Program-made: the position numbers and the translations under genes
The notes under the pieces: generated by a model
Database searches by the model: none
Told to the model about the DNA's origin: nothing
Seen by the model: only the letters and a program-made list of their open reading frames with translations
Shown here: positions 1 through 64,000 of the stretch, piece after piece
How the letters are laid out: every line of letters begins with the position of its first letter
Position numbering within the stretch: the stretch's first letter is position 1
IMG/VR virus record: IMGVR_UViG_3300042566_001512
Coordinates: 124,001-188,000 of that record
Direction: 5' to 3' (one strand)
Length of the DNA stretch: 64,000 bases

Positions 1-500
1 TTGGCGGCGTACAAGTAGGGTCGTTTGAAGACGATGGCGGAGAGCTAATTCAGTATTTGAAAGATGAATATCCTGAGCAGTATGCTGCGGCTCTTTCTGA
101 TAATCAGGCCGTCATTATCAGGACGGTGCTTTCTACCACGTCCGACGACTTTGTTGGATCCGAGTTTGAAGAGTCGCTAAAAGAACAGTATCTATCCGAA
201 CTGGATATCGGTCAGAACAATTCTCTTTTCTTGTATAGAAAAGAGTTCTTTATGTCCATCAACATGTTTTCAGCGGAGATAAATGAACACGTAGATGATC
301 AGGCCGATACGATTAGCGTATTCTCTGATAGCTTCCCTCGATTGTATTCTCTGTGTGAACATCTATCATCGTGTGCAAAATCCCTTGATGAGAACGAGGA
401 TTACGTATATAGCTACTACATGAAAACCCTGGACGACGTGGTGTACGTTGTAAATAGAAGTGCACTTCGCCCAACCACTTTCATTGTTGGACTAAAGTGA
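1..500 (+). CDS. Hypothetical acidic protein, 5'-truncated by the window
   Basis: The frame of ORF 57..500 is open back to the window start; no motif recognised. Confidence 0.6.
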   Translation, partial: GGVQVGSFEDDGGELIQYLKDEYPEQYAAALSDNQAVIIRTVLSTTSDDFVGSEFEESLKEQYLSELDIGQNNSLFLYRKEFFMSINMFSAEINEHVDDQADTISVFSDSFPRLYSLCEHLSSCAKSLDENEDYVYSYYMKTLDDVVYVVNRSALRPTTFIVGLK

Positions 501-506
501 TTTAAG

Positions 507-539
507 CATATAGCCCCTGGAGTCTCCAGGGGCTATATG
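507..539. terminator. Perfect 16-bp inverted repeat (CATA...TATG hairpin family)
   Basis: CATATAGCCCCTGGAG-T-CTCCAGGGGCTATATG just after the stop codon. Confidence 0.7.
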
Positions 540-1022
540 ACGTTAACCTCTATTAAAAGAAAGGCCCTAATAATTAAACTGAATAAATATTTAAAAATGA
601 AAGGAAATATATAAATAAAACTAATTATTAATTTAATCCCCAGAAAACAAGTAAAGGATTATTATAGAATTTATTGTCTACAGTTTCCCCCTAGTTAACT
701 TATCCGTCATAAACAGTGAACGTCTACTTTATTAAAGAGTAGACAAAATAATAGCTATTTACTACTTAGCCGCTATTATTTTGTAAGCTAATTTAAATCA
801 ATATCAAAAAACCTGTAAGTTTAAACAAAAAGACAAAACCCCGGCAGAGAGTAAAAACACAAATGGACCAACTAATTATAAACCATTGGAGGTAGAGTAT
901 AAAGGTTTCTACGCGCCAAAGTGAGTTAAGCACCAAGCGCACAACCTAGTACATAGGTAGTAAACAGAATAAAGACCATTTAAAAAATAGAAGTATAGTA
1001 TTTGAAATACATATAAACGCGA

Positions 1023-1057
1023 CATAATAGCCCAGGAGAAAATCCTGGGCTATTATG
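1023..1057. terminator. 15-bp hairpin (CATA...TATG family)
   Basis: CATAATAGCCCAGGA-GAAAA-TCCTGGGCTATTATG. Confidence 0.65.
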
Positions 1058-1079
1058 CAAAAAGTCTCATTTTATTTTT

Positions 1080-1125
1080 TTTCAGTCACATATATCTAAG
1101 CTGAATAGAAGCAATAGTGTTTCTA
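1080..1125 (+). promoter_or_regulatory. 46-bp repeated element, copy 1 (putative phage early promoter plus 5' hairpin)
   Basis: TTTCAGTCACATATATCTAAGCTGAATAGAAGCAATAGTGTTTCTA; 45/46 identical to 43728-43773 and similar to 32068-32113. Confidence 0.65.
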
Positions 1126-1150
1126 AAATTTTATTTTTAAGGCTTTTAAA

Positions 1151-1297
1151 ATGGTCTTCCGTGTTTGCGTGTGCAAAGCACTTTCTGTGGCGCCGGCCCT
1201 AGTCTCCAGGTGCTACTACAAGCTGGGTGGGTATCGCCCAGAATCCACTATTATTGCCTGTATTGCAAGATGCGCATTTCAGTTCTTTTCGTCATAA
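1151..1297 (+). CDS. Possible 48-aa Cys-rich small protein (MVFRVCVCKALSVAPALVSRCYY...) or decayed gene
   Basis: ATG ORF read by hand; it fills the space between the repeated element and a terminator hairpin, with AAGG upstream. Confidence 0.3.
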   Translation: MVFRVCVCKALSVAPALVSRCYYKLGGYRPESTIIACIARCAFQFFSS

Positions 1298-1336
1298 ATA
1301 ATACACCCTTGGACTTTTTGTCCAAGGGTGTATTAT
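1298..1336. terminator. 17-bp hairpin between convergent units
   Basis: ATAATACACCCTTGGAC-TTTTT-GTCCAAGGGTGTATTAT followed by a T-rich tract. Confidence 0.7.
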
Positions 1337-1352
1337 GCCTTTTATTTTTTAT

Positions 1353-4079
1353 TTATAATGTTCCGGTTTGGTCTTCCGGTTCAGAATCTGGAGAGCCTTG
1401 GTCGGCCTGACCAGGTGCCACCTGTTGCTGATTTTCAGTGGTCTGTGATTGAGCTTCTAAATTGCCCTGCTGATTAACTTCTCCAAGCTGATCGGCCCCA
1501 CCTCCTAACTCGTCACCTCCACCAAATACATCACCGCCTTCGGGCTCTTCACTTGGGGGAGGCACATCCTCTGGAGGCTTAAAGCCTAGTTCGTCTGAAG
1601 CCTCTTCCATTTTTTTCTTGATGGTGTTCATTACGGCCACCGTGGGCACCATGGACCTTATAAGAGATAACAGATGAGACTCCGTATCCGCAGGCATATC
1701 TATCGATGCTCGACCTTCTTCATTTAGGCTAGTTATGTCAGCCAGCTCAGTGAGTATACCCTTTTCAGTAAGGTACTTTCGAATAAAGTGAGCTTTGTAA
1801 AGAGCCTTTAAAGTTTCAATGTTTTGCGAAAACTCGCCCATTGAATTTTCGTTTATGATCTGGTCATTCATGTACGCCAAATCAATAGCTTTGTCTACTG
1901 CCGAAGAGTACGATTCTAAATCTGTCATCTGCTGCTCAAGAGTGACAGAAGTCGGTTTAGGTAACTCAACACAAAAGTTATCGACGAAATGATTAAGTAA
2001 ATCGTTTATAACGATTTTTTCTTTTCTTTCATCGTTTATTATGTTTCCTGCGTAATCTTTTACCTCGATTTCATCCAACTCTAGTTTTTCTTTATTTTGT
2101 AAAAGAATCTCTTTTAGATCGGACATCAGAGGTTGGCTAAATCTTACGCACTTACGCAAATGGTCACTCAGTTGCGGATTAAATATTTCCTGAAGCTCAA
2201 TAATTCTTTTACTGAACAAAATGTTATTCGCTACGACCGAAGCTGCGAATTCGCTATTAAAACCATTGTCCACCATTTCAGGCGAAACGTAAGTGCCCAT
2301 TATGGAGGCTTTTCTAAGAGCGTCTTGTAGATCACTATCGGGTCTTTGTTTGTTACTCTGCACGTCTTGAAAGTCAAAAGAAACGTCTGGTACTCCAGGG
2401 TGTCCCTCAAACTTCCACTCAAAACCGGCTCTTTGAATAAAGTCGGTGATGTCGGTGACGTTGCTAACAGATAAAGGAACGCTAAGTTGCCTGCCTCTAA
2501 CTATTTCGTTTTGAGCTATCTCAATCGTCTTCATCGGATCTGGATCCCTCTCGTCTAGCTTGAGGGTTGTCATGGTTCTGCCGATGGAGTTCTTAATACT
2601 ACCTATGATGTCCGAGAACAACAGAACTATTCGTAGTGCGTTAATGGTAGCAGTATCGTCCAGTAAGCTTTGACCAATGCCGTCGTCGCCGTGCTTAAAA
2701 GCAATATAGGTCATGTAGTCAGCAGGTATATATAGCATCTGCGTTAGCTTTTTGGACAGTGTCCGCGCGAGCATTATCTCATATATCTGGTGATTGCTAG
2801 ATATGCTTACGTTCGATGACCTGATGCCATTTTTTACTCTAGTTAGTAAGTCTTTTTCAACCAGTTCCGAATATATTTGAACGCTCATCTCCAAATGTTT
2901 TACCGAGTTATTATCAAATTGAACATTTGAGCCCAAATTGCTCTTTACCCGCTGTATAATTCCGGAAGTCATAGAGCTGTTAGTGGCGCCGCCAAACCCA
3001 CTAGACAGATTGTTATAATACTGATCTCCGCCTGGTGCTTGTATAGGCACGCCTTCTTCATCTAGACACACGAAGAACCCTATTTGCTTTTCTGATTCTC
3101 CAGGTATAAAAACTGGTATTACAGATTCTGCAGGAAAGCGTTTAATTAGTGGGTTACCTATACTCTTTCTATGTAACTCGTCAGGTCTCTTCATCGCTAC
3201 GACCTGATCTCCTTTTGTTTGTTTTCTATTATACAGAGTTCTTTCGATTCTGTATTCGCTTATATTGTTGGCCCTATTAGATTCTAACGATATTTGCTTA
3301 TATGCATCGCTATATTTTTCTTTTCTGGCGGATGTGTTTATGTCGTGTATGCGCAACACCATTGGATTGTCTGTTACGTATACGTATTCGTTTTTCTCGT
3401 ATTTATCCGCAAAGACAAAACGGCAGTATCCATCTTCTTCGCTAACAGAGGTAGAGGATAGAGATTCGACGGCCAGCCCAACGTCTGGGGATCCGGTCTC
3501 TTTATAGCCACCCAATATGCCAATGGATTTAACCATCTTAGTGTTTGTATGAACAAACCCCCTCAACGACTCCATTGTTATTTTCTTTTGACCATTTATC
3601 AAATCGTCAATCACGTTTTCTGGTATAACGCAAACAGGATAACTTCCGTCTTCGGCTAGACATTTTCTTAGTATTTTTGGAAGTAAGGGTTTAATTTTAT
3701 AGACCTTAGTGAAGTGCTGCCTTATCCTTTTTAGCATCGTGGCGTTTACGTCGCTGGACAACAGTTCCTCTGGACCCAGCCAATTTAGTTCGGCTCCCGT
3801 CATGTCTGAGGGTGAAAGTATGCAGCTAGTAAGAATTCTGATGCCCAATTCTACGTCCGGAAGTAACTTAAGTACCGCGGCAGCATCTACGCTCTTCTTT
3901 GCTCTTTTAGATAGTCTGTTTCTAAATAAATGACTATTTGGTACAGTTATTTTTCTGCTACCATCGGTGTCTCTAGCTGGTCCCCTTATGTGACTATCGA
4001 CCAATTTAGAAATAGCCGCGGCTTGCTCCGGGTCGGAGTTAACCATGTTAAGTATTGGTTTACTGTTTTGCTGATTCAT
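1353..4079 (-). CDS. Portal protein (phiKZ gp129-like)
   Basis: 908 aa with acidic disordered C-tail; segments such as GSYPVCVIPE, GNPLIKRFPAESVIPV and GIGQSLLD; size and divergent position beside 728/280-aa virion genes match phiKZ-like order as recalled. Confidence 0.75.
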   Translation of the reverse strand: MNQQNSKPILNMVNSDPEQAAAISKLVDSHIRGPARDTDGSRKITVPNSHLFRNRLSKRAKKSVDAAAVLKLLPDVELGIRILTSCILSPSDMTGAELNWLGPEELLSSDVNATMLKRIRQHFTKVYKIKPLLPKILRKCLAEDGSYPVCVIPENVIDDLINGQKKITMESLRGFVHTNTKMVKSIGILGGYKETGSPDVGLAVESLSSTSVSEEDGYCRFVFADKYEKNEYVYVTDNPMVLRIHDINTSARKEKYSDAYKQISLESNRANNISEYRIERTLYNRKQTKGDQVVAMKRPDELHRKSIGNPLIKRFPAESVIPVFIPGESEKQIGFFVCLDEEGVPIQAPGGDQYYNNLSSGFGGATNSSMTSGIIQRVKSNLGSNVQFDNNSVKHLEMSVQIYSELVEKDLLTRVKNGIRSSNVSISSNHQIYEIMLARTLSKKLTQMLYIPADYMTYIAFKHGDDGIGQSLLDDTATINALRIVLLFSDIIGSIKNSIGRTMTTLKLDERDPDPMKTIEIAQNEIVRGRQLSVPLSVSNVTDITDFIQRAGFEWKFEGHPGVPDVSFDFQDVQSNKQRPDSDLQDALRKASIMGTYVSPEMVDNGFNSEFAASVVANNILFSKRIIELQEIFNPQLSDHLRKCVRFSQPLMSDLKEILLQNKEKLELDEIEVKDYAGNIINDERKEKIVINDLLNHFVDNFCVELPKPTSVTLEQQMTDLESYSSAVDKAIDLAYMNDQIINENSMGEFSQNIETLKALYKAHFIRKYLTEKGILTELADITSLNEEGRASIDMPADTESHLLSLIRSMVPTVAVMNTIKKKMEEASDELGFKPPEDVPPPSEEPEGGDVFGGGDELGGGADQLGEVNQQGNLEAQSQTTENQQQVAPGQADQGSPDSEPEDQTGTL

Positions 4080-4123
4080 CTTTTTCTCTCTTTTGATCTT
4101 GTTTTATAAAAGGTAACCGTTTT

Positions 4124-6310
4124 ATGGTCAATAACTATTATCAAATTTATCTAAATAGCGTGTTTGACCTGGCGAATACGATATCTATAAAGTTTCACCA
4201 GGCCGCAGAGGCAATAAACAACAAAGTCATGATAGATTACGGTTACCAATCCGTAGATCTTGACGACCCCACAAGCTGGAAGTATTATCAAAATATAAGC
4301 GGCTCGTATCATTTCAGCAATAAAATAATGGAAATAACCTCACTGGATACATTGGAGGTTATACAGTTTAGTAAGGATATTCTTGAGCACCATCCGGCCA
4401 CGTTAAAGGCCTACCAGTACGGAACTAGGTATTACAAAGAACTGTTATACAAGTACCCTCAAGAAGAAATGCTAATAAGAGGTATACTCTATCCGTGCGA
4501 CCTGCAAACGGCAGTATCGGCCAAAGACGCCACTATACTTAGCTACCCCAAATATTTAGTGGACGAAAATGAATATAGTTTTATTACGAATCTGCAGGAC
4601 TGGATTTATGATTATTATACAAGGTGGGTGAATAAACAATACACTATCTCTCACGACCTTTACGTTGCCGCGTATATGGGTCAGTTATATATGCATTTAG
4701 TTCCTGCGATTATAAACATACGACTAAATGCTTGTAAGAGCAGTGAGGCACACGGGTTTCATGTGCGACAATATCTCGCCAGCCACGGTATGTTGGATAA
4801 GTACTTAAGCACAATGACTAAGAGCCAGGCGCTTTTCTTGTATAGAAACATAGACTACATCGAGGCAAATGCCGGTAAACGACTGGTGTTTGATTGGTTA
4901 GTGGAAAACGTAATGACTGTTAGAGGTCTGCCCCTGTACGAGTACGACGCAAAACACGACCTGTCTAACATGGTTCCTAGCGAAGACAACGGGTTTTCTA
5001 GTCAAGACAGACCCAACGTGATATTCAGGCGACTACCCATAAACTACCCTACAATAGACCCAAAGAGAAATACGTACGGGTTAAGCGATATATTCGATAA
5101 GATACAAGAAGAAGCAGTGGGTAATTTGGAATACCAGACAAACAATGCCTCTCCTATACTTAACGAACTAATAGACTCCGATTCAAACGTAATACCGACA
5201 AAACTTATAGAATCGGCTATTAAAGACTACTCCGACTCTGTTCCTTACAGACTGGAAGATATTCTATTAAACGAATGGCTTCACATGTCAAGTACCGGAA
5301 GGTTCACCGCATACGTGACCATAGAGTTTCCTATAAGTAAAGAAACTAGCACCATAAATGTAAAGGAAGCGTTCATTCTTTACATCTACTGTGTTCTGAA
5401 GGTGATGAATTTTAATCCTTTAAGCCTTCCTAAAGTAATAGCAAGTAGAGTATACAAGGATCAAAAGCCTACGCTGGAATGGATGTATTCTTATTTTTCA
5501 GGAAGCCATCTAAGTAAACAGCAGATACAGTCTGTTTTTTTAAACAACCCGCCTACTACAGGCGTTTCTTCGATAGATTCCTTTTACCAGAGAGCAAACG
5601 ATATCTATAAATTAACTCTGCAACACTATTACGCAGAGGCTAGAAATGAGCACTTTATAGAAACCGGTGAGTTAAAGGTTGCTAATAGCCAACTATTTAT
5701 GGATAAGATTATTCAACTGGAGTCCGAAACTGGACATACGTTATATTCGGATTGGCTAAGTTCTTACAGCTATGATTTATCCGGATACGCAGCAAACGAT
5801 TATCTGGATTTAGCAAACGTTATCTACGGTGCCGCCACAGGTGCACTTGCTAACAAACAACTAAGTATTAAAGAGATACAAAATGCAATGGTTAGTTTGT
5901 TTAAACAACTCTCTAGCTACTCAATTCAAATAGTAACCGACATAAACGAATCGGGAATATACCTAGTACCAGACGGCGGGGTTAAGACGGGCGATAGGTC
6001 AGACATAGATCAATCGCAAGAGCTGGTAGAAAATTCTATAATTGGAGTAAATAGCAACAAAGGAAACGAAAAATCCAATTACTTGCTAGATATGAATAAT
6101 TTATATTCTTTCGGTCAAATTAACTCCGCAGACAGCGACAGAGTGAACATAGATTATACATCTGAAAACGCCGTGTTTACAAAAGTAGATGAGTTTAGTA
6201 TGATGAACGTAGAATGTGCAGTAATACGCGCAAGCGGTGCTGACTTTACAGTTGACTATGAATCTTTAACCCCGGAGCAAAAGCTAGAGCTTTTTGAATT
6301 GAACATTTAA
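4124..6310 (+). CDS. Conserved virion structural protein (phiKZ gp128-like)
   Basis: 728 aa; SWKYYQNISGSYH, ITSLDTLEVI and QALFLYRNIDYI segments; synteny with portal. Confidence 0.65.
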   Translation: MVNNYYQIYLNSVFDLANTISIKFHQAAEAINNKVMIDYGYQSVDLDDPTSWKYYQNISGSYHFSNKIMEITSLDTLEVIQFSKDILEHHPATLKAYQYGTRYYKELLYKYPQEEMLIRGILYPCDLQTAVSAKDATILSYPKYLVDENEYSFITNLQDWIYDYYTRWVNKQYTISHDLYVAAYMGQLYMHLVPAIINIRLNACKSSEAHGFHVRQYLASHGMLDKYLSTMTKSQALFLYRNIDYIEANAGKRLVFDWLVENVMTVRGLPLYEYDAKHDLSNMVPSEDNGFSSQDRPNVIFRRLPINYPTIDPKRNTYGLSDIFDKIQEEAVGNLEYQTNNASPILNELIDSDSNVIPTKLIESAIKDYSDSVPYRLEDILLNEWLHMSSTGRFTAYVTIEFPISKETSTINVKEAFILYIYCVLKVMNFNPLSLPKVIASRVYKDQKPTLEWMYSYFSGSHLSKQQIQSVFLNNPPTTGVSSIDSFYQRANDIYKLTLQHYYAEARNEHFIETGELKVANSQLFMDKIIQLESETGHTLYSDWLSSYSYDLSGYAANDYLDLANVIYGAATGALANKQLSIKEIQNAMVSLFKQLSSYSIQIVTDINESGIYLVPDGGVKTGDRSDIDQSQELVENSIIGVNSNKGNEKSNYLLDMNNLYSFGQINSADSDRVNIDYTSENAVFTKVDEFSMMNVECAVIRASGADFTVDYESLTPEQKLELFELNI

Positions 6311-6373
6311 TAATTCATAAAGTGAATAGTGTGATTTGCCCAACAAATAACAGTTTTTTAATTGAGGAACTAA

Positions 6374-7216
6374 ATGGAACATGTAACTCGTACAGTGTAT
6401 GGGTCTTATCTACAGACCTGTTTGAAATTGCGAATTCCGCACACAATCCAGGAATACACTACCCTAAACGAAAAACTAGGGATTCAGTCTGGAATATACC
6501 CGTCCCCAGGTGTATATCCATCGACTAAGTATTTCTGCATCGGAAACAAAGGGCATACTAGCCAGATAGGTGCCGACGGAATCGGCTTAAACGTAGCTGC
6601 GCAGCACAGGGCCACAGATGCGGCACTGTTTAACCAAATACCTTTTGTTTTAAGAGAGGTAACGAACGATCTTACCACTGCTGAGCGCGCAAACTACGCA
6701 CTGCGCAGAGAAGAGCAGCATAACGGATCTTCATACGTGGCGTACTACCTTCGCAGGATAGACATGACGGGCGTCGAGGCCGAAATGCAATATAGGACAA
6801 ACGTAAACGGCAACATCGTAGTTACGCCCTTTGTTCCAACCGCAGATAATCTTAACCCTTCGCCAGTTAGTATACCTAGCGAAGGATCTGGAACAGTATC
6901 TGGCGACTATGTTACAGTTACTGCGGAAATAGACATAAGTTTGTCAGCCTGGGAAGTAGCAGAGTTACTGAATGTGGCTGAAATACTTTACGGAGACACC
7001 AGCTACGCGATTATTTCAGAAATAGGTTTGTGTTCTGGTTTAGATAAAGCCGTTTCCGTCACCCCTAGCGTAGGCGCCCCTTTTAACTTTAATGAAGCTA
7101 TAGGTGTACAAATTAGCTCTCATATTGCAGTGATGAACTTGGTCAAGTACTCCAATAGTGGAGTCACTAGAATACTTGGCCTGGGTACAAATGATCCATT
7201 ATTTAATATTTTCTAA
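6374..7216 (+). CDS. Virion structural protein (phiKZ gp127-like, probable baseplate)
   Basis: 280 aa with GAGG RBS; TTLNEKLGI, YFCIGNKGH, IPFVLR and AIISEIGLCSG segments; synteny. Confidence 0.65.
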   Translation: MEHVTRTVYGSYLQTCLKLRIPHTIQEYTTLNEKLGIQSGIYPSPGVYPSTKYFCIGNKGHTSQIGADGIGLNVAAQHRATDAALFNQIPFVLREVTNDLTTAERANYALRREEQHNGSSYVAYYLRRIDMTGVEAEMQYRTNVNGNIVVTPFVPTADNLNPSPVSIPSEGSGTVSGDYVTVTAEIDISLSAWEVAELLNVAEILYGDTSYAIISEIGLCSGLDKAVSVTPSVGAPFNFNEAIGVQISSHIAVMNLVKYSNSGVTRILGLGTNDPLFNIF

Positions 7217-7249
7217 AACAGTATATGTAATGGGTAACTAAACAGACCC

Positions 7250-7308
7250 CATAATCCCAATTACACTCTGAGGTGGTTTTTCTGCCTTGGTTTGTAGTTG
7301 GGATTATG
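7250..7308. terminator. Long interrupted hairpin (CATA...TATG family)
   Basis: CATAATCCCAATTACA ... TGTAGTTGGGATTATG arms. Confidence 0.55.
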
Positions 7309-7397
7309 CCGTATTATTTTTTAAATTGGTAAATAAAATACAATACTGTGCCTAGTGCCTTTTTGGCAACTTTAAACAACAGAATAACATTTTAAAT

Positions 7398-7985
7398 ATG
7401 CTACCTTACCCATTAGATAAAAATGCACAAGCGTGCATAGTGGGGATAGACCCCGGATCAGAAACCCTTGGGGTTTGCATTTTGTATTTTAACGTTGTTA
7501 CTATACAGGTAACCGAAATAATAACAAACACTTACATAGGAAGCAAGCTACCGATTAGCCCAATGCTGTCATTAATGCACGGAGATAGGGTGTCTAGGAT
7601 AGCCGCTCACCAGCTCAATTTAATTAATATATACAGACAGCATAATCCGGTGGCCGTGGTATCGGAAGCCCCCTTCTATAACCCTAGGAGGCCAAATGCT
7701 TTTGGCGCATTAGTTGAAGTTATCTGCGCGATAAGAAATAGCGTAATAAATTACAGCGATACAATGTGTCTTTATCAGATAGATCCGGCCAGCGTTAAAC
7801 GAGCCATTGGCGCTAAAGGAAACGCAGACAAGGACGTAGTAAAGCAGCACATCGGTTTAATACCAGAAATAGTGAATAATTTAAAAATCCCATTAAATTT
7901 ACTAGACGAGCATTCGATAGATGCCACCGCAGTAGCTTATCATCATCTTCTTTCATACCGAAACAACCAACTTAACTTTATTTAA
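7398..7985 (+). CDS. ruvC: RuvC-like Holliday junction resolvase
   Basis: IVGIDPGSETLG, VVSEAPF, VKRAIGAKGNADKDVV and DEHSIDATAVA match RuvC catalytic motifs. Confidence 0.88.
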   Translation: MLPYPLDKNAQACIVGIDPGSETLGVCILYFNVVTIQVTEIITNTYIGSKLPISPMLSLMHGDRVSRIAAHQLNLINIYRQHNPVAVVSEAPFYNPRRPNAFGALVEVICAIRNSVINYSDTMCLYQIDPASVKRAIGAKGNADKDVVKQHIGLIPEIVNNLKIPLNLLDEHSIDATAVAYHHLLSYRNNQLNFI

Positions 7986-7995
7986 AGGATAGAAA

Positions 7996-8505
7996 ATGTT
8001 TGACTTCCCTCTCATGGTGTTGACCAGTTTTTTTAAGTCACTAATGGCTAAGTTTTCTAAACCAAAAACACGGATAACTGGTTTATTCGTTGCACTTATT
8101 TTAGGTTACGGCGTTTACTTAGCCGTCGGCTTAGTTAAGAATGTTTTTTCTAATGAAGAAAAAAGCCTGATTGAAAGCAGAGAACAGATTGCTCAGCAGC
8201 AAGAGCAAATAAAATCGCAGCAGTTAATAATTGAAGAGATGAGAAAAAGTATAGAACAGCTAAAGGCTTCTAATGAATTGACTCTGTCCATAGTAAAAGA
8301 ACTTAATTCCGAACAAAAGAAAATAGAAATTAATGTTAAAAATACTAAAAAATGGATAGACAAGTCACTCGCCCAGGTAGATTCGCTAGACATTTCTGAT
8401 CAAGAGAAAGAAAAGAAAAGAAGCCAGGTACTTATAAAAGGACTAAATCAAACTTATTGTCAGCTTTTCGAAAATTCATGCGTGGCCAACGGAGTAAATA
8501 AATGA
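7996..8505 (+). CDS. Putative inner-membrane spanin (Rz-like)
   Basis: One N-terminal TM helix, long coiled coil, C-terminal Cys pair; overlaps a downstream lipoprotein gene. Confidence 0.6.
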   Translation: MFDFPLMVLTSFFKSLMAKFSKPKTRITGLFVALILGYGVYLAVGLVKNVFSNEEKSLIESREQIAQQQEQIKSQQLIIEEMRKSIEQLKASNELTLSIVKELNSEQKKIEINVKNTKKWIDKSLAQVDSLDISDQEKEKKRSQVLIKGLNQTYCQLFENSCVANGVNK

Positions 8506-8849
8506 AGCGTTTATTTTTAATTTGTATTTTATTCTTGCCTTTTATTTACGGTTGTGCTTCTACAAAAACAAATACCGTAACGGTGGTAAGAAACGTGTTT
8601 GTTCAAGTTCCTAGTGAGCTAACGCAACCGTGCTCTGCCACAGCTCCTATTAGCGAAACGGAATACGAGAATTTATCACCATACGACAAAGAGTACTGGT
8701 TAAGTAACTATTCTTTGTCTTTGTTAAAGGACTTGGCAGTCTGCTCCGATAAAGTAATAAAGATAGATAAGTGGAGTAAACAGCAAGAATTGATATTTTC
8801 AAATAAGTTAAAGGACGATAAAGATGATAAGTCAGGACGACCAAAATAG
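8502..8849 (+). CDS. Putative outer-membrane spanin lipoprotein (Rz1-like)
   Basis: Signal peptide with lipobox IYGC; VPSELTQPC proline/cysteine segment typical of o-spanins. Confidence 0.65.
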   Translation: MKRLFLICILFLPFIYGCASTKTNTVTVVRNVFVQVPSELTQPCSATAPISETEYENLSPYDKEYWLSNYSLSLLKDLAVCSDKVIKIDKWSKQQELIFSNKLKDDKDDKSGRPK

Positions 8850-9117
8850 GCAAAATCAAGAGTATTTAGAGAATGAAAACCCTAATGAAATAACAGAAAC
8901 TCCGAAAGGAGTAGAAGTTTATAAAGAGGTAGAGCGCTTTAAGCTTGGAATATGGCTTGCCAAAGTCTTTTCTTTGTTTTTGCTTATAGTGGTCACTTTC
9001 TTTATATCAATATATGGGTATGTGGCGGTAACCACTGCGGTACTGGGCGACCTAGCGGGTCTGGGCTCTTTACTCAGTGGGTTTTTTGAAGTTATTAAAG
9101 TGGTACTAGTCCCATGA
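8824..9117 (+). CDS. Small membrane protein, holin candidate
   Basis: 97 aa with one or two hydrophobic helices, coupled to the spanin pair. Confidence 0.4.
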   Translation: MISQDDQNRQNQEYLENENPNEITETPKGVEVYKEVERFKLGIWLAKVFSLFLLIVVTFFISIYGYVAVTTAVLGDLAGLGSLLSGFFEVIKVVLVP

Positions 9118-9764
9118 AAAAGAACCTTAAACAGATAATGATGGCGCTAGAGGAACAGGCTAGCGGAAAAGCAAGCTTTGAGAGAGAATATGTTTTCTAT
9201 GCAAGGCTGTCAGATAAGAGACTGCTAGATAAAGCAACTCACGTGGAAACGCAGGAACAGTGGACTGTAAAGATAGCGAAAAATGACTCCAACCACGCCT
9301 CAGGTACAATAAGAATAAGAAGAACCGACGACAATGACAAGGTAAGCTACGTGCTTACTATCAAGACCCCGGTAAAGCCCCTAGAACGCGATACTGCAAA
9401 ATCTGATACGGTGGTAGCTGACGCGTCGCAAAACATGCTAGAAGTGGCTATAGACGCCTCTGAAGATGCCTTTGAGCAGTTTAAAATGATCTCTGAACAG
9501 GGCATGAAGAAAACTAGATATACCTTCCCGATAGACGGTACAGATCTTAAGTTTGAAGTGGATTTGTTTGATGGGCAAAAGGACGATAAACCCTGGGTAA
9601 AGATAGACCTTGAAGTCAAGCAGCATCTAGATAGTATTCCGCAACTGCCAAGTGGCTTTGAGGAAATTATATATAATCAAAAAGATGAACAAACCCAACA
9701 AGAAAAAGACATTATTTGGAATCTCTATGAAAAGATTTTCTTAATTAAAAATGTTTATCTATAA
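9114..9764 (+). CDS. CYTH (triphosphate tunnel metalloenzyme)-like protein
   Basis: N-terminal EREY (ExExK-like), IRIRR, LTIK, KTRYTF, FEVDLF and IDLEV follow the CYTH pattern. Confidence 0.7.
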   Translation: MKKNLKQIMMALEEQASGKASFEREYVFYARLSDKRLLDKATHVETQEQWTVKIAKNDSNHASGTIRIRRTDDNDKVSYVLTIKTPVKPLERDTAKSDTVVADASQNMLEVAIDASEDAFEQFKMISEQGMKKTRYTFPIDGTDLKFEVDLFDGQKDDKPWVKIDLEVKQHLDSIPQLPSGFEEIIYNQKDEQTQQEKDIIWNLYEKIFLIKNVYL

Positions 9765-10072
9765 TGAAAATTATAATAAATAATAAACTTTTTACAGCTT
9801 GTTTAGAGAACGAATTCATTTTTCCAATATTGGCTTTGCTGGTGGCAATTTTTAGTTGTCAATTAGCTGAGTATTTTTTGCAGTTAAACCTCACTACGCT
9901 TTTTATTACGATGGGAGGTTTTATAGTTTATAGCCACTTAAGCGGGATTACGAGAAATAATATATTTAACTATGAAAAATACGATTTATATAAAAATAGT
10001 GAATTGTTCATATTTTCTAATGCTTGTTACGTGATAGCTATTATTATTTTTTCATCAATTATTTTTAAATAA
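9764..10072 (+). CDS. Hypothetical membrane protein (3 TM)
   Basis: 102 aa hydrophobic ORF with TAATG overlap to the upstream gene. Confidence 0.55.
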   Translation: MKIIINNKLFTACLENEFIFPILALLVAIFSCQLAEYFLQLNLTTLFITMGGFIVYSHLSGITRNNIFNYEKYDLYKNSELFIFSNACYVIAIIIFSSIIFK

Positions 10073-10088
10073 CGACTTTATGTACCGG

Positions 10089-10120
10089 CATAAATGGCAG
10101 GAAAAATCCTGCCATTTATG
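10089..10120. terminator. 14-bp hairpin between convergent genes (CATA...TATG family)
   Basis: CATAAATGGCAGGA-AAAA-TCCTGCCATTTATG. Confidence 0.7.
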
Positions 10121-10128
10121 TTGTTTTA

Positions 10129-10545
10129 TTAATCAGAAAATCTGGATCTGATTTCCTGTACCTTATCTAGCCATTCTTGTTGCAGCGCTTCGCCCCTTTG
10201 CACCTTAAAGAACAACGGGTCGGCTTCTTGCTCAAAGGCTATCTGGCGCAGTTTTCGAAGTCTTTCAGTTTTTTCTAACTGCATCTGTTCGGACTCTTGC
10301 TCAGTTAACTCTACCAGATTCCATTTCTGAATCCAACCGTCTTCCGTTTGTGCAGGAGTGTCCTCTTGAATTTTATATTTTAGTTTATCATAAACTGGAG
10401 CAGGCGTCTCTTTTAACGGGTATACCCGATACTCCTCTAAGACTTCGTTTGTTATCTCTTTTGGGAAAGACACATGTGGGTTGTCTTGCAAAAATTGATG
10501 GATCGAATATTTATTTGGTATTCCGTCTACTACTCTAATGTACAT
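10129..10545 (-). CDS. Tail fibre assembly/chaperone-like protein
   Basis: 138 aa; DNPHVSFP, WIQKWNLVEL and C-terminal EADPLFFKVQRGE...WLDKVQEIRSRF typical of fibre-associated small proteins; lies downstream of fibre genes. Confidence 0.55.
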   Translation of the reverse strand: MYIRVVDGIPNKYSIHQFLQDNPHVSFPKEITNEVLEEYRVYPLKETPAPVYDKLKYKIQEDTPAQTEDGWIQKWNLVELTEQESEQMQLEKTERLRKLRQIAFEQEADPLFFKVQRGEALQQEWLDKVQEIRSRFSD

Positions 10546-10554
10546 GTTTTTTCC

Positions 10555-11340
10555 TTAGTTAGCGTTAGATGGATAACTTCTTCCGACTCCCCAGATTATC
10601 CTCACGCCTGCCAGGCCCGAGGTATTTACGCTGGAGTCCAAGCTATATCCACCATCCCCGCCGCCACACGTTCCGCCTCTGCCATTACTGTCTTGGCCTT
10701 TGCTGCCACCGGACCCTCCTTCGCCTCCGTTGCCGGGATATGATCCGGCGGATCCAGAAGTTCCAGTACCAAGTAATCCAACACCCCCTCCGCCGCCGGC
10801 ACGGGTTGATCCGGTATTACCTGCGCCGCCGCCTCCAGCACCGCCAGTTCCAGAGAGTGGCGCAGTGGAGTTATTCCAGCTGCCTCCTCTGCCTCCGTTT
10901 CCGGAATAGCCGGCAGCGCCACCGCCACCCCCTCTTCCGGAGTTTTCGTCCGCAAGAGCATCTCCTGCTCCACCGGCTCCGCCGCTGTACTTTACTTGAC
11001 CCACTCCATTGGCTGCGCTACCGCCGGCGCCACCGAAGGCACCGTCTACTCCTTCTTCCGCTTTTAGTAACCAGGTTCCGGCCCTTAGTATTCCCGCTGT
11101 GGCTTGGTAGTCTATCGTAAGTTCTTCCCCCGGGGTAACCGGTATCGCGTTGGAGTATGAAAGTGCTCCGCCTCCGGCGCCCTGGTTTCGGTTTTGGCTA
11201 TAGCCACCGGCACCTACTGCTACTGCGCATATTTCTGTAACGCCCGCGGGAACAATCCACGTATCTGTGCTCCAGCCAGTCCACTGAATTTGACCTCTTG
11301 GCGGTGACGCCAATGCAGATTTTAAAATATTAGATAACAT
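10555..11340 (-). CDS. Glycine-rich tail fibre/adhesin protein
   Basis: WIVPAGVTEICAVAVGAGG, many GGxGG runs, GVRIIWG..RSYP end; start taken at ATG 11340, which overlaps the upstream stop (TAATG). Confidence 0.65.
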   Translation of the reverse strand: MLSNILKSALASPPRGQIQWTGWSTDTWIVPAGVTEICAVAVGAGGYSQNRNQGAGGGALSYSNAIPVTPGEELTIDYQATAGILRAGTWLLKAEEGVDGAFGGAGGSAANGVGQVKYSGGAGGAGDALADENSGRGGGGGAAGYSGNGGRGGSWNNSTAPLSGTGGAGGGGAGNTGSTRAGGGGGVGLLGTGTSGSAGSYPGNGGEGGSGGSKGQDSNGRGGTCGGGDGGYSLDSSVNTSGLAGVRIIWGVGRSYPSNAN

Positions 11341-12482
11341 TAAGCATTCCCCACTCTTGCGCCAAATATTGTAGATCCTACTTTCCACAAAACTATAACG
11401 GTGTACCCTGTAGTATTAAGCGTGGGCGCCGAGCCGGAGTCCGTTTTCCATGTAACGGAAAGGCTGGCCCAGTTTATTGTTCTAGAAGAACCGTCGTCCA
11501 CTAAAAGTGTAATGGACTGACCCTCTGACCATGATCCAGATGTAGGTGTGCTACTAGCGGTCAGTGCCCATGTTTGAATTGACCCGTTTTTTGGTTCTAG
11601 TGTAGGCGTGGTTCCGGTTACCGCAAACACTTCTTCAGTATACCCATTCGTAAGCGATAACGCTTCAACGGTCTTATTTTGTAATGTTTGAGCGCCCGCT
11701 ATAGTTACGGTGGTGTTTATTGGCGCATAAGTTACGGCCGCTGCCACTGCTGTAAGATATCCAGAGTCGTTGGTAAAGGCACTAACGTTAGAAGGCTGAG
11801 TGTAACTAAACACGCCCGTTAATGGGTTATAGCTTAGACTGCCGCTGGCGTTTACGGAGGCTCTGACTCTTGCTTGCGTGTAATAAAGATTAACAGAACC
11901 CTCTGCCACGGAGTCGGTAGATCCCGGAGCCGCACTTATTTCAGCGTAAGAGGAACCGCCCCATCTGTATGTTTTACCATTATCTATGGTAATGTATATT
12001 TTACCCGATTCACCAGTGACAGGCAGATTTGAAAAGCTCGATGCCTCTATAACGTCATCAACGTAGGAAGGCAGTTGTGAAGTGGCTATTTTACCGGTTG
12101 AATCTAGTCCGGCATATCCGTTTGCGGAATTTCTATTGAGTACGTTTTCTGGAGTAAAACCAAGTGCCGACGTCACGTCGATCGACGTGAGGGTGACGGG
12201 TCCGGTTCTGGTGTTGAAGCTGGCGACTCCTATTTCTACGGCTCCCCCGTCTTGAATCTGTAGGTTACCCGCTCCCAGTAGCGACGCTCCGTTGATGGTT
12301 TTAATGTTGACACCGGGCTGGAGCTCTTGCTGATACTCTGGGTGTGGGTTAACCGATTCCTCGTGAGCAGTTATGGCAGTTTCTATAAGGTTAGTTATAT
12401 TACTTACATCCACGCCTTTTACTTTTAGGCCATCTACGAAGTTAAACGGTAACCCGTTTCTTGTTCTTAGGTTATTACTCAT
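11340..12482 (-). CDS. Tail fibre protein 1 (shared N-terminal LPFxFVDGL motif)
   Basis: 380 aa; NIKTINGASLLG, VASFNTRTGPVTL, QLPSYVDDVIE and STDSVAEGSVNLYYT fibre segments. Confidence 0.7.
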   Translation of the reverse strand: MSNNLRTRNGLPFNFVDGLKVKGVDVSNITNLIETAITAHEESVNPHPEYQQELQPGVNIKTINGASLLGAGNLQIQDGGAVEIGVASFNTRTGPVTLTSIDVTSALGFTPENVLNRNSANGYAGLDSTGKIATSQLPSYVDDVIEASSFSNLPVTGESGKIYITIDNGKTYRWGGSSYAEISAAPGSTDSVAEGSVNLYYTQARVRASVNASGSLSYNPLTGVFSYTQPSNVSAFTNDSGYLTAVAAAVTYAPINTTVTIAGAQTLQNKTVEALSLTNGYTEEVFAVTGTTPTLEPKNGSIQTWALTASSTPTSGSWSEGQSITLLVDDGSSRTINWASLSVTWKTDSGSAPTLNTTGYTVIVLWKVGSTIFGARVGNA

Positions 12483-12558
12483 TACTTAATCCTTCTTATA
12501 TAAAGGGGGCTTTTACAGTTCACAATATGCTCAAAGCTTAAATCTGGGTTTTACTACG

Positions 12559-12594
12559 CATATAGTCCCTGGAACACGTTCCAGGGACTATATG
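12559..12594. terminator. 17-bp hairpin (CATA...TATG family)
   Basis: CATATAGTCCCTGGAAC-AC-GTTCCAGGGACTATATG. Confidence 0.7.
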
Positions 12595-12618
12595 ACACAC
12601 TAACAATATAATTTAAAA

Positions 12619-13422
12619 TTAGCTGTATTGCTGTATCAGAGCTATAGCTTGCGTTTCACTAAGAGACTGGGCATTTATCATTGCCTGCAAGCTTCCCAGG
12701 CCTTGGTCGGTTCTTGCTATGGCGCTGTTTACGTTTTGTAATAGACCCTCGGTGAGTGCCAGTGCTTGTATGGCTGAGTTGTTTGCGTTTGTTGCAGCCG
12801 CTGCACTAAGAACCGTTACGGTGTTGTCGGGGTCGTCTAAAAGCTGCCTTAGTCCGGATATACTGGTATCGATGTACGACAGTATCTCCATGTGGGCTAT
12901 TTCATCGCCCAAAAGTATAGCAGTTTTTAGTCTCTCTAACTCTGCTACCATGTATTCAAAACCTATAACGTCCCCTACTCTGTGCAGGTGATTACTAGGT
13001 TCAAAAGACGTGGGGCGATCTAGTATATTGGGCCAAGACACGGGTCTTTGATCCGATAACAGATTATCAAGAAGTAGCTTTATTGCCTCAAATGTTCTCT
13101 CATACCCGCCACCAAGGGCTTGGTAGTTTAGTCGTACAGAATTACTTACAGAAGGGTTAGTAATTACAATTACTGTACAGATTTCTTTACCGGACTGGGC
13201 AGTTGGTATTCCCACCACATCCAGACACTTATAGTGAATGTCTCTTACAAGTAAAGAGTTAGTTGTGGCGTCATAGACTTCAAGAGACTGTGTGTAATAG
13301 GGTCCATAAATAGGCGCTAAAGAACGATAATTCTTTACAGCTAATTCGTGCACCTCTCCTAGTACTCTGTTATCGGGGTTTGTTCCGGTTAAATCTAAAT
13401 TAAATCTAATAGGGTTTGCCAT
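12619..13422 (-). CDS. Baseplate/fibre-anchor paralog (DxTG...N family)
   Basis: DLTGTNPDNRV, PIYGPYY, YQALGG and WPNILDRP..F.P..HLH segments shared with neighbours. Confidence 0.65.
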   Translation of the reverse strand: MANPIRFNLDLTGTNPDNRVLGEVHELAVKNYRSLAPIYGPYYTQSLEVYDATTNSLLVRDIHYKCLDVVGIPTAQSGKEICTVIVITNPSVSNSVRLNYQALGGGYERTFEAIKLLLDNLLSDQRPVSWPNILDRPTSFEPSNHLHRVGDVIGFEYMVAELERLKTAILLGDEIAHMEILSYIDTSISGLRQLLDDPDNTVTVLSAAAATNANNSAIQALALTEGLLQNVNSAIARTDQGLGSLQAMINAQSLSETQAIALIQQYS

Positions 13423-13467
13423 TTTGTTTTATTTCTCCGTTTACCACTATACTACCGTGGCGAATTG

Positions 13468-15531
13468 TCAATTGGATACCGCGTTAATCATTCTAACGAG
13501 ACTTATGTTGTCTATGCCAAAGCTATTTCCTGTCGTATCTGTGGCGTGGTTCAGTAGCTCCAGTTTAGTGGTCGGATTGTTTCCCGTAGTGAACGAGTAA
13601 ATAATGTCCCTTTGTATGGATTTATTAGGATTTAGTACCACCGTCTTAGAGTGAAGAACGCCGTCTACCATTAGTCGTATGTCTGGTAAATTGACTGTTC
13701 CGTATACTAAAGAGTATTTTAATTGATATCTAGTATTTGGATCTAGTGGTATTTCCTGAGACCAGAAACTAATATTTGGACTTTCGCTAAAAACGAACAA
13801 ATATTTGCCGTCATCTAGTTTAATATCGTTGGGGTTAATTATACCTGGCTCCGTATATGTGTTTTGGCTATCCAGTGTAGCTATAGGGATGTCAGTTACT
13901 TTAATCTTGTCTCTACTAGTGAAGTCTAGTCTAGGAGACATTACGGTAGCAAAATTAGAAGCGCCCTCACTAAAACTTGGGTTGGTTATATAGTTAACGT
14001 CGACCTGGTATCTTAATCTGATATAGGTCAATATCGAGTGTATTTCTACTTTAGACAGTTCTCTTTGGTACACTAGCAAAAGATGCAGTTCTGCATTTTG
14101 ATCAACGCTGGGATGACCCAAATACTGCATTTCTTGACCGATGCCTTCTATATCTAGAGTGGACTGATCTATGTTGTTAGGTGCCTTATAGAAATTAAAA
14201 GGCGTGTTGCTAAGGCACATGCAATCTTTTTCTCTGGACCCTACTTTCATCACAGTTACATGTGCTCCACCGTCAAAAAACTTTGAGGTTTTGCCCAGGT
14301 AAGATATTTCATTATTGTTTATATCGCTGTACTGTGCAGCTATTCCGTTTAAAACATCTATTTCTAGTTTCTTAACATCGCTAGACAAGATGGGTAATTT
14401 AATTTGATTAGAAGAGTCCCTCGGGGCGGTGACTGCGATTATGGTCTGGCCCTTTGAGAAGTTAAGAAAGAGCCCGCCTTGCTTGTTTATCCATTGATTG
14501 GTACTGAACTTAACCGCGTTTTTGCTAGGAAAAACATAACTAGGTCCATAGCTAGGAGGGTTTTGCTGGTCTGCACTAAATGTAGTTTGGGCAGATCCGG
14601 TACTCGCCCATGTTAAAGTATTTGGGTCGTAGTTATCGGAATCTAGTCTGACGTAAAGGCCTCCCATAATACTGGGAACGTCTATCAAAGTACCGTTTTC
14701 CTCAAACTCTCGTATGCATAAAAGATTGGCGACGTTAGCTAGCTTATCGTTTGCGTTCAGGTGCTTATAATCAAGTAACTTTTGTTCCAGTAGATCCGTT
14801 TTATTACGAAGTTCTTGAAATTTAATATCTATGGAATTTAATTCCTCAGACAAAATTACAAGTGTATCTTCTGCCGATTTGTTAAGAGCGGTTATTAGAT
14901 CTACTTTTTGCAGTGGCTCTGTATTATACTTTTCAAAGAAAGAGTCTTGTTCAGTGAAGTACTCGTTTACTATGGACAGATGTATAGCTCTATCTCCAGT
15001 GGTAACTGCGACCTTTACCAGCCTCAAAGCGTCTGTTACGTATTCTAATCCATATATATCCAAAGCATCTTGGAGGTGCGGTGCTGGAGGATAACCTTTG
15101 GGTTTATTGATTATTTCGTTCCAGCTTATGTTTGAGTTATTATCATCTATGGCAGCTATTGCCGCACCTAGTAATTCCCTGTTTACTTGATCGTGACCAC
15201 CAAGGGCCTGGTAACTTATAGATAAAGTAGAAGAGGCAACAGACGGGAATAACAAAATAACAGTACAAACAGAGCCACCTACTAATTTTGTCACCTTGTG
15301 AAGCATCTCTGTGGCTATATAGTGCTGTTCTTTTTCCAGCAACGTGGCTTCCTGGGTATTCTCGTCGATAGAATAGACTCTTAAGCTATCGCTATAAAAA
15401 GCACCATATTTTGGTAAAATTAGCTTAATAGGCAAAAGTGACTGTACTTGATGAATTTCTTCTATTATTAGGTTATCTTGGGACTGACCAGTCCTGTCTA
15501 GCTCTAAATAAAAATTAGGTGCAGTGGCCAT
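13468..15531 (-). CDS. Baseplate/fibre-anchor paralog with C-terminal lectin/CBM-like domains
   Basis: Family N-terminus (DRTGQSQDN, YQALGG, WNEIINKP), coiled coil, LamG-like part (LLVYQRELS), CBM-like end (ITNPSFSEG, FGIDNISL). Confidence 0.6.
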   Translation of the reverse strand: MATAPNFYLELDRTGQSQDNLIIEEIHQVQSLLPIKLILPKYGAFYSDSLRVYSIDENTQEATLLEKEQHYIATEMLHKVTKLVGGSVCTVILLFPSVASSTLSISYQALGGHDQVNRELLGAAIAAIDDNNSNISWNEIINKPKGYPPAPHLQDALDIYGLEYVTDALRLVKVAVTTGDRAIHLSIVNEYFTEQDSFFEKYNTEPLQKVDLITALNKSAEDTLVILSEELNSIDIKFQELRNKTDLLEQKLLDYKHLNANDKLANVANLLCIREFEENGTLIDVPSIMGGLYVRLDSDNYDPNTLTWASTGSAQTTFSADQQNPPSYGPSYVFPSKNAVKFSTNQWINKQGGLFLNFSKGQTIIAVTAPRDSSNQIKLPILSSDVKKLEIDVLNGIAAQYSDINNNEISYLGKTSKFFDGGAHVTVMKVGSREKDCMCLSNTPFNFYKAPNNIDQSTLDIEGIGQEMQYLGHPSVDQNAELHLLLVYQRELSKVEIHSILTYIRLRYQVDVNYITNPSFSEGASNFATVMSPRLDFTSRDKIKVTDIPIATLDSQNTYTEPGIINPNDIKLDDGKYLFVFSESPNISFWSQEIPLDPNTRYQLKYSLVYGTVNLPDIRLMVDGVLHSKTVVLNPNKSIQRDIIYSFTTGNNPTTKLELLNHATDTTGNSFGIDNISLVRMINAVSN

Positions 15532-15612
15532 ATTAGGTAACTTCCTTTATATATGTTAATTTTTTACCCAAAAATAGGATAGATCACATCATGTTTAAAA
15601 CAATCAATGGCA

Positions 15613-15641
15613 TAATAGGAGGACAAAAAGTCCTCCTATTA
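15613..15641. terminator. 12-bp hairpin preceded by GGCA
   Basis: TAATAGGAGGAC-AAAAA-GTCCTCCTATTA. Confidence 0.6.
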
Positions 15642-15658
15642 ATTAGTGATTACTATAG

Positions 15659-17173
15659 TCAATAACCCAGAGCTTGTCTTAGAACGAATGGCGGTAGGCC
15701 AGTGTTATGAAAGTGTGGCATAAATTCTAAAACGTCCCCTGCCACTATTGGATAATTTACAGATACCTGATTAACTGTGACTGTGAAATCTGTACCGTTG
15801 AACAAGACCAATGCATCGTTTAGTCTCAAACAGTATCCGTCAGAATCTATGGGCGTACTTATCAAATCGAATATTTCATTTTGGTCAGTTACTGTGAATT
15901 TTTGATATAGTCTATTTGATGGATTGTTTATCTTTATTGGCTTAGTTTGTATTACTATATCTACTACTTCACCTGCCAACAAAGGTTCTAAGAAAGTAAT
16001 TTCTGTATCGTTTATTTGGTAATTTACGGTGTTTATAAGTTCAGAAAACTTATTTATTACCACTCTAATACAGGTACCCATCAGTGGGCTGGAGTTTAGG
16101 CTATACGTCACTTGGTCAGCCAAAGCGCTAAACGAATAAACCTGGTAAGCGTCTTTATCCTCGTGAAGCCATCTTCCCATGGGAGGATTAGATACTGGCT
16201 TTATTACGGTATATCCGTTATCCGCTTCCGTATTAGTAGTGGACCAATAATAAGTACTAGAAGAGGAGTCACCTGGCGCAAGCTTACCTAGCAAGAGTAC
16301 GGCATGTACCTTGTTTGAATCTGTGCTTGGCACGTGTAGCTGCCTTAGTTCATTTATATTCTTTACCCGTAGTACGGCCTGATCAAGCGTTTGGTTAGTG
16401 GCGGTTCCTATAAGGGAGGCCCCTAGTTTAGTAGCCAGCGCAAGCATAGCGTCTGCAGCGTTGCCTATGGACTCCAATACCACTTGTATAGCCAGCCTCA
16501 CGCCTCTTGGGGTCATGTACTTGGTTATGCTAGTACCGTCAATAGATTCCGCATCGGTTGCCACTCCAAAGTTTTGTACATTACCAAGACCCAGCATATT
16601 CTTCGTGGGTATCAGCGAAGGGTCTACTACGGGACCTTGTACTGGCTTATCTGCAATAGCCTGTGCAACGTCTTCAACGGACTGAACCACGTCCGACATT
16701 CCCACTAGGTCTGTCAAGTTCCACTCGTGATCGACTACCGGAAACAAAGTAGGAACGTTGGCCACCTGCTCCCAGCTAGTCACCCTGGGGTTTCTTGTCA
16801 TGTCTGACAATATTTCGTTTATTTGAACTGGATCCAAAGTCCACTGTCCACCAACGGTGTTGTATGCTAGAGTTATAACTCCGGCAAGCTGTAGATTTAA
16901 TAAAGATATCCCACCATAAATCGGCTTAGCGCAACTTCTACTAGCTGCTATGAACTGAAAGCTAAAATGAAAGTCTATCCCCTCGACTAGAAATCTAATA
17001 TTGTTATCTATGTCTTTATATGAAATAGTGCAGCCATCTGCAAAAAATGGAGCGTAGGTTGGCACTATGAAATGGTAATTCCTACCAGACACCGCGGTGA
17101 TTATTTGCTGTTCGCCAGTTATTCTGTTAGCGGGAAGAGTACCCGTAGGATCAAATTCGTAAAAGGTCGTCAT
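15659..17173 (-). CDS. Baseplate/fibre-anchor paralog with tailspike-head-like domain and two C-terminal repeats
   Basis: FDPTGTLPANRI N-terminus; LGLGNVQNF fibre motif; GASLIG...DNGYTVIKP...GRW segment. Confidence 0.65.
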   Translation of the reverse strand: MTTFYEFDPTGTLPANRITGEQQIITAVSGRNYHFIVPTYAPFFADGCTISYKDIDNNIRFLVEGIDFHFSFQFIAASRSCAKPIYGGISLLNLQLAGVITLAYNTVGGQWTLDPVQINEILSDMTRNPRVTSWEQVANVPTLFPVVDHEWNLTDLVGMSDVVQSVEDVAQAIADKPVQGPVVDPSLIPTKNMLGLGNVQNFGVATDAESIDGTSITKYMTPRGVRLAIQVVLESIGNAADAMLALATKLGASLIGTATNQTLDQAVLRVKNINELRQLHVPSTDSNKVHAVLLLGKLAPGDSSSSTYYWSTTNTEADNGYTVIKPVSNPPMGRWLHEDKDAYQVYSFSALADQVTYSLNSSPLMGTCIRVVINKFSELINTVNYQINDTEITFLEPLLAGEVVDIVIQTKPIKINNPSNRLYQKFTVTDQNEIFDLISTPIDSDGYCLRLNDALVLFNGTDFTVTVNQVSVNYPIVAGDVLEFMPHFHNTGLPPFVLRQALGY

Positions 17174-17316
17174 GGTGCTTTGTCCTTATCAAAGGCTATC
17201 AATGTTGTGAATTTTTTGATACTGTTAATCAAAAACAAATATCGTTAACAGGGCTATACCATTGCTTTTGGGGGGTATAGTGAACAAGGTTAACACATCA
17301 ACGGAGTAAATGAAAT

Positions 17317-18552
17317 ATGTATACAGCGGTTAATGCGGTTGGCGTTAAAAAGGGAGTCAACCAAAGATGGCAAACTATAGATATAACTAGCATTACTATA
17401 GCTAACCTCTACGATATCTATCGTAGGGTCTTTTTGACTTTACAGACAGGAACTCCTGCAGTAACTGTTTATCTAGATATGGACGCGGTTAGGTCAGAAT
17501 ACTCCACCTACGACGACACTATAACTCAGTGGTTAATTGATCTAATGGACGCTAGTTTGCCAACCTCATCAACCGTGCCGCCTATACAAACCAGGACTGC
17601 CAGGTTCATGGACGCGTTTAGAGCAGGGTACTCCATTAAACCTTATAATTCAATATACGGCGATAATGTTAGCGAGTCAGATAAATTAGACGCGCTTTTA
17701 ACCAGAAGTTCTCCAGTGTCTAACTACCCAGTTTTTCACAGCACAACCTTAGTTAGTGTAAACGGGTTTTACCATAGAACAGACACAAATGGCACAAATG
17801 GAATAGTTGTATATAAAGCGGCAGAGAGCGCAAAAAAGTCTAATCAAAACCAGATGGGGCTATTGACGTTCGAGGGAATGTGTTCCCTTGAAATTGTGCC
17901 ATTTACCCAGTCGATGATATACAAGCAACAAGAAAACGTTCCTTTATCCGAAGCAGCATATATAAATACCGGATTAGATCTTACCAATAAAAACGTATTA
18001 TTTATAATTGGCGGGTACATGCACTTTGTTGGTGATCTTGTAACCCAGGTAGGCATTAATACTTTTAAAATAGATTTTAGTAACTACCCCATATTTGATA
18101 GATTCTACGAAATGAAGGCTCACCTCAATGTATCCTCGTTTGATCTATCTAGCACCGAAGTAAACCCTAATCAGATATCCGTAGAAGAACTTCAAACGGA
18201 CGAAAACATAAAAGCTTTAATTTTAATGAATCAGTCTTTTATGGTGGTTTTAAATACGGGGCATCTTTATACCGATAAAAACTATGTAAGAGCAACTGGC
18301 TATCCGGGTAGCTACATAGCGTATACGACACCAAACAAAACTCTGGTTACCGGTTTAGGTAGACATAATGAATATTGGTATCGACAAGAAGATGACCAGT
18401 ACATTTTAACAGTGTACGACAACGCAGTATCTAACAGAATATACAATACGATTAATCCGTATTTTGAAAACTCTATAGGCGACAGTGAACTTCCTACGGA
18501 TCCTGTTTACCTATCCGGGGCGTATTTTTTAGAAATAGGAAGAGACGAATGA
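17317..18552 (+). CDS. Conserved virion structural protein (phiKZ-like baseplate region)
   Basis: 411 aa; LVSVNGFYHRT and FIIGGYMH segments; GGAG RBS. Confidence 0.55.
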   Translation: MYTAVNAVGVKKGVNQRWQTIDITSITIANLYDIYRRVFLTLQTGTPAVTVYLDMDAVRSEYSTYDDTITQWLIDLMDASLPTSSTVPPIQTRTARFMDAFRAGYSIKPYNSIYGDNVSESDKLDALLTRSSPVSNYPVFHSTTLVSVNGFYHRTDTNGTNGIVVYKAAESAKKSNQNQMGLLTFEGMCSLEIVPFTQSMIYKQQENVPLSEAAYINTGLDLTNKNVLFIIGGYMHFVGDLVTQVGINTFKIDFSNYPIFDRFYEMKAHLNVSSFDLSSTEVNPNQISVEELQTDENIKALILMNQSFMVVLNTGHLYTDKNYVRATGYPGSYIAYTTPNKTLVTGLGRHNEYWYRQEDDQYILTVYDNAVSNRIYNTINPYFENSIGDSELPTDPVYLSGAYFLEIGRDE

Positions 18553-18638
18553 GCGCCCCGCTTTTCAAAAAACGATTTAAAAGAAGTTTAAGTTTCGGTT
18601 AATTTATAAAAAATTAAATCTTATACAAAGGGTTTATA

Positions 18639-18977
18639 ATGATCTACAAAATCATTTATACAAATAAATTTATCCCAAGCCGATTTGCGGCCAGATCTAT
18701 CGGTCCTTTAATATTGGTTAGACCGAAGTACACTGGCGACAAGGGGTTGATTGAGCACGAAAAAGTGCATGTAAAACAATATTGGCTTACTTTAGGATTA
18801 TTTGGAATACCTTATAACTTGTTTAAAAAGTTCAGGCTAATTTGCGAGGTGGCCGCCTACAAAGAGCAATTAAAACACTACGATACCGACAAGACGCAGC
18901 TATTTGCTTACCACCTAGCTACTCTTTATAATTTGGACATTACTCAAGAAAAAGCGGTTGAGCTACTTTCTAAATAA
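18639..18977 (+). CDS. Small HExxH zinc-metallopeptidase-like protein
   Basis: LIEHEKVHVKQY followed by EVAAY (third ligand). Confidence 0.6.
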   Translation: MIYKIIYTNKFIPSRFAARSIGPLILVRPKYTGDKGLIEHEKVHVKQYWLTLGLFGIPYNLFKKFRLICEVAAYKEQLKHYDTDKTQLFAYHLATLYNLDITQEKAVELLSK

Positions 18978-18988
18978 AGCAATCAAGC

Positions 18989-19024
18989 AGCATAATACCC
19001 AGGATCTTTCCTGGGTATTATGCT
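18989..19024. terminator. 16-bp hairpin (CATA...TATG family)
   Basis: AGCATAATACCCAGGA-TCTT-TCCTGGGTATTATGCT. Confidence 0.7.
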
Positions 19025-19132
19025 CTGTGTAAAAATGTATTAGTAATAATCTTTTCGGTCATGTTGTGAAATATTTAATACTTCCGGCAAAAAAAGCTAA
19101 CCGCTTAATAGATTAATAAGGATAAATAAAAC

Positions 19133-20536
19133 ATGGAATACCAGCTAGATCCGACAGGAAAATCGTTAAGAAACAAAGTAATTAGTGAGACCAAGCCCAT
19201 TTCCCTACTAAATGGAAAAACACACCTGTTTATAATTCCTTTTGACGGGCCCTATTACGAAGAATCCCTTTTTATAAAGTACACCCCAGCTGTAGGTGAA
19301 GAAAAAATACTCTTCTCCGGCGTAGACTATTTTCCGGTCCTTCCTTACTCAGAAGCCACTCGAAAATTTAACGCACCAATTTTTGCGGGAATTGAATTTA
19401 TAGACCTGACACTAAACGGGACTGTCACTTATGCCTACCAAACGATGGGCGGCGCATACTCTACTGATCAGTCCACCATAACTGGCATAGAGGTCGGTTT
19501 TTCTGGAGACCCTAGATTTACCACTTGGGACTCGTTAGTGACACTTCCTGACGTGCCGGAGATAAGCCACCCTTGGTCTGTCGCCAACGTAGACAATATT
19601 GCAAACGCAGTGGATGAACTAGAGAAGATAGGCGTTGTTGTACACCTTAGACCTAGATTTCTACCAAGTCCAAGTGAAGAGGTTTTTATACCCACTGCTC
19701 AAGAAATAGGTCTTGGTTTTGTTCCCAACTATCCGCCGGCTACTGATCAGCAGGCTATTTTGGGCGAAGAAACACAATCGCTAATGACACCGGCCACCAC
19801 TAAGTTGGCTGTCAATGCGGAAGTAACCAGGGCACTGTCTGATATAGGTTATTTGGTGCCAGTTCAGTATGCAGGTAGCATTTATATAACAAATCCAAAG
19901 ACCACGGTAGATCACCAGGGGCGGATATACGCAATAAATCCTCAGGCTGTACCTTACACTACTACCGGGCAGTGGGACACCGATAAGCAAAACTTCATAA
20001 CCGTAAGAGCCGCCGACGTAGAAGACTGGTCACGGTTAACCTTGATGGTAGCTGGAGATGAAGAAGTAATAGACGTTTTAGGCAGAGTACTTGTTATAGA
20101 CGTAGAGCACGATAGTTCGCTGTTGCCGCAACTGATACTTAACGACGTGATATTCCTTGTCCATGGCCTGGACTACAAAATGAGCAATAACAGACTATAC
20201 GTCAAGTACCCAACTCAAACGGGTGACAAACTAGTTCTCCACACGAAAAGGTCGGCAGTCAATACTAATAGAGACAAACAAATAAATAAGGTGTTTGTGG
20301 TCCAGGACGGATCAAATACTTTTGACGTTTCTGATGTTAGTGTTAGCACTAGTAACTTACGGGTGAGTATAAATGAGTTTATTATACTCGATAGTGAGTC
20401 GAGCGACTATTCTATTTTAAATGGTGTTCTGACAATTAACTACCCAATAGGTCTGGGCGATGTTATCGAAGTAGAAAACATAGACAGCACCGTTCTGTTT
20501 GGAAAAATGTTTTTGCGCAATCTGGCAATGGATTAA
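19133..20536 (+). CDS. Baseplate/fibre-anchor paralog with two C-terminal repeats
   Basis: LDPTGKSLRNKV, PFDGPYY, YQTMGG, IGLGFVPNY and LMTPATT segments parallel ORF 15659-17173. Confidence 0.65.
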   Translation: MEYQLDPTGKSLRNKVISETKPISLLNGKTHLFIIPFDGPYYEESLFIKYTPAVGEEKILFSGVDYFPVLPYSEATRKFNAPIFAGIEFIDLTLNGTVTYAYQTMGGAYSTDQSTITGIEVGFSGDPRFTTWDSLVTLPDVPEISHPWSVANVDNIANAVDELEKIGVVVHLRPRFLPSPSEEVFIPTAQEIGLGFVPNYPPATDQQAILGEETQSLMTPATTKLAVNAEVTRALSDIGYLVPVQYAGSIYITNPKTTVDHQGRIYAINPQAVPYTTTGQWDTDKQNFITVRAADVEDWSRLTLMVAGDEEVIDVLGRVLVIDVEHDSSLLPQLILNDVIFLVHGLDYKMSNNRLYVKYPTQTGDKLVLHTKRSAVNTNRDKQINKVFVVQDGSNTFDVSDVSVSTSNLRVSINEFIILDSESSDYSILNGVLTINYPIGLGDVIEVENIDSTVLFGKMFLRNLAMD

Positions 20537-20555
20537 TGACCTATCAATAAAAAGC

Positions 20556-20586
20556 ATAAATAGGAGGGTATTGCCCTCCTATTTAT
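20556..20586. terminator. 13-bp hairpin (CATA family)
   Basis: ATAAATAGGAGGG-TATTG-CCCTCCTATTTAT. Confidence 0.65.
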
Positions 20587-20652
20587 TTTATGGCTTCTAC
20601 AACGTAGATATTAATATATAGCATTTAAAGTTTTTAATAAAAGGAATAAGTC

Positions 20653-21651
20653 GTGGAAACATCTAATAAAATAAGATCACTAAATAGAATACCGTTTGAT
20701 TTCGTTGACGGTCTTTTGGTCAAAGGAATAGGAATAGACGATTTGGTGGACACGGCGACGGAAGCCGCATCTTCTGCAGCCGCAAGTGCTGCAAGTGCTG
20801 CACAGTCAGCATACCTGGCCGGTATAAATGCTACAGCTGAAGCCGCTGCAGCCGCAGCCGATGCTGTGTATGATCAACTTGAAGACATTAAGGTGCAGAC
20901 GGAGGTAGCCAGAGACGGCGCAGTAATTTCGGCCAACTCCGCTTCAGATTATTCCAATAGTGCCCAAGGCAGCGCGTTTACGGCTTCTCAACAGGCGCAA
21001 CAAGCTGAGAATAGTGCAGTAGCGGCGAGCGCCCTGGCGGCGGCGGCAGCCGGTAGTGCTTCGACTGCTAGCGGCTACAGTGAAACGGCCCTTCAGGCAG
21101 CAATTACCGCCACAAACGAGGCACAGTCGGCGGAACAATCGGCCGCCGTAGCTACCACTAAAGCACAAGAGGCAGTCCTTGCAGCAAGTGACCCGGGTGT
21201 AGTAGCCGTAGGAGCCGACTTGTTAGGTGCAGACACAATAGGTACGGTTGCTGCCGTTTCGCAGGAAGTTGTAAAACTTGCCGGATTGGAAGAAGAAATA
21301 GTATCGCTGGCATCGGGGGTTGTTCCTACCAGAGTCGTCACAATTGCAAATGGTAACTCTATTTCTATAAACGCCGATTTGACAGACGTGGCAGTGCAAT
21401 CGAATAGTCAAGTGGACGGCACACTTACTATAAACGCACCCACAGGAACACCTGGCGATTCTCAAAGATTAATAATTAGATTAAAAACCGACAATATTCA
21501 AAACCTAGCATGGAACGGCGTGTTTCAGGGATCTTCCGTCATGCCTCTTCCCTCGGTATCCTCCGGCTTTGGATTTATTGACTATTTTGGTTTTTTCTAC
21601 GACAGCACTACTAGTAAATGGCAGCTTGTTTCTTTTGTTGGAGGTTTTTAA
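20653..21651 (+). CDS. Tail fibre protein 2 (shared N-terminal motif, Ala-rich coiled-coil stalk)
   Basis: NKIRSLNRIPFDFVDGL start, long SAAxA heptad region, C-terminal LTINAPTGTP...WQLV domain. Confidence 0.7.
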   Translation: METSNKIRSLNRIPFDFVDGLLVKGIGIDDLVDTATEAASSAAASAASAAQSAYLAGINATAEAAAAAADAVYDQLEDIKVQTEVARDGAVISANSASDYSNSAQGSAFTASQQAQQAENSAVAASALAAAAAGSASTASGYSETALQAAITATNEAQSAEQSAAVATTKAQEAVLAASDPGVVAVGADLLGADTIGTVAAVSQEVVKLAGLEEEIVSLASGVVPTRVVTIANGNSISINADLTDVAVQSNSQVDGTLTINAPTGTPGDSQRLIIRLKTDNIQNLAWNGVFQGSSVMPLPSVSSGFGFIDYFGFFYDSTTSKWQLVSFVGGF

Positions 21652-21879
21652 ATGATTACAATAGATTTCGAAAGAACGGACGGCAACTACACTTTCAGAG
21701 ATGCGATTATACTTCCAGACGACCACGCGTTAACAGAAGAACAAATAGAAGAAATTAAAGATCGGCGCTGGTCAGAATGGTTAAAAGTATTGACGTCGCC
21801 GCCTCCTGCTCTGGACCAAGGCGCGATTGACTTTTTAGACCCAAATAACCAGGTCGATAAAGAGGTAAACAATGGCTGA
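21652..21879 (+). CDS. Small fibre-associated protein
   Basis: 75 aa with GGAGG RBS, coupled between fibre and adhesin genes. Confidence 0.6.
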   Translation: MITIDFERTDGNYTFRDAIILPDDHALTEEQIEEIKDRRWSEWLKVLTSPPPALDQGAIDFLDPNNQVDKEVNNG

Positions 21880-23647
21880 TCGTTATTGGGTAGGCGGTGG
21901 CGGCACATGGAGCTCCACTATTACGACTAACTGGAGCGAAACTAGCGGTGGAGCGGGGGGCGCTAGCGCGCCGACTAGTTTAGACGATGTCTATTTTGAT
22001 GCAAACAGTGACGCGGGAAGTCCTTTTACGGTAACTATATCTACTGGCGCAGTTAATAGAAATATTAAAGTTACGTCATTAGATCAAACAATGACTTTTG
22101 GCGGTACAGGCACTTGGTCTGTTCATGGCGACTTAGAATTTACTACCGGCGGTCTCTTGGTTAATTCTCACCAAGGAAGCATGAATTTTAATGGCACCGC
22201 CGGAGTAACTAACTACATAAAGACTAACGGAGTTGTGCTGGTGCCCGGTGGCGGGGCCAGTAATTCGCCCTTTAATATTAGATTGAATATAAATTCTGGT
22301 AAATGGGTATTAGGTTCCGCGCTTTCGATAACACCGCAAAGTTATATGGGTGGTTTTTATGTTAATGGCGGAATATTAGACACCTCGGGATATAATTTAA
22401 CAGGGGTGGGATTACAAATCACGGGATCGGCGTCAAAAGAGATATATTTAAGAAACTCCACCGTAACATTAACGTCAAGTTTCTATAATCCTTCTACTGC
22501 CGGATCTTTGTTGTTTGACGCCGGTACGTCTACTCTTAATTTTGGTGTTCTTGGCTCCATCGGCACCAGCGGACAATCTCTTAACTTTTATAATGTAAAT
22601 TTCGGCACTACATCTAGGGGTTCTTCTTCAATCGGTGGCGCGGCCGTATCTTTTAATAAGTTGACTATTGCGGATTCTGTATATAACAGCCCGGTTGTTC
22701 TTTCTGGTAATATAACAACAAACGAATTAGACATAAAGTCATATTGTACAATTATAAGTGACAGTCTTGGGACCCAAAGAACACTTACAATTAATTCCGC
22801 GTTTACTGCAAGCAGTAACCCGATATTGTTTAGGGACGTAAATGTCGCCGGGCCACTGGCTCCTATATCGGGTGCTAATTTTGGCGATGCAGGTAACAAT
22901 TCCGGTATAACGTTTCGCCCAGCAAAAACTCTTTACTCCAGATCTTCTTCGCTTTTTTTATATACATCGTTTACTTGGTCAGACACTAGTAACGGAGTAG
23001 CTAATCATTATCTTTTGCCACAGGATACCGGCATAATAGATAACAATAGTCAAAGCAATATAGCGTGGCCATATTCTGCGGCCTATTTCTTTGGTACGCT
23101 AAACGCCGAAACTAGAACCACTCCGTTGACTTTAAGTATAAACATCAGCGCCGCCACGCAGTCTTTATATTACGCTACATTTGTTGGTGATTTTAAACTA
23201 TCGAGCTCCGTTACTCTTACTACCCCAAGTGGCTCTGGAATAGGTCAAATACTATCATTCCAAGGTAACAAAAATCAAAAAATAAAGTTAAGCGGACAGC
23301 AAATAAATACAATTAGTATAAGTAAAGTTAATTCTTCTTTAGATTTAGAGAGCGATCTCAATATAGTTAATACCAGAATTTTTGATATATCCTCAGGGAC
23401 CTTTAACACTAATAACTATAACTTGACCTGTGGTTTCTTTTCATCTAGTAATACCTCCATTCGCAACATAAATTTAGGTACTAGTAAAATTACCCTGACT
23501 GGCACCGGGGTAGTTTGGAACACCGCCACTGCTACAAATCTAGTGCTTTCGGCGCAAAATTCTACAATCGCACTAAAAAACTCAGGAGATCAGAGTTTTG
23601 CCGGCGGTGGATTAAACTACGGTAAATTGTCAGTGGAGAACCCATAA
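21872..23647 (+). CDS. Ser/Thr/Gly-rich beta-helical adhesin A
   Basis: MADRYWVGGGGTW...APTSLDDVYFDANS N-terminus; beta-solenoid-like composition. Confidence 0.65.
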   Translation: MADRYWVGGGGTWSSTITTNWSETSGGAGGASAPTSLDDVYFDANSDAGSPFTVTISTGAVNRNIKVTSLDQTMTFGGTGTWSVHGDLEFTTGGLLVNSHQGSMNFNGTAGVTNYIKTNGVVLVPGGGASNSPFNIRLNINSGKWVLGSALSITPQSYMGGFYVNGGILDTSGYNLTGVGLQITGSASKEIYLRNSTVTLTSSFYNPSTAGSLLFDAGTSTLNFGVLGSIGTSGQSLNFYNVNFGTTSRGSSSIGGAAVSFNKLTIADSVYNSPVVLSGNITTNELDIKSYCTIISDSLGTQRTLTINSAFTASSNPILFRDVNVAGPLAPISGANFGDAGNNSGITFRPAKTLYSRSSSLFLYTSFTWSDTSNGVANHYLLPQDTGIIDNNSQSNIAWPYSAAYFFGTLNAETRTTPLTLSINISAATQSLYYATFVGDFKLSSSVTLTTPSGSGIGQILSFQGNKNQKIKLSGQQINTISISKVNSSLDLESDLNIVNTRIFDISSGTFNTNNYNLTCGFFSSSNTSIRNINLGTSKITLTGTGVVWNTATATNLVLSAQNSTIALKNSGDQSFAGGGLNYGKLSVENP

Positions 23648-26600
23648 TGAAAACGGTAACGATCACTGGAGTAAATACATTTAAAGAAATATCGGACACT
23701 AATTGGAATTCCGATACTCTGACTATTGTTTTTCCAAACGCGACAACAAATATTGAGAAATGGACAGTGTATGGATCGGCGGCATATCCTGTTACTTTGT
23801 CTAGAACGGGTTCGTCGGGCTCTTTTACCCTGAACTACACGGGGACGAGCAACATATCTTCCGATTATATTAACGTATCTAACGGCGCTGGACTTCCTTC
23901 CAACACGTGGTATCTTGGGCCAAACAGTGTTAACGGCGTAAATACCTCTGGATTTATTTTTACGTATGGTGCAGTAAGGTATTGGGTGGGCGGCACCGGT
24001 ACGTGGGATCATCAAAGCGCAACAAATTGGGCATACCAAAGTGGCGGTTTCGCCGGGGCGCCGGCTCCCACTAATCTAGATGACGTGTATTTCGATAATA
24101 ATAGCAGCAGCGGAGCTTTTACAGTAACCCTCGACAGCGGTTTTGTTGGAACAGGAAGCATAAGCGGAACCACACTGACTATTACCGCCGTTACTAAGGG
24201 AACCTTGGCTGTAGGAAAAAACATCTATTATAATTTATCTAATGTTTTTGCCCCTGATGCGGACTTATCTAACATAACTATACAAAGTATACTAACCGGA
24301 ACCGGGGGGGTTGGTACGTACAGAATAAGCACTAGCTTTTCCAACGTGACAAGTAGAGCGATATATTCCGATATACCAAGATGTCGAGATCGCGCGTCGC
24401 CCACTACAAATAGTTTAAGTTTTGTTGGATCCTCTCCAATAATAATATCCGGAAGCATAGAGGATTCTTTTTCTGTAAATAGCGCTGGCTATTCGTCCGT
24501 AATCATTTTAAACTCCGGATATAATTGCCGACTGGGCGCAGCGGCTTCATTAGCACGATATTTTCTAACCGGTTCTAATAATAGAACTCTGATAAGTTCA
24601 TTAAGCGCCTCGATGGTGTTCGTATACTCTGGCGGATTTAATACAAGCAATTTAAGCGTCACACTAAGTAATTTTTTATCGGCTGGTGGATCCTTAACTA
24701 GAAACATAGATCTTACATATTCTGAAATATTTTTAAGAGACGTATATAACTATCTTAACATAGTGAGCTCGGCAAACTTAACATTTAGTTCTATAAATTC
24801 AACAATATATCTTAACTTCTACTCCGGACACGAAACGGCAGGATTTTTAACTAACAACCTGCAATACGGAAATATTATTTTTCGACCGGCACCGGCTGGA
24901 AGCTCGTATGCAATTGTATATTTTACTGGAAATCTATATTGCAGAAACCTAAACATTGAGTCCATTCAGGGTTCTACTAATGCACAAGTAAACGTATGTT
25001 TCAACAGCGGCGCTTCTTCCTCTTTGCCTGTTTACGTAAACGTTTCAGAGAAGTTTACACTTCGTGGGTCCTCCGCTCTGGCCAGAAAGACGTTAGTGGG
25101 GTCGTGTGGCGAACTCAGCGCAAGCTTTAATAAGCCATCAAAGATATACATTACAGCAAGCCAATACGACATAGATTTCGTAGATTTTAGAGACGCAGAA
25201 TTCACAAACACAGTAATATCTGGACAAAGCATTGGAAATCTTGGCAATAACGCCGGCATTCAATTTACGCCACCCAAGACCGTTTATTGGAAAAACACCT
25301 CTACTTCTTACGCCGTTTGGAAGAGTGCATCTTACGCGTTAACCGAAGACGGCGTGGGTTCTTTTGATAACTATCCATTGGCACAAGACACTGTAATTTT
25401 TACAGATGCAGGAATAGGGGCAAGTGCGTCCATTGGGTTTTTAAATCCATATGACGGACTTGCCGGCAACATCGACATGTCCAGATTAACAAAACCCCTG
25501 ACCTTTAACTGGACGGCATTTACTGGCGGTGGGGGATATAAGGGCATATACGGCGACTTTATTTTATCTAACAGCGTAACAATCAATAGCAACACTCCAA
25601 TCGCCTTCTATAATAGAAAAAATTCTATTATAGATACCAAAGGAAAGATCGCTAATGGATATTTCTTTAACAGCGAGAATTGCACCTTAACCATTCAAAG
25701 CCCATTAGTTACATCAGGAGCAGTGACTTTGGTTCGTGGTAATTTATCAATGCTTGCTGATATTACATGTGACACCTTCTCTAGTTCGGCGGTGTTCTTG
25801 AGAAGTGTTGATTTTGGTAGCAACTTTATTAATGTTACAGGATTTAACAAAGATGTAGTTTCAAGTACGTCATCTGGCACCGGCTGGTCTTGTAGTGGAA
25901 CAAAGATGTTTGTCCTACAGGGATCCCCCACTAGCGGAATAAGAAACGTTGGTGGAATAGCATCATCAAATGCCACACAGGATCAAGTGTATTCTTTCAA
26001 AGTAGCAGGTGGTTCTGATACTGTTAGAACGATTAATTTAAGTAGATTTAATAGTATCATTTTTGAAGACGAATTTACAGGATCTAATGGTATTCTGTGG
26101 AATTATATTTTTGGAGACTTAAGGTTTTCTGGTAACATGACTATAACTCCAACTCCAAGTGGAAGTGCGCATGATCTCTATTTTGTTGGATCAAAACAAC
26201 AAAACTTAACAACTAACGGCGTTAATGTACCGAGGACATGTATTATTGCAAAAGACACGGGATCTAACGTTGTTCTTCAAGATGACGTTAATTTTATTCA
26301 GCATCTTAACAATAGCCAAAAGGTTCAGCTGCAATCTGGAACCTTAAATTTAAATGGCCGTAAGCTGACTACGGTTTCGTTCTCTTCAGAAACGTCAAGT
26401 CTGAAAAGCGTTAATTTTGCAAACGGTTCTTTGGTTGTGTCCGGGTCCTCTTTTTCTAATACTTCCACGGCCTTAACTATAACGGGCCCAGGAACCATTA
26501 GCATGACGAGTAACGCGGCTAAAACGTTTGCAGGTGGAGGGTATCAGAGCTACCCTACGCTTAATCAGGGGGGAGCAGGGACTCTTACAATAACCGGAGC

Positions 26601-26961
26601 CAACGGGTTTCAGGCGATAACGGACACGGATTCGCAGTCCACTATAGTGTTTCCTTCTAACTCCACCACAAGAGTAAACGACTTTAGGCTAAGGGGCGAA
26701 CCCGGTAAAATTTTGTCACTACAATCCTCGGTATCTGGGCAGCGGGCTACGCTTACATACTCCGGGATATCGAGCGGCCCAATATTGACTAGCTACGCAT
26801 CTATTAAAGACATCTCGGTTACTGGGGCGCAGTGGAATTCTCCAGTAAATTACGGATGTGTTGACGCGGGTAATAACGTAGGTTGGAACTTTGGCAACGT
26901 TTCTCTTAAAAGAGATTTCTCGCCGTTTATGGCAGTTCCTATACCTATTGGTGCAAATTAA
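23647..26961 (+). CDS. Ser/Thr/Gly-rich beta-helical adhesin B
   Basis: 1104 aa; internal RYWVGGTGTW...APTNLDDVYFDNNS; ends DAGNNVGWNF; paralog of adhesin A. Confidence 0.65.
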   Translation: MKTVTITGVNTFKEISDTNWNSDTLTIVFPNATTNIEKWTVYGSAAYPVTLSRTGSSGSFTLNYTGTSNISSDYINVSNGAGLPSNTWYLGPNSVNGVNTSGFIFTYGAVRYWVGGTGTWDHQSATNWAYQSGGFAGAPAPTNLDDVYFDNNSSSGAFTVTLDSGFVGTGSISGTTLTITAVTKGTLAVGKNIYYNLSNVFAPDADLSNITIQSILTGTGGVGTYRISTSFSNVTSRAIYSDIPRCRDRASPTTNSLSFVGSSPIIISGSIEDSFSVNSAGYSSVIILNSGYNCRLGAAASLARYFLTGSNNRTLISSLSASMVFVYSGGFNTSNLSVTLSNFLSAGGSLTRNIDLTYSEIFLRDVYNYLNIVSSANLTFSSINSTIYLNFYSGHETAGFLTNNLQYGNIIFRPAPAGSSYAIVYFTGNLYCRNLNIESIQGSTNAQVNVCFNSGASSSLPVYVNVSEKFTLRGSSALARKTLVGSCGELSASFNKPSKIYITASQYDIDFVDFRDAEFTNTVISGQSIGNLGNNAGIQFTPPKTVYWKNTSTSYAVWKSASYALTEDGVGSFDNYPLAQDTVIFTDAGIGASASIGFLNPYDGLAGNIDMSRLTKPLTFNWTAFTGGGGYKGIYGDFILSNSVTINSNTPIAFYNRKNSIIDTKGKIANGYFFNSENCTLTIQSPLVTSGAVTLVRGNLSMLADITCDTFSSSAVFLRSVDFGSNFINVTGFNKDVVSSTSSGTGWSCSGTKMFVLQGSPTSGIRNVGGIASSNATQDQVYSFKVAGGSDTVRTINLSRFNSIIFEDEFTGSNGILWNYIFGDLRFSGNMTITPTPSGSAHDLYFVGSKQQNLTTNGVNVPRTCIIAKDTGSNVVLQDDVNFIQHLNNSQKVQLQSGTLNLNGRKLTTVSFSSETSSLKSVNFANGSLVVSGSSFSNTSTALTITGPGTISMTSNAAKTFAGGGYQSYPTLNQGGAGTLTITGANGFQAITDTDSQSTIVFPSNSTTRVNDFRLRGEPGKILSLQSSVSGQRATLTYSGISSGPILTSYASIKDISVTGAQWNSPVNYGCVDAGNNVGWNFGNVSLKRDFSPFMAVPIPIGAN

Positions 26962-27001
26962 CTATTATAAATTAATTTACTAATTTTTTTTAATTATATA
27001 C

Positions 27002-27037
27002 AGCATAAATGGGAGGGCGAGCCCTCCCATTTATGCT
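27002..27037. terminator. 17-bp hairpin (CATA...TATG family)
   Basis: AGCATAAATGGGAGGGC-GA-GCCCTCCCATTTATGCT. Confidence 0.7.
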
Positions 27038-27101
27038 ATGGTCGCTATAAAGAATAAAATTATTTTAATGGTTTTCAATTATTTTAAACTAAGGAACACT
27101 A

Positions 27102-27962
27102 ATGGCTACACCTAATAAGTTAAGATCACTAAACAGATTACCGTTTGATTTTGTGGACGGGTTAAAGATAAAAGGAACCGACGTAACGGATTTAATGTTT
27201 TTATTTTCCGATCAGGGTGCTTCTCTCGTTGGAAAGAACGGTGGCGGTTCTGTTCAAGACAAACTCGATGAAATAGACGGCCAAGAAAATACAGTAACTG
27301 GGCAATTTTCTTTATCTATATCTGGTTATAGAAACGAAATAACGGGCACTGCTACCGCCTGTTCGGGTAGAAACAACGATGTGTCCGGGAACGATTGTTT
27401 TGTAGCAGGAGACGGCAATACTTCAAGTGGAAATTGGACAACCGCATTCGGTTATAAAAACACAATATCGCACGATCACAGTCATGTAAGAGGCGGCTAC
27501 AACGGCATTACTAGTTGGAGTGGACAAGATGTACGCTGGTCGTACCGTAACTTAGAAGCCCCACTTACCCCAGCTCGTCAACATTTTTACCTGGACTTGA
27601 GCGACAACACTGCCACCACCGCAGCATCGCAGTTAAAGCTACTAAATGGGAGCGCGTTAATAGGCATTCCAGAGTTGAGTATTTGGAAATGTAAACTGCA
27701 AGTGGTCGCAATGAGTTCTGGAATAAAGGGCGCGTCTTTCGATATATCTTTCACTATACAAAGAGGCGCTAGTTCCACAGTTTTCTTGGGCACTATTGAC
27801 ACCGTTAGTAAATTAGATTCCGGCTTAGGCACGGCCTCAAACGCAGCATCGGCATCTGTTGCATTGTCTGGAAACAATTTAGTTGTAAATATACAGCCAA
27901 GACTGGACACTGCGCTTTCTATAAAGTGGGCCGGAACGCTTGAGGTTTTGGAAGTCAGGTGA
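27102..27962 (+). CDS. Tail fibre/spike protein 3 (shared N-terminal motif)
   Basis: NKLRSLNRLPFDFVDGL start, GASLVG motif, short G-x-x-N (YadA-head-like) repeats. Confidence 0.65.
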   Translation: MATPNKLRSLNRLPFDFVDGLKIKGTDVTDLMFLFSDQGASLVGKNGGGSVQDKLDEIDGQENTVTGQFSLSISGYRNEITGTATACSGRNNDVSGNDCFVAGDGNTSSGNWTTAFGYKNTISHDHSHVRGGYNGITSWSGQDVRWSYRNLEAPLTPARQHFYLDLSDNTATTAASQLKLLNGSALIGIPELSIWKCKLQVVAMSSGIKGASFDISFTIQRGASSTVFLGTIDTVSKLDSGLGTASNAASASVALSGNNLVVNIQPRLDTALSIKWAGTLEVLEVR

Positions 27963-27966
27963 CATT

Positions 27967-28005
27967 ATACGACATAAATGGGGGAGACCCCCATTTATGT
28001 CGTAT
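27967..28005. terminator. 18-bp hairpin between convergent genes (CATA...TATG family)
   Basis: ATACGACATAAATGGGGG-AGA-CCCCCATTTATGTCGTAT. Confidence 0.72.
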
Positions 28006-28016
28006 GTTTTTGAAAT

Positions 28017-28277
28017 TCAGTCAGTGCTGGTATTTTGACTGCCGCTCACTATTACGGCACCACACCCCGCGACGTCACCTGTTTTAATCCCACGTAACGA
28101 TTTACTTGTATAGCCCGCTGTGCCCGTTACGCCAGTAACCCCGTGACCGTCGATTGGGCAACTGTGCGAATCCCCACTAATGCACATAGGTATTCCGTTT
28201 ACAAGAACAGAAGAGCCTGCGCTTATCATGGTTCCGCCGTGCGAGCTTGAGTCACCTAACCTCACTACCTTTGCCAT
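28017..28277 (-). CDS. PAAR-domain spike tip protein
   Basis: VRLGDSSSHGG, VNGIP, GDSHSCPIDGHG and GDVAGCGAVIVSGS are PAAR hallmarks. Confidence 0.9.
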   Translation of the reverse strand: MAKVVRLGDSSSHGGTMISAGSSVLVNGIPMCISGDSHSCPIDGHGVTGVTGTAGYTSKSLRGIKTGDVAGCGAVIVSGSQNTSTD

Positions 28278-28287
28278 GGTATCTCCT

Positions 28288-29124
28288 TTAATTGATGCTG
28301 GTGGCAGCAGAACTAAGACTCAGACTACTTGAATCGGTTATAGAAGTTCCGCTTGAAGAGGATATACTAGTGCTACCAGATTTTATATCTATAGTAGAGT
28401 TGGCCTTAAGTACGTAGTCATTGCATTTAACAGTGTATGTCTGGGGTACAGTCACGTCCAAATTTGGTCCTTTCATATCGAAAATAGTATTGTCTACATT
28501 TTTTAGGACTATCTGCGTCTGACTAGAGTCCAATAAGACGTAATTACCAACGTCATCGGTTATGACCAGTTTACCATTTCCTGTGTCTAGTTGTATATCG
28601 TAACCAAACGGCTCAGCGTTATCTTTGCTAGTGTGCAGGGTTATTAGTTTTTTATGCGTGCTTATTTCTATAAAATAAAAAGTCTGGGAATTCATCTCTG
28701 CAGATTCGTTGGTCGTTGCACTAAACGCGTATATAACCGTCTCTAGCTTTCTTAGCTTAAGATCTTCATTTAGTGTGGCCCAAAAATACCTATCGGTGTC
28801 GCCAAACTTGTAAAGCATCACCATTTCCCCTCTACGCACGTCAGGGGGCGTTGTTCTGTTTGCTGCACCTATGGGTAGCCACTTAGCTTTGATGGTCGTA
28901 GTGGCCTGTACAGTGGCCTCGTAGCTCGATCCTAGGTTGTCTACAGCTTTAGCCGAGTAGTCAGTTGCGGCCGGTACTAGTTCGCCATCGAGCATCGGCA
29001 TCTCCTCGATGGGAGTTACTTCTACTTCTTTACTGGATAATAATTTATTTTCAGCTACCGTACCTAAAGAATAGAACTTCAGCTTACTAATTTGCGGTGC
29101 AAATGGATCAAAAACGTTTTCCAT
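28288..29124 (-). CDS. Baseplate central spike (phiKZ gp164-like)
   Basis: AKWLP...NRTTPPDVRRGEMV OB-fold part and Ser/Thr-rich beta-helix C-terminus, directly upstream of PAAR. Confidence 0.8.
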   Translation of the reverse strand: MENVFDPFAPQISKLKFYSLGTVAENKLLSSKEVEVTPIEEMPMLDGELVPAATDYSAKAVDNLGSSYEATVQATTTIKAKWLPIGAANRTTPPDVRRGEMVMLYKFGDTDRYFWATLNEDLKLRKLETVIYAFSATTNESAEMNSQTFYFIEISTHKKLITLHTSKDNAEPFGYDIQLDTGNGKLVITDDVGNYVLLDSSQTQIVLKNVDNTIFDMKGPNLDVTVPQTYTVKCNDYVLKANSTIDIKSGSTSISSSSGTSITDSSSLSLSSAATSIN

Positions 29125-29205
29125 AATTAAAATATTTCCTTTTTGTGTTAAACTATTTTTTAGTCATATGAAGTGTTTCACAGATACTATCTAGCATAAA
29201 TAAAA

Positions 29206-31689
29206 ATGAAATACATTTACATTGAATTAAATAATTTCAAGAGAATGCCGCTGACTATAGGTGAACATTTCTCAATGGTTATAACGAATCCTATACAGAT
29301 AATTCTAGGTACAAACGGTAGCGGAAAATCCAGGCTCATAAATGAACTCACGCCTTTCCCCCCAAATTCAAACGACTATTCTAAAAACGGCAGCAAGATA
29401 ATAAAGATTGAGCATAAAAATAAAATATATACATTAAAGACCGTTTTTAGTCCAAGCACAAAACATTCTTTTCATATAGACGATCAGGAAAACCTAAACG
29501 ACGGAGGCACTCTCGGTGTTCAGGTCAGGTTAATTAAGGAGCATTTCGATTTCACACAAGAAACAAACGCCCTACTTCACGATCAAGAGTTATTCACTAA
29601 CATGTCTCCTTCCCGAAAGAAGGAATGGTTTATAGAGATATGCGAGACGGATTACAACTACGCCATTGCGCAATATAACAAATTAAAAGAGAAATATAGA
29701 GATTGCTTAGGCGCACTAAAAATAACTAAAAAACGTCTAGCGGCCGAAACTGAAAAAACTCTAAAAAACCAAGAGCAAGAAAAAATACATGAAGAAGTAA
29801 GTCAACTGCATTCTCTATTGAGTCATCTTCTAGAATACAGGAGACCTGTAGAGAACAGCACCCAGGATATAGAGACCGAAATAAATAGACTAGAGTCACA
29901 GGTGCAGAGGTCGGCAACGCAGCTAATGTCTGTTTTGTCAAAAGACACGGCATACAGCGGGTACACTCTAGAGCATTTAACTGTTTTATCAAATAGATTA
30001 AATCAATCCATCAATACCCTAAATGCTTTTCTAGACGAGTACACAAAACAATACGGCAAAAATTTAGAAAAGATAAAAATATTACAGCAAGCAGAACAAA
30101 GCACAATTTCTACATTAGAACAAGAGATAGTCGAGTTAACTAATCAAAACTCTCACGTTCTAAAAAAGATAGGTGTTTTTTGCATTGGCAGTGCATCGTC
30201 GGCTTACGAAAGTTTCCAAAATATAAAACAAATGCTTACGGAAATATGCACAAGCATACCGTCTAATAAAGATAAAAAATTCAATAATGATTCACTGAGG
30301 CGCTCCAGGGATGAGCTCGGCGCATTAAACATAAAAAAGCAAGCTGCACTAGAAAACATCTCTAGTAAACAAGCTCAGCTAAGGCATCTTTTGCTACACA
30401 AGGAAACCCAACTGGTAAGTTGCACAAAATGCAATCACAAATTTTCTCTTGTGTATAACGAGAATACGCGAATGGAACTAGAGTCATCAATACAGCTAGC
30501 CCAGGACAAATTAGATTTAATAAATGACAGTATAAAAACAACCCAAGCCTACGTCGATGAATGCCTTGAGTATTCTAGTCTCTATAGACAGTACAACCAA
30601 ATGACTACGGGTAACCCCGCACTACAGCCTTACTGGGATGACCTGAGAGAAAAGAACATAATTACAGACGATCCCAAGTCCGCTGTCCATCAACTAAACC
30701 AGTATGAGCAATTCTTAAAACTTCAAATAGAAGCTCAAAATACATCAGATAAGATAGAGAAAAAACAAAACCTTCTTAACTCCCTTAGAAACGTTGGCAC
30801 TGAGAGCCTTCAAACCCTTCTAGATGCAAATAATTATCTTTATTCTAGGGTAGATAGAACTACTGAAAAAATAAGCTGTAAGAGCCGTAAATTAGAATTG
30901 ATTAATTCTCTTATACAAAGAAAAAAGACAGTCGAAGCTATTAGTGAAAAAATAAAAACATTGTTAAATGAACATTCAGAGTGCACCGCACAATACATTG
31001 AGACCATTAGAAGAGAAATGTTAAATGCACTTATTAAGCAGCTACAATCTGAACTAGGGGCTAAGGAGCATATTTTACATCTAGCATCTAATCAAAAAAG
31101 CGTAATTGCAAACATAGAAGAACAGATCGCAGATTTAGAAGTGGATAGACAAGCCCTTAGTTTATTGATAGACCAGTTATCGCCAAATGACGGCTTAATA
31201 GCCCAGGGATTGCTGGGGTTTATAAAATCGTTTATTGGCCAGATGAATACATTAATTGATAAAGTATGGTCATATCCAATGACAATAGGGACTTGCGACG
31301 TAAAAGATGACGAATCTCTTGATTTGGACTATAGATTTCCAGTAAACCAAGGAGATGACCAAGACGGCGCACCAGACGTATCTCTTTGCTCTAAAGGAAT
31401 GAAAGAAATAATTAATCTGTCTTTTAAGATCACGGCAATGAAGTATCTAAATTTACTTGATACTCCTTTATACCTAGATGAGTTTGGTTCGGCCATGGAC
31501 GGCGGTCACCGTTCAGAGGTAATCTCTCTTATTAAGACTTTTAACGAACAAAAGACATTTAGTCAGACGTTTATAGTTAGTCACGACGTTACTCAGTATA
31601 ATTCATTACCAAATTCTGAAGTTTGCGTTATTTGCGACATCGGCGTAGTGGTCCCTAGTAAATATAACGAACACGTTACTTTTAAGTAA
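29206..31689 (+). CDS. sbcC: SbcC/Rad50-like SMC-family ATPase
   Basis: Walker A GTNGSGKS, coiled coils, CTKC zinc hook, CSKG signature, Walker B LYLDE, VSHD H-loop. Confidence 0.9.
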   Translation: MKYIYIELNNFKRMPLTIGEHFSMVITNPIQIILGTNGSGKSRLINELTPFPPNSNDYSKNGSKIIKIEHKNKIYTLKTVFSPSTKHSFHIDDQENLNDGGTLGVQVRLIKEHFDFTQETNALLHDQELFTNMSPSRKKEWFIEICETDYNYAIAQYNKLKEKYRDCLGALKITKKRLAAETEKTLKNQEQEKIHEEVSQLHSLLSHLLEYRRPVENSTQDIETEINRLESQVQRSATQLMSVLSKDTAYSGYTLEHLTVLSNRLNQSINTLNAFLDEYTKQYGKNLEKIKILQQAEQSTISTLEQEIVELTNQNSHVLKKIGVFCIGSASSAYESFQNIKQMLTEICTSIPSNKDKKFNNDSLRRSRDELGALNIKKQAALENISSKQAQLRHLLLHKETQLVSCTKCNHKFSLVYNENTRMELESSIQLAQDKLDLINDSIKTTQAYVDECLEYSSLYRQYNQMTTGNPALQPYWDDLREKNIITDDPKSAVHQLNQYEQFLKLQIEAQNTSDKIEKKQNLLNSLRNVGTESLQTLLDANNYLYSRVDRTTEKISCKSRKLELINSLIQRKKTVEAISEKIKTLLNEHSECTAQYIETIRREMLNALIKQLQSELGAKEHILHLASNQKSVIANIEEQIADLEVDRQALSLLIDQLSPNDGLIAQGLLGFIKSFIGQMNTLIDKVWSYPMTIGTCDVKDDESLDLDYRFPVNQGDDQDGAPDVSLCSKGMKEIINLSFKITAMKYLNLLDTPLYLDEFGSAMDGGHRSEVISLIKTFNEQKTFSQTFIVSHDVTQYNSLPNSEVCVICDIGVVVPSKYNEHVTFK

Positions 31690-31884
31690 TTTATTTTTAA
31701 AGCTATAAATATTTAGAATGACGGCATACGCCCCAGATATGTTCCTATGTACAGTAAAACAGAATAATAATATTTTACAATTCGTCAAAGACGAATACCT
31801 CGACGTAGTAAAACTATTCTGAATGTAAAGCTAATAGCAAAACATGATAAATATTGTTTGATTTATAAAAACGGTAAATACATG

Positions 31885-31920
31885 GCCTCTTGTGGTGGTC
31901 CTTGGACCACCACAAGAGGC
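31885..31920. repeat. Perfect 17-bp GC-rich inverted repeat
   Basis: GCCTCTTGTGGTGGTCC-TT-GGACCACCACAAGAGGC. Confidence 0.7.
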
Positions 31921-32013
31921 ATTGAATCATTGGGGTGATAATCACCCTGTACAAGAAAAGTGCCGCATTGTTTAGGATGGCATTCCTAAACAATGTGCAA
32001 TAATTAGAATATG

Positions 32014-32048
32014 TCATAATAGCCCTGGTATTACCAGGGCTATTATGA
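32014..32048. terminator. 17-bp hairpin (CATA...TATG family)
   Basis: TCATAATAGCCCTGGTA-T-TACCAGGGCTATTATGA. Confidence 0.68.
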
Positions 32049-32067
32049 TTTAAATCCTATTATATTT

Positions 32068-32113
32068 TTTCAGTCACATATACCTGACTCACATAGAAAC
32101 AATATTGTTTCTA
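32068..32113 (+). promoter_or_regulatory. 46-bp repeated element, copy 2
   Basis: TTTCAGTCACATATACCTGACTCACATAGAAACAATATTGTTTCTA; same length and ends as copies 1 and 3. Confidence 0.6.
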
Positions 32114-32709
32114 ATCCCATTCGCTAATACGGCACGAAAGGATCCACCGTGCTCAATTTCCAAAACCCTGGCACAGAACATTGTAAAAGTTATAGAGGTC
32201 ATCATTGTCGTCAAGATCATCGAGGTGATCAATCGGCAACAATGATTCACGATGACTGGTTAGTTAAATATTAGTCGAATTTAACTATACTGAACGTTAA
32301 CGTAGATGGTCTATGCTGAATAAATTCAGCATTGTTCTTTTCATTATCATCTTAATTTCAGCACTGGTGTTTTATGTAAGTCTATTCTTTTACATATACT
32401 TATAACGAAATACTAACTGTGACATCGTGTCTATACGACCCAATATGAATTTACTTCTCATCTCCATCGTAATCGTGTACCTGGTATAGGATCTCGGTAC
32501 TTGTCTTATGGCAAAAAACGAATACCGTGCCGGGCGGTACAATCTGGATTAATATATTTCATCCGTATTCTGGGCCAAAGTACCCGTCATTAACACACTA
32601 ATGCCGGTCCTCGGAGCCACGATGTGCATGATCTATCGATTGTCTTTCGGTGTGGAAGAATAAGCGGAGCCGACGCTCTTGCCTAAATAGTAACATGATT
32701 GGATAAGAG

Positions 32710-32760
32710 CACACTCCGTGGATAATTCCACGGAGTGTGTGTCTTTTTCTTTTCTTTTTC
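32710..32760 (+). terminator. Intrinsic terminator
   Basis: CACACTCCGTGGA-TAAT-TCCACGGAGTGTG followed by a T-rich tract. Confidence 0.72.
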
Positions 32761-32810
32761 AAATACAAAACATAATTTCTTAATTTTGCACAGTTATGTG
32801 TTCTTACGAT

Positions 32811-33437
32811 TTAAGGAATCGTGATGCTGTTTTTAATAAACGTTTCCAGCACTTGTATTTTTTGATATAAATCAGCCGTAATGCTTTCCAGTTGAGATAC
32901 TCGCAATCTACTGGATACATTGTTTGTAATGTTTGTTATTCGTGCCTGCTCTACTGCCGCGTGCTCTTCTTGCGTTAGTATACTGGGCTCGGCATAAACG
33001 ACTTCTTTTATCTCTGAACGAACGCCAATGTAGTTGAACACCACGTCCGATATTTCTTGTTTTAAGTCAGAAATGTCTAAATCGTCAGGTATGGCCGATA
33101 AAGATATTCCTAGCATTACAATCCTGTAAGGTACGCCATTTGCGTCAGGTATGGCTTCTATGTATATTTCAGGTACTGATATTATCTCACCAATCGCCGA
33201 TTCAAACGTAATTATTCTAACACCGGCATCGGAGTCTGAATCGAACTGGGCTTGGGTCAGGCCTGCCGGCTCATACACGTCGGAAAAGGGATCGTCTCCT
33301 TTTGCAACTAAACCATTTATAGTCTCCACTCCAATACACTGTTGTATTAGTCTAGGGTTTATTTGTGTGTCGAAAGGTGCTGTTGCCAACACGACGCCTT
33401 TCATGCCAACAGTAACGTTTATTCTTTGTACCGACAT
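32811..33437 (-). CDS. Conserved phiKZ-like hypothetical/virion protein
   Basis: 208 aa; VPEIYIEAIP..NGVPY and LSAIPDDLD segments; C-terminal coiled coil. Confidence 0.55.
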   Translation of the reverse strand: MSVQRINVTVGMKGVVLATAPFDTQINPRLIQQCIGVETINGLVAKGDDPFSDVYEPAGLTQAQFDSDSDAGVRIITFESAIGEIISVPEIYIEAIPDANGVPYRIVMLGISLSAIPDDLDISDLKQEISDVVFNYIGVRSEIKEVVYAEPSILTQEEHAAVEQARITNITNNVSSRLRVSQLESITADLYQKIQVLETFIKNSITIP

Positions 33438-33452
33438 AACTATTATAACCTT

Positions 33453-34775
33453 TTAATCGTAAAGAGGCGTAGTCAATTTACTAGATACAAGCAATTCGAT
33501 ATTCATGTATCTTGTACTAATGAAAACAATGCCGTATCTCTGTACCTTTCTATAACCGATGGGTATATCTGCATTATAGGTTAAATTCTCGGCTATCAAT
33601 ATCATTTGCGTTAGGCGAGTGAGCAGTCCCTGTGTCTGAGAAGACATCCGGTTGTAATCTACGCTGGTAGAAGAAACATTTATTATATCCGGATATATCT
33701 GAGTAATATCAAATAGATTTTCACGATTCTCGTATCCACCAATAACCAGCAGGGCCAGAGACTTATATGGGTGCGGCATTATGCTGGCGTGTGACTGCAC
33801 AAAAGATCCAGCGTAACCCGTCTCGGGTGTTAGTATGGACTTAAGATAATCTATTTCTTTGTCTGCATAAATTACCGGTGAATATATTCCCGATTGTAAA
33901 ACCATATTAGGTATTGCATAGTTGTGCCATCTAGGGAAGAATATAAATTCGGTTCTTTTAAATATATCTGGAAATATTGCTCTCCATTCAGATTCACTTC
34001 TGTTAGTGTTATTTAGAATGTATGCCGCAATTGCTTCCCTTATGACGTCGTTATCGTTCCCGTTAAGACCATATACCAAAATAGACCAGTTAGTATTTAT
34101 TAGATTTGCGCCGTTAACGGGATCTACCCAGTTAAAAGATACGCCGACCAACGCAGTCTCTGGATCGTCACCCCTGGCTACCTGAATATAGTTAAATCTT
34201 TCTGAATGTGTTACATTGCTCACCAACATCTGAACGTTGGCAGCAGTGCTAAAAAAAGAGTCTATGTTCTCAATTGGAGGGACGACTACTATCTCGTAGT
34301 TATCGTACTTCTGTCTGAAGCTTTGATCGCTAAGCCATATAGTGGTAATATTGTCTTCGTCCAGGTAGCTTCTAGTCTTCCAACTTATCCACTCTGGGAA
34401 CTGTTTGCCATTTGATGCGTTTACCAGGCTACCGCATTCCATTGAGTCGCATTCTTCTGCAAAATTGGTGGCCAACGACAATAGAAACTGTTGGGTGTTC
34501 TCTATAGTAGTACTTGCCAATTGTCTAGTGTACACCCAGTCCAATATAGAGTGACCTATAGAAACTATAGACGGTACCGGGTCTATTTCTTCGGTAACGT
34601 CACTGGTGCTGCTAAACGTATAAATAGTTATATATGAATTTAAATTAGAAGGATATACCTTCTTGTCTTTACTAAAAGTGGCACTATAGATCGATAGCTC
34701 CCCAATAGGAGCAACAACGCCACTAACGTTACTAACCAGTGTCTCTATGCTAGCAAACCCTTTTAACTGGTACAT
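33453..34775 (-). CDS. Conserved virion structural protein
   Basis: 440 aa; MYQLKGF, APIGELS, YEIVVVPPI and IFPDIFKRTEF..PRW segments recalled from phiKZ-like structural proteins. Confidence 0.6.
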   Translation of the reverse strand: MYQLKGFASIETLVSNVSGVVAPIGELSIYSATFSKDKKVYPSNLNSYITIYTFSSTSDVTEEIDPVPSIVSIGHSILDWVYTRQLASTTIENTQQFLLSLATNFAEECDSMECGSLVNASNGKQFPEWISWKTRSYLDEDNITTIWLSDQSFRQKYDNYEIVVVPPIENIDSFFSTAANVQMLVSNVTHSERFNYIQVARGDDPETALVGVSFNWVDPVNGANLINTNWSILVYGLNGNDNDVIREAIAAYILNNTNRSESEWRAIFPDIFKRTEFIFFPRWHNYAIPNMVLQSGIYSPVIYADKEIDYLKSILTPETGYAGSFVQSHASIMPHPYKSLALLVIGGYENRENLFDITQIYPDIINVSSTSVDYNRMSSQTQGLLTRLTQMILIAENLTYNADIPIGYRKVQRYGIVFISTRYMNIELLVSSKLTTPLYD

Positions 34776-34909
34776 GTCCGCGTTTCCTTTTAAAATTAAA
34801 AATGTTATGTTTTAACGTAAACCTTTTTATGTAAAAAGGTAACCATAAAATGGTCAGCTGGTTTGCCCTATTAAGGTTTTAGAAAGATTAAAGAAAGGAC
34901 TATTCATAA

Positions 34910-35335
34910 ATGAGCGCAATAATCACAACAATAAAAATAATTATGTTTTTGTTTCCCTTTTTAAAAGAGTTATTTATTGGCAAAGGCACCCCTTCAGCAA
35001 AAAAGGCTAAAATGGGCTCTTTTGAGAAACTAATGAAGTTGTCTGTTATAGCAATAGGTTGCTTTTCCGTAGCACTAAACGTTTATTTGGCGGGCAGGGT
35101 GTACGGCTTGAGTAAAGAAAACTTAAATTTTCAAAAACAAATAAAAGAATTTTCCTCAAAAGTCATCGATTGCCCTAAGCACCATGACGTAATAAAAGCA
35201 CCTATGGCAAATACCTCACCAATAGAGAACAAAAGACCGGAACGTGACGAACGTCACTTTAGAAGAGGCGCTGCTTTGCCACCGGATAGAGAAACGTATA
35301 TTAAAGAATTAGAAAGAATAAACAACATACGTTGA
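34910..35335 (+). CDS. Membrane-anchored hypothetical protein
   Basis: 141 aa with a TM helix followed by a short coiled coil. Confidence 0.55.
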   Translation: MSAIITTIKIIMFLFPFLKELFIGKGTPSAKKAKMGSFEKLMKLSVIAIGCFSVALNVYLAGRVYGLSKENLNFQKQIKEFSSKVIDCPKHHDVIKAPMANTSPIENKRPERDERHFRRGAALPPDRETYIKELERINNIR

Positions 35336-35363
35336 TTTAAATATCAGTTTCAAAGACACCACC

Positions 35364-35717
35364 ATGAAAACAAATACCTCTATAGTGATTTGCTTGTTTC
35401 TATTATCTGGTTGCAGCAACATGGGCAACAGTAGTTCTACTACGCAAAACTTTTATAACACCGAATATGTAAGCAATGAATATATTACGATCGGGGAACA
35501 AAAGGAATGCAGGATGTACGTTCCTCTTGACTACACTTTAACTCCAGATATACCGATATTAAAGATTAGACAAGCGGCAGATAAAAGCGACGCCGAAGTA
35601 ATTTTAGAACTTACTAAATACTTGAAAGAACTAAGAGAATATATAGCCAAGGAAAAGAGAGAACAAAAAGCTCATTATCAGAATTATATAGACGCATGTT
35701 TGTCTGAAGTAAAATGA
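35364..35717 (+). CDS. Lipoprotein
   Basis: Signal peptide with lipobox LSGC; two further Cys and a helical C-terminus. Confidence 0.65.
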   Translation: MKTNTSIVICLFLLSGCSNMGNSSSTTQNFYNTEYVSNEYITIGEQKECRMYVPLDYTLTPDIPILKIRQAADKSDAEVILELTKYLKELREYIAKEKREQKAHYQNYIDACLSEVK

Positions 35718-35776
35718 TAAACTCGCAAAGATGGTTTGTAATGAAACCAATTTTTTAACAGTTCAAAAAGACAAAC

Positions 35777-37255
35777 ATGGCCAGTAAAGCAAAAGCTTCA
35801 AATACAAAACAACCCGCCATTGTAGAATCTCCAGTGGGCGCAGTGGTCTACACTGATGGAGGCTGCCGGCCGTCAAAGGGATTTGGCGGTTGGGGTATGC
35901 ACGGATACGTATACAGCGATCAGTCACCTAAAAAGGGTTCTGGTAACGCAAGGCAATATCTGACAGATTTGGGTTATTTACCTAAATCGGAAAACGAAAA
36001 ACCAACAGAGATCAAGCCAATTAGCTACATTGAGGGATACGGTTCTTTCTCTCATGAGGTTACTAACAATATCGCTGAAATAACGGCGGCAGCTAAAGCC
36101 GCGGAATATCTGTGTAAATACGATCTAAAAAAGGTAAACATTCTAACAGACAGTGAACAGGTTATCAAGGCCTCCACCAGTTGGATAGACGTGTGGAAGA
36201 GCAACAACTGGATTAAGTCCGACGGAATGCCCGTAGCTAACCGGGACCATTGGGAGTTTTTGGATAAAAATATCCAAGCCCTTAAAGATAAAGGGACCGA
36301 AGTGTGCTTTAAATGGGTAAGAGGGCACAACGGTAACGACGGAAACGAAAGAGCTGATCAGTTGGCCACCATGGGAGTAATAAACTCCATAGAGGGCTCG
36401 CATCGTAACGAAATAGACCAGCAGCCGGCCGACGGGTACTGGTCACAATCTCACGATAGAAATAGGTTCATAACCCACCGATCCCTATATTTTATCTCTA
36501 GAAGAGAAACCGTCGTACCTGGCGAGTACTATATGGGCAATCACGGGAAAAACGACGAGCTGCTGGCCAAGAGAGCCGCCGATGGCTGCTACGCCTACGT
36601 TAAGGTAAAAACTCCGGACCCGGTAATAGAGATGGCACGTGAGCGCCAAATAAAAGCATGTGAAGGAAATGAGCACATTTTTATTTTAAAGCTTTCTAAA
36701 CTTTTTTCACAGGAAGTTTATAACGACATGATGAAGTGGGGTGAGGCGTGTTTGTATAAAAAGAACACAAACCCCAAGCAGCGCGGGTATTTGAATCTTT
36801 ACTACCTAGACAAAGAAGTAGTTACGGAACAACTGAGTCCGCCGTTGATAGCTATACGGGCCATTGAATCGGTGAACGTGCTAAAGGGTCTTCTTTTGGC
36901 ATGGGAGTCAAAAGATCCAAACATTAACTGCACTGACGTTACTGATTATTTCTATGAAACTGACGATAAGAAGAACAATAAACTAAAGGAGATGTTTATT
37001 TCCGGTTTTATTGGTCTGAGAGTTAAAGTGGACAATTTTACAGGTCAAAAGGACGAAGTCGAACTCACGCTGGGTATCGATATACCGGAGCGAAATACTC
37101 TAAAGCGCCTGGAGAAAGACAAGCCAAAAATGACCGTTATTACTTGGAAAGAATCGGCCGAAATGTACAGATACGCAACTATAATTCAATGCAAAGAAGA
37201 CATTGGCATCTGGGCCGGCATGTATTCTAATTTCAAGATAGTGACTGTGAAATAA
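35777..37255 (+). CDS. rnhA: Ribonuclease HI with large C-terminal extension (phiKZ gp155-like)
   Basis: YTDGGC, TNNIAEI, LTDSEQV, VANRDHW and KWVRGHNGNDGNERADQLA motifs. Confidence 0.9.
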   Translation: MASKAKASNTKQPAIVESPVGAVVYTDGGCRPSKGFGGWGMHGYVYSDQSPKKGSGNARQYLTDLGYLPKSENEKPTEIKPISYIEGYGSFSHEVTNNIAEITAAAKAAEYLCKYDLKKVNILTDSEQVIKASTSWIDVWKSNNWIKSDGMPVANRDHWEFLDKNIQALKDKGTEVCFKWVRGHNGNDGNERADQLATMGVINSIEGSHRNEIDQQPADGYWSQSHDRNRFITHRSLYFISRRETVVPGEYYMGNHGKNDELLAKRAADGCYAYVKVKTPDPVIEMARERQIKACEGNEHIFILKLSKLFSQEVYNDMMKWGEACLYKKNTNPKQRGYLNLYYLDKEVVTEQLSPPLIAIRAIESVNVLKGLLLAWESKDPNINCTDVTDYFYETDDKKNNKLKEMFISGFIGLRVKVDNFTGQKDEVELTLGIDIPERNTLKRLEKDKPKMTVITWKESAEMYRYATIIQCKEDIGIWAGMYSNFKIVTVK

Positions 37256-37329
37256 TAATGTAGTCTAGTATATTAGACTGACAAAAAACAAGACGACTTT
37301 TATCGTAATCTAGTTAACAGGAATACAAA

Positions 37330-37758
37330 GTGAATCGCACAAATGCCACCACAGACAACCGAGCAATACAATACATAGTTAATAGACTACCGTCTCACCT
37401 AAAGCGCATCATTTTCCTAGCCAGTATCACTGCCGTAGCAAAGAACTTAAAAGAACCCGACGACGAGTTCATAGGTAAGCTTAATGATTTAATGCAATTA
37501 TCGAACACCGGAAACAACGCACTTAAATTACCAATTTACATTAACAAACTAATCTGGAGTCACAGGGAGTGCATTCAAGAAGAGCTAAACGTGCTCACTA
37601 GTTCCACCTGCGACCCGCAATCCCGTCAACATTGCGTAGACAGAATAAACAGCTTCACCCCTTCCTGGCTTAAATACGCCGACCAAGACACAATCATCGG
37701 AGACCTCAATAGATTGTTTCAAAAGGAAAACAGTCTATTTACTCACACTACAGTATAA
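37330..37758 (+). CDS. Hypothetical protein
   Basis: 142 aa, AGGA RBS before GTG. Confidence 0.6.
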   Translation: MNRTNATTDNRAIQYIVNRLPSHLKRIIFLASITAVAKNLKEPDDEFIGKLNDLMQLSNTGNNALKLPIYINKLIWSHRECIQEELNVLTSSTCDPQSRQHCVDRINSFTPSWLKYADQDTIIGDLNRLFQKENSLFTHTTV

Positions 37759-37768
37759 AAACACTCAG

Positions 37769-37801
37769 CATATAGCCCCGGATTTTTTCCGGGGCTATAT
37801 G
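37769..37801. terminator. 14-bp hairpin between convergent genes (CATA...TATG family)
   Basis: CATATAGCCCCGGA-TTTTT-TCCGGGGCTATATG. Confidence 0.72.
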
Positions 37802-37804
37802 GCA

Positions 37805-38653
37805 TCAACCGAATATTTCAGTAATTTTATTTACCGTATTATCAATTGCTGAGCTTAGTCCCAGCGCGCGATAGTAGGTATTGCTAAAGTATTCCATTTC
37901 CTTTGCCACCTGATAAGCGCCTAAGGACAGCCTTTCTGCGGCTTCCGGTCTGGTCTTGGCTCCGTTTCTTTTTATGTTGTCTGCTATTAAAGCTAGATAA
38001 TTAACGCAATGATCTATCTCTTTCTTAAGGGCGTTTCTGTCCACAGATTGAAAGTTATCTATCACTGCTTTTTGCTTCAGTATCACATCCGACCAGTCCG
38101 AATTACGTTGTACTACCTCACCAACCGCGGTTTCGGTTTTGTATGAATCGGCTTTATATAGCGAAGTAAATTTTTCTATTCTTTTGTCTCGTGCTTCTTC
38201 GAGTTTTGAATATTCGAATCTTTTTGATTCTGCTGATAGTGCGGTGTCAGCGTTCGAAAGAAAGCTAGCCAGATATAGGGAGTAAGGAGAAACAACATGT
38301 GCATATAAACCTTTGGCGTATTCGCTGGACTCCAATAGAGCATCTAGCATTGTTAAATATGTGCAATTCATGCCCTCAGGCTTGTAAGCACGCAACTGAC
38401 GAACCTCTGTAAAGGGTATATTGTTTACTAAATCCAGAAATTTCTTGTTTTCTTTGGTAAAAGGCGTTGCCTGTGCGCTGGTATGAAAACCTCGCAATTG
38501 TAAATAATCGCCAGTGTTTCTAAACGCGTTAAAAATATTATTAACAAACAAACCGAAATCACCAACAAAGCCCTCTTGGGCTATTGACTCGATGCTCAGT
38601 TGTCTGCTTAGTATACTCAGGGTAGAGATATCTACTTCTCTGCTTTTTGTCAT
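37805..38653 (-). CDS. Internal head (ejection) protein, phiKZ gp153-like
   Basis: Helical 282 aa; N-terminal SIE/AQE prohead-protease-type sites (LSIESIAQEGF); position between RNase H and UvsX. Confidence 0.55.
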   Translation of the reverse strand: MTKSREVDISTLSILSRQLSIESIAQEGFVGDFGLFVNNIFNAFRNTGDYLQLRGFHTSAQATPFTKENKKFLDLVNNIPFTEVRQLRAYKPEGMNCTYLTMLDALLESSEYAKGLYAHVVSPYSLYLASFLSNADTALSAESKRFEYSKLEEARDKRIEKFTSLYKADSYKTETAVGEVVQRNSDWSDVILKQKAVIDNFQSVDRNALKKEIDHCVNYLALIADNIKRNGAKTRPEAAERLSLGAYQVAKEMEYFSNTYYRALGLSSAIDNTVNKITEIFG

Positions 38654-38817
38654 ATATGTTTTCCTTTCACAGAACGCTTGATTTTTAATTGAGTTTTTAA
38701 ACCGCTAGCACAGACACACCATTTATGAAAGAAGCCCTTTATTGCTCTGTAAAAATATAGTTACGTGTGATAGTTTGTAAGAGAATCCCATTTAACTAAA
38801 AGAAAGTCAACCCTATC

Positions 38818-40266
38818 ATGCAAGATTTTAATTTTGACATATCTTCTGCATTTGAAGAAGCTCCCGCAATTAAACCATACATCAACATCGGCTCTTTGCT
38901 AGATATCCCTACTGGTGTATTCATAAAAGGAAAATATGGGGAACACATTCTAAATGGGGGCTTGGGTTTTATAACTGGAGTAGTTGGTATTGGTAACAAT
39001 TTCAAATCCACAGTTATGCATTACATGATGCTTTCGGCCATGGATCGCTTCCCCAAGTCAAAAGCTAACACTTATGACACCGAGATTAACATTCAACAAG
39101 CTCGCCTACAGGCTCTCTCTTATAGCTTTGAGACGTTCAAGGCCCGTAGAATCATCGATGAGGGTATTTGGACGGTAACTGATAAAACCGTCTACTACGC
39201 TAACGAGTGGTACGAGCAGTGGAAGAAGTTCATGAATAGCAAGATCAGTAACGCTTCTAAGTTTACTGTGGAGCTACCTTTCCTAGACACAAAGAAGAGC
39301 GACGGAACTTGTCTGAAGTTTGTATACCCTACATTTTCTCAGGTCGATAGCTTCTCTGAGTTTGAGACAGAGGACGTGGCCAATATTCAGAACAACAACG
39401 AACTGGGCGATTCGGGCGGTAACACCATCCACATGCGTCAAGGTCTCTCCAAGGTGCGGTTCCTATCCGATATCCCTAAGCTGATCGCTAAGGGATTTAA
39501 CCCTATGATGATGACTGCTCACATCGGTAAAGACATTCCAATGGATCCTCGTGCCGCACCGGTCAAGAAGCTCCAGTTCCTAAAGAATGGAGATAAGATC
39601 AAGGGCGTGACTGATAAGTTCATGTTCTTGACTTCTGCTTGCTGGCAGTGCTCTTCTGCTGTACCGTTTACTAACGATACGACTAAAGCACCTGAATATC
39701 CACGTAGTCCTGAGGACGATATGAAAGGCGATACGGATCTGAATATCGTAACGCTTACCTTGCTACGCAATAAGAACGGTGTTACGGGTTTGAATATCCA
39801 ACTACTAGTTTCTCAACGTGAAGGGGTGTTGGCTCCATTGAGTGAATTCCATTACATCAAAACGAATGGGCGGTATGGCATTGATGGCACGCTGCAGCAT
39901 TTCTATCTGGATTTATTGCCAGATGTAAAGATCTCTCGCACTACAGTGCGATCTAAGATCAATGAAGTACCGGCACTACGTCGCGCTCTTAATATCACGG
40001 CAGAGATGTGTCAAATGAGCTTGATACATGATTACGAAAAAGGATTCATTTGCACGCCTAAAGAGCTATACAACGATTTGATCGCCAAGGGATATGATTG
40101 GGACGTCTTGCTCAATACTCGTGGATGGTATACTGCCGAGAATGATAAGCACAAGATCCCTTTTCTGTCCACGTATGACCTGTGTTCCATCCGAGCGGGT
40201 ACGTACCATCCCTATTGGCTAGAAGATGACAAGAAGACTATCAAGAAGAAATTCATTGTATCCTAA
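38818..40266 (+). CDS. uvsX: UvsX/RecA-like recombinase (phiKZ gp152-like)
   Basis: INIGSLLDIPTG, Walker A GIGNNFKS, YDTE, VDSFS, MTAHIG and LRNKNGVTG motifs. Confidence 0.85.
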   Translation: MQDFNFDISSAFEEAPAIKPYINIGSLLDIPTGVFIKGKYGEHILNGGLGFITGVVGIGNNFKSTVMHYMMLSAMDRFPKSKANTYDTEINIQQARLQALSYSFETFKARRIIDEGIWTVTDKTVYYANEWYEQWKKFMNSKISNASKFTVELPFLDTKKSDGTCLKFVYPTFSQVDSFSEFETEDVANIQNNNELGDSGGNTIHMRQGLSKVRFLSDIPKLIAKGFNPMMMTAHIGKDIPMDPRAAPVKKLQFLKNGDKIKGVTDKFMFLTSACWQCSSAVPFTNDTTKAPEYPRSPEDDMKGDTDLNIVTLTLLRNKNGVTGLNIQLLVSQREGVLAPLSEFHYIKTNGRYGIDGTLQHFYLDLLPDVKISRTTVRSKINEVPALRRALNITAEMCQMSLIHDYEKGFICTPKELYNDLIAKGYDWDVLLNTRGWYTAENDKHKIPFLSTYDLCSIRAGTYHPYWLEDDKKTIKKKFIVS

Positions 40267-40311
40267 CACCAAAGTTGACCTGCATCAGTCAGGGCGGCCG
40301 CAGAGTTAAAC
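40261..40311 (+). repeat. Degenerate attC-like site
   Basis: (T)CCTAAC overlapping the uvsX stop, inner imperfect stem GTTGACCTG/CAGGGCGGC, terminal GTTAAAC (GTTRRRY). Confidence 0.4.
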
Positions 40312-40314
40312 ACC

Positions 40315-40551
40315 ATGAACAAAAGGCAACGATTCAAGAATAGAGCCAATGCTGCAGAACTGTCCCGCGTCGTTCGAGACAAGCGACTCGCACAGCACAC
40401 CTGCGAGAACTGTGGAGAAAAAGGAGGCCACTGGGTGGTCACTAAGCAACTGTCCTTGCAAGCAATAATTACCGGAGCCGACGACAGCGAAGGGTTTTGG
40501 ATTTGCCCGATGCTGTATGGGCCTGATGGTCTGAGGCTCGATTGCGTTTAA
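40315..40551 (+). CDS. Small putative zinc-binding protein
   Basis: 78 aa with CENC..GGHW...WICP. Confidence 0.6.
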   Translation: MNKRQRFKNRANAAELSRVVRDKRLAQHTCENCGEKGGHWVVTKQLSLQAIITGADDSEGFWICPMLYGPDGLRLDCV

Positions 40552-40764
40552 CACCACAAGTAAACGACCCTAGTAGGGTAGCTGCATAGTGCCCGGTTTG
40601 ATCACGAGGATCGGCCTTACTGCTAAGGATATTCACTTGAAAAAGACAATCTAAACCATTCTCGTGGCAGCCTCAAAGCAAGCGCGAGTAAGTAGCCACT
40701 CGATGACTCATCTCTATAAACGCTGGCTACGTTAACACCTAAAACTTAAAGGTAGAAGGTATCT

Positions 40765-41103
40765 ATGGGCAGTTTAATTGAGAAAAAACCCACGTATGCT
40801 CCAGCGTACTTAGTGGGTATCTATCCCGCGCTAGCCGCTAAGGCAAAAGAGCTAGGATATGCATTAGCGCTGCACGGGAGTCTACAGCGTGACTTAGATG
40901 TAATTGCCGTGCCCTGGACAGATAAAGCTGCAGATCCTGCAGTGCTACTCAAAGCAATGTGCGATGAGTTTGATGTGAAAACTAATAATCGAGACGAATT
41001 ACCCGAAATTAAACCGCACGGTAGACTAGCTTGGTCTATACCACTTTGGTGGGGAGCTTATATTGATCTTTCAATAATCCCCCCAATAAAAACACAAATG
41101 TAG
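40765..41103 (+). CDS. Minimal nucleotidyltransferase-like protein
   Basis: LHGSLQRDLDVIAVP fits the Pol-beta hGS...DxD motif; third Asp in YIDLS. Confidence 0.55.
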   Translation: MGSLIEKKPTYAPAYLVGIYPALAAKAKELGYALALHGSLQRDLDVIAVPWTDKAADPAVLLKAMCDEFDVKTNNRDELPEIKPHGRLAWSIPLWWGAYIDLSIIPPIKTQM

Positions 41104-41160
41104 TGACAGATAGTTAGCATAAGAAAAACTCAATCAATTGGAATATCGAAAGAATTAAAA

Positions 41161-41478
41161 ATGAACACAAATCCTTTTCCGGAACATCAACCAGGCGACA
41201 CTGACCTTGTGGCGGAGGTCAGTAAGCTATTAAAAGAAGCCGGACACAGTAATCCATTTAGCTGGGAGCAACAGTTGGGAGTTGTTGACTCTCACCGAAT
41301 AGGGCCAAAACTGCAGCGGTTCCTTATAAACCGTTACTGGAGGCTCAAGATGGGTCTATGCCGGGCCGATTCAACTATGGAGAGATATTGCCTCATAGAG
41401 TCCGGTGAAGATAAAGATTACTTAGAAATATTCAAGGTAAACATTCTTCCTTTTATTATTAAAAACAATGTAGGTTAA
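41161..41478 (+). CDS. Hypothetical protein
   Basis: 105 aa ORF in a co-directional run. Confidence 0.6.
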   Translation: MNTNPFPEHQPGDTDLVAEVSKLLKEAGHSNPFSWEQQLGVVDSHRIGPKLQRFLINRYWRLKMGLCRADSTMERYCLIESGEDKDYLEIFKVNILPFIIKNNVG

Positions 41479-41485
41479 TAAAAAA

Positions 41486-42049
41486 ATGTATTTCAAAATA
41501 AATACAACCATGAAGTCCCAGGTGCCAGCAACCTTTAACATGGGAAATTTATTTTATAATTTAAAAGGTTCCGATCAGCGGCTGCTGAGTATAGTAAAGT
41601 TTATTAAAAGTAAAAATATATTGGACTACAGAATAACGGCTAAGGAAGATATAAATAAATGTGGCAGCTTTTGCGATATAAGTTTAGATTTGGTATATTT
41701 ACTTTTTGACTCTATAAACTTCCATCAGTTATTTGATTTAGAAAAAGAATCCGATATCTTGGATGCCAAGATAGCCGTTTATAACGATCTGGTTTCGCAT
41801 TATAAATTTGATCTTATTCAAGAATATCAAGATTCAAAAGTCAATAGTAGAGAAGATTATAACTTTAAGATTTCAGTGTTCTTAAAGCCCCTGATTTTTA
41901 GATGCATTAAACTACACGTCGCATCCTCTCCCTATAATACCGAACAAGAGGGAGTATATAGCTTTTGGGAAATGGTAGACCACTATATATTTGTGAATAA
42001 AACTTCTCATCACCTAAAATCGCTAAAAACCTTCCAAGCGAATAAGTGA
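41486..42049 (+). CDS. Hypothetical protein
   Basis: 187 aa AT-rich ORF. Confidence 0.55.
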   Translation: MYFKINTTMKSQVPATFNMGNLFYNLKGSDQRLLSIVKFIKSKNILDYRITAKEDINKCGSFCDISLDLVYLLFDSINFHQLFDLEKESDILDAKIAVYNDLVSHYKFDLIQEYQDSKVNSREDYNFKISVFLKPLIFRCIKLHVASSPYNTEQEGVYSFWEMVDHYIFVNKTSHHLKSLKTFQANK

Positions 42050-42075
42050 AAATAAGATAATAAAAAAGGATTAAT

Positions 42076-42738
42076 ATGTCTAATAGACAGCAAACAGAAA
42101 ACTTCATAATTGAATATATATCAAAATTGACAGGGCCTGTAAACGTTGGCCTTTATAAAAATAAATTTTCTAAAATGTCAGATGAAGAGTTTGACTCTTT
42201 TATGCGAGATTTGAGAGACAAAAAACAAAGACTGTGTGTCATTGATGCTAACTTTGGTCCAGAGAGACTGAGCGTAAAAAACAACATACAAGTCGCAAAA
42301 GAACTAGGAAAATCATTATTTCAGAGAGTGTGGGTAACTCAAGAACCCGGAAAGCCTTCTTATCTTACCCCCAACGAATACATAGTGACTATAATGCCTT
42401 TGAGAAGGCAGGCCCAGCTACTGTCAAAAAAGGTATCTATACCAGAAGACAATAATTCGGTTGATGATTTTACTGGTCAGCCAACTGGTAAATCAAAGGG
42501 TAGTAAAATATCCTATCCCGAGACACAGGTACTTGCGTCTTTTGGTTTAAACAACTCTATTACTGAGCTTCTAAAGTATAGAGGGGGTGACGAGCGAGGC
42601 TTTGCCGCCATGAACACCATGATAGATCGCACCGGCCAAGTAAATCTAAAAACCATTGAACCTTATGCGGGCGGAGTAAAGTCTACCCAAACACTAAAGA
42701 GCCTCATGACGGCGATGCACTTTAATGTCACAATTTAA
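42076..42738 (+). CDS. rpoB: Virion RNA polymerase beta-like C-terminal subunit (phiKZ gp149-like)
   Basis: PLRRQAQLLSKK, DDFTGQPTGKSKGSKISYPETQVL and ELLKYRGGD correspond to RpoB C-terminal motifs. Confidence 0.82.
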   Translation: MSNRQQTENFIIEYISKLTGPVNVGLYKNKFSKMSDEEFDSFMRDLRDKKQRLCVIDANFGPERLSVKNNIQVAKELGKSLFQRVWVTQEPGKPSYLTPNEYIVTIMPLRRQAQLLSKKVSIPEDNNSVDDFTGQPTGKSKGSKISYPETQVLASFGLNNSITELLKYRGGDERGFAAMNTMIDRTGQVNLKTIEPYAGGVKSTQTLKSLMTAMHFNVTI

Positions 42739-42746
42739 AACTAAAA

Positions 42747-42796
42747 ATATATCGCACCGAAAGCGGCATTTCGGTGCGATATATGATTTTTTTCTT
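42747..42796 (+). terminator. Intrinsic terminator
   Basis: ATATATCGCACCGAAA-GCGGCA-TTTCGGTGCGATATAT followed by a T tract. Confidence 0.7.
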
Positions 42797-42826
42797 TTAC
42801 ACGATATTTTTAAGGAGTAAATCAAC

Positions 42827-43642
42827 ATGAAAACGTACGGATTAAACGACAGCGGCCCAGAAGTGTTACGGCTTCAAAGATATATGAACGAGGTGTTTTT
42901 GGCCGATAATCGCCCCGACGGTGTTCTGGGTAAAGTGACACAGGCCACGCTTAAAAGACTGCAAATTAAATTAGGTATCGTTGAAGACGATGAAAGCGGT
43001 CCTTGTTACGGACCCGTTACACAAAGCAAAGTCCTTGACTTCATAAACAAGAAATATTTAACAGAAGAAGATTTTCAAAGAGCATCCGTGAAATCTGGGT
43101 TAGAGGTAAACATAGTAAAAGCGGTAACTGAAGTGGAGGCTGTTCAGTTCGGCTTTTTCAGCACCGGGGCTCCGGTGGTTCTGTTTGAGAGGCACCACTT
43201 CTACAGACTAGTGCGCAACTTAAAAGGAACCCCTTTTGCAAACAAACTGTCAATTGACAATCCGGACATTTGCTCGCCAGAACCGGGAGGGTACGTAGGC
43301 GGGAAAAGAGAATTACTGAGGCTAAATAAAGCCAGAGCCATAGACGATGAAGCCGCATTAAAATCTGCATCGTACGGGCTATTCCAAATAATGGGGTTTA
43401 ACCACGAGCAAGCCGGCTACGACACCGTTAGAAAATACTACAATGCAATGTGTCAAAGCGAAGACAACCAGTTGGATGCCTTTGTTAATTATCTAATTTC
43501 AGACAAAGATAAAACGCTTATTACCAGTCTAAAGAAAAAAGACTTTGCTTCGTTTGCAAGGGAGTATAACGGCTCTGCATACAAGAAAAATAATTACGAC
43601 GTTAAAATTCTTAACGCTTATAATAAATTATCTAGTGTTTAA
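42827..43642 (+). CDS. Modular endolysin: peptidoglycan-binding domain plus N-acetylmuramidase (DUF3380-type)
   Basis: GPEVLRLQ...DGVLGKVT..TLKRLQ binding domain; AVTEVE, LFERHHF, SASYGLFQIMGFN and FAREYNG catalytic motifs. Confidence 0.9.
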   Translation: MKTYGLNDSGPEVLRLQRYMNEVFLADNRPDGVLGKVTQATLKRLQIKLGIVEDDESGPCYGPVTQSKVLDFINKKYLTEEDFQRASVKSGLEVNIVKAVTEVEAVQFGFFSTGAPVVLFERHHFYRLVRNLKGTPFANKLSIDNPDICSPEPGGYVGGKRELLRLNKARAIDDEAALKSASYGLFQIMGFNHEQAGYDTVRKYYNAMCQSEDNQLDAFVNYLISDKDKTLITSLKKKDFASFAREYNGSAYKKNNYDVKILNAYNKLSSV

Positions 43643-43660
43643 ATATTCAATTTAATTAAA

Positions 43661-43712
43661 ATATACAGTCATAAATGGGTACCTGCCACGGTACCCATTT
43701 ATGACTGTATAT
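43661..43712. terminator. 23-bp hairpin (CATA...TATG family)
   Basis: ATATACAGTCATAAATGGGTACC-TGCCAC-GGTACCCATTTATGACTGTATAT. Confidence 0.72.
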
Positions 43713-43727
43713 ACCGATTCCAAATAA

Positions 43728-43773
43728 TTTCAGTCACATATATCTAAGGTGAATAGAAGCAATAGTGTTTCTA
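43728..43773 (+). promoter_or_regulatory. 46-bp repeated element, copy 3
   Basis: TTTCAGTCACATATATCTAAGGTGAATAGAAGCAATAGTGTTTCTA. Confidence 0.65.
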
Positions 43774-43799
43774 TATATTTTATACTCGGAAAGAATATC

Positions 43800-44128
43800 A
43801 TGACTGCTGTTTATAAATTGACAATTGCCGCCATTTGCCTGCTTATCGCCAACAAGCTAGATTCCGTAATCCGCACAAACGAGCAGGCGGCTCTTTGTCA
43901 GGCGGCAAAGGAAGACGATGCTCAAGTCTCCAAACGTTGTGAAAAAGCGCTGCTGGCGGCAACGCACATTAAAAAGAATATCCTCTTAGGGATTCTCAGC
44001 GGCAGCGGATCGAGCAAGCGATCCAAATGATCGCAGATGTTGCTAATTACTTGACCATCGAAGTTCAGCTGGAAAATATTAAAAAGGCAGATTCGATAAT
44101 TGTGAGCGTGTATGAAGAAATCGTGTAA
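43800..44128 (+). pseudogene. Small gene apparently split by a -1 frameshift (or two coupled ORFs 43800-44030 and 44027-44128)
   Basis: Frame 0 MTAVYKLTIAAICLL... ends at 44030; the -1 frame is open from ATT AAA AAG to TAA 44128 (EYPLRDSQRQRIEQAIQMIADVANY...). Confidence 0.4.
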
Positions 44129-44131
44129 AGC

Positions 44132-44178
44132 ATAGACAGTGAGCTGGGAATCCCAGCTCACTGTCTATATGTTTTTTT
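44132..44178 (+). terminator. Intrinsic terminator, 18-bp stem
   Basis: ATAGACAGTGAGCTGGGA-A-TCCCAGCTCACTGTCTAT followed by a T run. Confidence 0.72.
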
Positions 44179-44371
44179 GATTATTATACAAAAAATAATA
44201 ATTTAACTTACTTTGTGAATGACCTGTTTCTAAATAGTTACAAACCCATATAACTACAGTAGTAAAGGATATATAACTTTACTAAAGTGCAAAATTTAAT
44301 GTCCCCGTAAATTATAAACAATGTTCAACGTATCTTTTTGAATATAAATACTTTTTATTAAGGAAAACATC

Positions 44372-44998
44372 ATGTCGCGACACAGCATAAAAAATTTTAC
44401 TCATCACATCAAAAACATCTGTGCCCACGTTAATACGCCAATAATCGAAATCGCGGACGGGGACAAAAAGAAAAGAAACGTTTTTTCCTTGGTGTCTATA
44501 AACGACGACACTGTTCGAGTGGAGTCTTACGAAGTTTATACGGTAGACGAGATCACCAAAGAAGAAGCGCTTGAGCGCGAAATGACACTGATAAATGCCG
44601 AAGACTACTTTGTGGACAATAACAAGCTGTGGGTCGGTGACATCAAAAAGATCTTTTTGGACTATACGGTTACTCTTGAAAATAAATGCGGACCCGTGGT
44701 TTGGTGCGGCACTCCGTATAGATCAACTATAGTGGATTTCTACGTGGCCCTCGGGTACCCCGTAATGGTGACTAATTATTACATCGCCACTTTGGAGAGA
44801 CTGAGCAAAGATAAATCTCTCACAAATGGCTCCTATTCTATAACAACCGACGAAGGGACTCGTCTGCTTTCCCAGTCTTTGGAATCCATTTCAGAAAAAG
44901 CGCCTTCTGCGTCTTCTGCCGTTTTTACTTGCGACAATTCTGTCGGATACGTACTAAACGCATCGGCGGCTCTTGTCTCTAAAAGTAACAACGAATAA
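44372..44998 (+). CDS. Hypothetical protein
   Basis: 208 aa, AAGGA RBS. Confidence 0.65.
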   Translation: MSRHSIKNFTHHIKNICAHVNTPIIEIADGDKKKRNVFSLVSINDDTVRVESYEVYTVDEITKEEALEREMTLINAEDYFVDNNKLWVGDIKKIFLDYTVTLENKCGPVVWCGTPYRSTIVDFYVALGYPVMVTNYYIATLERLSKDKSLTNGSYSITTDEGTRLLSQSLESISEKAPSASSAVFTCDNSVGYVLNASAALVSKSNNE

Positions 44999-45017
44999 TA
45001 CTAAACATAATTAGTAT

Positions 45018-45410
45018 ATGCCCGTCATGAAGAAGACAATTTCCCATTCTTACATTAGTTCCCTTTTTCACGAATTAAAGAAACATGAGGGGCTTCTAAA
45101 GCATTTTGATCAGACCGGGACAGGTCCCTATGTCTTTATGGGAGAATTCCTTTTTAAAGACGGACTCCTCTCAGTGAAGGTGTCTGTATTCAATATACAT
45201 AAATACTCATCGCCTGCAGACTGTGATTTTATTAAAGATAATTACATAAAGTCAACCGTCGATTGGGTCGAGCGAGACATCCTTTGGTTCAGGAGATCTT
45301 CATCGGGGTACGAGGCGTTCATCGAATATACCGAAGACTACAGAGACTACTTCGTTATAGAAGATATTGCCCCAACTCTTGAACTGTCGGTAGATATAGC
45401 ATCGATGTAA
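45018..45410 (+). CDS. Hypothetical protein
   Basis: 130 aa ORF ending before a terminator. Confidence 0.6.
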   Translation: MPVMKKTISHSYISSLFHELKKHEGLLKHFDQTGTGPYVFMGEFLFKDGLLSVKVSVFNIHKYSSPADCDFIKDNYIKSTVDWVERDILWFRRSSSGYEAFIEYTEDYRDYFVIEDIAPTLELSVDIASM

Positions 45411-45413
45411 ACA

Positions 45414-45462
45414 AAAATAAGCCCCCTAGGATTTTACCTAGGGGGCTTATTTTATGTTTTTT
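45414..45462 (+). terminator. Intrinsic terminator, 17-bp stem
   Basis: AAAATAAGCCCCCTAGG-ATTTTA-CCTAGGGGGCTTATTTT plus T tract. Confidence 0.72.
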
Positions 45463-45515
45463 TCTTTAAAAATATAAAGTACAATCATGTCTTGATTAAA
45501 AAACGAAATAAACAA

Positions 45516-45941
45516 ATGATCTACAATAAACCAAAAAATCAAGAAAAACAGTCCACTAACCCAAAAGACTACAAAGTAAGAATAATAGTAGCAGGTACTA
45601 GGAAATGGAAAGATAAAAAACTATTTCATGAAATAATCGTTGACTACTTGGAAAGATTTAGTGAACCTGTGTTATTTATATCTGGAGCAGCGAATAGCGG
45701 AGCAGACAGGTTTATAATCGATTGGTGTAAAAAATATAACTACCCTTGTTTAGAAATGCCAGCAGACTGGGACACTCACGGAAAATCCGCCGGTTATGTT
45801 CGAAATACAGAAATGGCAGAAATAGGCACCCATCTAGTTTGTTTTTGGGACACTGTTAGTAGAGGTACCGCACACATGCGCACGGTGTCCAGTGAAAAAC
45901 ATCTAAACATAATGACCGTATTGGTAAAGGTGGAAGAATGA
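45516..45941 (+). CDS. SLOG-superfamily (YspA/DUF2493-like) nucleotide-binding protein
   Basis: RIIVAGTR, ISGAANSGAD, PADWDTHGKSAGYVRNTEMA and FWDTVSRGTAHM motifs; ATG 45516 preferred over TTG 45492. Confidence 0.8.
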   Translation: MIYNKPKNQEKQSTNPKDYKVRIIVAGTRKWKDKKLFHEIIVDYLERFSEPVLFISGAANSGADRFIIDWCKKYNYPCLEMPADWDTHGKSAGYVRNTEMAEIGTHLVCFWDTVSRGTAHMRTVSSEKHLNIMTVLVKVEE

Positions 45942-46690
45942 AACCCGCAGAAAAGTTTATATTAATTACACTCGATTCCATACTGGATACTAGACAAGGC
46001 ACCCTCCTTAAAATAAGCCCAGAAGTGGCCTATGAGATAACTTCAAAAGAAGACTATCATGCAAGGCAAAGTGACACATTCGTTAGCGAAAAATACGGCG
46101 AATTGTCACCCGAACTATTTCAACAAGTCAAAGAAAAATTTAAACACGAAATAATTTTTAATTCGTTAAAAACTAAAATGTACTTGTTCTTGCAAGAACT
46201 AATAGAGGGATATGTAAAACTATCTCTATCCACACCACACGCTAGCATCATTACTTTAGAAGTGAACATACACCCTTATAAGTTCACCGAAACTCAGGCA
46301 GAGTATCTTTTAAAAGCCCTGATAGCCCATCTGGGAAATTCGGCGGCGATCAGCATAGTTGATTTTGATATAAAAGAATTATCCTTAAAAACTATTGCAG
46401 ATAAGTACGATTCTGTAATTATGTATAATCCGGTTGATTGGCTAAACAGTAGGCACAATGAATTGAAGATGGGGGTTTTAAAAGAGCTAACCCTTTATAT
46501 ACCAAAAATAAACACAGTAAGAGATCTCACTGATAAAGAAAGAAAAAATCTAAATAAAAACATATCCGATGTATATAAGTTTACTCAGATGGTGTTTGCT
46601 GGTTTTATAAAAATAAACTACGTGCCGGTTGAGTGTTATTGTGCAGACGTCCCTTACGTTAAACGTGAAAAAGAAAAAGACGCGGCATAA
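45938..46690 (+). CDS. Conserved phiKZ-like hypothetical protein (HAD-like N-terminus)
   Basis: ILITLDSILDTRQGTL and LEVNIHPY segments; ATGA overlap. Confidence 0.6.
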   Translation: MKPAEKFILITLDSILDTRQGTLLKISPEVAYEITSKEDYHARQSDTFVSEKYGELSPELFQQVKEKFKHEIIFNSLKTKMYLFLQELIEGYVKLSLSTPHASIITLEVNIHPYKFTETQAEYLLKALIAHLGNSAAISIVDFDIKELSLKTIADKYDSVIMYNPVDWLNSRHNELKMGVLKELTLYIPKINTVRDLTDKERKNLNKNISDVYKFTQMVFAGFIKINYVPVECYCADVPYVKREKEKDAA

Positions 46691-46721
46691 ACGGAAAGAG
46701 GCTATTTCCTCTTTCCGTTTA
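46688..46721. terminator. 14-bp hairpin between convergent genes
   Basis: (GGCA)TAAACGGAAAGAGG-CTATTT-CCTCTTTCCGTTTA. Confidence 0.68.
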
Positions 46722-46724
46722 ATT

Positions 46725-47141
46725 TCACTTTTCAACTTTGCTCATGAAACTCTCATAGTCTAGCTGTGACGGGTTTACGTCCATCTCCCCAGGGATAATA
46801 TCCACCTGCGGCAACAAGTCGGCCACCTTGGGTATAGTGCCTACAGTGCCGTCATCTTCAGTATTGCCTATTTTTTTGCTATTTGGCATATTAAATATAC
46901 TGGCTATTAGGTCAGCGGCTTGCTTGTTATTAGCCGCTACATCACTATCGGCCTTTATCTTCTTTCTACCTAAAGACACTCTATCCATATCGGATAGAGC
47001 CCCTAACAAAATAGAAATTGTGCTTTCTTCTTTAGGTATGCCCTTTTCAGTAAGAGCGTTTATTATTTGTTTTCTTTTAGATCTAGCGTATTCTAGGTCC
47101 TGATCTACTGGATCTTCTTTGGGTGTTTCAAAATTGTCCAT
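46725..47141 (-). CDS. Hypothetical protein
   Basis: ATG 47141 (MDNFETPKE) with AAGG upstream preferred over the TTG start at 47216. Confidence 0.6.
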   Translation of the reverse strand: MDNFETPKEDPVDQDLEYARSKRKQIINALTEKGIPKEESTISILLGALSDMDRVSLGRKKIKADSDVAANNKQAADLIASIFNMPNSKKIGNTEDDGTVGTIPKVADLLPQVDIIPGEMDVNPSQLDYESFMSKVEK

Positions 47142-47243
47142 TTTTAGAATAAACCTTTTATAGTAATCGGAATGAAAAAACTTATAGTACCATATTATCT
47201 TTCTGTACTGGCGCAATAAAATACCTAACTAGATAATTAAACC

Positions 47244-47759
47244 ATGAAACTCTTTGTTAGATTGAGTAGTCTAAAATTGGAATATCTACTCAAAAGAACC
47301 GGAAAAGAAGAGGATTCTATAAAAACAAAAGCAATGATCTTGTCTTTGCTAGATCCGGATTCATTTATTAATGAAAATATACTGGTCACAAGTAAACTAA
47401 AATTTACTGTAATTTTTGATTCGCTGATCACTTACAACAAGCGAATATTGCTGGCAATAACCCTTCTTAAAAATAATTCAGTAATAAGCGCAGACTGGTG
47501 CAGCTACGATTATAAAAGGGTTTCTTACGATATATTTTTCTCAGATGGTGTTGTCTACTTAGACAAACAAAAAGAGATTGGTGAATTTATTCGTTTAGTC
47601 AAAGAGCTGCGACAACAAATATACAACATAAAAGACGCCCAGGTTGGCCCACAAGGGCATAACCTTAGGCAGATGTCTAGATTCCATACACATTTAAGCG
47701 ACTTGATAGTCGAGCTTATAAGAGGAAGTCATGAAATATCCTTATCTGAGCCCAGTTAG
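47244..47759 (+). CDS. Hypothetical protein
   Basis: 171 aa, first gene of an overlapping run. Confidence 0.6.
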   Translation: MKLFVRLSSLKLEYLLKRTGKEEDSIKTKAMILSLLDPDSFINENILVTSKLKFTVIFDSLITYNKRILLAITLLKNNSVISADWCSYDYKRVSYDIFFSDGVVYLDKQKEIGEFIRLVKELRQQIYNIKDAQVGPQGHNLRQMSRFHTHLSDLIVELIRGSHEISLSEPS

Positions 47760-48510
47760 TTTTTCTCCTCAGACCAACCCGGTAAAGGTTCGTCATACAT
47801 ACAGAGGAGTGGGCGGCTCTTTAGCTGAGCTGTTTCGAACTATCCAATATGACCTGGGAATTTCTGGTCCTAGAATGGAAGTTCTTATTAGCGAGTTTAT
47901 AATAAACGAAAAAAGAAATCTACCCGACAACCGCGTGGCTCGCTTTTTAGTCAGAGGAAATATACGAAGAGAACTAGAAAGATCATCTATGACTTTCAAA
48001 GTCTTCGTCAAGATGCTTAAAATCATAGGCGTTAAACGAATGAACTTTGGGGTCGAGATAGATTTCGGAAACTCCGCACCTATCCAGAAACACAGCGTAT
48101 TCGTTGACCTTAAGAACCACAGCGGAAAAAGCATAGATGAGGACGGGGGTCAAAGTGTCTCTGCCGTAATGTCTCACTTGTGGAATCACATAAGAGAGGC
48201 CCAAGGGTATACAACTGAACAGTTCGATAATCTACTCAGTGAATTTATTTCATCTGAGAGAAAAAGAATAAAGGACAAAAGAATAGCTAAACTTTTTACC
48301 AAGGGAAATGTAAAAAGAGAGCTAGAAAAACCAACCATGACATTCAAGGTCTTTATAAAGGGCCTAAGGGTGATATCGGTAAAACACGTCAAGGTCTTTG
48401 TAAACATAGAAAGATCAAGTGCACAAAAAGATAAAGTGCATTATTTCACTCAGGTAAACTTTAATAGCGAGACCGATTTCGATGAGAATGACAATGACGA
48501 ACCCTCGTAA
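47731..48510 (+). CDS. Tandem two-domain putative DNA-binding protein
   Basis: Two ~115-aa basic repeats (RGNIRRELERSSMTFKVFVK / KGNVKRELEKPTMTFKVFIK). Confidence 0.6.
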   Translation: MKYPYLSPVSFSPQTNPVKVRHTYRGVGGSLAELFRTIQYDLGISGPRMEVLISEFIINEKRNLPDNRVARFLVRGNIRRELERSSMTFKVFVKMLKIIGVKRMNFGVEIDFGNSAPIQKHSVFVDLKNHSGKSIDEDGGQSVSAVMSHLWNHIREAQGYTTEQFDNLLSEFISSERKRIKDKRIAKLFTKGNVKRELEKPTMTFKVFIKGLRVISVKHVKVFVNIERSSAQKDKVHYFTQVNFNSETDFDENDNDEPS

Positions 48511-49024
48511 AAATAGCAACGTGCTAACCGATGCCGAGTTTATCGAAACCATCAATCGGTTAGGAAAGCTAATTCCTTTGGCTGTAGGTATCATAGGCCA
48601 GCCGCACCAGAAAAAAATTACAGATCACCTTAAATCTATTGCATCGAGCGACATTCTGTCACTGACCGATCCCACTAATAGCTTTAACTGGGCATATAAC
48701 AGTAAAAGCGAGCCTTCCTACGTAAAGTTTTACAAGCAGCTAGAGTACATGCTGCTTTCTTGTCGCACTTGCGGATATGAAGACTTTTATGTGCGCCTTT
48801 GCAACAATTTAGTCAAGGGATTAGTCAATAACACAATCAGCGAATACAGCATCAACCCCAATGGAGGAATTCTTGATTTAGCCACAGCCATATACAAAAA
48901 AGATTTTGTAGATTATCTAGTACCGCCCTCAAAAGAAAAAGTTCTACGTAGCTTTCTTTTGGACCAGCCCAACCTCGTAATTCGACTGCTGATAATGCAG
49001 TTTTACCATAACGCGTCAAACTAA
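48482..49024 (+). CDS. Hypothetical protein
   Basis: 180 aa, overlaps the upstream gene. Confidence 0.6.
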   Translation: MRMTMTNPRKNSNVLTDAEFIETINRLGKLIPLAVGIIGQPHQKKITDHLKSIASSDILSLTDPTNSFNWAYNSKSEPSYVKFYKQLEYMLLSCRTCGYEDFYVRLCNNLVKGLVNNTISEYSINPNGGILDLATAIYKKDFVDYLVPPSKEKVLRSFLLDQPNLVIRLLIMQFYHNASN

Positions 49025-49087
49025 ACAAGCGACAAGTGCTTGCTTAGAAGTATTTAGAACAAACGATATTTTTCCAGGAAAACAAAA

Positions 49088-50188
49088 ATGAACGACATTA
49101 CCACCACTTTGCCAGTAGAAAACGCACCGGAAGAAATGACCGCAATGCGTGCGGCCTTCGCCAGCGTGACCAGCAAGCCAACAGATACTGCAGACAGTAC
49201 GTGCATTCAGAACACCGCCGAACAATCTGATGACTTTTTTGTCGTGGAAGCGATTAACGCCATTGAACTGGTGACCGATGCTCCCGTGACGCAAAGCGAC
49301 GACGCTGGCGAAAACGGCTTTTCCGATGGCACAGGTGAGTCCATTCACCCTGCACCTGACGATGTTCTGGATAAGGTGGAAGAACGTATGGGCGAGACGC
49401 GTCAGCGCTCACGTCGTCGCCAGGAAAACGCCCCTGGTGCTGCGTCTGGTGAAAAGCTCAATGCACTAGCTGCGCACTACAAAAAGCCGAATAAGGGTCG
49501 TGCTGCGTTGTTCGACCTGCCCGCTGACCGTCCAGCCAGCCAGTTGCTGAAAAACATCTTTGACCCTTCTACCATCGAAGGAAAAGATGGAGTGGATCAC
49601 ATCAACATCCACAATAACGCAGAAACCGAGCTAGGTCGATTCCTTGACATGAATGCGCATAGTCCATTCGTGCATCCGGATGCAGGTAACTTCCAGTCGG
49701 TTGGTGGCCTGTGGCACTACATCCAAACTCGTCCTCTCATGGAAGAGTTCCGAATTGCCTCGGGTGCACGTGTGCGCACTATGGCAAAGAAGATGAAAGA
49801 TGAGGCGATGTCTAACCAAAATGCGCCTCGCCACACGCCCATTAAGGGCTTTCGGACCATCATTGCAGATGCAATGTGGCACAAGGTGACGCAAAGCGCA
49901 AATGCGGTTCGGATGATGGCAGAATCCACGCTGCCTTTTGAGCACTACTTCACTCAGGGCGAACTAAACATTCGCCAGTATCCCAGCGAAGGCTATTGGA
50001 TCGTGGCCGCATACGAGGAAATTCGCCGCGTCATTAAGCATCGCCTTGCTACAGGTGATACAGAAGCGCAGCCGAACTTCTCGAGCATTGAAACCATGGT
50101 GGATACTCGAAGCCCTTCTCAAAACCGAAACCAGGGTCGGCGCGATAATCCGTACGGCAACCGCCCGCGCCACCAGCCCCGTCGTTAA
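49088..50188 (+). CDS. NADAR-like domain protein with disordered termini
   Basis: DGVDHINI...TELGRFL...HSPF...FQSVGGLWHY core resembles phage NADAR-like proteins; acidic N-terminus, Arg/Asn/Pro-rich C-terminus. Confidence 0.5.
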   Translation: MNDITTTLPVENAPEEMTAMRAAFASVTSKPTDTADSTCIQNTAEQSDDFFVVEAINAIELVTDAPVTQSDDAGENGFSDGTGESIHPAPDDVLDKVEERMGETRQRSRRRQENAPGAASGEKLNALAAHYKKPNKGRAALFDLPADRPASQLLKNIFDPSTIEGKDGVDHINIHNNAETELGRFLDMNAHSPFVHPDAGNFQSVGGLWHYIQTRPLMEEFRIASGARVRTMAKKMKDEAMSNQNAPRHTPIKGFRTIIADAMWHKVTQSANAVRMMAESTLPFEHYFTQGELNIRQYPSEGYWIVAAYEEIRRVIKHRLATGDTEAQPNFSSIETMVDTRSPSQNRNQGRRDNPYGNRPRHQPRR

Positions 50189-50207
50189 CTTAATTTAACA
50201 GGTACAA

Positions 50208-50263
50208 ACCAGCGATCCTCAGATATGCGTACTCTTATGAGTGGCATATCGGGGATCGCTGGT
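50208..50263 (+). terminator. Long interrupted hairpin
   Basis: ACCAGCGATCC...GATATGC...GCATATC...GGATCGCTGGT, T tract downstream. Confidence 0.6.
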
Positions 50264-50304
50264 ATGCCCCATTTATTTTTTCTCATTTATAAAGGATAGG
50301 CATA

Positions 50305-51366
50305 ATGAATAGTCTGTTGAGCTTACCCGTGTTCATCTCCGGTGCCGACGATAAACTTGCCACAGTAGATCTGTACAAAGCAAGCGGAGAAGTCATTAAT
50401 GACATAAGGGATATAAGTGAGGCGTTTAAGGCCAATTCTCTATCCGGCTTATTTGGCGGTAACACTTTACTAGATAGCGCTAAGCTAGATATTATAAAAA
50501 GTTTTGATCAGGCAACTGCTGGTCTAGTCATGGACTCAGATAGTCTAGTAAAGGGGATTATAGCAATAAACCCCGGAATGGTTAGCGCATTAAGAAGTTT
50601 ACCATCTTCAATTCAAGGCGAACTAACAAACGTTAAAGGTTTGATCACTAACATAACTGGCACCTTCAACGGAATCAAGGCAGAAATAACCAAAGCTAGC
50701 TTATCCACAATAAACGGACTTGGTAGCCTAATAAACGGTATATCTGGAGCCAATTTACCATTTAATTTCACAGACAAAAACGGTCTGGCAAAACTTTCTT
50801 CATCTCTGATAATCCAGGCCACTAAAGTTGGAATACCCGGTGTATTTACTGCGTTTGTTAATGAGATAACAGACAAGAAAATAATTAAAGATATAGTCAC
50901 AGAAGTATCCAAATACGCTATAGTTAATAGCGCGGAAGGACTACTTAGCGATATTGCTAATTCACCGGCAGGTAGGATTTTGTCCAGTGTCACTGGGGGC
51001 ATGGCACTTAGGGTTACCCAGGATTATACTAAACCTACCAACAGTAGCGTTTTGCAGCAGTACCAAAAGTATCAAACAATAAAGAACACACTGGATACGG
51101 CGATAGCCCAATGGAACACTTATCAGAGACCGGGAGCTCTTGCTTACGAGGCCGGTTTTATGTCTACCGCCAGTGATGACTTTTTTACAGCCGTTTCTAC
51201 CGCTGCTAAATTCCAGACAAAACGGATTATTCCCAATAACCCTGGGTCGATCAACACAGCAGCAGGAACCAGCGCCGAGGCGTATATGGCGCTTATAACA
51301 AGAAACCCGAACATGACAGCCAAGACTGCTATAAAACAAAACTTCCCTTTAGTATATATTAGGTAA
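50305..51366 (+). CDS. Putative virion structural protein
   Basis: 353 aa; PVFISGADDKLATVDLY N-terminus recalled from phiKZ-like virion proteins. Confidence 0.5.
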   Translation: MNSLLSLPVFISGADDKLATVDLYKASGEVINDIRDISEAFKANSLSGLFGGNTLLDSAKLDIIKSFDQATAGLVMDSDSLVKGIIAINPGMVSALRSLPSSIQGELTNVKGLITNITGTFNGIKAEITKASLSTINGLGSLINGISGANLPFNFTDKNGLAKLSSSLIIQATKVGIPGVFTAFVNEITDKKIIKDIVTEVSKYAIVNSAEGLLSDIANSPAGRILSSVTGGMALRVTQDYTKPTNSSVLQQYQKYQTIKNTLDTAIAQWNTYQRPGALAYEAGFMSTASDDFFTAVSTAAKFQTKRIIPNNPGSINTAAGTSAEAYMALITRNPNMTAKTAIKQNFPLVYIR

Positions 51367-51369
51367 GAC

Positions 51370-51426
51370 ATACACGGCATAAAAGGCTTTTTGGGTTTTA
51401 CCCAAAAAGCCTTTTATGCCGTGTAT
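51370..51426. terminator. 27-bp perfect hairpin between convergent genes (CATA...TATG family)
   Basis: ATACACGGCATAAAAGGCTTTTTGGGT-TTT-ACCCAAAAAGCCTTTTATGCCGTGTAT. Confidence 0.75.
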
Positions 51427-51430
51427 TACT

Positions 51431-53533
51431 TCACTGCCTTTCTGTTCCTTTCATAAATGCGGTCAGCATATTGACTCCTGGTAAATTGGCAAGATCCTGC
51501 CCAATTTTTGCCGGAGATAGATAAGATGCAAAATCTGCCTTTGCTCTAGCCCACTGGTATTTCAGTATTGGCAATCTATCGTTCATGTCTCGCAAATTCA
51601 TAGATGAGAGTGTCATCATGTAATCTGTAAAATTGTTATCCGGATCAAACAGCCCTCTGCCAGGTATAATACTAAAACCTGGAAGTATGGGCATGGCTAC
51701 CACGCTAGATAAGTCCGCCACGGTAAAAGACACGTCTATTGCCATCGGGTGATCGTCGTTATTAAAACTAAGATTAGAAGTACCCCTGGTTACTGTTACG
51801 CTATCTATTATACCGAGCCTACAAGTTCTACGTCCTCTGTCAAATAACTCACACAGAAATGGCGAGGTGTGGGATTGTTTACCTGTAGATAACGGTAACG
51901 CGCCGGCTAATAGGCAACACAGTGGCAAGTACAGGTAAAGCGTTTGCGATATTATATTTCCATAAGGGGAAATAAGAGTGAAAGAGTAGGTGCTCTTGTT
52001 TAGAGTAGCTGTGGATTCTGACCAGTTATCGGGTATGTCAACAAAGGCACTGCCTGCTGCAGCTGCCAGGCCGTCTAACTGTAGACTACTAGCCACTCCG
52101 CTCAATATAGAGGTTACCCCTGTCGTTATAGTCTCCGATATGCCTAGGGGATCAATGTTACCTCCCGCAAAGTTAATTCTCAGGTCTCTGGCGGTTGAGG
52201 ATAAGCTATTAATCTTTTCTGCCATTGAGGATTTAGAGGTGGAGCTTCCAAATGACTCAGTTGCGGCACCTGTATTATTTACTCTAAAAGATACCCAGTC
52301 ACTGCCGTCTGCTAAGGTGGTGACAAAGTGCTCGGCTATACCTGCAGAATCTTTGCTGGGCTCAAACGGAGTATCTTTTAAATCTGCTTGTTCGTTTTCG
52401 GAACTGGTAGCTGGCGCTTTAAGGTCCTTTTCTACTTTACCCGAAAAAAGTTCACTTACTCCAGAAAGAATACCTACGTCTAAAAAGCGAGTAATGTAGG
52501 ATTCTAAAGAAGGTGACTCGTATTCTTTAGGCTCTTGTAGCCCTCCGCCCTGCTCATTCATTACCTTCTTTACTCTACCGTACCAGCCTTCTGCTCCTGC
52601 TTGTGGTAGCTGCTGGCGAAGGGCGTAATCCTGTCTTTGTTGCAATCGCTTTGATCTGTTTGCTATTGCGTATACGTCGATACTGCCGTCAGTTTTAAAG
52701 CCATCTGGAAAAAGAGTGCTCAATACACTGGTTTGTTGGGTGTTAATTTTTTGGGTAGTGCCCATTATAGTCTCCTGCTGATATCTAGGAGAAAATGTAG
52801 ATACGCCCTTGTTAACGGCTATCTGGTTCATCATGTTGGTAACGGCTAGCCAATAAGTTGGCATGGACGGCTTTAAATAATAAAACTTACTAGATGGCCA
52901 TTTCATGAAGAATCGTGCGGCGTGACCTATTAGGCCTATGGCTATCGGAACAATCGCCAGCGGCAATATAGCTAAAGTAATGACGGTTCCTCCGGCTTTT
53001 AAAACGTCCTCAACTATAGTTGTATCGAATCTGCCGGTCCTGGCAAGGGTGCTAGCGTTGCTGTTATAAAATCCGGTGAAAAACTGAAAAAGAGAGTTGT
53101 AGCTAGGAACTCCAAAACGCAAATGCACTACTTGCATGTTGTCGTCTATGGCCTCCGAGTAGTAATTACCCATCCCCAGCTCGCCTCTTTGAAGCTGCAG
53201 TGTTGTTTGGCTAGCTCCAGCCCTAAGACCCGGTTCACGTATGTCTGCATATCTTGTAAATTGCGGAAGGGGGTTTATGCAGACATTACCGCCTAGACTG
53301 GAATCTGTCCATTTAAGATAAGCAGAGCTAAAATACCTGTTTTCTAAATCTATGGAAGAAAGAAAAGATTCATCACCTTCGGTTGAGAGTATGAATGCTT
53401 GCCTTACCCATTCCTTATCTTTTACTGCTATTGTGGGTATTTCCTCAGAGGGTGGTTTCTGTAGTAATATATCAGAAGCCATCTTGTTTAGCTTCCCGGA
53501 ATCTGTTATTTCTAACCCATATTCTTGTGCCAT
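51431..53533 (-). CDS. Baseplate/tail-tube initiator-like structural protein (phiKZ gp182-like)
   Basis: 700 aa; TDSSLGGNVCINPLPQFTRYAD, LRFGVPSYNSL, LISPYGN and LGIIDSVTVTRG segments; follows the large tail protein. Confidence 0.65.
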   Translation of the reverse strand: MAQEYGLEITDSGKLNKMASDILLQKPPSEEIPTIAVKDKEWVRQAFILSTEGDESFLSSIDLENRYFSSAYLKWTDSSLGGNVCINPLPQFTRYADIREPGLRAGASQTTLQLQRGELGMGNYYSEAIDDNMQVVHLRFGVPSYNSLFQFFTGFYNSNASTLARTGRFDTTIVEDVLKAGGTVITLAILPLAIVPIAIGLIGHAARFFMKWPSSKFYYLKPSMPTYWLAVTNMMNQIAVNKGVSTFSPRYQQETIMGTTQKINTQQTSVLSTLFPDGFKTDGSIDVYAIANRSKRLQQRQDYALRQQLPQAGAEGWYGRVKKVMNEQGGGLQEPKEYESPSLESYITRFLDVGILSGVSELFSGKVEKDLKAPATSSENEQADLKDTPFEPSKDSAGIAEHFVTTLADGSDWVSFRVNNTGAATESFGSSTSKSSMAEKINSLSSTARDLRINFAGGNIDPLGISETITTGVTSILSGVASSLQLDGLAAAAGSAFVDIPDNWSESTATLNKSTYSFTLISPYGNIISQTLYLYLPLCCLLAGALPLSTGKQSHTSPFLCELFDRGRRTCRLGIIDSVTVTRGTSNLSFNNDDHPMAIDVSFTVADLSSVVAMPILPGFSIIPGRGLFDPDNNFTDYMMTLSSMNLRDMNDRLPILKYQWARAKADFASYLSPAKIGQDLANLPGVNMLTAFMKGTERQ

Positions 53534-53728
53534 TTAGTGTTTTTCCTTATACTGGTGTAAGTTTCTCATCATTTCATTTCAATGCATCACGGATAGTCGT
53601 CTACCCGAAAATAAAAGGGTCTTGTGCTATTGACAATAATAAACCCTTTACGTAGAAATGATTAATTAATTCACATAATCAGCAAGCGCATATCCAAATA
53701 TAAATAGTTATTTTATCGAGCAGCATCA

Positions 53729-53760
53729 TAAAAAGGGATAGGCTAGCCTATCCCTTTTTA
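53729..53760. terminator. Perfect 32-nt palindrome
   Basis: (CA)TAAAAAGGGATAGGCTAGCCTATCCCTTTTTA. Confidence 0.68.
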
Positions 53761-53768
53761 TTCATTAA

Positions 53769-56700
53769 TTAAGCAGACTTTCGCATAGAAACAGGTGCAG
53801 ACGGAGGTTCGTATTTACGACCATCGCTTTTGCTAGTGGGTACATTAGCTGTTTCTTTTGCGGCGCTTACAGTGTTTATCTTATCGTATATCAACTTCAT
53901 TATGTCCAGAGTCTCCTTATGTACAATCAGGGATTGTGCCAGTAAAGATTCTGTATTGACCATAATGTCGGCAGTAAGGGTGTTTTTAGCCGCGTTATTA
54001 TTTTCAGTAGAGGTACCTGCTACTCTAGGGTTTACTCCCACTGCGTCGTTAAGCGGGGAACTGCTTGCTTGCTTACTTGCCTGTACGGCCTTTTCCTGCT
54101 GTGCAATAGGCCTGACTTTAGGGTTATATGAGGACTTCGGTCCTTCTATTTGAGAACTGGCCAGTTGTTCGGGCGGTAATCTTGGCGGCTGCTGCGCCGC
54201 AGCGGGCATTACATAGTCGCCATTTATTTTTGGAGAAGAACTTACAGCGGACACTACTCTTACGAAGTCCTCTCGGGCTCCGCTAGACTTGTTGCTCCCA
54301 ACTCCAGCGTAGTAGCTTCTTCCGGTTTTATAAGGTAGGCTGGCCCATTCTTTGCTGATATTGTCAGCAAATTGACCGGCGTCAATTTTTCCCTTTACGT
54401 AGTTATCAAGCCCTCTCATCTTTAATAACCCCACGGCCAACTTGTCCTGGGTCACGGGATTAAAAATGTCAGTTGCTTTTGCGTATCCGGCCTTAATTAG
54501 TCCGCTTAGAGTTTTTCTTATTATTTGATATTTTCCTACCGCAGTAGATTCGTGACCTCTAGCGATCATGTCTTTTTGGTAATCAGATACCTCTGCGATT
54601 GACATCTTTGTCAGGTTAGGTTCGGTTTTCCCGCCCACTAATATATTGTAATTTCCGTTACTTTCTTTTTGACCAATAAATTCCAATAAGGTATTTGTTG
54701 CGGGGTCAAAAGTCTTAACAGGTTCTCTCTTTATGTCGGCAGTCATAAGTCCTGAATCTTTTCTCGACTTCATCACTTGACTGGCTCCGTCGTCGTACTT
54801 GGGGTCTTTATCCTTAGATACGATCGAGGTACCTAGAGTGTTGTTTTGTGCATTGTTGTTTAGGGCCGGAGCGTTATTCGATGCCCTACTTTTATCCACT
54901 GCGACTTCTTTTGAAGTGGAAGCCGTGTCGCTCTTAAGTGGGGTAGAGTCGGCCGGTTTTGTCTTGGCCACATAATCGTGCTGTGTCTTTTCTTTGGCGC
55001 GCTCTGCAAGATACTCCAGGTTACCTTCTACACTAGAAGAATCGGTGTTTACCTGATACCCGGGCCACGGAGAATCAGTTACACTCCAAACTCCATTTAT
55101 GGAAGAGATTGTCTTAGCAACCTGAACAATTTTATTTGGACTTATAATTACAGGCGCTTCAGCTTTAGGCGGCTTTCCCGTTTCTGTTATATGCGCGGTT
55201 ACGTAGTTGAGGTAAACTGGCAAGAATCTGTCTCTAAACCACTTACCCCAAGAAACTGCTGCCGGCCCAAATAAATCAGATATACCAAAGTAAACGTTCA
55301 CCTTCTGAAGTAATTCGTTGAAATTATCATCAAAAGTAGCTTTGGTACCTTGTATCTTAATTAACTTACTAGTTTCGTTTTCTAGTTTATTTAGAGCTAT
55401 TACCTTAGACAGCTCCAGTTCCTTAATACCGTATGTTTTATATCTGATTGCATCAAAAGCAGAAACGGTATTTTTTAATATAGTAGAACCCACAGTGGAC
55501 GCACCGGTAACTGCGGTACCTGAGGGCTTTGCTTTTTCATCCGGTTTTCCAAGATCCACTCTAACGGCAGTGTTAGCGGCCTCTTGTGGAGGCTTTACGT
55601 CGGTGGGTAATCCAGTTGCCGTCTTTTTAGCATCGCCAGCTGGGGTAGCGAATTCTTTTAGTGCCGCCTCTATTGCTGCACTTACGTCCGCCGAATCTGA
55701 GGCCACGTACTTGCCTCCCAATATTGGAAGAGTCCCTGTTTTATAAGGACCGCTGGGGAATTTAGTAGCTTCTATGTATTTTAATTTAACGTCCTTCTTT
55801 AGGTCATTTATTTTAGATAAGTCAATACTGCCATTTAAAATGGACAGCGCACTTACGTGAGTAAGGTAGACGGGTTTAAATCGTTTAATGTACCATGTGC
55901 CAAATTGTCTCTTGTGGTCATTATCCTTAGAAGAAAAACCGAATATTGACATCATCTCCTCAATGTCTATTTTCTTTTCTTCTAACTCCGCTTTTTCCGA
56001 ACCCACTTTAACGAATTGTTTTAAATATTCTTCTAGATCTACTATTTTGCTAAAGTAGCTAGTTTCTTCTTTTTTAAAGCCGTATTGAACATAGCGTATG
56101 TTATCGAGCACTGTGGGCTTACTCATCCATCTGCGAACGGCTTTATAGCCCTTATAAGCACCGTAACCGACGGCAGCGGCACCCAGTATACCAAGGGTCA
56201 CTGGAGAGCTTACAACGGCCGCTAGACCGGCTCCTAAGGCACCTAGTGCACCGGTAGCAGCCGCGCCCACGCCACCGGCGCCAGCTACCGCGGTAACGGC
56301 ACTTCCGGCTAGACCGGCCACTCTTCCAATTCCTAAAAGTTTGCCTAGCCCGCTTAGTACTCCTCCGCCCTTCAATAGAGTTTTAAAGCCGCCCAAGAAA
56401 CCGGTGATGGCGTCAAGAGCACCGGACAATAGGCCGATCAATCCGCCCTTCTTGTCTTTTTCCTTACCAGGCTCAGCCGTTTTAGAGGACTGCTGCTTTG
56501 CTCTTTCTGCGTCTCTTCTGGCTTTTATATCTTCCCATGAACCTTCACGGTCACCGTCACCGTCTCGGTCGCCTTTTACTTTCTTTTCTGCGAAGAAGTC
56601 CGTAAAAGTATTTTTGATGTCACCCAGAAGGGAGACGGTCTGTTCGCCGGTGGTAGCTTCTTTATCTTTTTTATTTTTTATTGAGGAATTTGGCTTTATA

Positions 56701-59700
56701 GCTTCGCTTACGTTGAGCTTTACTCTTCTGCTAAACAACTTGTTTAATTTCTTAAACCCAGAAATTATTTTTGCAGAAGTAGAGGTCTTCAAAGGTTTTC
56801 CATTTTGACCTAACAAACCTTCGTCTATGTCCTCGTTGCTCAAAACCATGGTTTCTTCTTTCTGGTCCCAAACAGGTCCGTCAATGTCGGAGACCAAAGA
56901 AATAATCTTTCCGGTTTTCTCAGATATGTATCTGCCGGCTTTCATGAGTGCCGCTCTTAGTCTAGGCTCAGGCTCACCCTTTACATATACGTCCTGTGGC
57001 TTACTGAGGTAGCGTATAAAACCACCTGCAACTTTAGCAGTGGCTCCGGCCAAACCCCTGGTTATTAACTTGGTTAACTTCAACCCCTTTTTCATTGTCC
57101 AGGCAGCTGCGGAGGTGAGTTTATTCATTATCCATTTTGCTGGTTTAAATGGATTAAATATGCCAAGCATAGAGTTATAAACACGCAAGTTTGGTAAGTC
57201 CTCGTCAAAGATTTTGACGTTACCTGCGGCGTCAACCACTTCGCCATTTATGTCGTTTTGATGATATATGGGCCTTCCGGTTGACCTGTTAAAGTACTCT
57301 CCGTTTCTTAGCCTGGTTGCGTATAGTCTAGGCTCCGGTTCGTCACCCGCGTATACGTCTTTTACGCTATATGGACCTGTCCCCATCGTAAGTTTTGCTA
57401 AATTTATGCCAAATTTAGCGCCCTTTGCCAGCATTCTGAAGTTAAACTTTGTAAGCGGTATACCTATTTTGTTATAGTACCAAGAAACTCCGCCTATTAC
57501 TTTTCCTGCTAGTTTTAATAATTTCCTAATAGGCGCAAATCGCTTTTGCCTGCTATCGTATACCACGAGGCTGTCTAGTTCTTCTACCGATACAACTGAC
57601 CTGCCTTTTTCATCCTTTACCTCGCCTTGGATTTGTTCGGGTAAATAAATAGTCTTTCCAGAAATTGCGTCAGAGTAGTGGCCTTGTTGCATTTTAACTG
57701 CTGTCATTCTGGGGTATTTTTCACCACCGACCCAAACGTCTTTGGCGCCGCCAAAAGCTACGCTTTTGAACATGTCGACAGTGTCCTTTACACCTGTCCA
57801 GGCCCTTTTTAAAATATCTACTGCTACAGATCCGGCCTTTGTGTTTTTTATATTTTTGGCTATTCCGTCAAATGTACCTTTTGCATAGTCGCCAAATCTT
57901 TTATACTGGCCGTCTTTATCTTTTACGTATGACTGATCAAGTTCATCGGATTTCAGTACGGTTTGTCCGCTTACGATGTCCTTAACGGTTCCGTTTATGT
58001 CAGACAAGGTTTTTACTATTTTTCCAGACGCCAGATCCACGTAGTGTCCCGCCTGTAGTTTAGCTTTTATGATTCTGGGGTTTTCTTCGCCCGAAACTCT
58101 CAAATCAACCCATTTGTCTTTGAGAGTAAATGAGAGCTTTTGTATTTTGTCCTTTATCTCAGAATACGATTTACCAGAATAACCATCCTGGTTATTTCTT
58201 TCTTTAGAATCGTTTAGTTTGGTGGAAACTTTTCCTAGATAATTTTTAAATTTCCCGTATTGGCCGGATACTCTTTTACCTACATTGGCCTCGCTTATTT
58301 TTTGCTTTTGCTTCTTAAAGAAAAGTTTAGCTTTTGTAAACTGAGTCTTTCCTTTGTTTAATATATCTCCGGCGGGGCCGTTACTGTTTTCTTTGTTTAC
58401 TTTATCTTTTTCTTCAAACTTACTGGCTTTGAACAAATCTGTAATTTCTTTGTAATAGCCTATAGAAGTGTCTAGTCTCTGTATAATTTGTTTAAAATAA
58501 ACTTCACAGTCTTGATCTTTCTTAGATAAAGGCGAGTAGTCGGATCTGGTAAATGAAGAAGTACCAACAGAAGAATAATCCGCAGAGGAAAAGGAGCCGA
58601 CTCTACTGGAGACTTTGTCTGGCGCAACTGTGGGTTTAGAGATACCGGTTTTTTGCTTACGCACATTAGGCATCCGGCGCTTTTTGCCGATTTGGCCTTT
58701 GTAGAAGTCTTCCATGTCAAGATCATAACCTTCTTCTTTTCTGGTTATAATCCCAAGCTGAACCAGCTCGTTTTGTCTACCTTCCGATATAAGCTGCTCT
58801 ATGGTAGCCCTAGGGTCGTTCATGCCTCTTACCAGGGAGTTCATCTGTCTATTGAGCAACAGCATTTCACTGGGCTTACTTTCCAAGTCGGACAAGTACT
58901 TACTTGTCAGTTCCTTTGGTCTTCCCTCCAAGCCCTTTTCCAGCTTAGATGACTGCATTTTATTTTTCAGGAAGGCCTGTTTTATGCTTATTCTTTCTTC
59001 CTCACTGAGTTTGTCCTCTGACTGAGAATCTATTTTATCTATAATTTTATCAAGGATGTCGTTTGTTCTTTTGGCATCATTGTCGTTGTATACTCTTGAG
59101 GCTATGCTCTTGAGTAATTTCGTTTTCCCAGTAAATCTGCCCTTGTCTTGATCGTACTCCACTCTGTCTATGTTTGGATTTCCCGTACGAATAATTTGAA
59201 TTTCTTGCAAAATTCTAGACAAATATCCAGGTATAATTTCGTTGATGGATCTTTCGGTTTTCAGTGTAAACGGCTGTACAGCGCTTAAGTCTTTACCCGT
59301 GAGTCTATTAAAACTACTGTCCACGTTTAGGGACGGCAAGATAGACTGCAGGCCGCGCATGATCCAGGCGCCTATGCCTTCTTTATTCGACCACGAATCG
59401 TCCTTCCTGAAATTTTCCGCGCTCCCTACTATATTTTCATTAAAGTTTTCTAGGTAATCCCCAACCTGCTCCACCTTAGGAAATACCTTTTTGATAGGTT
59501 CTTTAAAGCGCTTAGCAACACTGTAACCTACCGTGTTTGCCAAAAGGTCACCCGCGATCTCGCCACCTGTTTGATAAGTATCAAGCATGCCGGGCGCTAC
59601 CTGTTCACGAGCCATCTCAGCATCAGTAAGTCCAGATCTGAATCCCTGGGCATTTCTTTTTATAGTTTCTATAGTTCTATCTCGTATTTTACGAGTAGTC

Positions 59701-60608
59701 ATTTGTAGATATTCGTCTGCGCTGGGCAATAGACCTCTAAAAGCAGTGCCGACAGTATCCGAGAATTTACCGAATAGTTTCTGACTGCTAAGTTCTTTTA
59801 GATTTATTTTTTGCCAATCAGGAAGACCCGTGTTTTTAATTAACTTATTGTAAGCGTCTACGTGCAGTACGTGGGTTTTATTTACGGTCTCTAGTATGTC
59901 GTACTGAGCGAACAGCTGACGGTGCTGTAACTCAAGAGATTTTTTCTGATATTGTAGATTAATAGTGGTTTGATATTGTGATATCCTGGATAAGGACATC
60001 GCGGATTGATTTAACAGACTAAAGATGTCACGGTGTCTGTTTAGCTCAATACCTTCTTTTATTAGATCTTGACCTTCGTTCTCTATCTTATTATTTTCGG
60101 ACTGTACTATTTGTTCTTTGAATACTTCTGCAAGCTGTATGGATATTGCCGAGTCTCTTTGATCTCTGGCAGACAGGGCGGAACCTAGTTTTTGTTCATC
60201 CTTGGCTTCGTCCTCCCAGCGCTTAAAGATATCCTTTAATCTGCCGGGTATAAATTTACTATCCTTTGGTGCAAGCTTGGAAGCTACTCTTTTAAAGTCC
60301 TTTATGGCCGGCCGTACTTCTGCCGCTGCTTCACTATAGAGCTGCCTTAAATTCGTGGCAACCTTATCCCCCATGTCTAGTGTGTCGCCGTACCCTTTTG
60401 GCAGCAATTCCCGCAATACACCAGTTATAAAAGAAGGATCGCTTACTTTGGCCTTTATCCCGCTTTTTAATCCGTCTTTAACTTTTGTGGCTGGTTTTCT
60501 ATCGTCCTTAAAAGGATCAGCCTGAAAATCTATGTCGTCAAAAACGAGTTCATTATCAAAATCAAAACCGTTATCTAATGTGTTTGCTACTTTCTTACCC
60601 TTAGACAT
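53769..60608 (-). CDS. Tape-measure-like tail protein with C-terminal lysozyme-fold domain (phiKZ gp181-like)
   Basis: ~2280 aa; YQKKSLELQ and IIPGYLSRIL segments, Gly/Ala TM region, IGQKES...TAVGKYQII...QDKLA...EWASLP muramidase; ATG 60608 preferred. Confidence 0.8.
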   Translation of the reverse strand: MSKGKKVANTLDNGFDFDNELVFDDIDFQADPFKDDRKPATKVKDGLKSGIKAKVSDPSFITGVLRELLPKGYGDTLDMGDKVATNLRQLYSEAAAEVRPAIKDFKRVASKLAPKDSKFIPGRLKDIFKRWEDEAKDEQKLGSALSARDQRDSAISIQLAEVFKEQIVQSENNKIENEGQDLIKEGIELNRHRDIFSLLNQSAMSLSRISQYQTTINLQYQKKSLELQHRQLFAQYDILETVNKTHVLHVDAYNKLIKNTGLPDWQKINLKELSSQKLFGKFSDTVGTAFRGLLPSADEYLQMTTRKIRDRTIETIKRNAQGFRSGLTDAEMAREQVAPGMLDTYQTGGEIAGDLLANTVGYSVAKRFKEPIKKVFPKVEQVGDYLENFNENIVGSAENFRKDDSWSNKEGIGAWIMRGLQSILPSLNVDSSFNRLTGKDLSAVQPFTLKTERSINEIIPGYLSRILQEIQIIRTGNPNIDRVEYDQDKGRFTGKTKLLKSIASRVYNDNDAKRTNDILDKIIDKIDSQSEDKLSEEERISIKQAFLKNKMQSSKLEKGLEGRPKELTSKYLSDLESKPSEMLLLNRQMNSLVRGMNDPRATIEQLISEGRQNELVQLGIITRKEEGYDLDMEDFYKGQIGKKRRMPNVRKQKTGISKPTVAPDKVSSRVGSFSSADYSSVGTSSFTRSDYSPLSKKDQDCEVYFKQIIQRLDTSIGYYKEITDLFKASKFEEKDKVNKENSNGPAGDILNKGKTQFTKAKLFFKKQKQKISEANVGKRVSGQYGKFKNYLGKVSTKLNDSKERNNQDGYSGKSYSEIKDKIQKLSFTLKDKWVDLRVSGEENPRIIKAKLQAGHYVDLASGKIVKTLSDINGTVKDIVSGQTVLKSDELDQSYVKDKDGQYKRFGDYAKGTFDGIAKNIKNTKAGSVAVDILKRAWTGVKDTVDMFKSVAFGGAKDVWVGGEKYPRMTAVKMQQGHYSDAISGKTIYLPEQIQGEVKDEKGRSVVSVEELDSLVVYDSRQKRFAPIRKLLKLAGKVIGGVSWYYNKIGIPLTKFNFRMLAKGAKFGINLAKLTMGTGPYSVKDVYAGDEPEPRLYATRLRNGEYFNRSTGRPIYHQNDINGEVVDAAGNVKIFDEDLPNLRVYNSMLGIFNPFKPAKWIMNKLTSAAAWTMKKGLKLTKLITRGLAGATAKVAGGFIRYLSKPQDVYVKGEPEPRLRAALMKAGRYISEKTGKIISLVSDIDGPVWDQKEETMVLSNEDIDEGLLGQNGKPLKTSTSAKIISGFKKLNKLFSRRVKLNVSEAIKPNSSIKNKKDKEATTGEQTVSLLGDIKNTFTDFFAEKKVKGDRDGDGDREGSWEDIKARRDAERAKQQSSKTAEPGKEKDKKGGLIGLLSGALDAITGFLGGFKTLLKGGGVLSGLGKLLGIGRVAGLAGSAVTAVAGAGGVGAAATGALGALGAGLAAVVSSPVTLGILGAAAVGYGAYKGYKAVRRWMSKPTVLDNIRYVQYGFKKEETSYFSKIVDLEEYLKQFVKVGSEKAELEEKKIDIEEMMSIFGFSSKDNDHKRQFGTWYIKRFKPVYLTHVSALSILNGSIDLSKINDLKKDVKLKYIEATKFPSGPYKTGTLPILGGKYVASDSADVSAAIEAALKEFATPAGDAKKTATGLPTDVKPPQEAANTAVRVDLGKPDEKAKPSGTAVTGASTVGSTILKNTVSAFDAIRYKTYGIKELELSKVIALNKLENETSKLIKIQGTKATFDDNFNELLQKVNVYFGISDLFGPAAVSWGKWFRDRFLPVYLNYVTAHITETGKPPKAEAPVIISPNKIVQVAKTISSINGVWSVTDSPWPGYQVNTDSSSVEGNLEYLAERAKEKTQHDYVAKTKPADSTPLKSDTASTSKEVAVDKSRASNNAPALNNNAQNNTLGTSIVSKDKDPKYDDGASQVMKSRKDSGLMTADIKREPVKTFDPATNTLLEFIGQKESNGNYNILVGGKTEPNLTKMSIAEVSDYQKDMIARGHESTAVGKYQIIRKTLSGLIKAGYAKATDIFNPVTQDKLAVGLLKMRGLDNYVKGKIDAGQFADNISKEWASLPYKTGRSYYAGVGSNKSSGAREDFVRVVSAVSSSPKINGDYVMPAAAQQPPRLPPEQLASSQIEGPKSSYNPKVRPIAQQEKAVQASKQASSSPLNDAVGVNPRVAGTSTENNNAAKNTLTADIMVNTESLLAQSLIVHKETLDIMKLIYDKINTVSAAKETANVPTSKSDGRKYEPPSAPVSMRKSA
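56860..58112 (-). repeat. Four ~60-aa repeats inside the tail protein
   Basis: Pattern DVxVxGExxPRLxAxxMxxGxYxxxxSGKxIxxxxDIxGxVxD occurs four times. Confidence 0.8.
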
Positions 60609-60713
60609 GATTTTTATCTTTCTGTGAAAAAACACCGCACGCGCGTATTACTTTGGACGTATTTCATTTCTCATTTACCTTATTTTATCTTTTCTTTAGG
60701 AGCATAAAGCACC

Positions 60714-63141
60714 ATGGATAAACTGGACGTGCCTTTTAACATATTTTTTCTTAGACTAGACGAGCTTACCGTTAAGTACCTCAAGCCCGTGACTTCCCTT
60801 GACGTCTTTGATGGCCTTACTAAAAACCTCCATCCGGATGGATTATATTCGCCATCCATATTCGGCGTGGTTGGAAGTAATAATAGATACACAAAATTCT
60901 CCTATATAGACATAAAGGTAAAAATAATGCACCCGGTGTATTATAAAGCAATTACCTCTATGAAATCATTATACGAATCCATAATGACCTCAAAAGAGTT
61001 TGCGGTCTGGGACCAGGAAAAAAAGGACTTTGTAAAGTCAAACGCGTTGGCAGGGCAAACCGGTTACGACTTCTTTATACAGCACTGTGATAGCATAGTG
61101 CACGAAGAAAGACCGTCTACCGATAGACAGGAAAACATATCACTTATAAATAAATATAAACAAAATTATTTATACGATAAAATCATCGTACTTCCGGCGG
61201 CATATAGGGACATTGAAATAGATGACAATGGAAGAGAATCCTCAGATGAGATAAATTCGCTTTATTACAAAATCATAGCGATATCAAACACAATAAACAT
61301 TAACACCGTAAGAATCTCACCTGAAGCTTACAACACCCAGAGAATGTCCCTGCAAAGAGCATTCAACGACACATACGAGTATCTCTCTAACCTAATTAGA
61401 GGAAAGAGTAATCTCTTTATGGGCAAGTGGGCGTCTCGAAAAATATTTAACGGGACTAGAAACGTAATTACCTCAATGAACGTTACTCAAACTGAGCTAG
61501 GAGCACCCAATTCAATAAACTACAACGACACGCTTGTTGGGCTGTACCAAACTTTAAAAGGCATTTTGCCAGTAACGTTATACAGATTAAAAACTGGGTT
61601 TTTATCTGGAGTATTTCCATCAATAAGCTCACCTGCTCTATTGACTAATAAGACAACGTTAAAATCAGAAAAAGTTGTTTTAAAGACTGCCATATATGAC
61701 AAGTGGATGACCAATGAAGGATTGGAGTCACTTATTAGCTCTTATAAAGAACCATCAATCAGACACGACTATGTCACAGTGGACAACTATTATCTAGGTT
61801 TAATTTATAGGGGGCCGGATAATACTTTTAAATTGATACACGGAATAGACGAACTTCCTGAGGACAGAGATCCAAAAGACTGCAGGCCTATCAGCTTGAC
61901 GGAGTTATTTTATTGTTCAATCTACGAAATTACGGACAATTACCCAGCACTAGTAACGCGGTATCCAGTAACCGGAGTCGGTAGCATATACCCGTCTATG
62001 GCTAAATTAAAATCAACGATAGAAGTGGAAAAGAGATATAAGCTAGGGGTAGACTGGACTGTAGATCCACAATCTAAAGTGGCCTACGAATTCCCAACTC
62101 AAACTGATTTATTCAGTGCTCTGTCTCCCCATCCTTTTAAACTAGGTAGACTTTCAGCTGATGGTTTTAAATGTAAGACTATATAAAACGGTTTTACATT
62201 TTAATCACGTCCTGTTTTGCAGAAATGCGAAATAAGATTCTTCCTTAATTGCTGGGACATCTTGACACGTTAAAAGCTACAACGTAATGCGAAAGCATAG
62301 GCGCGAATGCTTGAAAATTTTAACGTAAGACAATCAGCAGCGAAGCTCCTGCTCCCCGCCTAAACGGGAAAGGAGAACGTTCAACGGCCAGCCCTTAAGC
62401 AAGGGGTAGGAGCAAGTGCTCCGAAATGGGAAGCGCCTTACCAGCAATTGCTAGGAAGGTGAAGATATGGTCTTACCTGCATGGAGACATGCAGCGGCTT
62501 CTAATGGAAAGCCGGTAAGCGAGGTAACGTGCGCTTATTGAAAACACGTGTTCGACGGCGATTAAAAGTTATATTAACCCTCAATACCCTCGGGTTAAAA
62601 CGAGTTAATTTATAACACAAAAAGGTTGCCTATTCGCAGTAATGTGAATATAAAAAAATCTCTCTAATTGCTGGGACTCCTCGTTAAACCACTAAGACTA
62701 CAACGCAGCGCGAAAGCGCAGACGTGAGAGTTTGAAAACATTAGTGGGTAGAGACAATCAGCAGCTAAGACCCTTACTGCATATAAATTGCAAATGGGTA
62801 AAGTTCAACGACTAGATCGAAAGATCGTACCGTGTCAAGTGACGCGGGAAACGGGAGACTCCGGTTTTTACCGGATGAAGATATAGTCTTGTCTATGCGG
62901 AGACGCGTAGCTGTGGGATAGCATTTACTTCCCTTTAAAACGAAACAGGTTAACGCCCCTGTTTGAAAACCTAACGACAAGTAGTTGTAACTTCCTCTAC
63001 TCCGAAGATTCTATTAAAGAAATTTATGATTTTTTTAATAACACTCGGTGCTACGTAGGAACTGATGGAAAATTTATTAATAGTTTAGAAATAGATACGG
63101 TTAAATACGTTTTACATAACCTCACAGGAGAACCACAATAA
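60714..63141 (+). CDS. rpoC: Virion RNA polymerase beta'-like subunit (phiKZ gp180-like), spliced: join(60714..62162,62551..62562,62977..63141), 541 aa
   Basis: HPDGLYSPSIFG, VLPAAYRD, SRKIFNGTRNVIT and TRYPV motifs; joined exons restore GRLSAD-FDGD-TSSCNFLYSEDSIKEI. Confidence 0.9.
62163..62550 (+). ncRNA. Group I self-splicing intron 1 (388 nt, no ORF)
   Basis: 5' exon ends in U and intron ends in G; P AATTGCTGGGA 62247, Q AATCAGCAG 62332, R GTTCAACGGCCA 62379, S AAGATATGGTCT 62462. Confidence 0.9.
62551..62562 (+). other. 12-nt micro-exon encoding FDGD of the RNAP catalytic motif
   Basis: TTC GAC GGC GAT between the terminal G of intron 1 and the start of intron 2. Confidence 0.88.
62563..62976 (+). 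ncRNA. Group I self-splicing intron 2 (414 nt, no ORF)
   Basis: P AATTGCTGGGA 62666, Q AATCAGCAG 62756, R GTTCAACGACTA 62803, S AAGATATAGTCT 62878; guide GTTGCC (62625-62630) pairs with exon GGCGAU including the U-G pair; terminal G at 62976. Confidence 0.9.
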
Positions 63142-64000
63142 TGAATAATCAACAAGTTTTTTATAAAACATACGGAGTTAGAAACGTAAATGAACTCGCT
63201 TCTCCTAGACTTTTTGATCTAGTAGAATTTGTGTTTCCTTTTAACAGCATAATGCACTATGCGACTTATGACTCCATTGAGAACGGCCCGCCTGGTGACT
63301 ATCCGCTGTTTAACCAAATAAAGAAACCGATATACTTTAAGACAATAAACGAAATATCTGCTTTTAATGGCAGCCCAAGGCTGCAGGCCATAAACACGCA
63401 GGAACTAGTTAGGGATTACAGAAATAACAATAGGCGAATGAAGTTACTGCAGGGAGAGGTTCAAAACGTATCGGACCCTACTGTATTAACCGTATTTAAT
63501 TACTGCATATTAAATAAACAATACAAATATGCCCGCAACTTATTTACGGACTATCATCGCTGGAAGAATATATTTACAACAGTTATAGACACTTTAGTAA
63601 ATAGACTTTCTAGCCCACAAATAAACCACTATATACCGCTGACTATACCGGATATAATACCTAGCATGATTCAGTTAGATTTGGCCTCCAAAGGGCTTAA
63701 TCAGTCGAACCTAAAAGTATTCAAAGACAATAATAGTTTTATGCTTTTAGAGTTATGGAAGTGGCTCAATCCTGCGACTAGTTCTGATAGTCTTTTTAGC
63801 AAAATACCTATTAACAGAATTCATCTAGTTAATCTGGTTTATATTAAAAGAAACAAGTGGTGCGTTTTAAATTTAGGCGTAATAAATAGCTTTAAGGAAG
63901 TCAGTGGGGACGCCCTTAAACCAGAAAACACACCAATTGTGCTATCTAGGGTGAAGCTCAAATACGTTCAGATACAAAAACGTATACTGAACATGATGAT
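63141..64000 (+). CDS. rpoB: Virion RNA polymerase beta-like large subunit (phiKZ gp178-like), 3'-truncated by the window
   Basis: ATG overlaps the exon-3 stop (TAATG); MNNQQVFYKTYGVRNVNELASPRL...FPFNSIMHY appears open to the window end; gp180-gp178 synteny as recalled. Confidence 0.72.
   Translation, partial: MNNQQVFYKTYGVRNVNELASPRLFDLVEFVFPFNSIMHYATYDSIENGPPGDYPLFNQIKKPIYFKTINEISAFNGSPRLQAINTQELVRDYRNNNRRMKLLQGEVQNVSDPTVLTVFNYCILNKQYKYARNLFTDYHRWKNIFTTVIDTLVNRLSSPQINHYIPLTIPDIIPSMIQLDLASKGLNQSNLKVFKDNNSFMLLELWKWLNPATSSDSLFSKIPINRIHLVNLVYIKRNKWCVLNLGVINSFKEVSGDALKPENTPIVLSRVKLKYVQIQKRILNMM

What the first reader, a model, noticed from the sequence alone, without database searches (positions are those of the whole stretch)
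1080..43773. 46-bp promoter-plus-hairpin element in three copies, each heading a tiny or decayed cassette
Seen: copies at 1080, 32068 and 43728 have the same length; copies 1 and 3 differ by 1 nt. The 3' part is a hairpin kept despite substitutions (TAGAAGCA-ATAG-TGTTTCTA versus the palindrome TAGAAACAATATTGTTTCTA). Each lies 15-22 nt after a CATA...TATG hairpin and is followed by 170-600 nt and another terminator. The cargo is a 48-aa ORF, an ORF-poor stretch and a frameshifted ORF. Known: phiKZ early promoters are AT-rich conserved motifs read by virion RNAP. Inference: self-contained early expression slots inserted among late genes, with homology that could allow cargo exchange.
Basis: partly seen in the sequence, partly recalled or inferred. 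Interest (0 to 1): 0.6.

Follow-up and report, generated by a model that had tools for sequence, protein, structure and literature searches.

The report
Early promoter with 5' leader hairpin
The three 46-bp repeats are copies of this giant phage's own promoter joined to a hairpin that probably forms at the very start of the RNA; the module heads short, fast-changing gene units and resembles elements known from other phages.

Summary
Three 46-bp copies lie at window 1080, 32068 and 43728. Each sits 15-22 nt after a palindromic hairpin and 172-596 nt before an intrinsic terminator.

The window belongs to a 209-kb phiKZ-like jumbo phage that has PhuZ and split RNA polymerase genes. The 5' half, TTTCAGTCACATATA-N7-TGA, is a clade-wide, strictly one-stranded promoter motif. 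A weight matrix built only from relatives finds 21-22 sites in this genome, all on the + strand. These sites precede PhuZ, RNAP beta, DNA polymerase, ligase and orphan genes, and never virion genes. I therefore read it as the early, virion-RNAP-type promoter class.

The 3' half is a stem-loop that starts at or next to the inferred start site. It is kept by compensatory and G-U changes. It is more stable on the sense strand in 53 of 61 unique instances, which points to a 5'-terminal RNA hairpin.

Hairpin-bearing copies head short units bounded by terminators. Closer relatives show the same module with a different first gene, or whole units present or absent.

The cassette idea is partly supported and resembles the PeSLs of T4-like phages. 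The "frameshifted ORF" and "decayed" claims are not supported. No RNA data could be obtained.

The parts
1023..1057 (.). Upstream perfect palindromic hairpin (CATAATAGCCC...GGGCTATTATG). It belongs to the genome-wide CATA...TATG hairpin family and probably ends or insulates upstream transcription.
1069..1104 (+). Promoter, copy 1: A/T-rich upstream part, invariant core TTTCAGTCACATATA (1080-1094), 7-nt spacer, and conserved TGA (1102-1104) where transcription is inferred to start.
   Evidence: PWM 40.9 bits
1106..1125 (+). Leader hairpin, copy 1: 8-bp stem with one G-U pair and loop AUAG. Energy is -6.9 kcal/mol on the + strand and -2.5 on the - strand.
1151..1297 (+). 48-aa ORF, the only ORF of cargo 1. 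Its codon log-odds score looks like a spurious ORF (-0.18). It has no Pfam or Rfam match and no significant interior fold. It may be a non-coding RNA of about 240 nt.
1298..1336 (.). 17-bp intrinsic terminator that closes unit 1. It is palindromic and also lies at the 3' end of the convergent portal gene (1353-4079, -).
32014..32048 (.). Upstream palindromic hairpin of copy 2 (TCATAATAGCCC...GGGCTATTATGA). It has the same stem family as the hairpin at 1023-1057, with one compensatory pair.
32057..32092 (+). Promoter, copy 2: exact core at 32070-32082, but the spacer differs and TGA is replaced by CAC. It is the weakest of the three (PWM 21.1 bits).
32094..32113 (+). Leader hairpin, copy 2: a perfect 20-nt palindrome with A-U where other copies have G-U or G-C. 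Energy is -7.1 kcal/mol.
32114..32708 (+). ORF-poor cargo 2. The largest + strand ORFs are 46, 41 and 30 aa, none coding-like. There is no Rfam hit, the interior fold z-score is -1.3, and no homologue was found. A weak terminator-like site at 32313-32332 could end a shorter RNA of about 250 nt.
32709..32740 (.). Intrinsic terminator that closes unit 2. It lies at the 3' end of the convergent virion-gene operon (32811-33437 and 33453-34775, -).
43661..43712 (.). 23-bp palindromic hairpin after the endolysin gene (42827-43642). It is conserved, with a compensatory change, in relative L178.
43714..43752 (+). Promoter, copy 3: CCGATTCCAAATAA, then the core (43728/43730-43742), then TGA (43750-43752). 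It is 100% identical over 62 bp to genome copies 38128 and 196598 (PWM 44.8 bits).
43754..43773 (+). Leader hairpin, copy 3: identical to the copy 1 hairpin. Energy is -8.2 kcal/mol on the + strand and -3.3 on the - strand.
43800..44030 (+). ORF A, 76 aa, with a hydrophobic N-terminus. It is an orphan: the word search of 5.8 billion clusters found only itself. Its codon score is borderline.
44027..44128 (+). ORF B, 33 aa, clearly coding-like. Its start overlaps the stop of ORF A in ATGA, which fits translational coupling rather than a demonstrated frameshift.
44132..44168 (+). Intrinsic terminator (17-bp stem plus T-run) that closes unit 3.

Best explanation
The 46-bp repeat is a two-part expression module of a phiKZ-like jumbo phage.

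Part 1, shown by sequence statistics. This is the phage clade's own promoter: an A/T-rich upstream element, the invariant core TTTCAGTCACATATA, 7 nt, and a conserved TGA. By analogy with phiKZ, phiR1-37 and AR9, the virion-packaged multisubunit RNA polymerase is inferred to read it early in infection and to start at or next to the TGA.

Part 2, where selection is shown and function is inferred. The first 25 nt or so of the transcript fold into an 8-11-bp stem-loop that leaves 0-4 unpaired 5' nucleotides. I propose that it shields the 5' end of early messages from 5'-end-dependent decay. Because each phage lineage keeps its own "house" hairpin sequence, it may also be bound by a lineage-specific factor.

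Unit layout. The module usually sits 15-45 nt after a palindromic hairpin and is followed by a leader of about 50 nt with a Shine-Dalgarno site. One or a few small orphan ORFs follow (some units have no convincing ORF), and then an intrinsic terminator. This gives insulated units of 0.25-1.1 kb that can sit between convergent genes.

Turnover. The conserved 60-95 bp (hairpin, promoter, leader hairpin) gives homology at which units are gained, lost or given new cargo. The outcome is shown by comparison with relatives. The recombination mechanism is inferred.
For: Promoter, within the genome:
- The exact core occurs 7 times and near-exact copies 4 more times, all on the + strand.
- A PWM built only from relatives gives 21 sites of at least 10 bits on the + strand and 0 on the - strand.

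Promoter, across relatives:
- Five distant jumbo contigs (portal 31-41% identical) carry 4-11 copies each, always on one strand. The reversed-pattern control gives 0-1.
- The logo shows conserved positions outside the search pattern (A at -8, T at -12, A of the TGA).

Promoter class:
- Downstream genes are PhuZ, RNAP beta fragments, DNA polymerase, NAD ligase, a DHH phosphoesterase and orphan ORFs, and never virion genes.
- The element is not sigma-70-like.
- The literature says jumbo phages with their own RNAPs have a conserved motif upstream of early operons, with the start site about 6 nt downstream (PMC7598289; PMC5312081).

Hairpin:
- In 61 unique instances, the 36 nt starting at the TGA fold at a mean of -6.55 kcal/mol, against -4.37 for the reverse complement.
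- The sense strand is the more stable in 53 of 61 (Wilcoxon p = 2e-7), with mean z of -1.76 against shuffles.
- 57 chance matches show no such asymmetry.
- Among the 42 instances that fold at -5 kcal/mol or better, the stem starts at the U of UGA in 28.
- Within this genome one pair is G-U (4), G-C (2) or A-U (1), two pairs changed on both sides, and 94.6% of cells pair.
- AR9 early leaders show no such fold, so it is not a by-product of this promoter type.

Units:
- Terminators flank all three window units.
- Across the clade the median first ORF is about 100 aa, and the median distance to the next 9-bp or longer hairpin is about 395 nt.
- In this genome, promoters with a hairpin head ORFs of 35-124 aa, and promoters without one head long conserved operons.

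Turnover:
- L178 shares endolysin end, hairpin, promoter and leader hairpin with copy 3. The module is about 95% identical against about 73% in the coding flank, yet an unrelated ORF starts at the ATG.
- L177 has a promoter-headed 72-aa unit plus a 467-aa gene where this genome has only the hairpin at 37769-37801.
- L175 has two units that this genome lacks, each headed by the same repeat of about 95 bp of hairpin plus promoter.
Against:
- The core is not purely AT-rich, unlike the published phiKZ and AR9 early motifs.
- Only about 22 sites were found in 76% of a genome, and some downstream genes (PhuZ, polymerase, ligase) could equally be middle genes.
- Copy 2 lacks the TGA.
- The instances in the strand-asymmetry test are not phylogenetically independent.
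- G-T pairs are also tolerated in single-stranded DNA, so a hairpin on the non-template DNA strand is not excluded.
- The stabiliser function is an analogy only.
- The right-hand end of the replaced cargo could not be seen, because L178 is 1.4 kb long. Homologous exchange at the module therefore remains unproven.
Confidence: 0.65

Rival explanations
1. The palindromic 3' half is a double-stranded DNA operator for a dimeric phage repressor or activator that overlaps the start site, for example to shut off early genes. On this view it is not an RNA structure.
For: - Copy 2 is a perfect 20-bp palindrome.
- The "house" hairpin sequence is identical (22 of 22) in relatives whose coding DNA is only about 70-75% identical. 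That suggests sequence-specific recognition.
Against: - Four of the copies break the DNA palindrome with a G-T pair, which is a mismatch on the other strand.
- Genome copy 78014 replaces half the stem on both sides.
- Across the clade the sequence is free while pairing is kept, and the sense strand is favoured in 53 of 61 instances.
Confidence: 0.1
2. The motif is a middle or late promoter read by the non-virion RNAP, or by host RNAP, not an early virion-RNAP promoter.
For: - No expression data exist.
- Several downstream genes (DNA polymerase, ligase, PhuZ) are replication-phase genes.
- The core is less AT-rich than the published early motifs.
Against: - Published middle and late motifs of phiKZ are weak or four bases long, whereas strong 13-15-nt motifs are the hallmark of early promoters.
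- No site precedes a virion gene.
- The element has no sigma-70 hexamer pair.
Confidence: 0.15
3. The hairpin is a promoter-proximal attenuator or pause site that yields very short 5' RNAs, like the premature 5'UTR termination seen in phiKZ and 201phi2-1. On this view it is not a stabiliser.
For: - 5'UTR termination and 5'UTR-derived small RNAs are documented in phiKZ and 201phi2-1.
- Some copies have U-rich sequence after the stem.
Against: - The stems are short and AU-rich (-7 to -10 kcal/mol).
- They start at about +1 to +5, so the product would be only about 25-30 nt.
- There is no consistent U-tract across the clade.
- Shine-Dalgarno sites and coding-like ORFs follow at a fixed distance of about 50 nt.
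Confidence: 0.1
4. The repeats are remnants of a small mobile DNA element (MITE-like, or a homing footprint) with no regulatory role, spread by transposition.
For: - Several copies are near-identical, at 62-83 bp.
- Units are present or absent between relatives.
Against: - There are no terminal inverted repeats or target duplications at the homology edges.
- All copies lie on one strand, in intergenic positions about 50 nt upstream of start codons.
- The core is conserved in phages whose portal proteins are only 31-41% identical.
Confidence: 0.04

Closest known systems
Early promoters of phiKZ-type jumbo phages (phiKZ, phiR1-37, AR9), read by the virion multisubunit RNAP (PMC7598289, PMC5312081, PMC8244752)
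   Same: - A highly conserved motif of over 10 nt can be found by over-representation.
- It lies on the coding strand upstream of non-structural and orphan operons, with tens of copies per genome.
- A conserved initiating position sits a fixed 6-8 nt downstream (AR9: motif-6N-G; here: motif-7N-TGA).
- The phage has split RNAP beta and beta' genes and PhuZ.
   Different: - The sequence is different and not purely AT-rich (TCAGTCAC before ATATA).
- It is absent from the nearest cultured relatives FLC9, RP12, Xoo-sp14 and RSF1.
- It is followed by a selected 5' stem-loop, which AR9 early leaders lack.
- The papers read here on phiKZ and 201phi2-1 do not mention such a stem-loop.
- Timing and polymerase are untested here.
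PeSLs (promoter-early stem-loops), the mobile regulatory cassettes of T4-like phages (PMC2839356, PMC4122927)
   Same: - Both are composite repeats of about 60-100 bp with a stem-loop next to a strong early promoter.
- They lie upstream of small orphan ORFs.
- They occur also as isolated copies inside conserved modules.
- Related phages differ by insertion, deletion or replacement of the ORFs behind them.
- Crossover zones lie between the promoter and the ATG, which is where the L178 and copy 3 homology ends.
   Different: - PeSL promoters are sigma-70-like and read by host RNAP; this one is not.
- PeSLs are about 50 per genome and clustered in hyperplastic regions; here there are about 22, scattered.
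- The second, transcribed hairpin downstream of the promoter has no PeSL counterpart.
- No mini-circles or recombinants were observed here.
5'-terminal stabiliser stem-loops of bacterial and phage mRNAs (E. coli ompA leader, T7 phi10 leader). This comparison rests on my own knowledge and was not checked in the library.
   Same: A stem-loop with no more than a few unpaired nucleotides at the extreme 5' end of the message, placed well upstream of the Shine-Dalgarno site.
   Different: Here the hairpin is a family-wide feature fused to one promoter class, with lineage-specific "house" sequences. Its effect on RNA decay is untested.
Hairpin promoters of phage N4 virion RNAP (PMC4496689)
   Same: An early promoter of a virion-carried RNAP, associated with a short hairpin of 5-8 bp and a small loop.
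   Different: - The N4 hairpin is a DNA structure inside the promoter, upstream of the start site, and is read by a single-subunit RNAP.
- Here the hairpin lies downstream of the conserved motif and of the inferred start.
- G-U pairs favour the sense strand, which points to RNA.

Membership tests
phiKZ-type jumbo-phage early (virion-RNAP) promoters | A highly conserved, over-represented motif of about 10-15 nt upstream of operons. | tested here: met
   There are 7 exact and 4 near-exact cores. The PWM finds 21-22 sites, against 0-1 on the opposite strand. In the logo, 15 positions carry about 1.6 bits or more each.
phiKZ-type jumbo-phage early (virion-RNAP) promoters | The motif is AT-rich. 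| tested here: inconclusive
   The 3' half (ACATATA) and the upstream region are AT-rich. The invariant TCAGTCAC is not.
phiKZ-type jumbo-phage early (virion-RNAP) promoters | The motif is centred near -10, with the transcription start about 6 nt downstream. | not testable with these tools
A conserved TGA 7 nt after the core (A in 89% of instances) fits the rule but is not a mapped start.
phiKZ-type jumbo-phage early (virion-RNAP) promoters | It precedes early or non-structural genes, and the phage encodes its own multisubunit RNAPs. | tested here: met
   PhuZ, RNAP beta, DNA polymerase, ligase and orphan ORFs lie downstream, and no virion genes do. Four RNAP beta-type fragments were found.
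phiKZ-type jumbo-phage early (virion-RNAP) promoters | Transcription within minutes of infection, independent of new protein synthesis. | not testable with these tools
   The phage is uncultured, from a metagenome record, and no expression data were reachable.
PeSL mobile regulatory cassettes (T4-like phages) | A conserved composite of a stem-loop terminator and an adjacent early promoter, within about 100 bp. | tested here: met
   A palindromic hairpin lies 18-46 nt upstream of 13 of the 22 promoters. The two modules in L175 share about 95 bp of hairpin plus promoter.
PeSL mobile regulatory cassettes (T4-like phages) | A sigma-70-like promoter read by host RNAP. | tested here: not met
   No sigma-70-type hexamer pair coincides with the element in any of the three copies. 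The invariant block does not match the -35 or -10 consensus.
PeSL mobile regulatory cassettes (T4-like phages) | Associated with orphan ORFs, and with insertions, deletions or replacements between close relatives. | tested here: met
   The cargo ORFs have no Pfam domain or homologue. L178, L177 and L175 differ from this genome exactly at such units.
PeSL mobile regulatory cassettes (T4-like phages) | Recombination between copies is demonstrated (mini-circles or chimeric elements). | not testable with these tools
5'-terminal mRNA stabiliser stem-loops | A stem-loop at the extreme 5' end with few unpaired nucleotides. | tested here: inconclusive
   Of the 42 instances that fold at -5 kcal/mol or better, the stem starts at the U of the conserved UGA in 28, and within 6 nt in the rest. 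The 5' end itself is not mapped.
5'-terminal mRNA stabiliser stem-loops | It prolongs mRNA half-life. | not testable with these tools
   This needs an experiment.

The most novel reading that the evidence does not exclude
A whole clade of uncultured nucleus-forming jumbo phages fuses its virion-RNAP promoter to a lineage-specific 5'-terminal RNA hairpin. The hairpin is a recognition tag for a phage factor, for example for selective stabilisation, translation or routing of the first messages. The promoter-hairpin module doubles as a portable recombination site that drives the turnover of small early genes, many of them tiny membrane peptides. That would make it a PeSL-like system invented independently for a phage-encoded polymerase.
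Probability: 0.2. Interest if true: 0.75.

Novelty: new variant of a known kind. Interest (0 to 1): 0.5.

Why it matters
- It gives a ready-made, testable promoter model for an uncultured branch of phiKZ-like phages: a PWM and an inferred start site. That allows early genes to be predicted from sequence alone in many metagenomic jumbo contigs.
- The obligatory 5' stem-loop, with "house" sequences that differ between lineages, is not described for phiKZ or 201phi2-1 in the papers read here, and a fold test found none in AR9 early leaders. It suggests a post-transcriptional layer, either stability or recognition, on the very first messages of these phages.
- The comparison with closer relatives shows that small early units are exchanged at these modules. 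That extends the PeSL idea of regulatory cassettes as engines of orphan-gene turnover from T4-like phages to phages that use their own polymerase.
- The short strong promoter, leader and terminator parts could also serve as orthogonal expression parts, if the polymerase is characterised.

Tried and rejected
RNA evidence

Searches for relatives or other copies that found nothing
- Megablast of window 1-8000 against cultured phages gave no match.
- The search for related loci with the SbcC-like protein found no relatives in IMG/VR.
- The motif is at background level in the cultured phages FLC9, RP12, Xoo-sp14 and RSF1.
- The full promoter-plus-house-hairpin pattern gave 0 hits in IMG/VR and 0 in metagenome contigs. 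Only the hairpin alone found relatives. One of those 4 hits, L176, is a chance match.
- The promoter PWM gave no site near the portal genes of G001-G005 or of the cultured relatives, so the position of copy 1 is not conserved at that distance.

Cargo as a known or structured RNA
- There are no tRNAs, no Rfam family at gathering score, and only chance-level E-value hits.
- Interior fold z-scores are -0.22 and -1.28. The strong z-scores of the whole units come from the two terminal hairpins.

Cargo as a conserved or decayed gene
- ORF A finds only itself.
- tblastx of all cargos against the genome and against all fetched relatives gives only self hits.
- There are no Pfam domains.

Frameshift in cargo 3
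- Frame-wise codon scores give no coding signal in the frame-3 extension upstream of ORF B.
- The second contig with the same 76-aa protein has the same gene layout.

Relocated cargo
- The L175 180-aa ORF against the genome's 201-aa ORF behind copy 196598 looked promising by tblastn.
- With composition correction, only a 26-residue C-terminal membrane tail matches, at E = 0.009. I treat it as a lead only.

phiKZ comparison
- No supplementary table of phiKZ early promoters is held.
- The region upstream of PHIKZ001 gave no usable motif.
- phiKZ leaders were therefore not tested. Only AR9 leaders were.

Full report
**1.

- The three 46-bp copies are at window 1080-1125, 32068-32113 and 43728-43773. 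Copies 1 and 3 differ at one base.
- The core TCAGTCACATATA is exact at all three.
- The 20-nt hairpin pattern occurs only there, against 0.09 matches expected from shuffles.
- Each copy lies 22, 19 or 15 nt after a perfect palindromic hairpin (1023-1057, 32014-32048, 43661-43712).
- Each is followed after 172, 596 or 358 nt by a canonical stem plus T-run terminator (1298-1336, 32709-32740, 44132-44168).

**2. Where this is**

- The window is bases 124001-188000 of a 208,807-bp IMG/VR virus record, 41% G+C and estimated 76% complete.
- It is a phiKZ-like jumbo phage:
  - The portal gene (1353-4079, - strand) is 37% identical to that of Burkholderia phage FLC9, and hundreds of phiKZ-type phages match it.
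  - There is a PhuZ tubulin.
  - There are at least four split RNA polymerase beta-type genes.
- The neighbours of the three copies are mixed:
  - Copy 1 lies between the last gene of a DNA polymerase operon and the convergent portal gene.
  - Copy 2 lies between an SbcC-like nuclease gene and convergent virion genes.
  - Copy 3 lies between an RNAP fragment plus endolysin and orphan ORFs.

**3. The 5' half is a clade-wide, one-stranded promoter motif**

- Genome-wide, the exact core occurs 7 times and near-exact copies 4 more times, all on the + strand although genes lie on both strands.
- An exact-match scan of IMG/VR found the 15-mer in 110 stretches. Many lie in other jumbo contigs that carry several copies.
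- In five such records (portal only 31-41% identical to this phage), the core with at most 1 mismatch occurs 4-11 times, always on one strand. The reversed-pattern control gives 0-1.
- The logo from 61 unique instances extends beyond the search pattern. It has an upstream A-T-Y-n-T-A-r-A block, TT before the core, and 7 nt after the core a TGA. The TG was my selection criterion, but the A is present in 89% without selection.
- A PWM built only from relatives finds 21 sites of at least 10 bits on the + strand of this genome and none on the - strand.
- These sites precede PhuZ, RNAP beta fragments, a DNA polymerase operon, NAD-dependent ligase, a DHH phosphoesterase followed by a helicase, and many orphan ORFs. 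None precedes a virion gene.
- The element is not sigma-70-like.
- It is at background level in the nearest cultured phages.
- The literature states that every jumbo phage with its own RNAPs has a conserved motif upstream of early operons, centred near -10, with the start about 6 nt downstream. In AR9 the form is motif-6N-G.
- I therefore read this as the early, virion-RNAP promoter of an uncultured phiKZ-like clade, with the start at or next to the TGA. The class and the start site are inferences.

**4. The 3' half is a selected hairpin on the sense strand**

Within this genome:
- The full element occurs six times (genome 38128, 97079, 125082, 156070, 167730, 196598).
- Diverged versions occur at 78014 and 84628.
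- One stem pair is G-U in four copies, G-C in two and A-U in one.
- Copy 78014 changes two neighbouring pairs on both sides.
- 94.6% of cells pair, against 26-52% when the partner columns are slid.

Across the clade:
- The hairpin sequence is free but the fold is kept.
- The 36 nt starting at the TGA fold at a mean of -6.55 kcal/mol (z = -1.76 against shuffles), against -4.37 for the reverse complement.
- The sense strand is the more stable in 53 of 61 instances (Wilcoxon p = 2e-7).
- 57 chance occurrences of the same 13-mer show no asymmetry.
- Among the 42 instances that fold at -5 kcal/mol or better, the stem begins at the U of UGA in 28 and within 6 nt in the rest.
- The three window hairpins fold at -6.9, -7.1 and -8.2 kcal/mol on the + strand, and at -2.5, -7.1 and -3.3 on the - strand.

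This pattern fits an RNA stem-loop at the very 5' end of the transcript. A hairpin on the non-template DNA strand is not excluded.

Each lineage keeps a "house" hairpin:
- In G001, G002, G005 and two other contig sets, the copies within a genome resemble each other.
- The house hairpin of this phage is 22 of 22 identical in three metagenome contigs whose coding DNA is only about 70-75% identical.
- So the sequence, not only the pairing, is under constraint within a lineage.

AR9 early leaders have no such fold (mean -1.3 kcal/mol, z = -0.08).

**5. What the module heads**

- The leader is about 50 nt long and ends in a Shine-Dalgarno site.
- In this genome, promoters with a strong leader hairpin head first ORFs of 35-124 aa and reach a terminator after 117-1100 nt. 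The one exception is 84628, an 81-aa first ORF with no 10-bp hairpin for about 5 kb.
- Weaker sites without a hairpin head the long conserved operons.
- Clade-wide, the median first ORF is about 100 aa and the next 9-bp or longer hairpin is a median of 395 nt away.
- Several cargos are single-pass membrane peptides of 33-47 aa with clearly coding-like codon usage.
- The window cargos are the least convincing:
  - The 48-aa ORF of unit 1 scores like a spurious ORF.
  - Unit 2 has no coding-like ORF.
  - Neither unit has an Rfam match or a significant interior fold.
  - They may be short non-coding RNAs, micro-peptide genes or remnants. I cannot tell which.
- Unit 3 holds a 76-aa orphan ORF and a coding-like 33-aa ORF that overlap in ATGA. 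Frame-wise codon scores do not support a frameshift.
- The upstream CATA...TATG hairpins are not specific to the element. The genome has 80 perfect hairpins of 10 bp or more, against 0-3 in shuffles. Most sit at gene ends, and many have the same stem base. Conserved terminator motifs are known in phiKZ and 201phi2-1.

**6. Turnover in closer relatives**

- L178:
  - It is collinear with the end of the endolysin gene, the hairpin (with a compensatory change) and the promoter-hairpin of copy 3.
  - Homology is about 95% over the module, against about 73% in the coding flank.
  - Homology fades in the leader, and the ORF that starts at the ATG is unrelated.
- L177:
  - It is collinear with window 34.5-38.1 kb.
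  - Between the homologues of ORFs 37330-37758 and 37805-38653 it carries hairpin, promoter, house hairpin, a 72-aa ORF and a terminator, plus a 467-aa gene.
  - This genome has only the hairpin at 37769-37801 there.
- L175:
  - It is collinear with genome 66.3-72.7 kb.
  - It has two promoter-headed units that are absent here.
  - Both are preceded by the same repeat of about 95 bp of hairpin plus promoter.
- Within this genome:
  - Copies 38128, 167730 and 196598 are identical over 62 bp.
  - Copies 38128 and 196598 are identical over 83 bp, up to the ribosome-binding site. Homology ends sharply on both sides.

These facts fit exchange at the module, but they do not prove the mechanism.

**7. 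Comparison with what is known**

- As a promoter, this is a new sequence variant of the jumbo-phage early-promoter kind.
- As a composite repeat tied to orphan-gene turnover, it works like the PeSLs of T4-like phages. It fails the PeSL feature of a sigma-70-like promoter, so it is an analogue, not a member.
- The transcribed 5' hairpin recalls the ompA and T7 phi10 stabiliser stem-loops (my own knowledge).
- It differs from the N4 promoter hairpins, which lie upstream of the start site and act as DNA.

**8. Limits**

- No RNA data were available.
- The instances in the statistical tests are related to each other.
- phiKZ itself was not tested for leader hairpins.
- The relatives are short contigs.

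Noticed in passing
window 62190-62494 and 62597-62910 (+), after ORF 60714-62186: Two tandem full-length group I introns (Rfam RF00028, 83.6 and 88.8 bits) directly follow a 490-aa RNA polymerase beta-type ORF (phrog_2986). The polymerase gene is probably split by two introns.
   Followed up: partly
whole genome; in the window e.g. 507-539, 12559-12594, 37769-37801, 51370-51426: There are 80 perfect hairpins with stems of 10-27 bp, against 0-3 in shuffled genomes, and 23 of them lie in the window. Most sit at gene ends, 53 start with (C)ATA, and at least 25 are CATA...TATG palindromes. This looks like a conserved family of (bidirectional) terminators. The 3' arm ends in TATG, the late-promoter and start-site tetranucleotide of phiKZ, so a dual terminator and late-promoter role is conceivable but untested.
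   Followed up: partly
window 540-1022: A second ORF-poor stretch of about 480 nt lies between two palindromic hairpins, just upstream of unit 1. It has no ORF of 50 aa or more, no promoter of the studied class, and several small internal hairpins.
   Followed up: no
genome 38200-38343, 38602-38745, 196670-196777, 197562-197675 (L165, L169); L178 748-870 and 922-1047: Small single-pass membrane peptides of 33-47 aa, coding-like by codon log-odds, recur behind the strongest promoter-hairpin copies in this phage and in relative L178. They may form a family of early membrane micro-proteins.
   Followed up: partly
L177 315-1718, L175 4860-6413; genome 59.1-63.7 kb and 69.4-69.9 kb: A 467-517-aa gene is present next to promoter units in two relatives but absent at the matching sites here. 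It belongs to a family with at least five weakly similar paralogues clustered in this genome.
   Followed up: no
window 32313-32332: A weak terminator-like hairpin with a T-run lies inside cargo 2. It overlaps the start of a 30-aa hydrophobic ORF and could end the unit 2 transcript after about 250 nt, similar in size to unit 1.
   Followed up: no
L178 1108-1419; L067, L017/L029, L144/L146: A conserved small protein family sharing a W-x-N-G-T-G-Y motif recurs in several clade members. In L067 it is the first ORF behind the promoter. No homologue was detected in this genome.
   Followed up: no

Follow-up and report, generated by a model that had tools for sequence, protein, structure and literature searches.

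The stretch of DNA analyzed here (the window) comprises 64,000 nucleotides, positions 124,001 to 188,000 of the 208,807-base record IMGVR_UViG_3300042566_001512, and contains a tail-fiber locus of an uncultured freshwater phiKZ-like jumbo phage. The assignment to the phiKZ-like (chimallivirus-type) phages rests on split multisubunit RNA polymerase genes and phiKZ-type virion and baseplate genes, with matches to phrog_2986 (a piece of the RNAP beta subunit) and to phrog_3004, phrog_3293 and phrog_3216 (virion and baseplate proteins), while the nearest cultured phages are FLC9, Xoo-sp14, RTH11, RP12 and phiKZ-like phages. Four open reading frames (ORFs) of the locus match the N-domain family of the phiKZ gp131-type fiber-base protein (phrog_2163, E 8e-33 to 6e-58), align with each other and hit phiKZ-like phages by tblastn; as in that family, these clustered paralogs, here termed hubs, share a ~180-residue N-terminal domain and vary in their C-terminal parts. 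The 267-aa minimal hub (12619-13422, minus strand) consists of the N-domain and a helical tail, whereas the 687-aa hub (13468-15531, minus strand) combines a gp131-like N-domain with a large C-terminal domain. The 467-aa hub (19133-20536, plus strand) has a gp131-like N-domain (residues 1-145), a linker with helix, an alpha/beta domain and two beta-sandwiches (295-375 and 380-452), and the 504-aa hub (15659-17173, minus strand) has the same C-terminal two-sandwich architecture. The hub cluster is divided by a conserved 411-aa virion protein (phrog_3337; 17317-18552, plus strand).

Among these hubs lie three fiber genes, referred to as P0001, P0002 and P0003, that begin with the same peptide of ~28 residues. 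P0001 (11340-12482, minus strand, 380 aa) carries a subtype-B peptide (MSNNLRTRNGLPFNFVDGLKVKGVDV), encoded at about 12399-12482, followed by a widespread fiber segment (residues 116-185) and a distal knob. P0002 (20653-21651, plus strand, 332 aa) starts with GTG, read as M in the database record P0006, and its subtype-A peptide, encoded at 20653-20736, is followed by a long Ala-rich helical stalk and a ~130-aa C-terminal domain; this protein has no relatives in cultured phages. P0003 (27102-27962, plus strand, 286 aa) also carries a subtype-A peptide, encoded at 27102-27185 and followed by a beta-roll (PF21300), and its C-terminal part is ~40% identical to tail-fiber C-termini of Ralstonia phages with ~40-66-kb genomes. 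None of the three tagged ORFs matches phrog_2163 or the hub N-domain profile. The rest of the P0002 unit (21652-26961, plus strand) contains a 75-aa ORF (21652-21879) and two Gly/Ser/Thr/Asn-rich repetitive proteins of 591 and 1104 aa, with abutting or overlapping starts and no tag, for which a beta-helix is a guess from composition only. A glycine-rich 261-aa ORF (10555-11340, minus strand) has an ATG that overlaps the stop codon of P0001 by one base.

The observation of the earlier note, that three otherwise unrelated fibers share an N-terminal peptide and diverge right afterwards, is confirmed; the likeness covers the first ~28-30 residues. In the alignment, 13 columns of the first 31 residues are invariant (N5, R8, N11, P14, F15, F17, V18, D19, G20, L21, K24, G25 and L31), and pairwise BLASTP of the first 32 residues gives E-values of 2e-13, 5e-11 and 3e-8; after residue 32, by contrast, the best E-values are 0.03-0.5, so that nothing significant remains. 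A search of the whole record with residues 1-40 of P0003 finds exactly these three places (E 9e-24, 1e-10 and 1e-8), which is far beyond chance. Within the 24-codon core, 6-9 conserved codons per pair differ synonymously and nucleotide identity is 65-75%; the likeness is therefore kept at the protein level, and selection acts on the peptide.

The earlier note also stated that each gene heads its own hairpin-bounded unit, and these units are real. Hairpins of the ATAAATRG..CYATTTAT family, followed by TATG, lie upstream of P0002 (20556-20586) and of P0003 (27005-27034), and one of the same family lies downstream of P0003 (27974-27998), where it is shared with the convergent PAAR gene; a further hairpin marks the end of the P0001 unit (10090-10119). 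Moreover, a hairpin with a 16-bp stem ending in TATG lies at about 12559-12594 (minus strand; z -4.7), between the 267-aa hub gene and P0001. However, the same hairpin-plus-TATG element also precedes two of the hub genes (19133-20536 and 13468-15531), and it is thus a recurring transcription unit of the locus rather than a mark of the tagged genes.

A profile of the peptide, searched against 1.84 billion representative proteins, gave 115 protein clusters at E<=1e-3. In 113 of these the match starts at residue 1-8, the proteins range from 41 to 2193 aa, and the peptide was found at or within a few residues of the called N-terminus and never inside a protein. The consensus is M-[AS]-x-S-N-x-[LI]-R-[TA]-[RL]-[ND]-[RG]-L-P-[FY]-[ND]-F-[VEQ]-D-G-[LI]-[KR]-[VI]-x-G-[VI]-D-[VI], in which P14, F17, G20 and G25 are kept in 108-113 of 113-114 sequences. 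Behind the peptide, very different receptor-binding modules are found, including pectate-lyase/beta-helix tailspikes with a Peptidase_S74 chaperone, FG-GAP propellers, a GDSL esterase and a beta-roll, and the 84 members of 200 aa or more fall into 77 groups by their distal 60%. In an AF2 model of a subtype-B N-terminus, residues 1-40 have pLDDT values of 41-48, while the sandwich that follows has 83-89.

Thirteen loci were examined, namely the window and twelve fetched ones (handles beginning with L), and all are syntenic fiber loci of uncultured phiKZ-like jumbo phages in which the tagged genes sit among hub paralogs; the peptide occurs only inside the fiber locus of this one lineage. The same slot holds the same peptide on different fibers in different phages. 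For instance, a subtype-B tagged gene directly follows the 267-aa hub in the window, L011, L013, L016 and L018, and this slot holds proteins of 380, 102, 799, 853 and 835 aa. A tagged gene follows the 411-aa gene in L013, L016, L023 and L025, whereas the 267-type hub is absent from the distant loci L014, L017, L019 and L020, which still have a tagged fiber. A tagged gene directly follows the 467-type hub in 10 of 11 loci, with gaps of 18-150 nt, and the single tagged gene of the 98%-complete 270-kb genome G001 lies in exactly that position; these loci belong to related phages, however, and the adjacency is partly inherited synteny and not ten independent events. In L018 the hub is followed by another hub. 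In L022 the C-terminal tail of the hub is replaced by a fused fiber, yet a tagged gene still follows, and the tail itself therefore cannot be the socket. Peptide subtype is not tied to slot, since in L024 subtype B follows the 467 hub and subtype A follows the 504 hub. Residues 238-468 of the 467-type hub profile, its C-terminal module, have no match in five cultured relatives that also lack the peptide. A Pfam Gp10_C module was found only in L023, on both a hub and a tagged protein, and no Pfam hit was found on the window hubs.

The earlier note inferred a plug-in tag that lets imported fiber modules attach to the jumbo-phage baseplate, and this interpretation is supported as the best explanation of everything found, although the concept itself is already known from KP32, CBA120 and G7C. 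In this reading, held with moderate confidence, the peptide is a docking tag that holds separately encoded, exchangeable receptor-binding proteins on a tail-fiber base built from gp131-type paralogs, the tagged proteins lacking the N-domain of that family and carrying the peptide instead. The peptide is probably unfolded on its own and folds on its partner, perhaps as a small hairpin, as the alternating hydrophobic pattern PF-F-V-DG-L-V-G-V-V suggests. The likeliest socket is the C-terminal module of the 467-aa hub, which contains two Ig-like sandwiches of the kind found in CBA120 TSP4 XD domains and in T7-like fiber N-termini; the suggestion in the earlier note that this hub is a docking partner gains support from the gene adjacency and from the absence of the module in peptide-less relatives. 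The homologous module of the 504-aa hub may be a second socket, and each fiber root would then carry one or several side fibers in a branched arrangement. With three tagged fibers and one favored socket, the stoichiometry remains unexplained. A complex prediction of three copies of hub residues 200-467 with three copies of the peptide scored 0.00, which speaks neither for nor against docking. Because the tag is constant, new distal modules can, in this view, be recombined in behind it or moved between slots, thereby changing host range without touching the baseplate. What the analysis itself demonstrates is the existence of the peptide family, its strict N-terminal position, its modular distribution, its confinement to the fiber locus and its co-occurrence with the hub module, whereas binding, incorporation into virions, the identity of the socket, the stoichiometry and the branching are inferences.

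Alternative explanations were weighed against this reading. It is possible, though unlikely, that the peptide is a docking tag whose socket is another conserved baseplate or fiber-root part, such as the 411-aa phrog_3337 protein, the hexamer of gp131-like N-domains with its helix bundle, or the 267-aa minimal hub. Tagged genes directly follow the 411-aa gene in four loci and the 267-aa hub in five, P0003 follows no hub at all, and the fused hub in L022 still has a tagged neighbor; the complex prediction with the 467 hub, itself uninformative, gave no signal. However, the 267-type hub is missing from four distant loci with a tagged fiber, and the 411-aa protein and the hub N-domains are also present in the five cultured relatives that lack the peptide, and hence do not co-vary with it, whereas the C-terminal module of the 467 hub does.

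It is less likely still that the peptide is a folding, trimerization or chaperone-recognition tag, or a sorting signal, needed to make fibers that attach by other parts. The predicted disorder in a monomer would suit an assembly tag, and small ORFs that could be assembly factors follow some tagged genes (21652-21879 and 10555-11340). Nevertheless, trimerization or chaperone elements of fibers are normally C-terminal, and Peptidase_S74 is present at the C-terminus of the tagged protein P0059; the tagged proteins have no other conserved part that could attach them, P0002 for example going straight into a coiled stalk; 102-aa stub proteins consisting of the peptide and one sandwich (L011, P0083) make little sense for a folding tag; and the tag is confined to fiber-locus genes. 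The least likely alternative is that the conserved 5' ends are kept for a nucleic-acid reason, as homology arms for cassette recombination or as a shared translation-initiation or regulatory element, with no function for the peptide itself. Cassette exchange does happen right behind the tag, and P0002 and P0003 also share the upstream hairpin and TATG; on the other hand, 6-12 of 24 conserved codons per pair differ synonymously at a nucleotide identity of only 60-76%, conservation is residue-specific across 113 clusters, and the shared upstream element also precedes untagged hub genes.

A more speculative and rather unlikely extension is that peptide and socket form a lineage-wide standard connector for a whole clade of freshwater chimallivirus-like phages, in which paralogous sockets on the 467- and 504-type hubs, and perhaps others, accept any tagged protein, such that one genome can load three or more different receptor-binding proteins. 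These proteins might compete for the same sites and yield mixed virions as a form of host-range bet-hedging, while the ~100-aa stub proteins might cap unused sockets; the ancestral state under this reading, one hub with one giant tagged fiber, is still seen in G001, L014, L017 and L019.

Host recognition by phiKZ-like jumbo phages is poorly understood, and the recent phiKZ and Goslar virion structures could not resolve the distal fibers. A defined 28-residue tag that, on the reading preferred here, marks every detachable receptor-binding protein of one such lineage gives a simple sequence rule for finding these proteins in metagenomes (more than 110 clusters have already been found this way, and all ten looked up in the cluster tables were unnamed), points to the hub module that should carry them, and suggests a plug-and-play handle for retargeting jumbo phages, as has been done with the KP32 peptide. 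On the same reading, the peptide-plus-branching-hub solution arose, or was adopted, in a phage family far from the podophages and Ackermannviridae in which it is known.

In the phiKZ fiber base, the N-domains of gp131, gp133, gp134 and gp135 form a hetero-hexameric fiber root under the peripheral baseplate (PMC13250141), and the genes are clustered next to a conserved peripheral-baseplate gene, as they are here. However, phiKZ and the five cultured relatives searched have no tagged proteins and their hubs carry their own distal parts; the peptide-tagged layer is an addition in this uncultured lineage. The DUF7941 head-to-tail filaments of Goslar (PMC13742148) likewise involve a chimallivirus host-recognition protein family, whose members are predicted to link through a disordered segment of one protomer that adds a strand to a globular domain of the next, but this is a different family with no shared sequence, and it forms filaments and not tagged single fibers.

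In the branched tailspike complexes of Ackermannviridae (CBA120 TSP1-4) and of phage G7C (gp63.1 on gp66), several receptor-binding proteins hang on one another through N-terminal parts and Ig-like XD domains. The hub sandwich 295-375 and the subtype-B sandwich align with TSP4 residues 177-250 at Z 7.0-8.7 (~7 for the hub sandwiches), a middling match within the range of common-fold matches, without sequence homology, and the N-terminal anchors of CBA120 are folded domains of tens to hundreds of residues, not a 28-residue peptide. The idea of a constant attachment module with a variable distal part is shared with T7-like tail fibers (gp17) and with SP6/K1-5 adaptor systems, and the last hub domain (380-452) superposes on gp17-type N-domains of about a dozen podophages (Z 5.7-7.8, rmsd 1.8-4.1 A over 65-73 residues); this match, too, may reflect only a common fold, and here the domain sits at the C-terminus of the carrier instead of the N-terminus of the fiber, its role as a socket being a guess.

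[quoted passage not shown] 2019, PMC6872550; PMC13352976), in which a conserved peptide of RBP2 docks on the T4gp10-like branching domain of RBP1. In KP32, the first 29 residues of RBP2 are needed for this docking (PMC13352976), and tag-deleted fibers were shown to fold and trimerize normally in vitro but to fail to join particles. No sequence similarity to these peptides was found, since tblastn of both peptide subtypes against 50,697 phage records, which should include these phages and which stood in for a direct comparison with KP32, returned nothing or only chance-level hits (E=2, in Xanthomonas FoX phages). Furthermore, the presumed carriers here are paralogs of the phiKZ gp131 fiber-root protein on a contractile jumbo-phage baseplate and not a T7 gp17-type anchor protein, up to three or more tagged proteins occur per genome, and binding, which is shown for KP32, is only inferred here. 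In both cases, a short N-terminal peptide (~29 residues in the Klebsiella phages) is the only conserved part of otherwise variable secondary RBPs, it is followed directly by enzymatic modules, the tagged gene lies right after the gene of the carrier protein, and the distal modules are exchangeable.

The window, bases 124001-188000 of a 208,807-base virus record estimated to be 76% complete, carries a split multisubunit RNA polymerase gene piece together with phiKZ-type virion and baseplate genes. Its fiber-locus proteins find Burkholderia phage FLC9, Xanthomonas phages Xoo-sp14, RTH11 and LucasX, Ralstonia phages RP12 and RP31, and then phiKZ-like Pseudomonas phages, at 28-48% identity, whereas no cultured phage is close at the DNA level and near-identical DNA occurs in lake-water and freshwater metagenomes; the phage is therefore an uncultured freshwater phiKZ-like jumbo phage. 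When contigs of other metagenomes were aligned to the window, a second freshwater study was found to contain nearly the same hub and P0002 (the second of the three tagged fiber proteins), with no cassette break at the tag within the 6 kb compared.

The earlier note described three ORFs that share an N-terminal peptide, and this observation is confirmed, as both the ORFs and their N-termini are as described. The first 31 aligned columns contain 13 invariant residues, pairwise E-values for the first 32 residues range from 2e-13 to 3e-8, and nothing after residue 32 is significant; moreover, the whole 208.8-kb record has exactly these three copies. Within the 24-codon core, 6-9 conserved codons per window pair differ synonymously and nucleotide identity is 65-75%, and therefore selection acts on the peptide and the similarity is not a recent DNA copy. 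All three genes have an AAGGA ribosome-binding site and are preceded by a hairpin followed by TATG, which resembles the phiKZ late-promoter core. However, the same element precedes two untagged hub genes (19133 and 13468-15531), so that it is a recurring unit of the locus and not a mark of the tagged genes. A family of GC-rich hairpins with conserved ATAAATRG...CYATTTAT arms was found at 10090-10119, 20556-20586, 27005-27034, 27974-27998 and 43671-43702 (5 matches against 0.01 expected by chance), with further hairpins upstream of 19133 and 15531; they usually end in or are followed by TATG, and most likely they are combined terminator and late-promoter units.

The three tagged proteins are all plausible receptor-binding proteins and are unrelated to one another. 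P0001, the first of them, contains a fiber segment (residues 116-185) that is common in mycobacteriophage minor tail proteins and crAss-like tail fibers, followed by a distal knob found in other environmental phages. A tblastn search aligned P0001 residues 1-183 to the Carjivirus gp66 tail fiber, which gave a crAssphage lead; however, BLASTP shows that the match rests on the common segment 116-185 and lies inside gp66, so it is not the tag. A glycine-rich 261-aa ORF at 10555-11340 (-) has its ATG overlapping the TAA of P0001 by one base (TAATG) and is probably translationally coupled to the fiber, and a similar Gly-rich gene (PF21722, faint) lies in L023, one of the loci fetched for comparison. 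P0002 is an Ala-rich helical stalk with a small C-terminal domain and has no relatives among cultured phages. In the same operon, the first ~13 codons of the 591-aa gene (MADRYWVGGGGTW, 21872-21912) recur inside the 1104-aa gene at about 23985-24011, and they are matched by many otherwise unlike contigs in three other metagenomes at higher depth than the flanks, which looks like a second short conserved 5' module.

P0003 (27102-27962) has a beta-roll (PF21300), and its C-terminal ~210 residues are about 40% identical to the tail-fiber C-termini of 49 Ralstonia phages with ~40-66-kb genomes. This suggests module exchange across phage families. The window's 40% GC argues against a Ralstonia host. 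Convergent to P0003, at 28017-28277 (-), lies a small PAAR-motif gene (PF05488) next to a baseplate assembly gene (phrog_3216), and it is conserved at this place in locus L022. Further along the window, a 2288-aa ORF at 53769-60635 (-) matches phrog_3201 ('tail fiber protein') over its first ~1000 residues but carries no tag and no hub N-domain.

Among the neighbors, four ORFs share the ~180-residue N-domain of phrog_2163, namely those at 12619-13422(-), 13468-15531(-), 15659-17173(-) and 19133-20536(+), which are the 267-, 687-, 504- and 467-aa hub paralogs, respectively. This is the phiKZ gp131/133/134/135 family, whose N-domains form, in the 2026 phiKZ virion atlas, a hetero-hexameric fiber root with a six-helix bundle under peripheral baseplate protein gp130 (PMC13250141). 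The three tagged proteins lack this domain. In the cultured relatives Xoo-sp14, RTH11, RP12 and FLC1-1B, the hub proteins contain 3-8 tandem copies of the ~48-residue fiber repeat that occurs once in the window's 467-aa hub (profile positions 188-237).

The peptide is a family, although not every search revealed it. IMG/VR scans with the 3-sequence peptide alignment and with the conserved 411-aa virion protein of the locus found nothing, and a word-based protein search with the peptide found only the query itself; only a metagenome scan and an exhaustive profile search opened the family. The metagenome scan with the peptide found contig L011, a syntenic fiber locus with three more tagged ORFs between hub paralogs. 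A profile of the six peptides, searched against 1.84 billion representative proteins, then gave 115 hits at E<=1e-3, and in 113 of them the match begins at residue 1-8, with lengths from 41 to 2193 aa. The other two hits, P0078 and P0082 (of which only the sequence of P0078 was read), are internal repeats of unrelated long repeat proteins and were dropped. P14, F17, G20 and G25 are almost invariant, and two main subtypes (A and B) exist. The parts behind the tag include pectate-lyase/beta-helix tailspikes with a Peptidase_S74 chaperone, FG-GAP propellers, a GDSL esterase and Gp10_C, and the 84 members of 200 aa or more fall into 77 groups by their distal 60%. None of the ten clusters looked up carries a functional name, and all come from metagenome or environmental assemblies. 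The peptide is absent from five cultured relatives, from 50,697 phage records at any meaningful score, and from 185,579 bacterial and archaeal species genomes.

Beyond the window, twelve loci were fetched (L011, L013, L014, L016-L020 and L022-L025), and all are the same kind of fiber locus, several on contigs of 220-270 kb. Tagged genes sit at recurring slots, that is, after the 267-aa hub, after the 411-aa protein, after the 467-type hub and after the 504-type hub. For instance, the slot after the 267-aa hub holds proteins of 380 (window), 102, 799, 853 and 835 aa, all of which carry the same subtype-B peptide with different distal parts; this is cassette exchange behind a fixed tag. In one large subgroup, the conserved N-terminal module comprises the peptide, a linker and one Ig-like sandwich, and it is 78-98% identical among 15 of 17 sequences and 58-60% in two shorter stub proteins, across proteins that are otherwise under 50% identical. 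Stub proteins of ~100-127 aa made only of the peptide and one Ig-like sandwich (L011:7163-7471, P0083 and P0011) may be socket caps or remnants; in L011 the stub sits at the slot where relatives have 380-853-aa fibers. Also in L011, a 226-aa tagged ORF (L011:3204-3884) stops about 190 residues into a pectate-lyase-like module (DFGAKGDG...), just before the next hub gene, and is a decayed or truncated cassette. In L023, the T4 Gp10_C domain (PF21939, E 3e-24 and 5e-23) occurs on a hub paralog (L023:6050-7555) and on a 282-aa tagged protein (L023:9089-9937), respectively; the hub N-domain and the peptide are therefore alternative ways of mounting the same kind of distal module.

With respect to the putative socket, the 467-type hub has orthologs at 32-72% identity in all ten other loci whose contig reaches that position and, judged by gene length alone, at the edge of L013, while L011 ends before it. 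The gene directly downstream of it is a tagged gene in 10 of 11 loci, with gaps of 18-150 nt, L018 being the exception, although the loci are related and the adjacency is thus partly inherited. The 98%-complete genome G001 has a single tagged gene of 2177 aa, and it lies exactly there. Moreover, the hub profile matches the five peptide-less cultured relatives only over residues 2-237, and the C-terminal module, residues 238-468, is absent from them; that module and the peptide therefore co-occur. An AF2 model of the hub (mean pLDDT 78.7) shows the N-domain, a low-confidence linker with helix, an alpha/beta domain and two beta-sandwiches. The last predicted sandwich superposes on the N-terminal domain of T7-like fibers, and the one before it on Ig-like domains, including CBA120 TSP4 XD, at Z 7-8; however, these scores are middling and may reflect only a common fold. 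A profile search of PDB sequences with the hub gave only repeat artefacts ('Cake' designer proteins) and insignificant T4 gp12 matches. An AF2 model of a subtype-B N-terminus leaves residues 1-40 at pLDDT 41-48 next to a confident sandwich, which fits a segment that folds only on a partner.

P0149, the hub of L022, is a 467-type hub that is fused directly to its own fiber and has lost its C-terminal tail, and this 'Rosetta stone' arrangement seemed to place the joint at the hub's C-terminal tail; the idea was rejected because a tagged gene still follows it in L022. If this hub is the socket, the site would be lateral and not the tail, which would give a true branch. Similarly, the idea that subtype A or B marks the docking site fails in L024, where peptide subtype does not track slot. 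A complex prediction of hub residues 200-467 (3 copies) with P0002 residues 1-48 (3 copies), based on purpose-made alignments, returned no answer, with a score of 0.00, in a 3:3 design that was unlike the calibration of the method, and it is not used as evidence either way.

Taken together, the shared peptide itself is directly demonstrated by the sequences, and the earlier note's interpretation of it as a plug-in tag by which imported fiber modules attach to the jumbo-phage baseplate is supported by comparative evidence; docking as such is inferred, and the docking partner is probable but unproven. The peptide gives a practical handle on the receptor-binding repertoire of an uncultured jumbo-phage lineage.

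The principle is already established in other phages. In Klebsiella phage KP32, the first 29 residues of RBP2 are a conserved docking peptide for the T4gp10-like branching domain of RBP1; deleting either abolishes incorporation, and the peptide can carry a foreign enzyme domain (PMC13352976; model in PMC6872550). CBA120 and G7C use larger N-terminal domains, and neither the phiKZ nor the Goslar structure paper describes such a tag. The present system, as inferred here, works like these, but it is not a sequence relative, and its putative carriers are phiKZ gp131-type fiber-root paralogs on a contractile jumbo-phage baseplate.

What the first reader, a model, noticed from the sequence alone, without database searches (positions are those of the whole stretch)
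21872..26961. Tandemly duplicated adhesin whose gene boundary falls inside the repeat unit
Seen: unit A starts RYWVGG at 21881 and unit B starts RYWVGG at 23977, about 110 aa into the second ORF. They share motifs (FRD...GDAGNNSGITFRPAKTLY / FRD...GNLGNNAGIQFTPPKTVY; QDT; GDFxLSxSVT). ORF A stops right after FAGGGLNYGKL. In unit B the equivalent FAGGGYQSYPTL continues TLTITGANGF...TIVFPS...GWNF, and that segment is what ORF B begins with (TVTITGVNTF...TIVFPN...GFIF). So A's C-terminal cap is encoded as B's N-terminus across a TAATG overlap. Inference: B completes A's fold in trans to make an interlocked long fibre, or a -1 shift or 1-nt indel separates a single ~1700-aa protein.
Basis: partly seen in the sequence, partly recalled or inferred. 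Interest (0 to 1): 0.6.

Follow-up and report, generated by a model that had tools for sequence, protein, structure and literature searches.

The report
Split beta-helix phage fibre gene pair
In a freshwater jumbo phage, a long beta-helix fibre protein that is a single chain in related phages is encoded by two adjacent genes cut between two turns of the helix; the cut is old and conserved, and the two proteins are predicted to stack back together end to end.

Summary
ORF A (21872-23647, 591 aa) stops 16 residues after FAGGG. ORF B (23647-26961, 1104 aa) starts in a TAATG overlap with about 108 residues that, in single-chain relatives, directly follow the A-like part. A second RYWVGG unit starts at B residue 111.

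The split is not an assembly error. An independent freshwater contig spans the junction with no gap. Four related metagenomic loci have the same stop and start at the same place.

It is not conserved recoding either. One relative has a 10-nt insert that puts both genes in the same frame and supplies a new Shine-Dalgarno site, replacing the GGAG found in the other four. There is no shared slippery site and no RNA structure.

Many relatives (about 700 aa with one unit, about 1700 aa with two) are uninterrupted. The five split forms make one clade (support 100/98), so this looks like a single ancient gene fission.

Models show right-handed parallel beta-helices of the tailspike, pertactin and lyase kind. 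B 1-108 forms the last rungs of A's second helix. A complex model stacks B 3-16 in register on A 574-586 (ipSAE 0.91, best control 0.01). The residues flanking the junction are 62-87% conserved within the clade, while the rest falls to 21-39%.

Best reading: a virion fibre built from two chains joined by completing a beta-helix in trans. Binding is predicted, not shown.

The parts
21652..21879 (+). Conserved 75-aa small ORF that overlaps A's start by 8 nt. It accompanies the beta-helix gene as a cassette partner in many phage types. Function unknown.
   Evidence: Alignment A5: 41-61% identity to the ORFs directly upstream of the family gene in L005, L006, L007, L010, L011 and L013. Gene tables.
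21872..23647 (+). Gene A, 591 aa. It has the RYWVGG head at residue 4 and two beta-helix segments. It lacks the last rungs of the second helix and ends ...FAGGGLNYGKLSVENP followed by the stop.
   Evidence: AF2 model: pLDDT 88.9, pTM 0.85; the last 11 residues have pLDDT 57 when A is modelled alone. More than 799 homologues.
21872..22921 (+). A residues 1-350: first right-handed parallel beta-helix (H1), ending at the GDAGNNSGITF motif.
   Evidence: pdb_via: HK620 tailspike 6gvp_A, Z 15.3, rmsd 3.7, 295 aligned, model range 1-349. PL6 lyase 5gkq_A, Z 15.9. P22 tailspike 2xc1_A, Z 14.8.
22922..23644 (+). A residues 351-591: second beta-helix (H2), cut short. It runs to the chain end with an open last rung (QSFAGGG / LNYGKLSV).
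   Evidence: pdb_via: pectate lyase 1ee6, Z 11.2, rmsd 3.5, 174 aligned, model range 395-589. Interface residues 552, 562-563, 567-568 and 571-591 in the complex model.
23635..23638 (+). GGAG Shine-Dalgarno-like site for B, 8 nt upstream of the ATG, embedded in A's last codons (V-E-N-P).
   Evidence: Conserved in the window, L006, L007 and L008. In L005 it is lost (GAAG), and an AGGA appears inside the 10-nt insert instead.
23645..23649 (+). TAATG: A's stop and B's start overlap by 1 nt. In A's frame, TAA is followed at once by TGA.
   Evidence: The same TAATG is present in L006, L007 and L008.
23647..26961 (+). Gene B, 1104 aa.
   Evidence: AF2 model: pLDDT 86.9, pTM 0.71.
23647..23970 (+). 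B residues 1-108: the missing terminal rungs of A's H2 helix, acting as a docking module. It ends with the (G)VNTSGFIF motif.
   Evidence: It directly follows the A-like part in single-chain relatives. Alignment A4 has 72 rows. pLDDT 83-94, with strands at 3, 25, 49 and 70-75, i.e. a period of about 22 aa. It stacks on A 571-591 in the complex model. Identity within the split clade is 62-87%.
23971..25275 (+). B residues 109-543: second unit, helix H1. RYWVGG lies at 111-116 and the segment ends GNLGNNAGIQF.
   Evidence: pdb_via: HMW1 secretion domain 2odl, Z 12.2, range 111-527. P22 tailspike 8u1o_o, Z 11.5, range 110-543.
24133..24375 (+). B residues 163-243: small beta-barrel inserted after the head.
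   Evidence: pdb_via: IF2 and eEFSec domain-II-like barrels, Z 6.8, rmsd 2.3-2.9, 65-72 aligned. The same insert sits in A' (residues about 57-130) in L005. Contigs from other samples diverge from the window at 24215, inside this insert.
25276..26901 (+). B residues 544-1085: second unit, helix H2, complete. Its own terminal rungs (975-1085) follow FAGGG at residue 961.
   Evidence: pdb_via: KP34p57 depolymerase 8bke, Z 12.2, range 544-859. Pertactin 2iou_G, Z 10.6, range 609-1068. Tapirin 6n2b, Z 10.8, range 846-1062. The last two run straight through the position equivalent to the split.

Best explanation
A and B are two real, separately translated genes. They arose when a two-unit beta-helix fibre gene of about 1700 aa split once, in the ancestor of a small clade of related phages.

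The cut lies in the turn between two consecutive rungs of the second beta-helix of unit 1. A therefore ends with an open rung. B begins with the four or five rungs that finish that helix, then runs on into a complete second unit.

B is translated from its own GGAG site, which lies inside A's last codons. In four of the five loci it is probably also coupled to A through the TAATG overlap.

Inferred, not shown: after translation, B's N-terminal rungs stack in register on A's last rung. This rebuilds the continuous helix without a covalent bond and gives a two-chain rod equivalent to the single-chain protein. The conserved joint then works as a docking module, while the rest of each protein diversifies by recombination. 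The product is a virion-surface fibre or spike that probably binds or degrades a host surface glycan.
For: Shown by sequence:
- Collinearity with single-chain relatives across the junction.
- The same stop and start in the window, L005, L006, L007 and L008. Codon-level changes on both sides fit each gene's own frame.
- L005 carries a 10-nt insert that changes the frame relation and brings its own AGGA, while the GGAG is lost there.
- The split forms make one branch (100/98) whose sister is an uninterrupted protein.
- The identical 591-aa protein is on record on 3 contigs read; the one place shown (a contig found in 2 samples) pairs it with a 1104-aa gene in the same 1-nt overlap.
- An independent freshwater contig spans 23519-24215 with 4 substitutions and no gap.
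- The junction flanks are conserved far above the rest. A 531-591 is 70-83% identical against 26-39% elsewhere in A. B 1-165 is 62-87% against 21-32% further along (P0125, P0122). Against the uninterrupted P0131 the same segments score only 16-47%.

Modelled:
- Both proteins are right-handed beta-helices.
- In the complex of A with B 1-112, ipSAE was 0.91 in three runs and the best of three controls was 0.01. That mark was reached by 58 of 80 solved complexes and by 2 of 110 mismatched pairs. There were 81-82 contacts, the partner's pLDDT was 92, and the runs agreed in 100% of contacts.
- A574-577 pairs with B3-7 and A581-586 pairs with B11-16, a constant offset equal to one rung of about 21 aa.

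Context:
- In the window the genes sit among a PAAR gene, a baseplate gene and tail-fibre-like paralogues.
- The homologue in Methylophilaceae phage P19250A follows the host-specificity J gene and a tail-fibre gene.

Precedent: mixtures of recombinant p33 and p55 fragments of VacA, whose p55 domain is predominantly beta-helical, reconstitute an active protein (PMC4926140).
Against: - No experiment or proteomic data shows that A and B bind, or that no fused product exists.
- The complex model used alignments taken largely from uninterrupted relatives. It may therefore be replaying the ancestral contact within one chain rather than testing the present pair. The tool's calibration also holds only roughly for user-supplied alignments.
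- Only assembled contigs were available for the read check, not raw reads, and run X1 may be the source sample.
- The oligomeric state is unknown.
- Where the product sits on the virion is unknown. In SU10-like phages the homologous gene lies between the capsid and adaptor genes.
- No catalytic or binding site was identified.
Confidence: 0.72

Rival explanations
1. Assembly or sequencing indel: the true gene is one ORF of about 1700 aa and the frame break at 23645 is an error.
For: A and B are collinear with single-chain relatives, and the break needs only a 1-nt frame change.
Against: - The source contig has depth of about 30 and no difference from the window. An independent freshwater run (X2) spans the junction with substitutions only and no gap.
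- The identical 591-aa protein is on record on 3 contigs read, and the place shown has the same 591-aa plus 1104-aa gene pair.
- Four diverged loci from other samples carry the same stop and start.
- There is no long homopolymer at the site.
Confidence: 0.02
2. Programmed recoding (-1 frameshift, or stop readthrough) makes a fused A-B protein, alone or alongside the separate products.
For: - In the window, B is in the -1 frame and B's frame is open for 21 nt before the ATG.
- The P-site codon CCA could re-pair on CCC in the window.
- In L005 the two genes are in the same frame, so readthrough of TAA would fuse them.
Against: - The frame relation differs between relatives: -1 in four loci and 0 in L005.
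- No X XXY YYZ slippery motif is present. The -1 codon is CCC only in the window and TCC in L006, L007 and L008.
- In the four overlap loci A's TAA is followed in frame by TGA.
- Downstream RNA is no more structured than shuffled sequence (z -0.2 to -0.8).
- The ATG and a Shine-Dalgarno site are conserved, and the Shine-Dalgarno site is replaced when the spacer changes.
Confidence: 0.05
3. A and B are independent proteins that do not associate. B's first 108 residues are simply an N-terminal domain of B, and A works as a shortened beta-helix.
For: - B 1-110 is modelled confidently without A (pLDDT 83-94).
- Many relatives of about 830 aa end after only three of the terminal rungs and are not followed by a gene for the remainder. 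Shortened helix ends are therefore tolerated in this family.
Against: - The complex model scores far above its controls and has the register expected for rung stacking.
- A's last 60 residues and B's first 108 are the most conserved parts within the split clade, but not in comparison with uninterrupted relatives.
- The two genes stay adjacent in every split locus, and overlap in four of the five.
- A's last rung is weakly modelled when A is alone (pLDDT 57).
Confidence: 0.17
4. A is a decaying remnant cut off by a nonsense or frameshift mutation, and only B still functions.
For: A lacks the family's usual C-terminal end.
Against: - The A-type ORF is intact in all four loci that hold its whole gene (591, 651, 1290 and 1368 aa; L008 holds only its last 254 residues) despite 26-39% identity over most of its length. 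Its terminal 60 residues are 70-83% conserved.
- The model is confident throughout.
Confidence: 0.03

Closest known systems
Uninterrupted metagenomic relatives of the same (unnamed, no Pfam) RYWVGG-head beta-helix family: one-unit proteins of about 680-710 aa (e.g. P0064, P0080) and two-unit proteins of about 1700 aa (e.g. P0131, P0126). Cultured examples are the 925-aa 'PE family protein' of Methylophilaceae phage P19250A and a hypothetical protein of Limnohabitans phage DC31.
   Same: They share the head motif, the mid GNNxGIxF motif, the FAGGG rung, the terminal rungs ending GNNxGWxF, and the small upstream ORF. Identity is 29-51%, collinear over the full length.
   Different: In those proteins the chain is continuous through ...FAGGGxxYxxLTIGGxTGTSTLTITG... 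In the window and four relatives a stop and a start sit in that turn.
Phage tailspikes and capsule depolymerases (HK620, P22 gp9, KP34p57, K64-1 S2-4) and polysaccharide lyases (PL6, PL3).
   Same: Right-handed parallel beta-helix fold: Z 11-16, rmsd 3.5-4.4, 260-300 residues aligned. The genes are phage-encoded and lie in a baseplate and fibre gene neighbourhood.
   Different: - Sequence identity is only 6-12%.
- No N-terminal particle-binding domain is recognisable.
- There are two to four helices in series.
- Trimer formation and enzyme activity were not tested.
- None of these is known to me to be split within the helix.
Multi-protein phage fibres joined end to end or branched: T4 gp34-gp35-gp36-gp37 (PMC5537660), and CBA120 TSP1-4 (the latter from my own knowledge).
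   Same: Several gene products join to form one long receptor-binding appendage. The attachment parts are conserved and the distal parts vary.
   Different: Those joints use dedicated adaptor domains. Here the joint is a former contact within one chain, between two rungs of one beta-helix.
Fragment complementation and C-terminal 'stable core' templating in beta-helical secreted proteins: VacA p33 plus p55 (PMC4926140), and autotransporter passengers such as pertactin and Pet (PMC5895577).
   Same: Pieces of a beta-helical protein reassociate to give function. The C-terminal rungs are the most stable part and nucleate in-register stacking of the remainder. Pertactin aligns to B 609-1068, Z 10.6.
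   Different: Those fragments come from proteolysis or from laboratory constructs of a single gene, and the proteins are secreted by bacteria. Here the split is encoded in the genome, conserved, and found in a phage. No signal peptide or translocator domain was found.

Membership tests
RYWVGG-head beta-helix phage protein family (unnamed; no Pfam, NCBIfam or PHROG model) | Significant full-length sequence similarity to family members. | tested here: met
   A query returned 799 hits, the best at E 5e-63. B residues 1-200 returned 647 hits. Pfam, NCBIfam and PHROG gave no match.
RYWVGG-head beta-helix phage protein family (unnamed; no Pfam, NCBIfam or PHROG model) | The head motif M-x-x-R-Y-W-V-G-G lies at the very N-terminus of the protein. 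| tested here: met
   A has it at residue 4, as do nearly all relatives. In B it lies internally at residue 111, as in the second unit of two-unit relatives.
RYWVGG-head beta-helix phage protein family (unnamed; no Pfam, NCBIfam or PHROG model) | The FAGGG rung is followed in the same chain by the terminal rungs (TLTITGxNTF ... GNNxGWxF). | tested here: not met
   A stops 11 residues after the FAGGG motif (16 from its first residue), and the terminal rungs are B 1-108. B's own unit does meet this feature (residues 961-1085). This is the variant feature of the pair.
RYWVGG-head beta-helix phage protein family (unnamed; no Pfam, NCBIfam or PHROG model) | A small ORF of about 75-80 aa lies directly upstream and overlaps the start. 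| tested here: met
   Window 21652-21879. Alignment A5 covers seven loci from different phage types.
Phage tailspike / depolymerase | Right-handed parallel beta-helix body. | tested here: met
   Z 11-16 to the HK620, P22, KP34p57 and K64-1 spikes. Foldseek E-values alone were not significant.
Phage tailspike / depolymerase | Homotrimer with an N-terminal particle-binding domain. | not tested
   The head motif starts at residue 4, which leaves no room for a separate N-terminal domain in A. Oligomeric state was not modelled.
Phage tailspike / depolymerase | A catalytic or glycan-binding groove with acidic residues. | not testable with these tools
Autotransporter adhesin (a label some sources give to relatives) | A signal peptide and a C-terminal beta-barrel translocator, or a TPS domain with a partner. 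| tested here: not met
   No Pfam autotransporter, TPS or PATR domain was found in A or B. The proteins start directly with the head motif or the terminal rungs, and the genes lie in a phage genome.
Programmed -1 ribosomal frameshift site | A slippery heptamer, a downstream structure, and a frame relation conserved among relatives. | tested here: not met
   No shared slippery motif was found. Downstream RNA gave z -0.2 to -0.8. L005 has the two genes in the same frame.

The most novel reading that the evidence does not exclude
The split is an assembly device, not a tolerated accident. A's second helix cannot finish folding until B's N-terminal rungs supply, in trans, the 'stable core' that nucleates rung stacking. 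A would then be incorporated only as an A-B rod. The conserved rung-on-rung joint would act as a plug-and-socket that lets distal receptor-binding parts be swapped between phages. That would be a previously undescribed kind of fibre connector, made from a split solenoid.
Probability: 0.3. Interest if true: 0.6.

Novelty: new variant of a known kind. Interest (0 to 1): 0.45.

Why it matters
Phage receptor-binding fibres are usually joined through dedicated adaptor domains. Here a natural, conserved gene fission runs through the middle of a beta-helix. The conservation pattern and the model both indicate that the two halves rejoin by ordinary rung stacking.

If confirmed, it would matter in three ways:
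- It would be a natural example of fragment complementation in a beta-solenoid.
- It would define a simple docking module: A's last 60 residues or so, plus B's first 108. Such a module could explain how distal host-range modules are exchanged, and might be reused for engineering fibres in laboratory phages.
- It draws attention to a very large phage beta-helix family that has no Pfam, NCBIfam or PHROG model: 799 and 647 hits in two capped searches. The family travels with a conserved small ORF across jumbo myophages, SU10-like podophages and siphophages of freshwater bacteria.

For annotation, the lesson is not to 'repair' the two genes into one.

Tried and rejected
- **Family scans.** Pfam, PHROG and NCBIfam scans of A and B gave no meaningful hit.
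- **PDB by sequence.** A profile of alignment A2 against PDB sequences gave only chance-level hits at E 0.017-0.026.
- **Foldseek.** The B model against the PDB gave nothing at E <= 1e-3. Fold assignment therefore rests on the VIA-align second look.
- **Close phage relatives.** blastn of 21000-28000 against the phage collection found no match. tblastn of B found only two partial matches.
- **A second, independent split.** I asked whether relatives of about 830 aa that end in mid-module (...LVSLRSSTxGTxFT...) represent another split. They do not: in L010 the next gene (68 aa) is unrelated.
- **Recoding.** I looked for a slippery site, a downstream RNA structure and a conserved frame relation. 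None was found.
- **Read support.** Only Logan contigs were available, not raw reads. X4 held nothing on this stretch and X3 only short pieces that do not reach the junction. No RNA run holds the stretch, so expression could not be examined.
- **Literature.** Full-text searches found no paper combining gene fission with beta-helix tail fibres. A VacA paper checked for trans-complementation (PMC2836311) did not contain the statement, which was found in PMC4926140.
- **Upstream 332-aa protein.** The product of 20653-21651 is only weakly similar, through a repeat motif, to the protein upstream in L010. I do not count it as part of the conserved cassette.
- **Not run.** The large exhaustive protein search was left out because the word search already answered the question. 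Model coordinates are not exposed, so contacts within the B model could not be inspected.
Full report
**What the window is.** The window is bases 124001-188000 of a 208.8-kb IMG/VR virus record. A virion protein at 33453-34775 has its best matches, at 32-37% identity, in phiKZ-like jumbo phages of Ralstonia, Burkholderia and Pseudomonas. The stretch occurs in lake and freshwater metagenomes.

The two ORFs lie in a baseplate and fibre neighbourhood:
- three paralogues with a phrog_2163 / tail-fibre-like N-terminal domain (13468-15531, 15659-17173, 19133-20536);
- a baseplate assembly gene (28288-29124);
- a PAAR gene (28017-28277);
- a beta-roll protein (27102-27962).

- A is 21872-23647 (591 aa) and B is 23647-26961 (1104 aa).
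- A's TAA and B's ATG share one base (TAATG at 23645-23649), and B is in the -1 frame.
- RYWVGG begins at 21881 and at 23977, the latter being B residue 111.
- A and B share two long similar stretches (E 8e-15 and 2e-11).
- B's first 68 residues match B 979-1042 at 40% identity (E 7e-10).

**Relatives show that A plus B's first 108 residues were once one chain.** A word search with A gave 799 hits, nearly all starting M-A-D-R-Y-W-V-G-G at residue 1-5. Homologues of about 680-710 aa match A 1-589 and then, 1-7 residues later, B 4-106. Examples are P0064, P0080, P0105, P0112 and P0119.

A search with B 1-200 found many single-chain proteins of about 1700 aa. P0131 (1708 aa) matches A at 1-600, B 1-200 at 603-805 and the B unit at 717-1694, with B at 46% identity overall.

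In uninterrupted relatives the local sequence reads ...FAGGGKTYGKLTIGGATGTSTLTITGANTF... The window has ...FAGGGLNYGKLSVENP, then the stop, then MKTVTITGVNTF... The cut therefore lies in the turn between two strands.

Each unit is closer to its counterpart in other phages than to the other unit in the window. The two-unit layout is thus an old family architecture, not a local duplication.

**The split is real and old.**
- The identical 591-aa protein is on record on 3 contigs read; the one place shown, a contig found in two samples, has the same gene layout with the 1104-aa gene starting in a 1-nt overlap.
- The likely source run has one 46-kb contig at depth of about 30 with no difference from the window.
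- An independent freshwater run has a contig spanning 23519-24215 with four substitutions and no gap. Only contigs, not raw reads, were on offer.

More decisive, four diverged metagenomic loci show the same boundary:

| Locus | Upstream gene | Downstream gene |
|---|---|---|
| L006 | 1368 aa | 1106 aa |
| L007 | 1290 aa | 1088 aa |
| L008 | partial, ends ...FAGGGLSYGRLGVENP | 1733 aa |
| L005 | 651 aa | 1029 aa |

The first three share GAGAAYCCWTAATGAARAC with the window.

A tree of the region running from the terminal rungs into the next head (54 rows, 5 split and 49 uninterrupted) puts the five split forms on one branch (100/98). Their sister, P0126, is uninterrupted. The midpoint root is for drawing only, but one fission is the simplest reading. 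The same genomes keep other unit junctions uninterrupted: P0127 at 598, P0133 at 599 and P0123 at 981.

**It is two genes, not recoding.**
- L005 has a 10-nt insert (AAGGACAAAT) between stop and start. This puts A' and B' in the same frame, whereas the other four are at -1. A recoding signal would not survive that change.
- The GGAG that lies 8 nt before the ATG in four loci is lost in L005 (GAAG), and an AGGA inside the insert replaces it. That is what selection for independent initiation of B would produce.
- In the four overlap loci A's TAA is followed in frame by TGA.
- B's frame is open for only 21 nt upstream of the ATG.
- The -1 codon under the last sense codon is CCC only in the window and TCC elsewhere.
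- Downstream RNA is no more stable than shuffled sequence (z -0.2 to -0.8).

**Fold.** Both proteins are modelled with good confidence: A has pLDDT 88.9 and pTM 0.85, and B has pLDDT 86.9 and pTM 0.71. Foldseek E-values were not significant. The structural re-alignment gives right-handed parallel beta-helices:

| Segment | Best structural matches |
|---|---|
| A 1-349 | HK620 tailspike Z 15.3, rmsd 3.7, 295 aligned; PL6 lyase Z 15.9; P22 tailspike Z 14.8 |
| A 395-589 | PL3 pectate lyase Z 11.2 |
| B 109-543 | HMW1 secretion domain Z 12.2; P22 tailspike Z 11.5 |
| B 544 to about 900 | KP34p57 depolymerase Z 12.2 |

Pertactin aligns to B 609-1068 (Z 10.6) and tapirin to B 846-1062 (Z 10.8). Both run straight through B's own FAGGG at residue 961. 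The so-called cap is therefore the last four or five rungs of a continuous helix, not a separate domain.

B 1-108 shows short strands with a period of about 22 residues. Each unit is thus two helices in series. A is H1 plus a shortened H2. B is the end of that H2, followed by a full H1 and a full H2.

**Do the halves rejoin?** The complex test of A with B 1-112 scored ipSAE 0.91 in three runs. The best of three controls was 0.01. There were 81-82 contacts, the partner's pLDDT was 92, and the runs agreed in 100% of contacts. The mark was reached by 58 of 80 solved complexes and by 2 of 110 mismatched pairs.

The interface is A 552, 562-563, 567-568 and 571-591 against B 2-23, 25, 27 and 41. A574-577 lies on B3-7 and A581-586 on B11-16. 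The constant offset equals one rung of about 21 residues, which is parallel in-register stacking.

Caveats: my alignments came largely from uninterrupted relatives, so the model may be restating the ancestral contact within one chain. The tool itself says the result supports binding but does not show it.

Independent support comes from conservation within the split clade:

| Segment | Identity within split clade | Identity to uninterrupted P0131 |
|---|---|---|
| A 531-591 | 70-83% | 47% (531-560), 16% (561-591) |
| A 61-530 | 26-39% | 26-34% |
| B 1-165 | 62-87% | 27% (1-30), 35% (31-108), 51% (109-165) |
| B 246-850 (P0125, P0122) | 22-32% | 35-58% |

A's last 11 residues are also weakly modelled when A is alone (pLDDT 57).

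**Mechanism proposed.**

Shown:
- there are two conserved genes;
- B has its own ribosome-binding site;
- the cut lies between helix rungs;
- the junction flanks are conserved.

Inferred:
- The TAATG overlap couples translation and so favours equal amounts of the two proteins.
- B's N-terminal rungs cap and complete A's helix, giving a two-chain rod.
- The joint acts as a docking module while the remainder recombines.

Contigs from two other samples leave the window sequence at 24215, with the same foreign continuation. A small barrel insert sits in B here but in A' in L005. Both point to mosaic exchange.

By analogy, the C-terminal rungs of autotransporter passengers form a stable core that nucleates stacking (PMC5895577). 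Mixtures of recombinant VacA p33 and p55 fragments reconstitute active protein (PMC4926140).

The fission may have begun as a nonsense mutation with re-initiation (the L005-like state) or as a frame change (the TAATG state). The data do not order these two.

**Role.** The role is most likely a virion fibre or spike that binds or degrades a surface glycan. This rests on three things:
- the tailspike-like fold;
- the gene neighbourhood in the window;
- the position of the homologue in the cultured Methylophilaceae siphophage P19250A, right after the host-specificity J gene and a tail-fibre gene.

In SU10-like phages the gene lies between the capsid and adaptor genes, so its place on the virion is not settled.

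**Verdict.** It is a new variant (a conserved split inside a helix) of a known kind (phage beta-helix fibres, multi-chain fibres). Interest is moderate.

Noticed in passing
window 21652-21879 (+); L005 361-597; L006 5678-5902; L007 720-956; L010 5798-6001; L011 5766-6008; L013 259-489: A 75-80-aa ORF (MITIDFERTDGxYTFRDAI...) lies directly upstream of the beta-helix gene and overlaps its start. This holds in jumbo-phage relatives and also in SU10-like and HK97-type small phages (41-61% identity). The two genes look like a mobile cassette. The function of the small protein is unknown.
   Followed up: partly
window 24215 (B residue about 190): Contigs from two other samples (X2 freshwater, X3) match the window up to 24215 and then continue with the same different sequence. 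This looks like a strain-level recombination breakpoint just after B's conserved N-terminal module.
   Followed up: no
window 24133-24375 (B 163-243); L005 A' residues about 57-130: A beta-barrel of about 80 aa, resembling domain II of translation factors (Z 6.8), is inserted after the head motif. It sits in B in the window but in the upstream gene in L005.
   Followed up: partly
L006 5895-10001; L007 949-4821; L008 766-5967: The number of units varies among split-clade relatives. The upstream gene has two units in L006 and L007, and the downstream gene has two units in L008. The split position itself stays fixed.
   Followed up: partly
relatives such as P0006, P0014, P0018 (L010 6001-8484): Many family members of about 830 aa end after only three of the terminal rungs (...LVSLRSSTxGTxFT...). 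The next gene, a 68-aa helical protein, is unrelated. This is a naturally shortened helix end, not a second split.
   Followed up: yes
window 13468-15531 (-), 15659-17173 (-), 19133-20536 (+): Three paralogues share a phrog_2163 / tail-fibre-type N-terminal domain of about 170-200 aa and have different C-terminal parts. This suggests several alternative fibres anchored in the same way.
   Followed up: no
window 27102-27962 (+) and 28017-28277 (-): Just downstream of B lie a beta-roll protein (Pfam LbR_Ice_bind, E 7.8e-9) and a PAAR-motif spike-tip protein (E 9.9e-9).
   Followed up: no
window 53769-60635 (-): A 2288-aa ORF was not examined.
   Followed up: no
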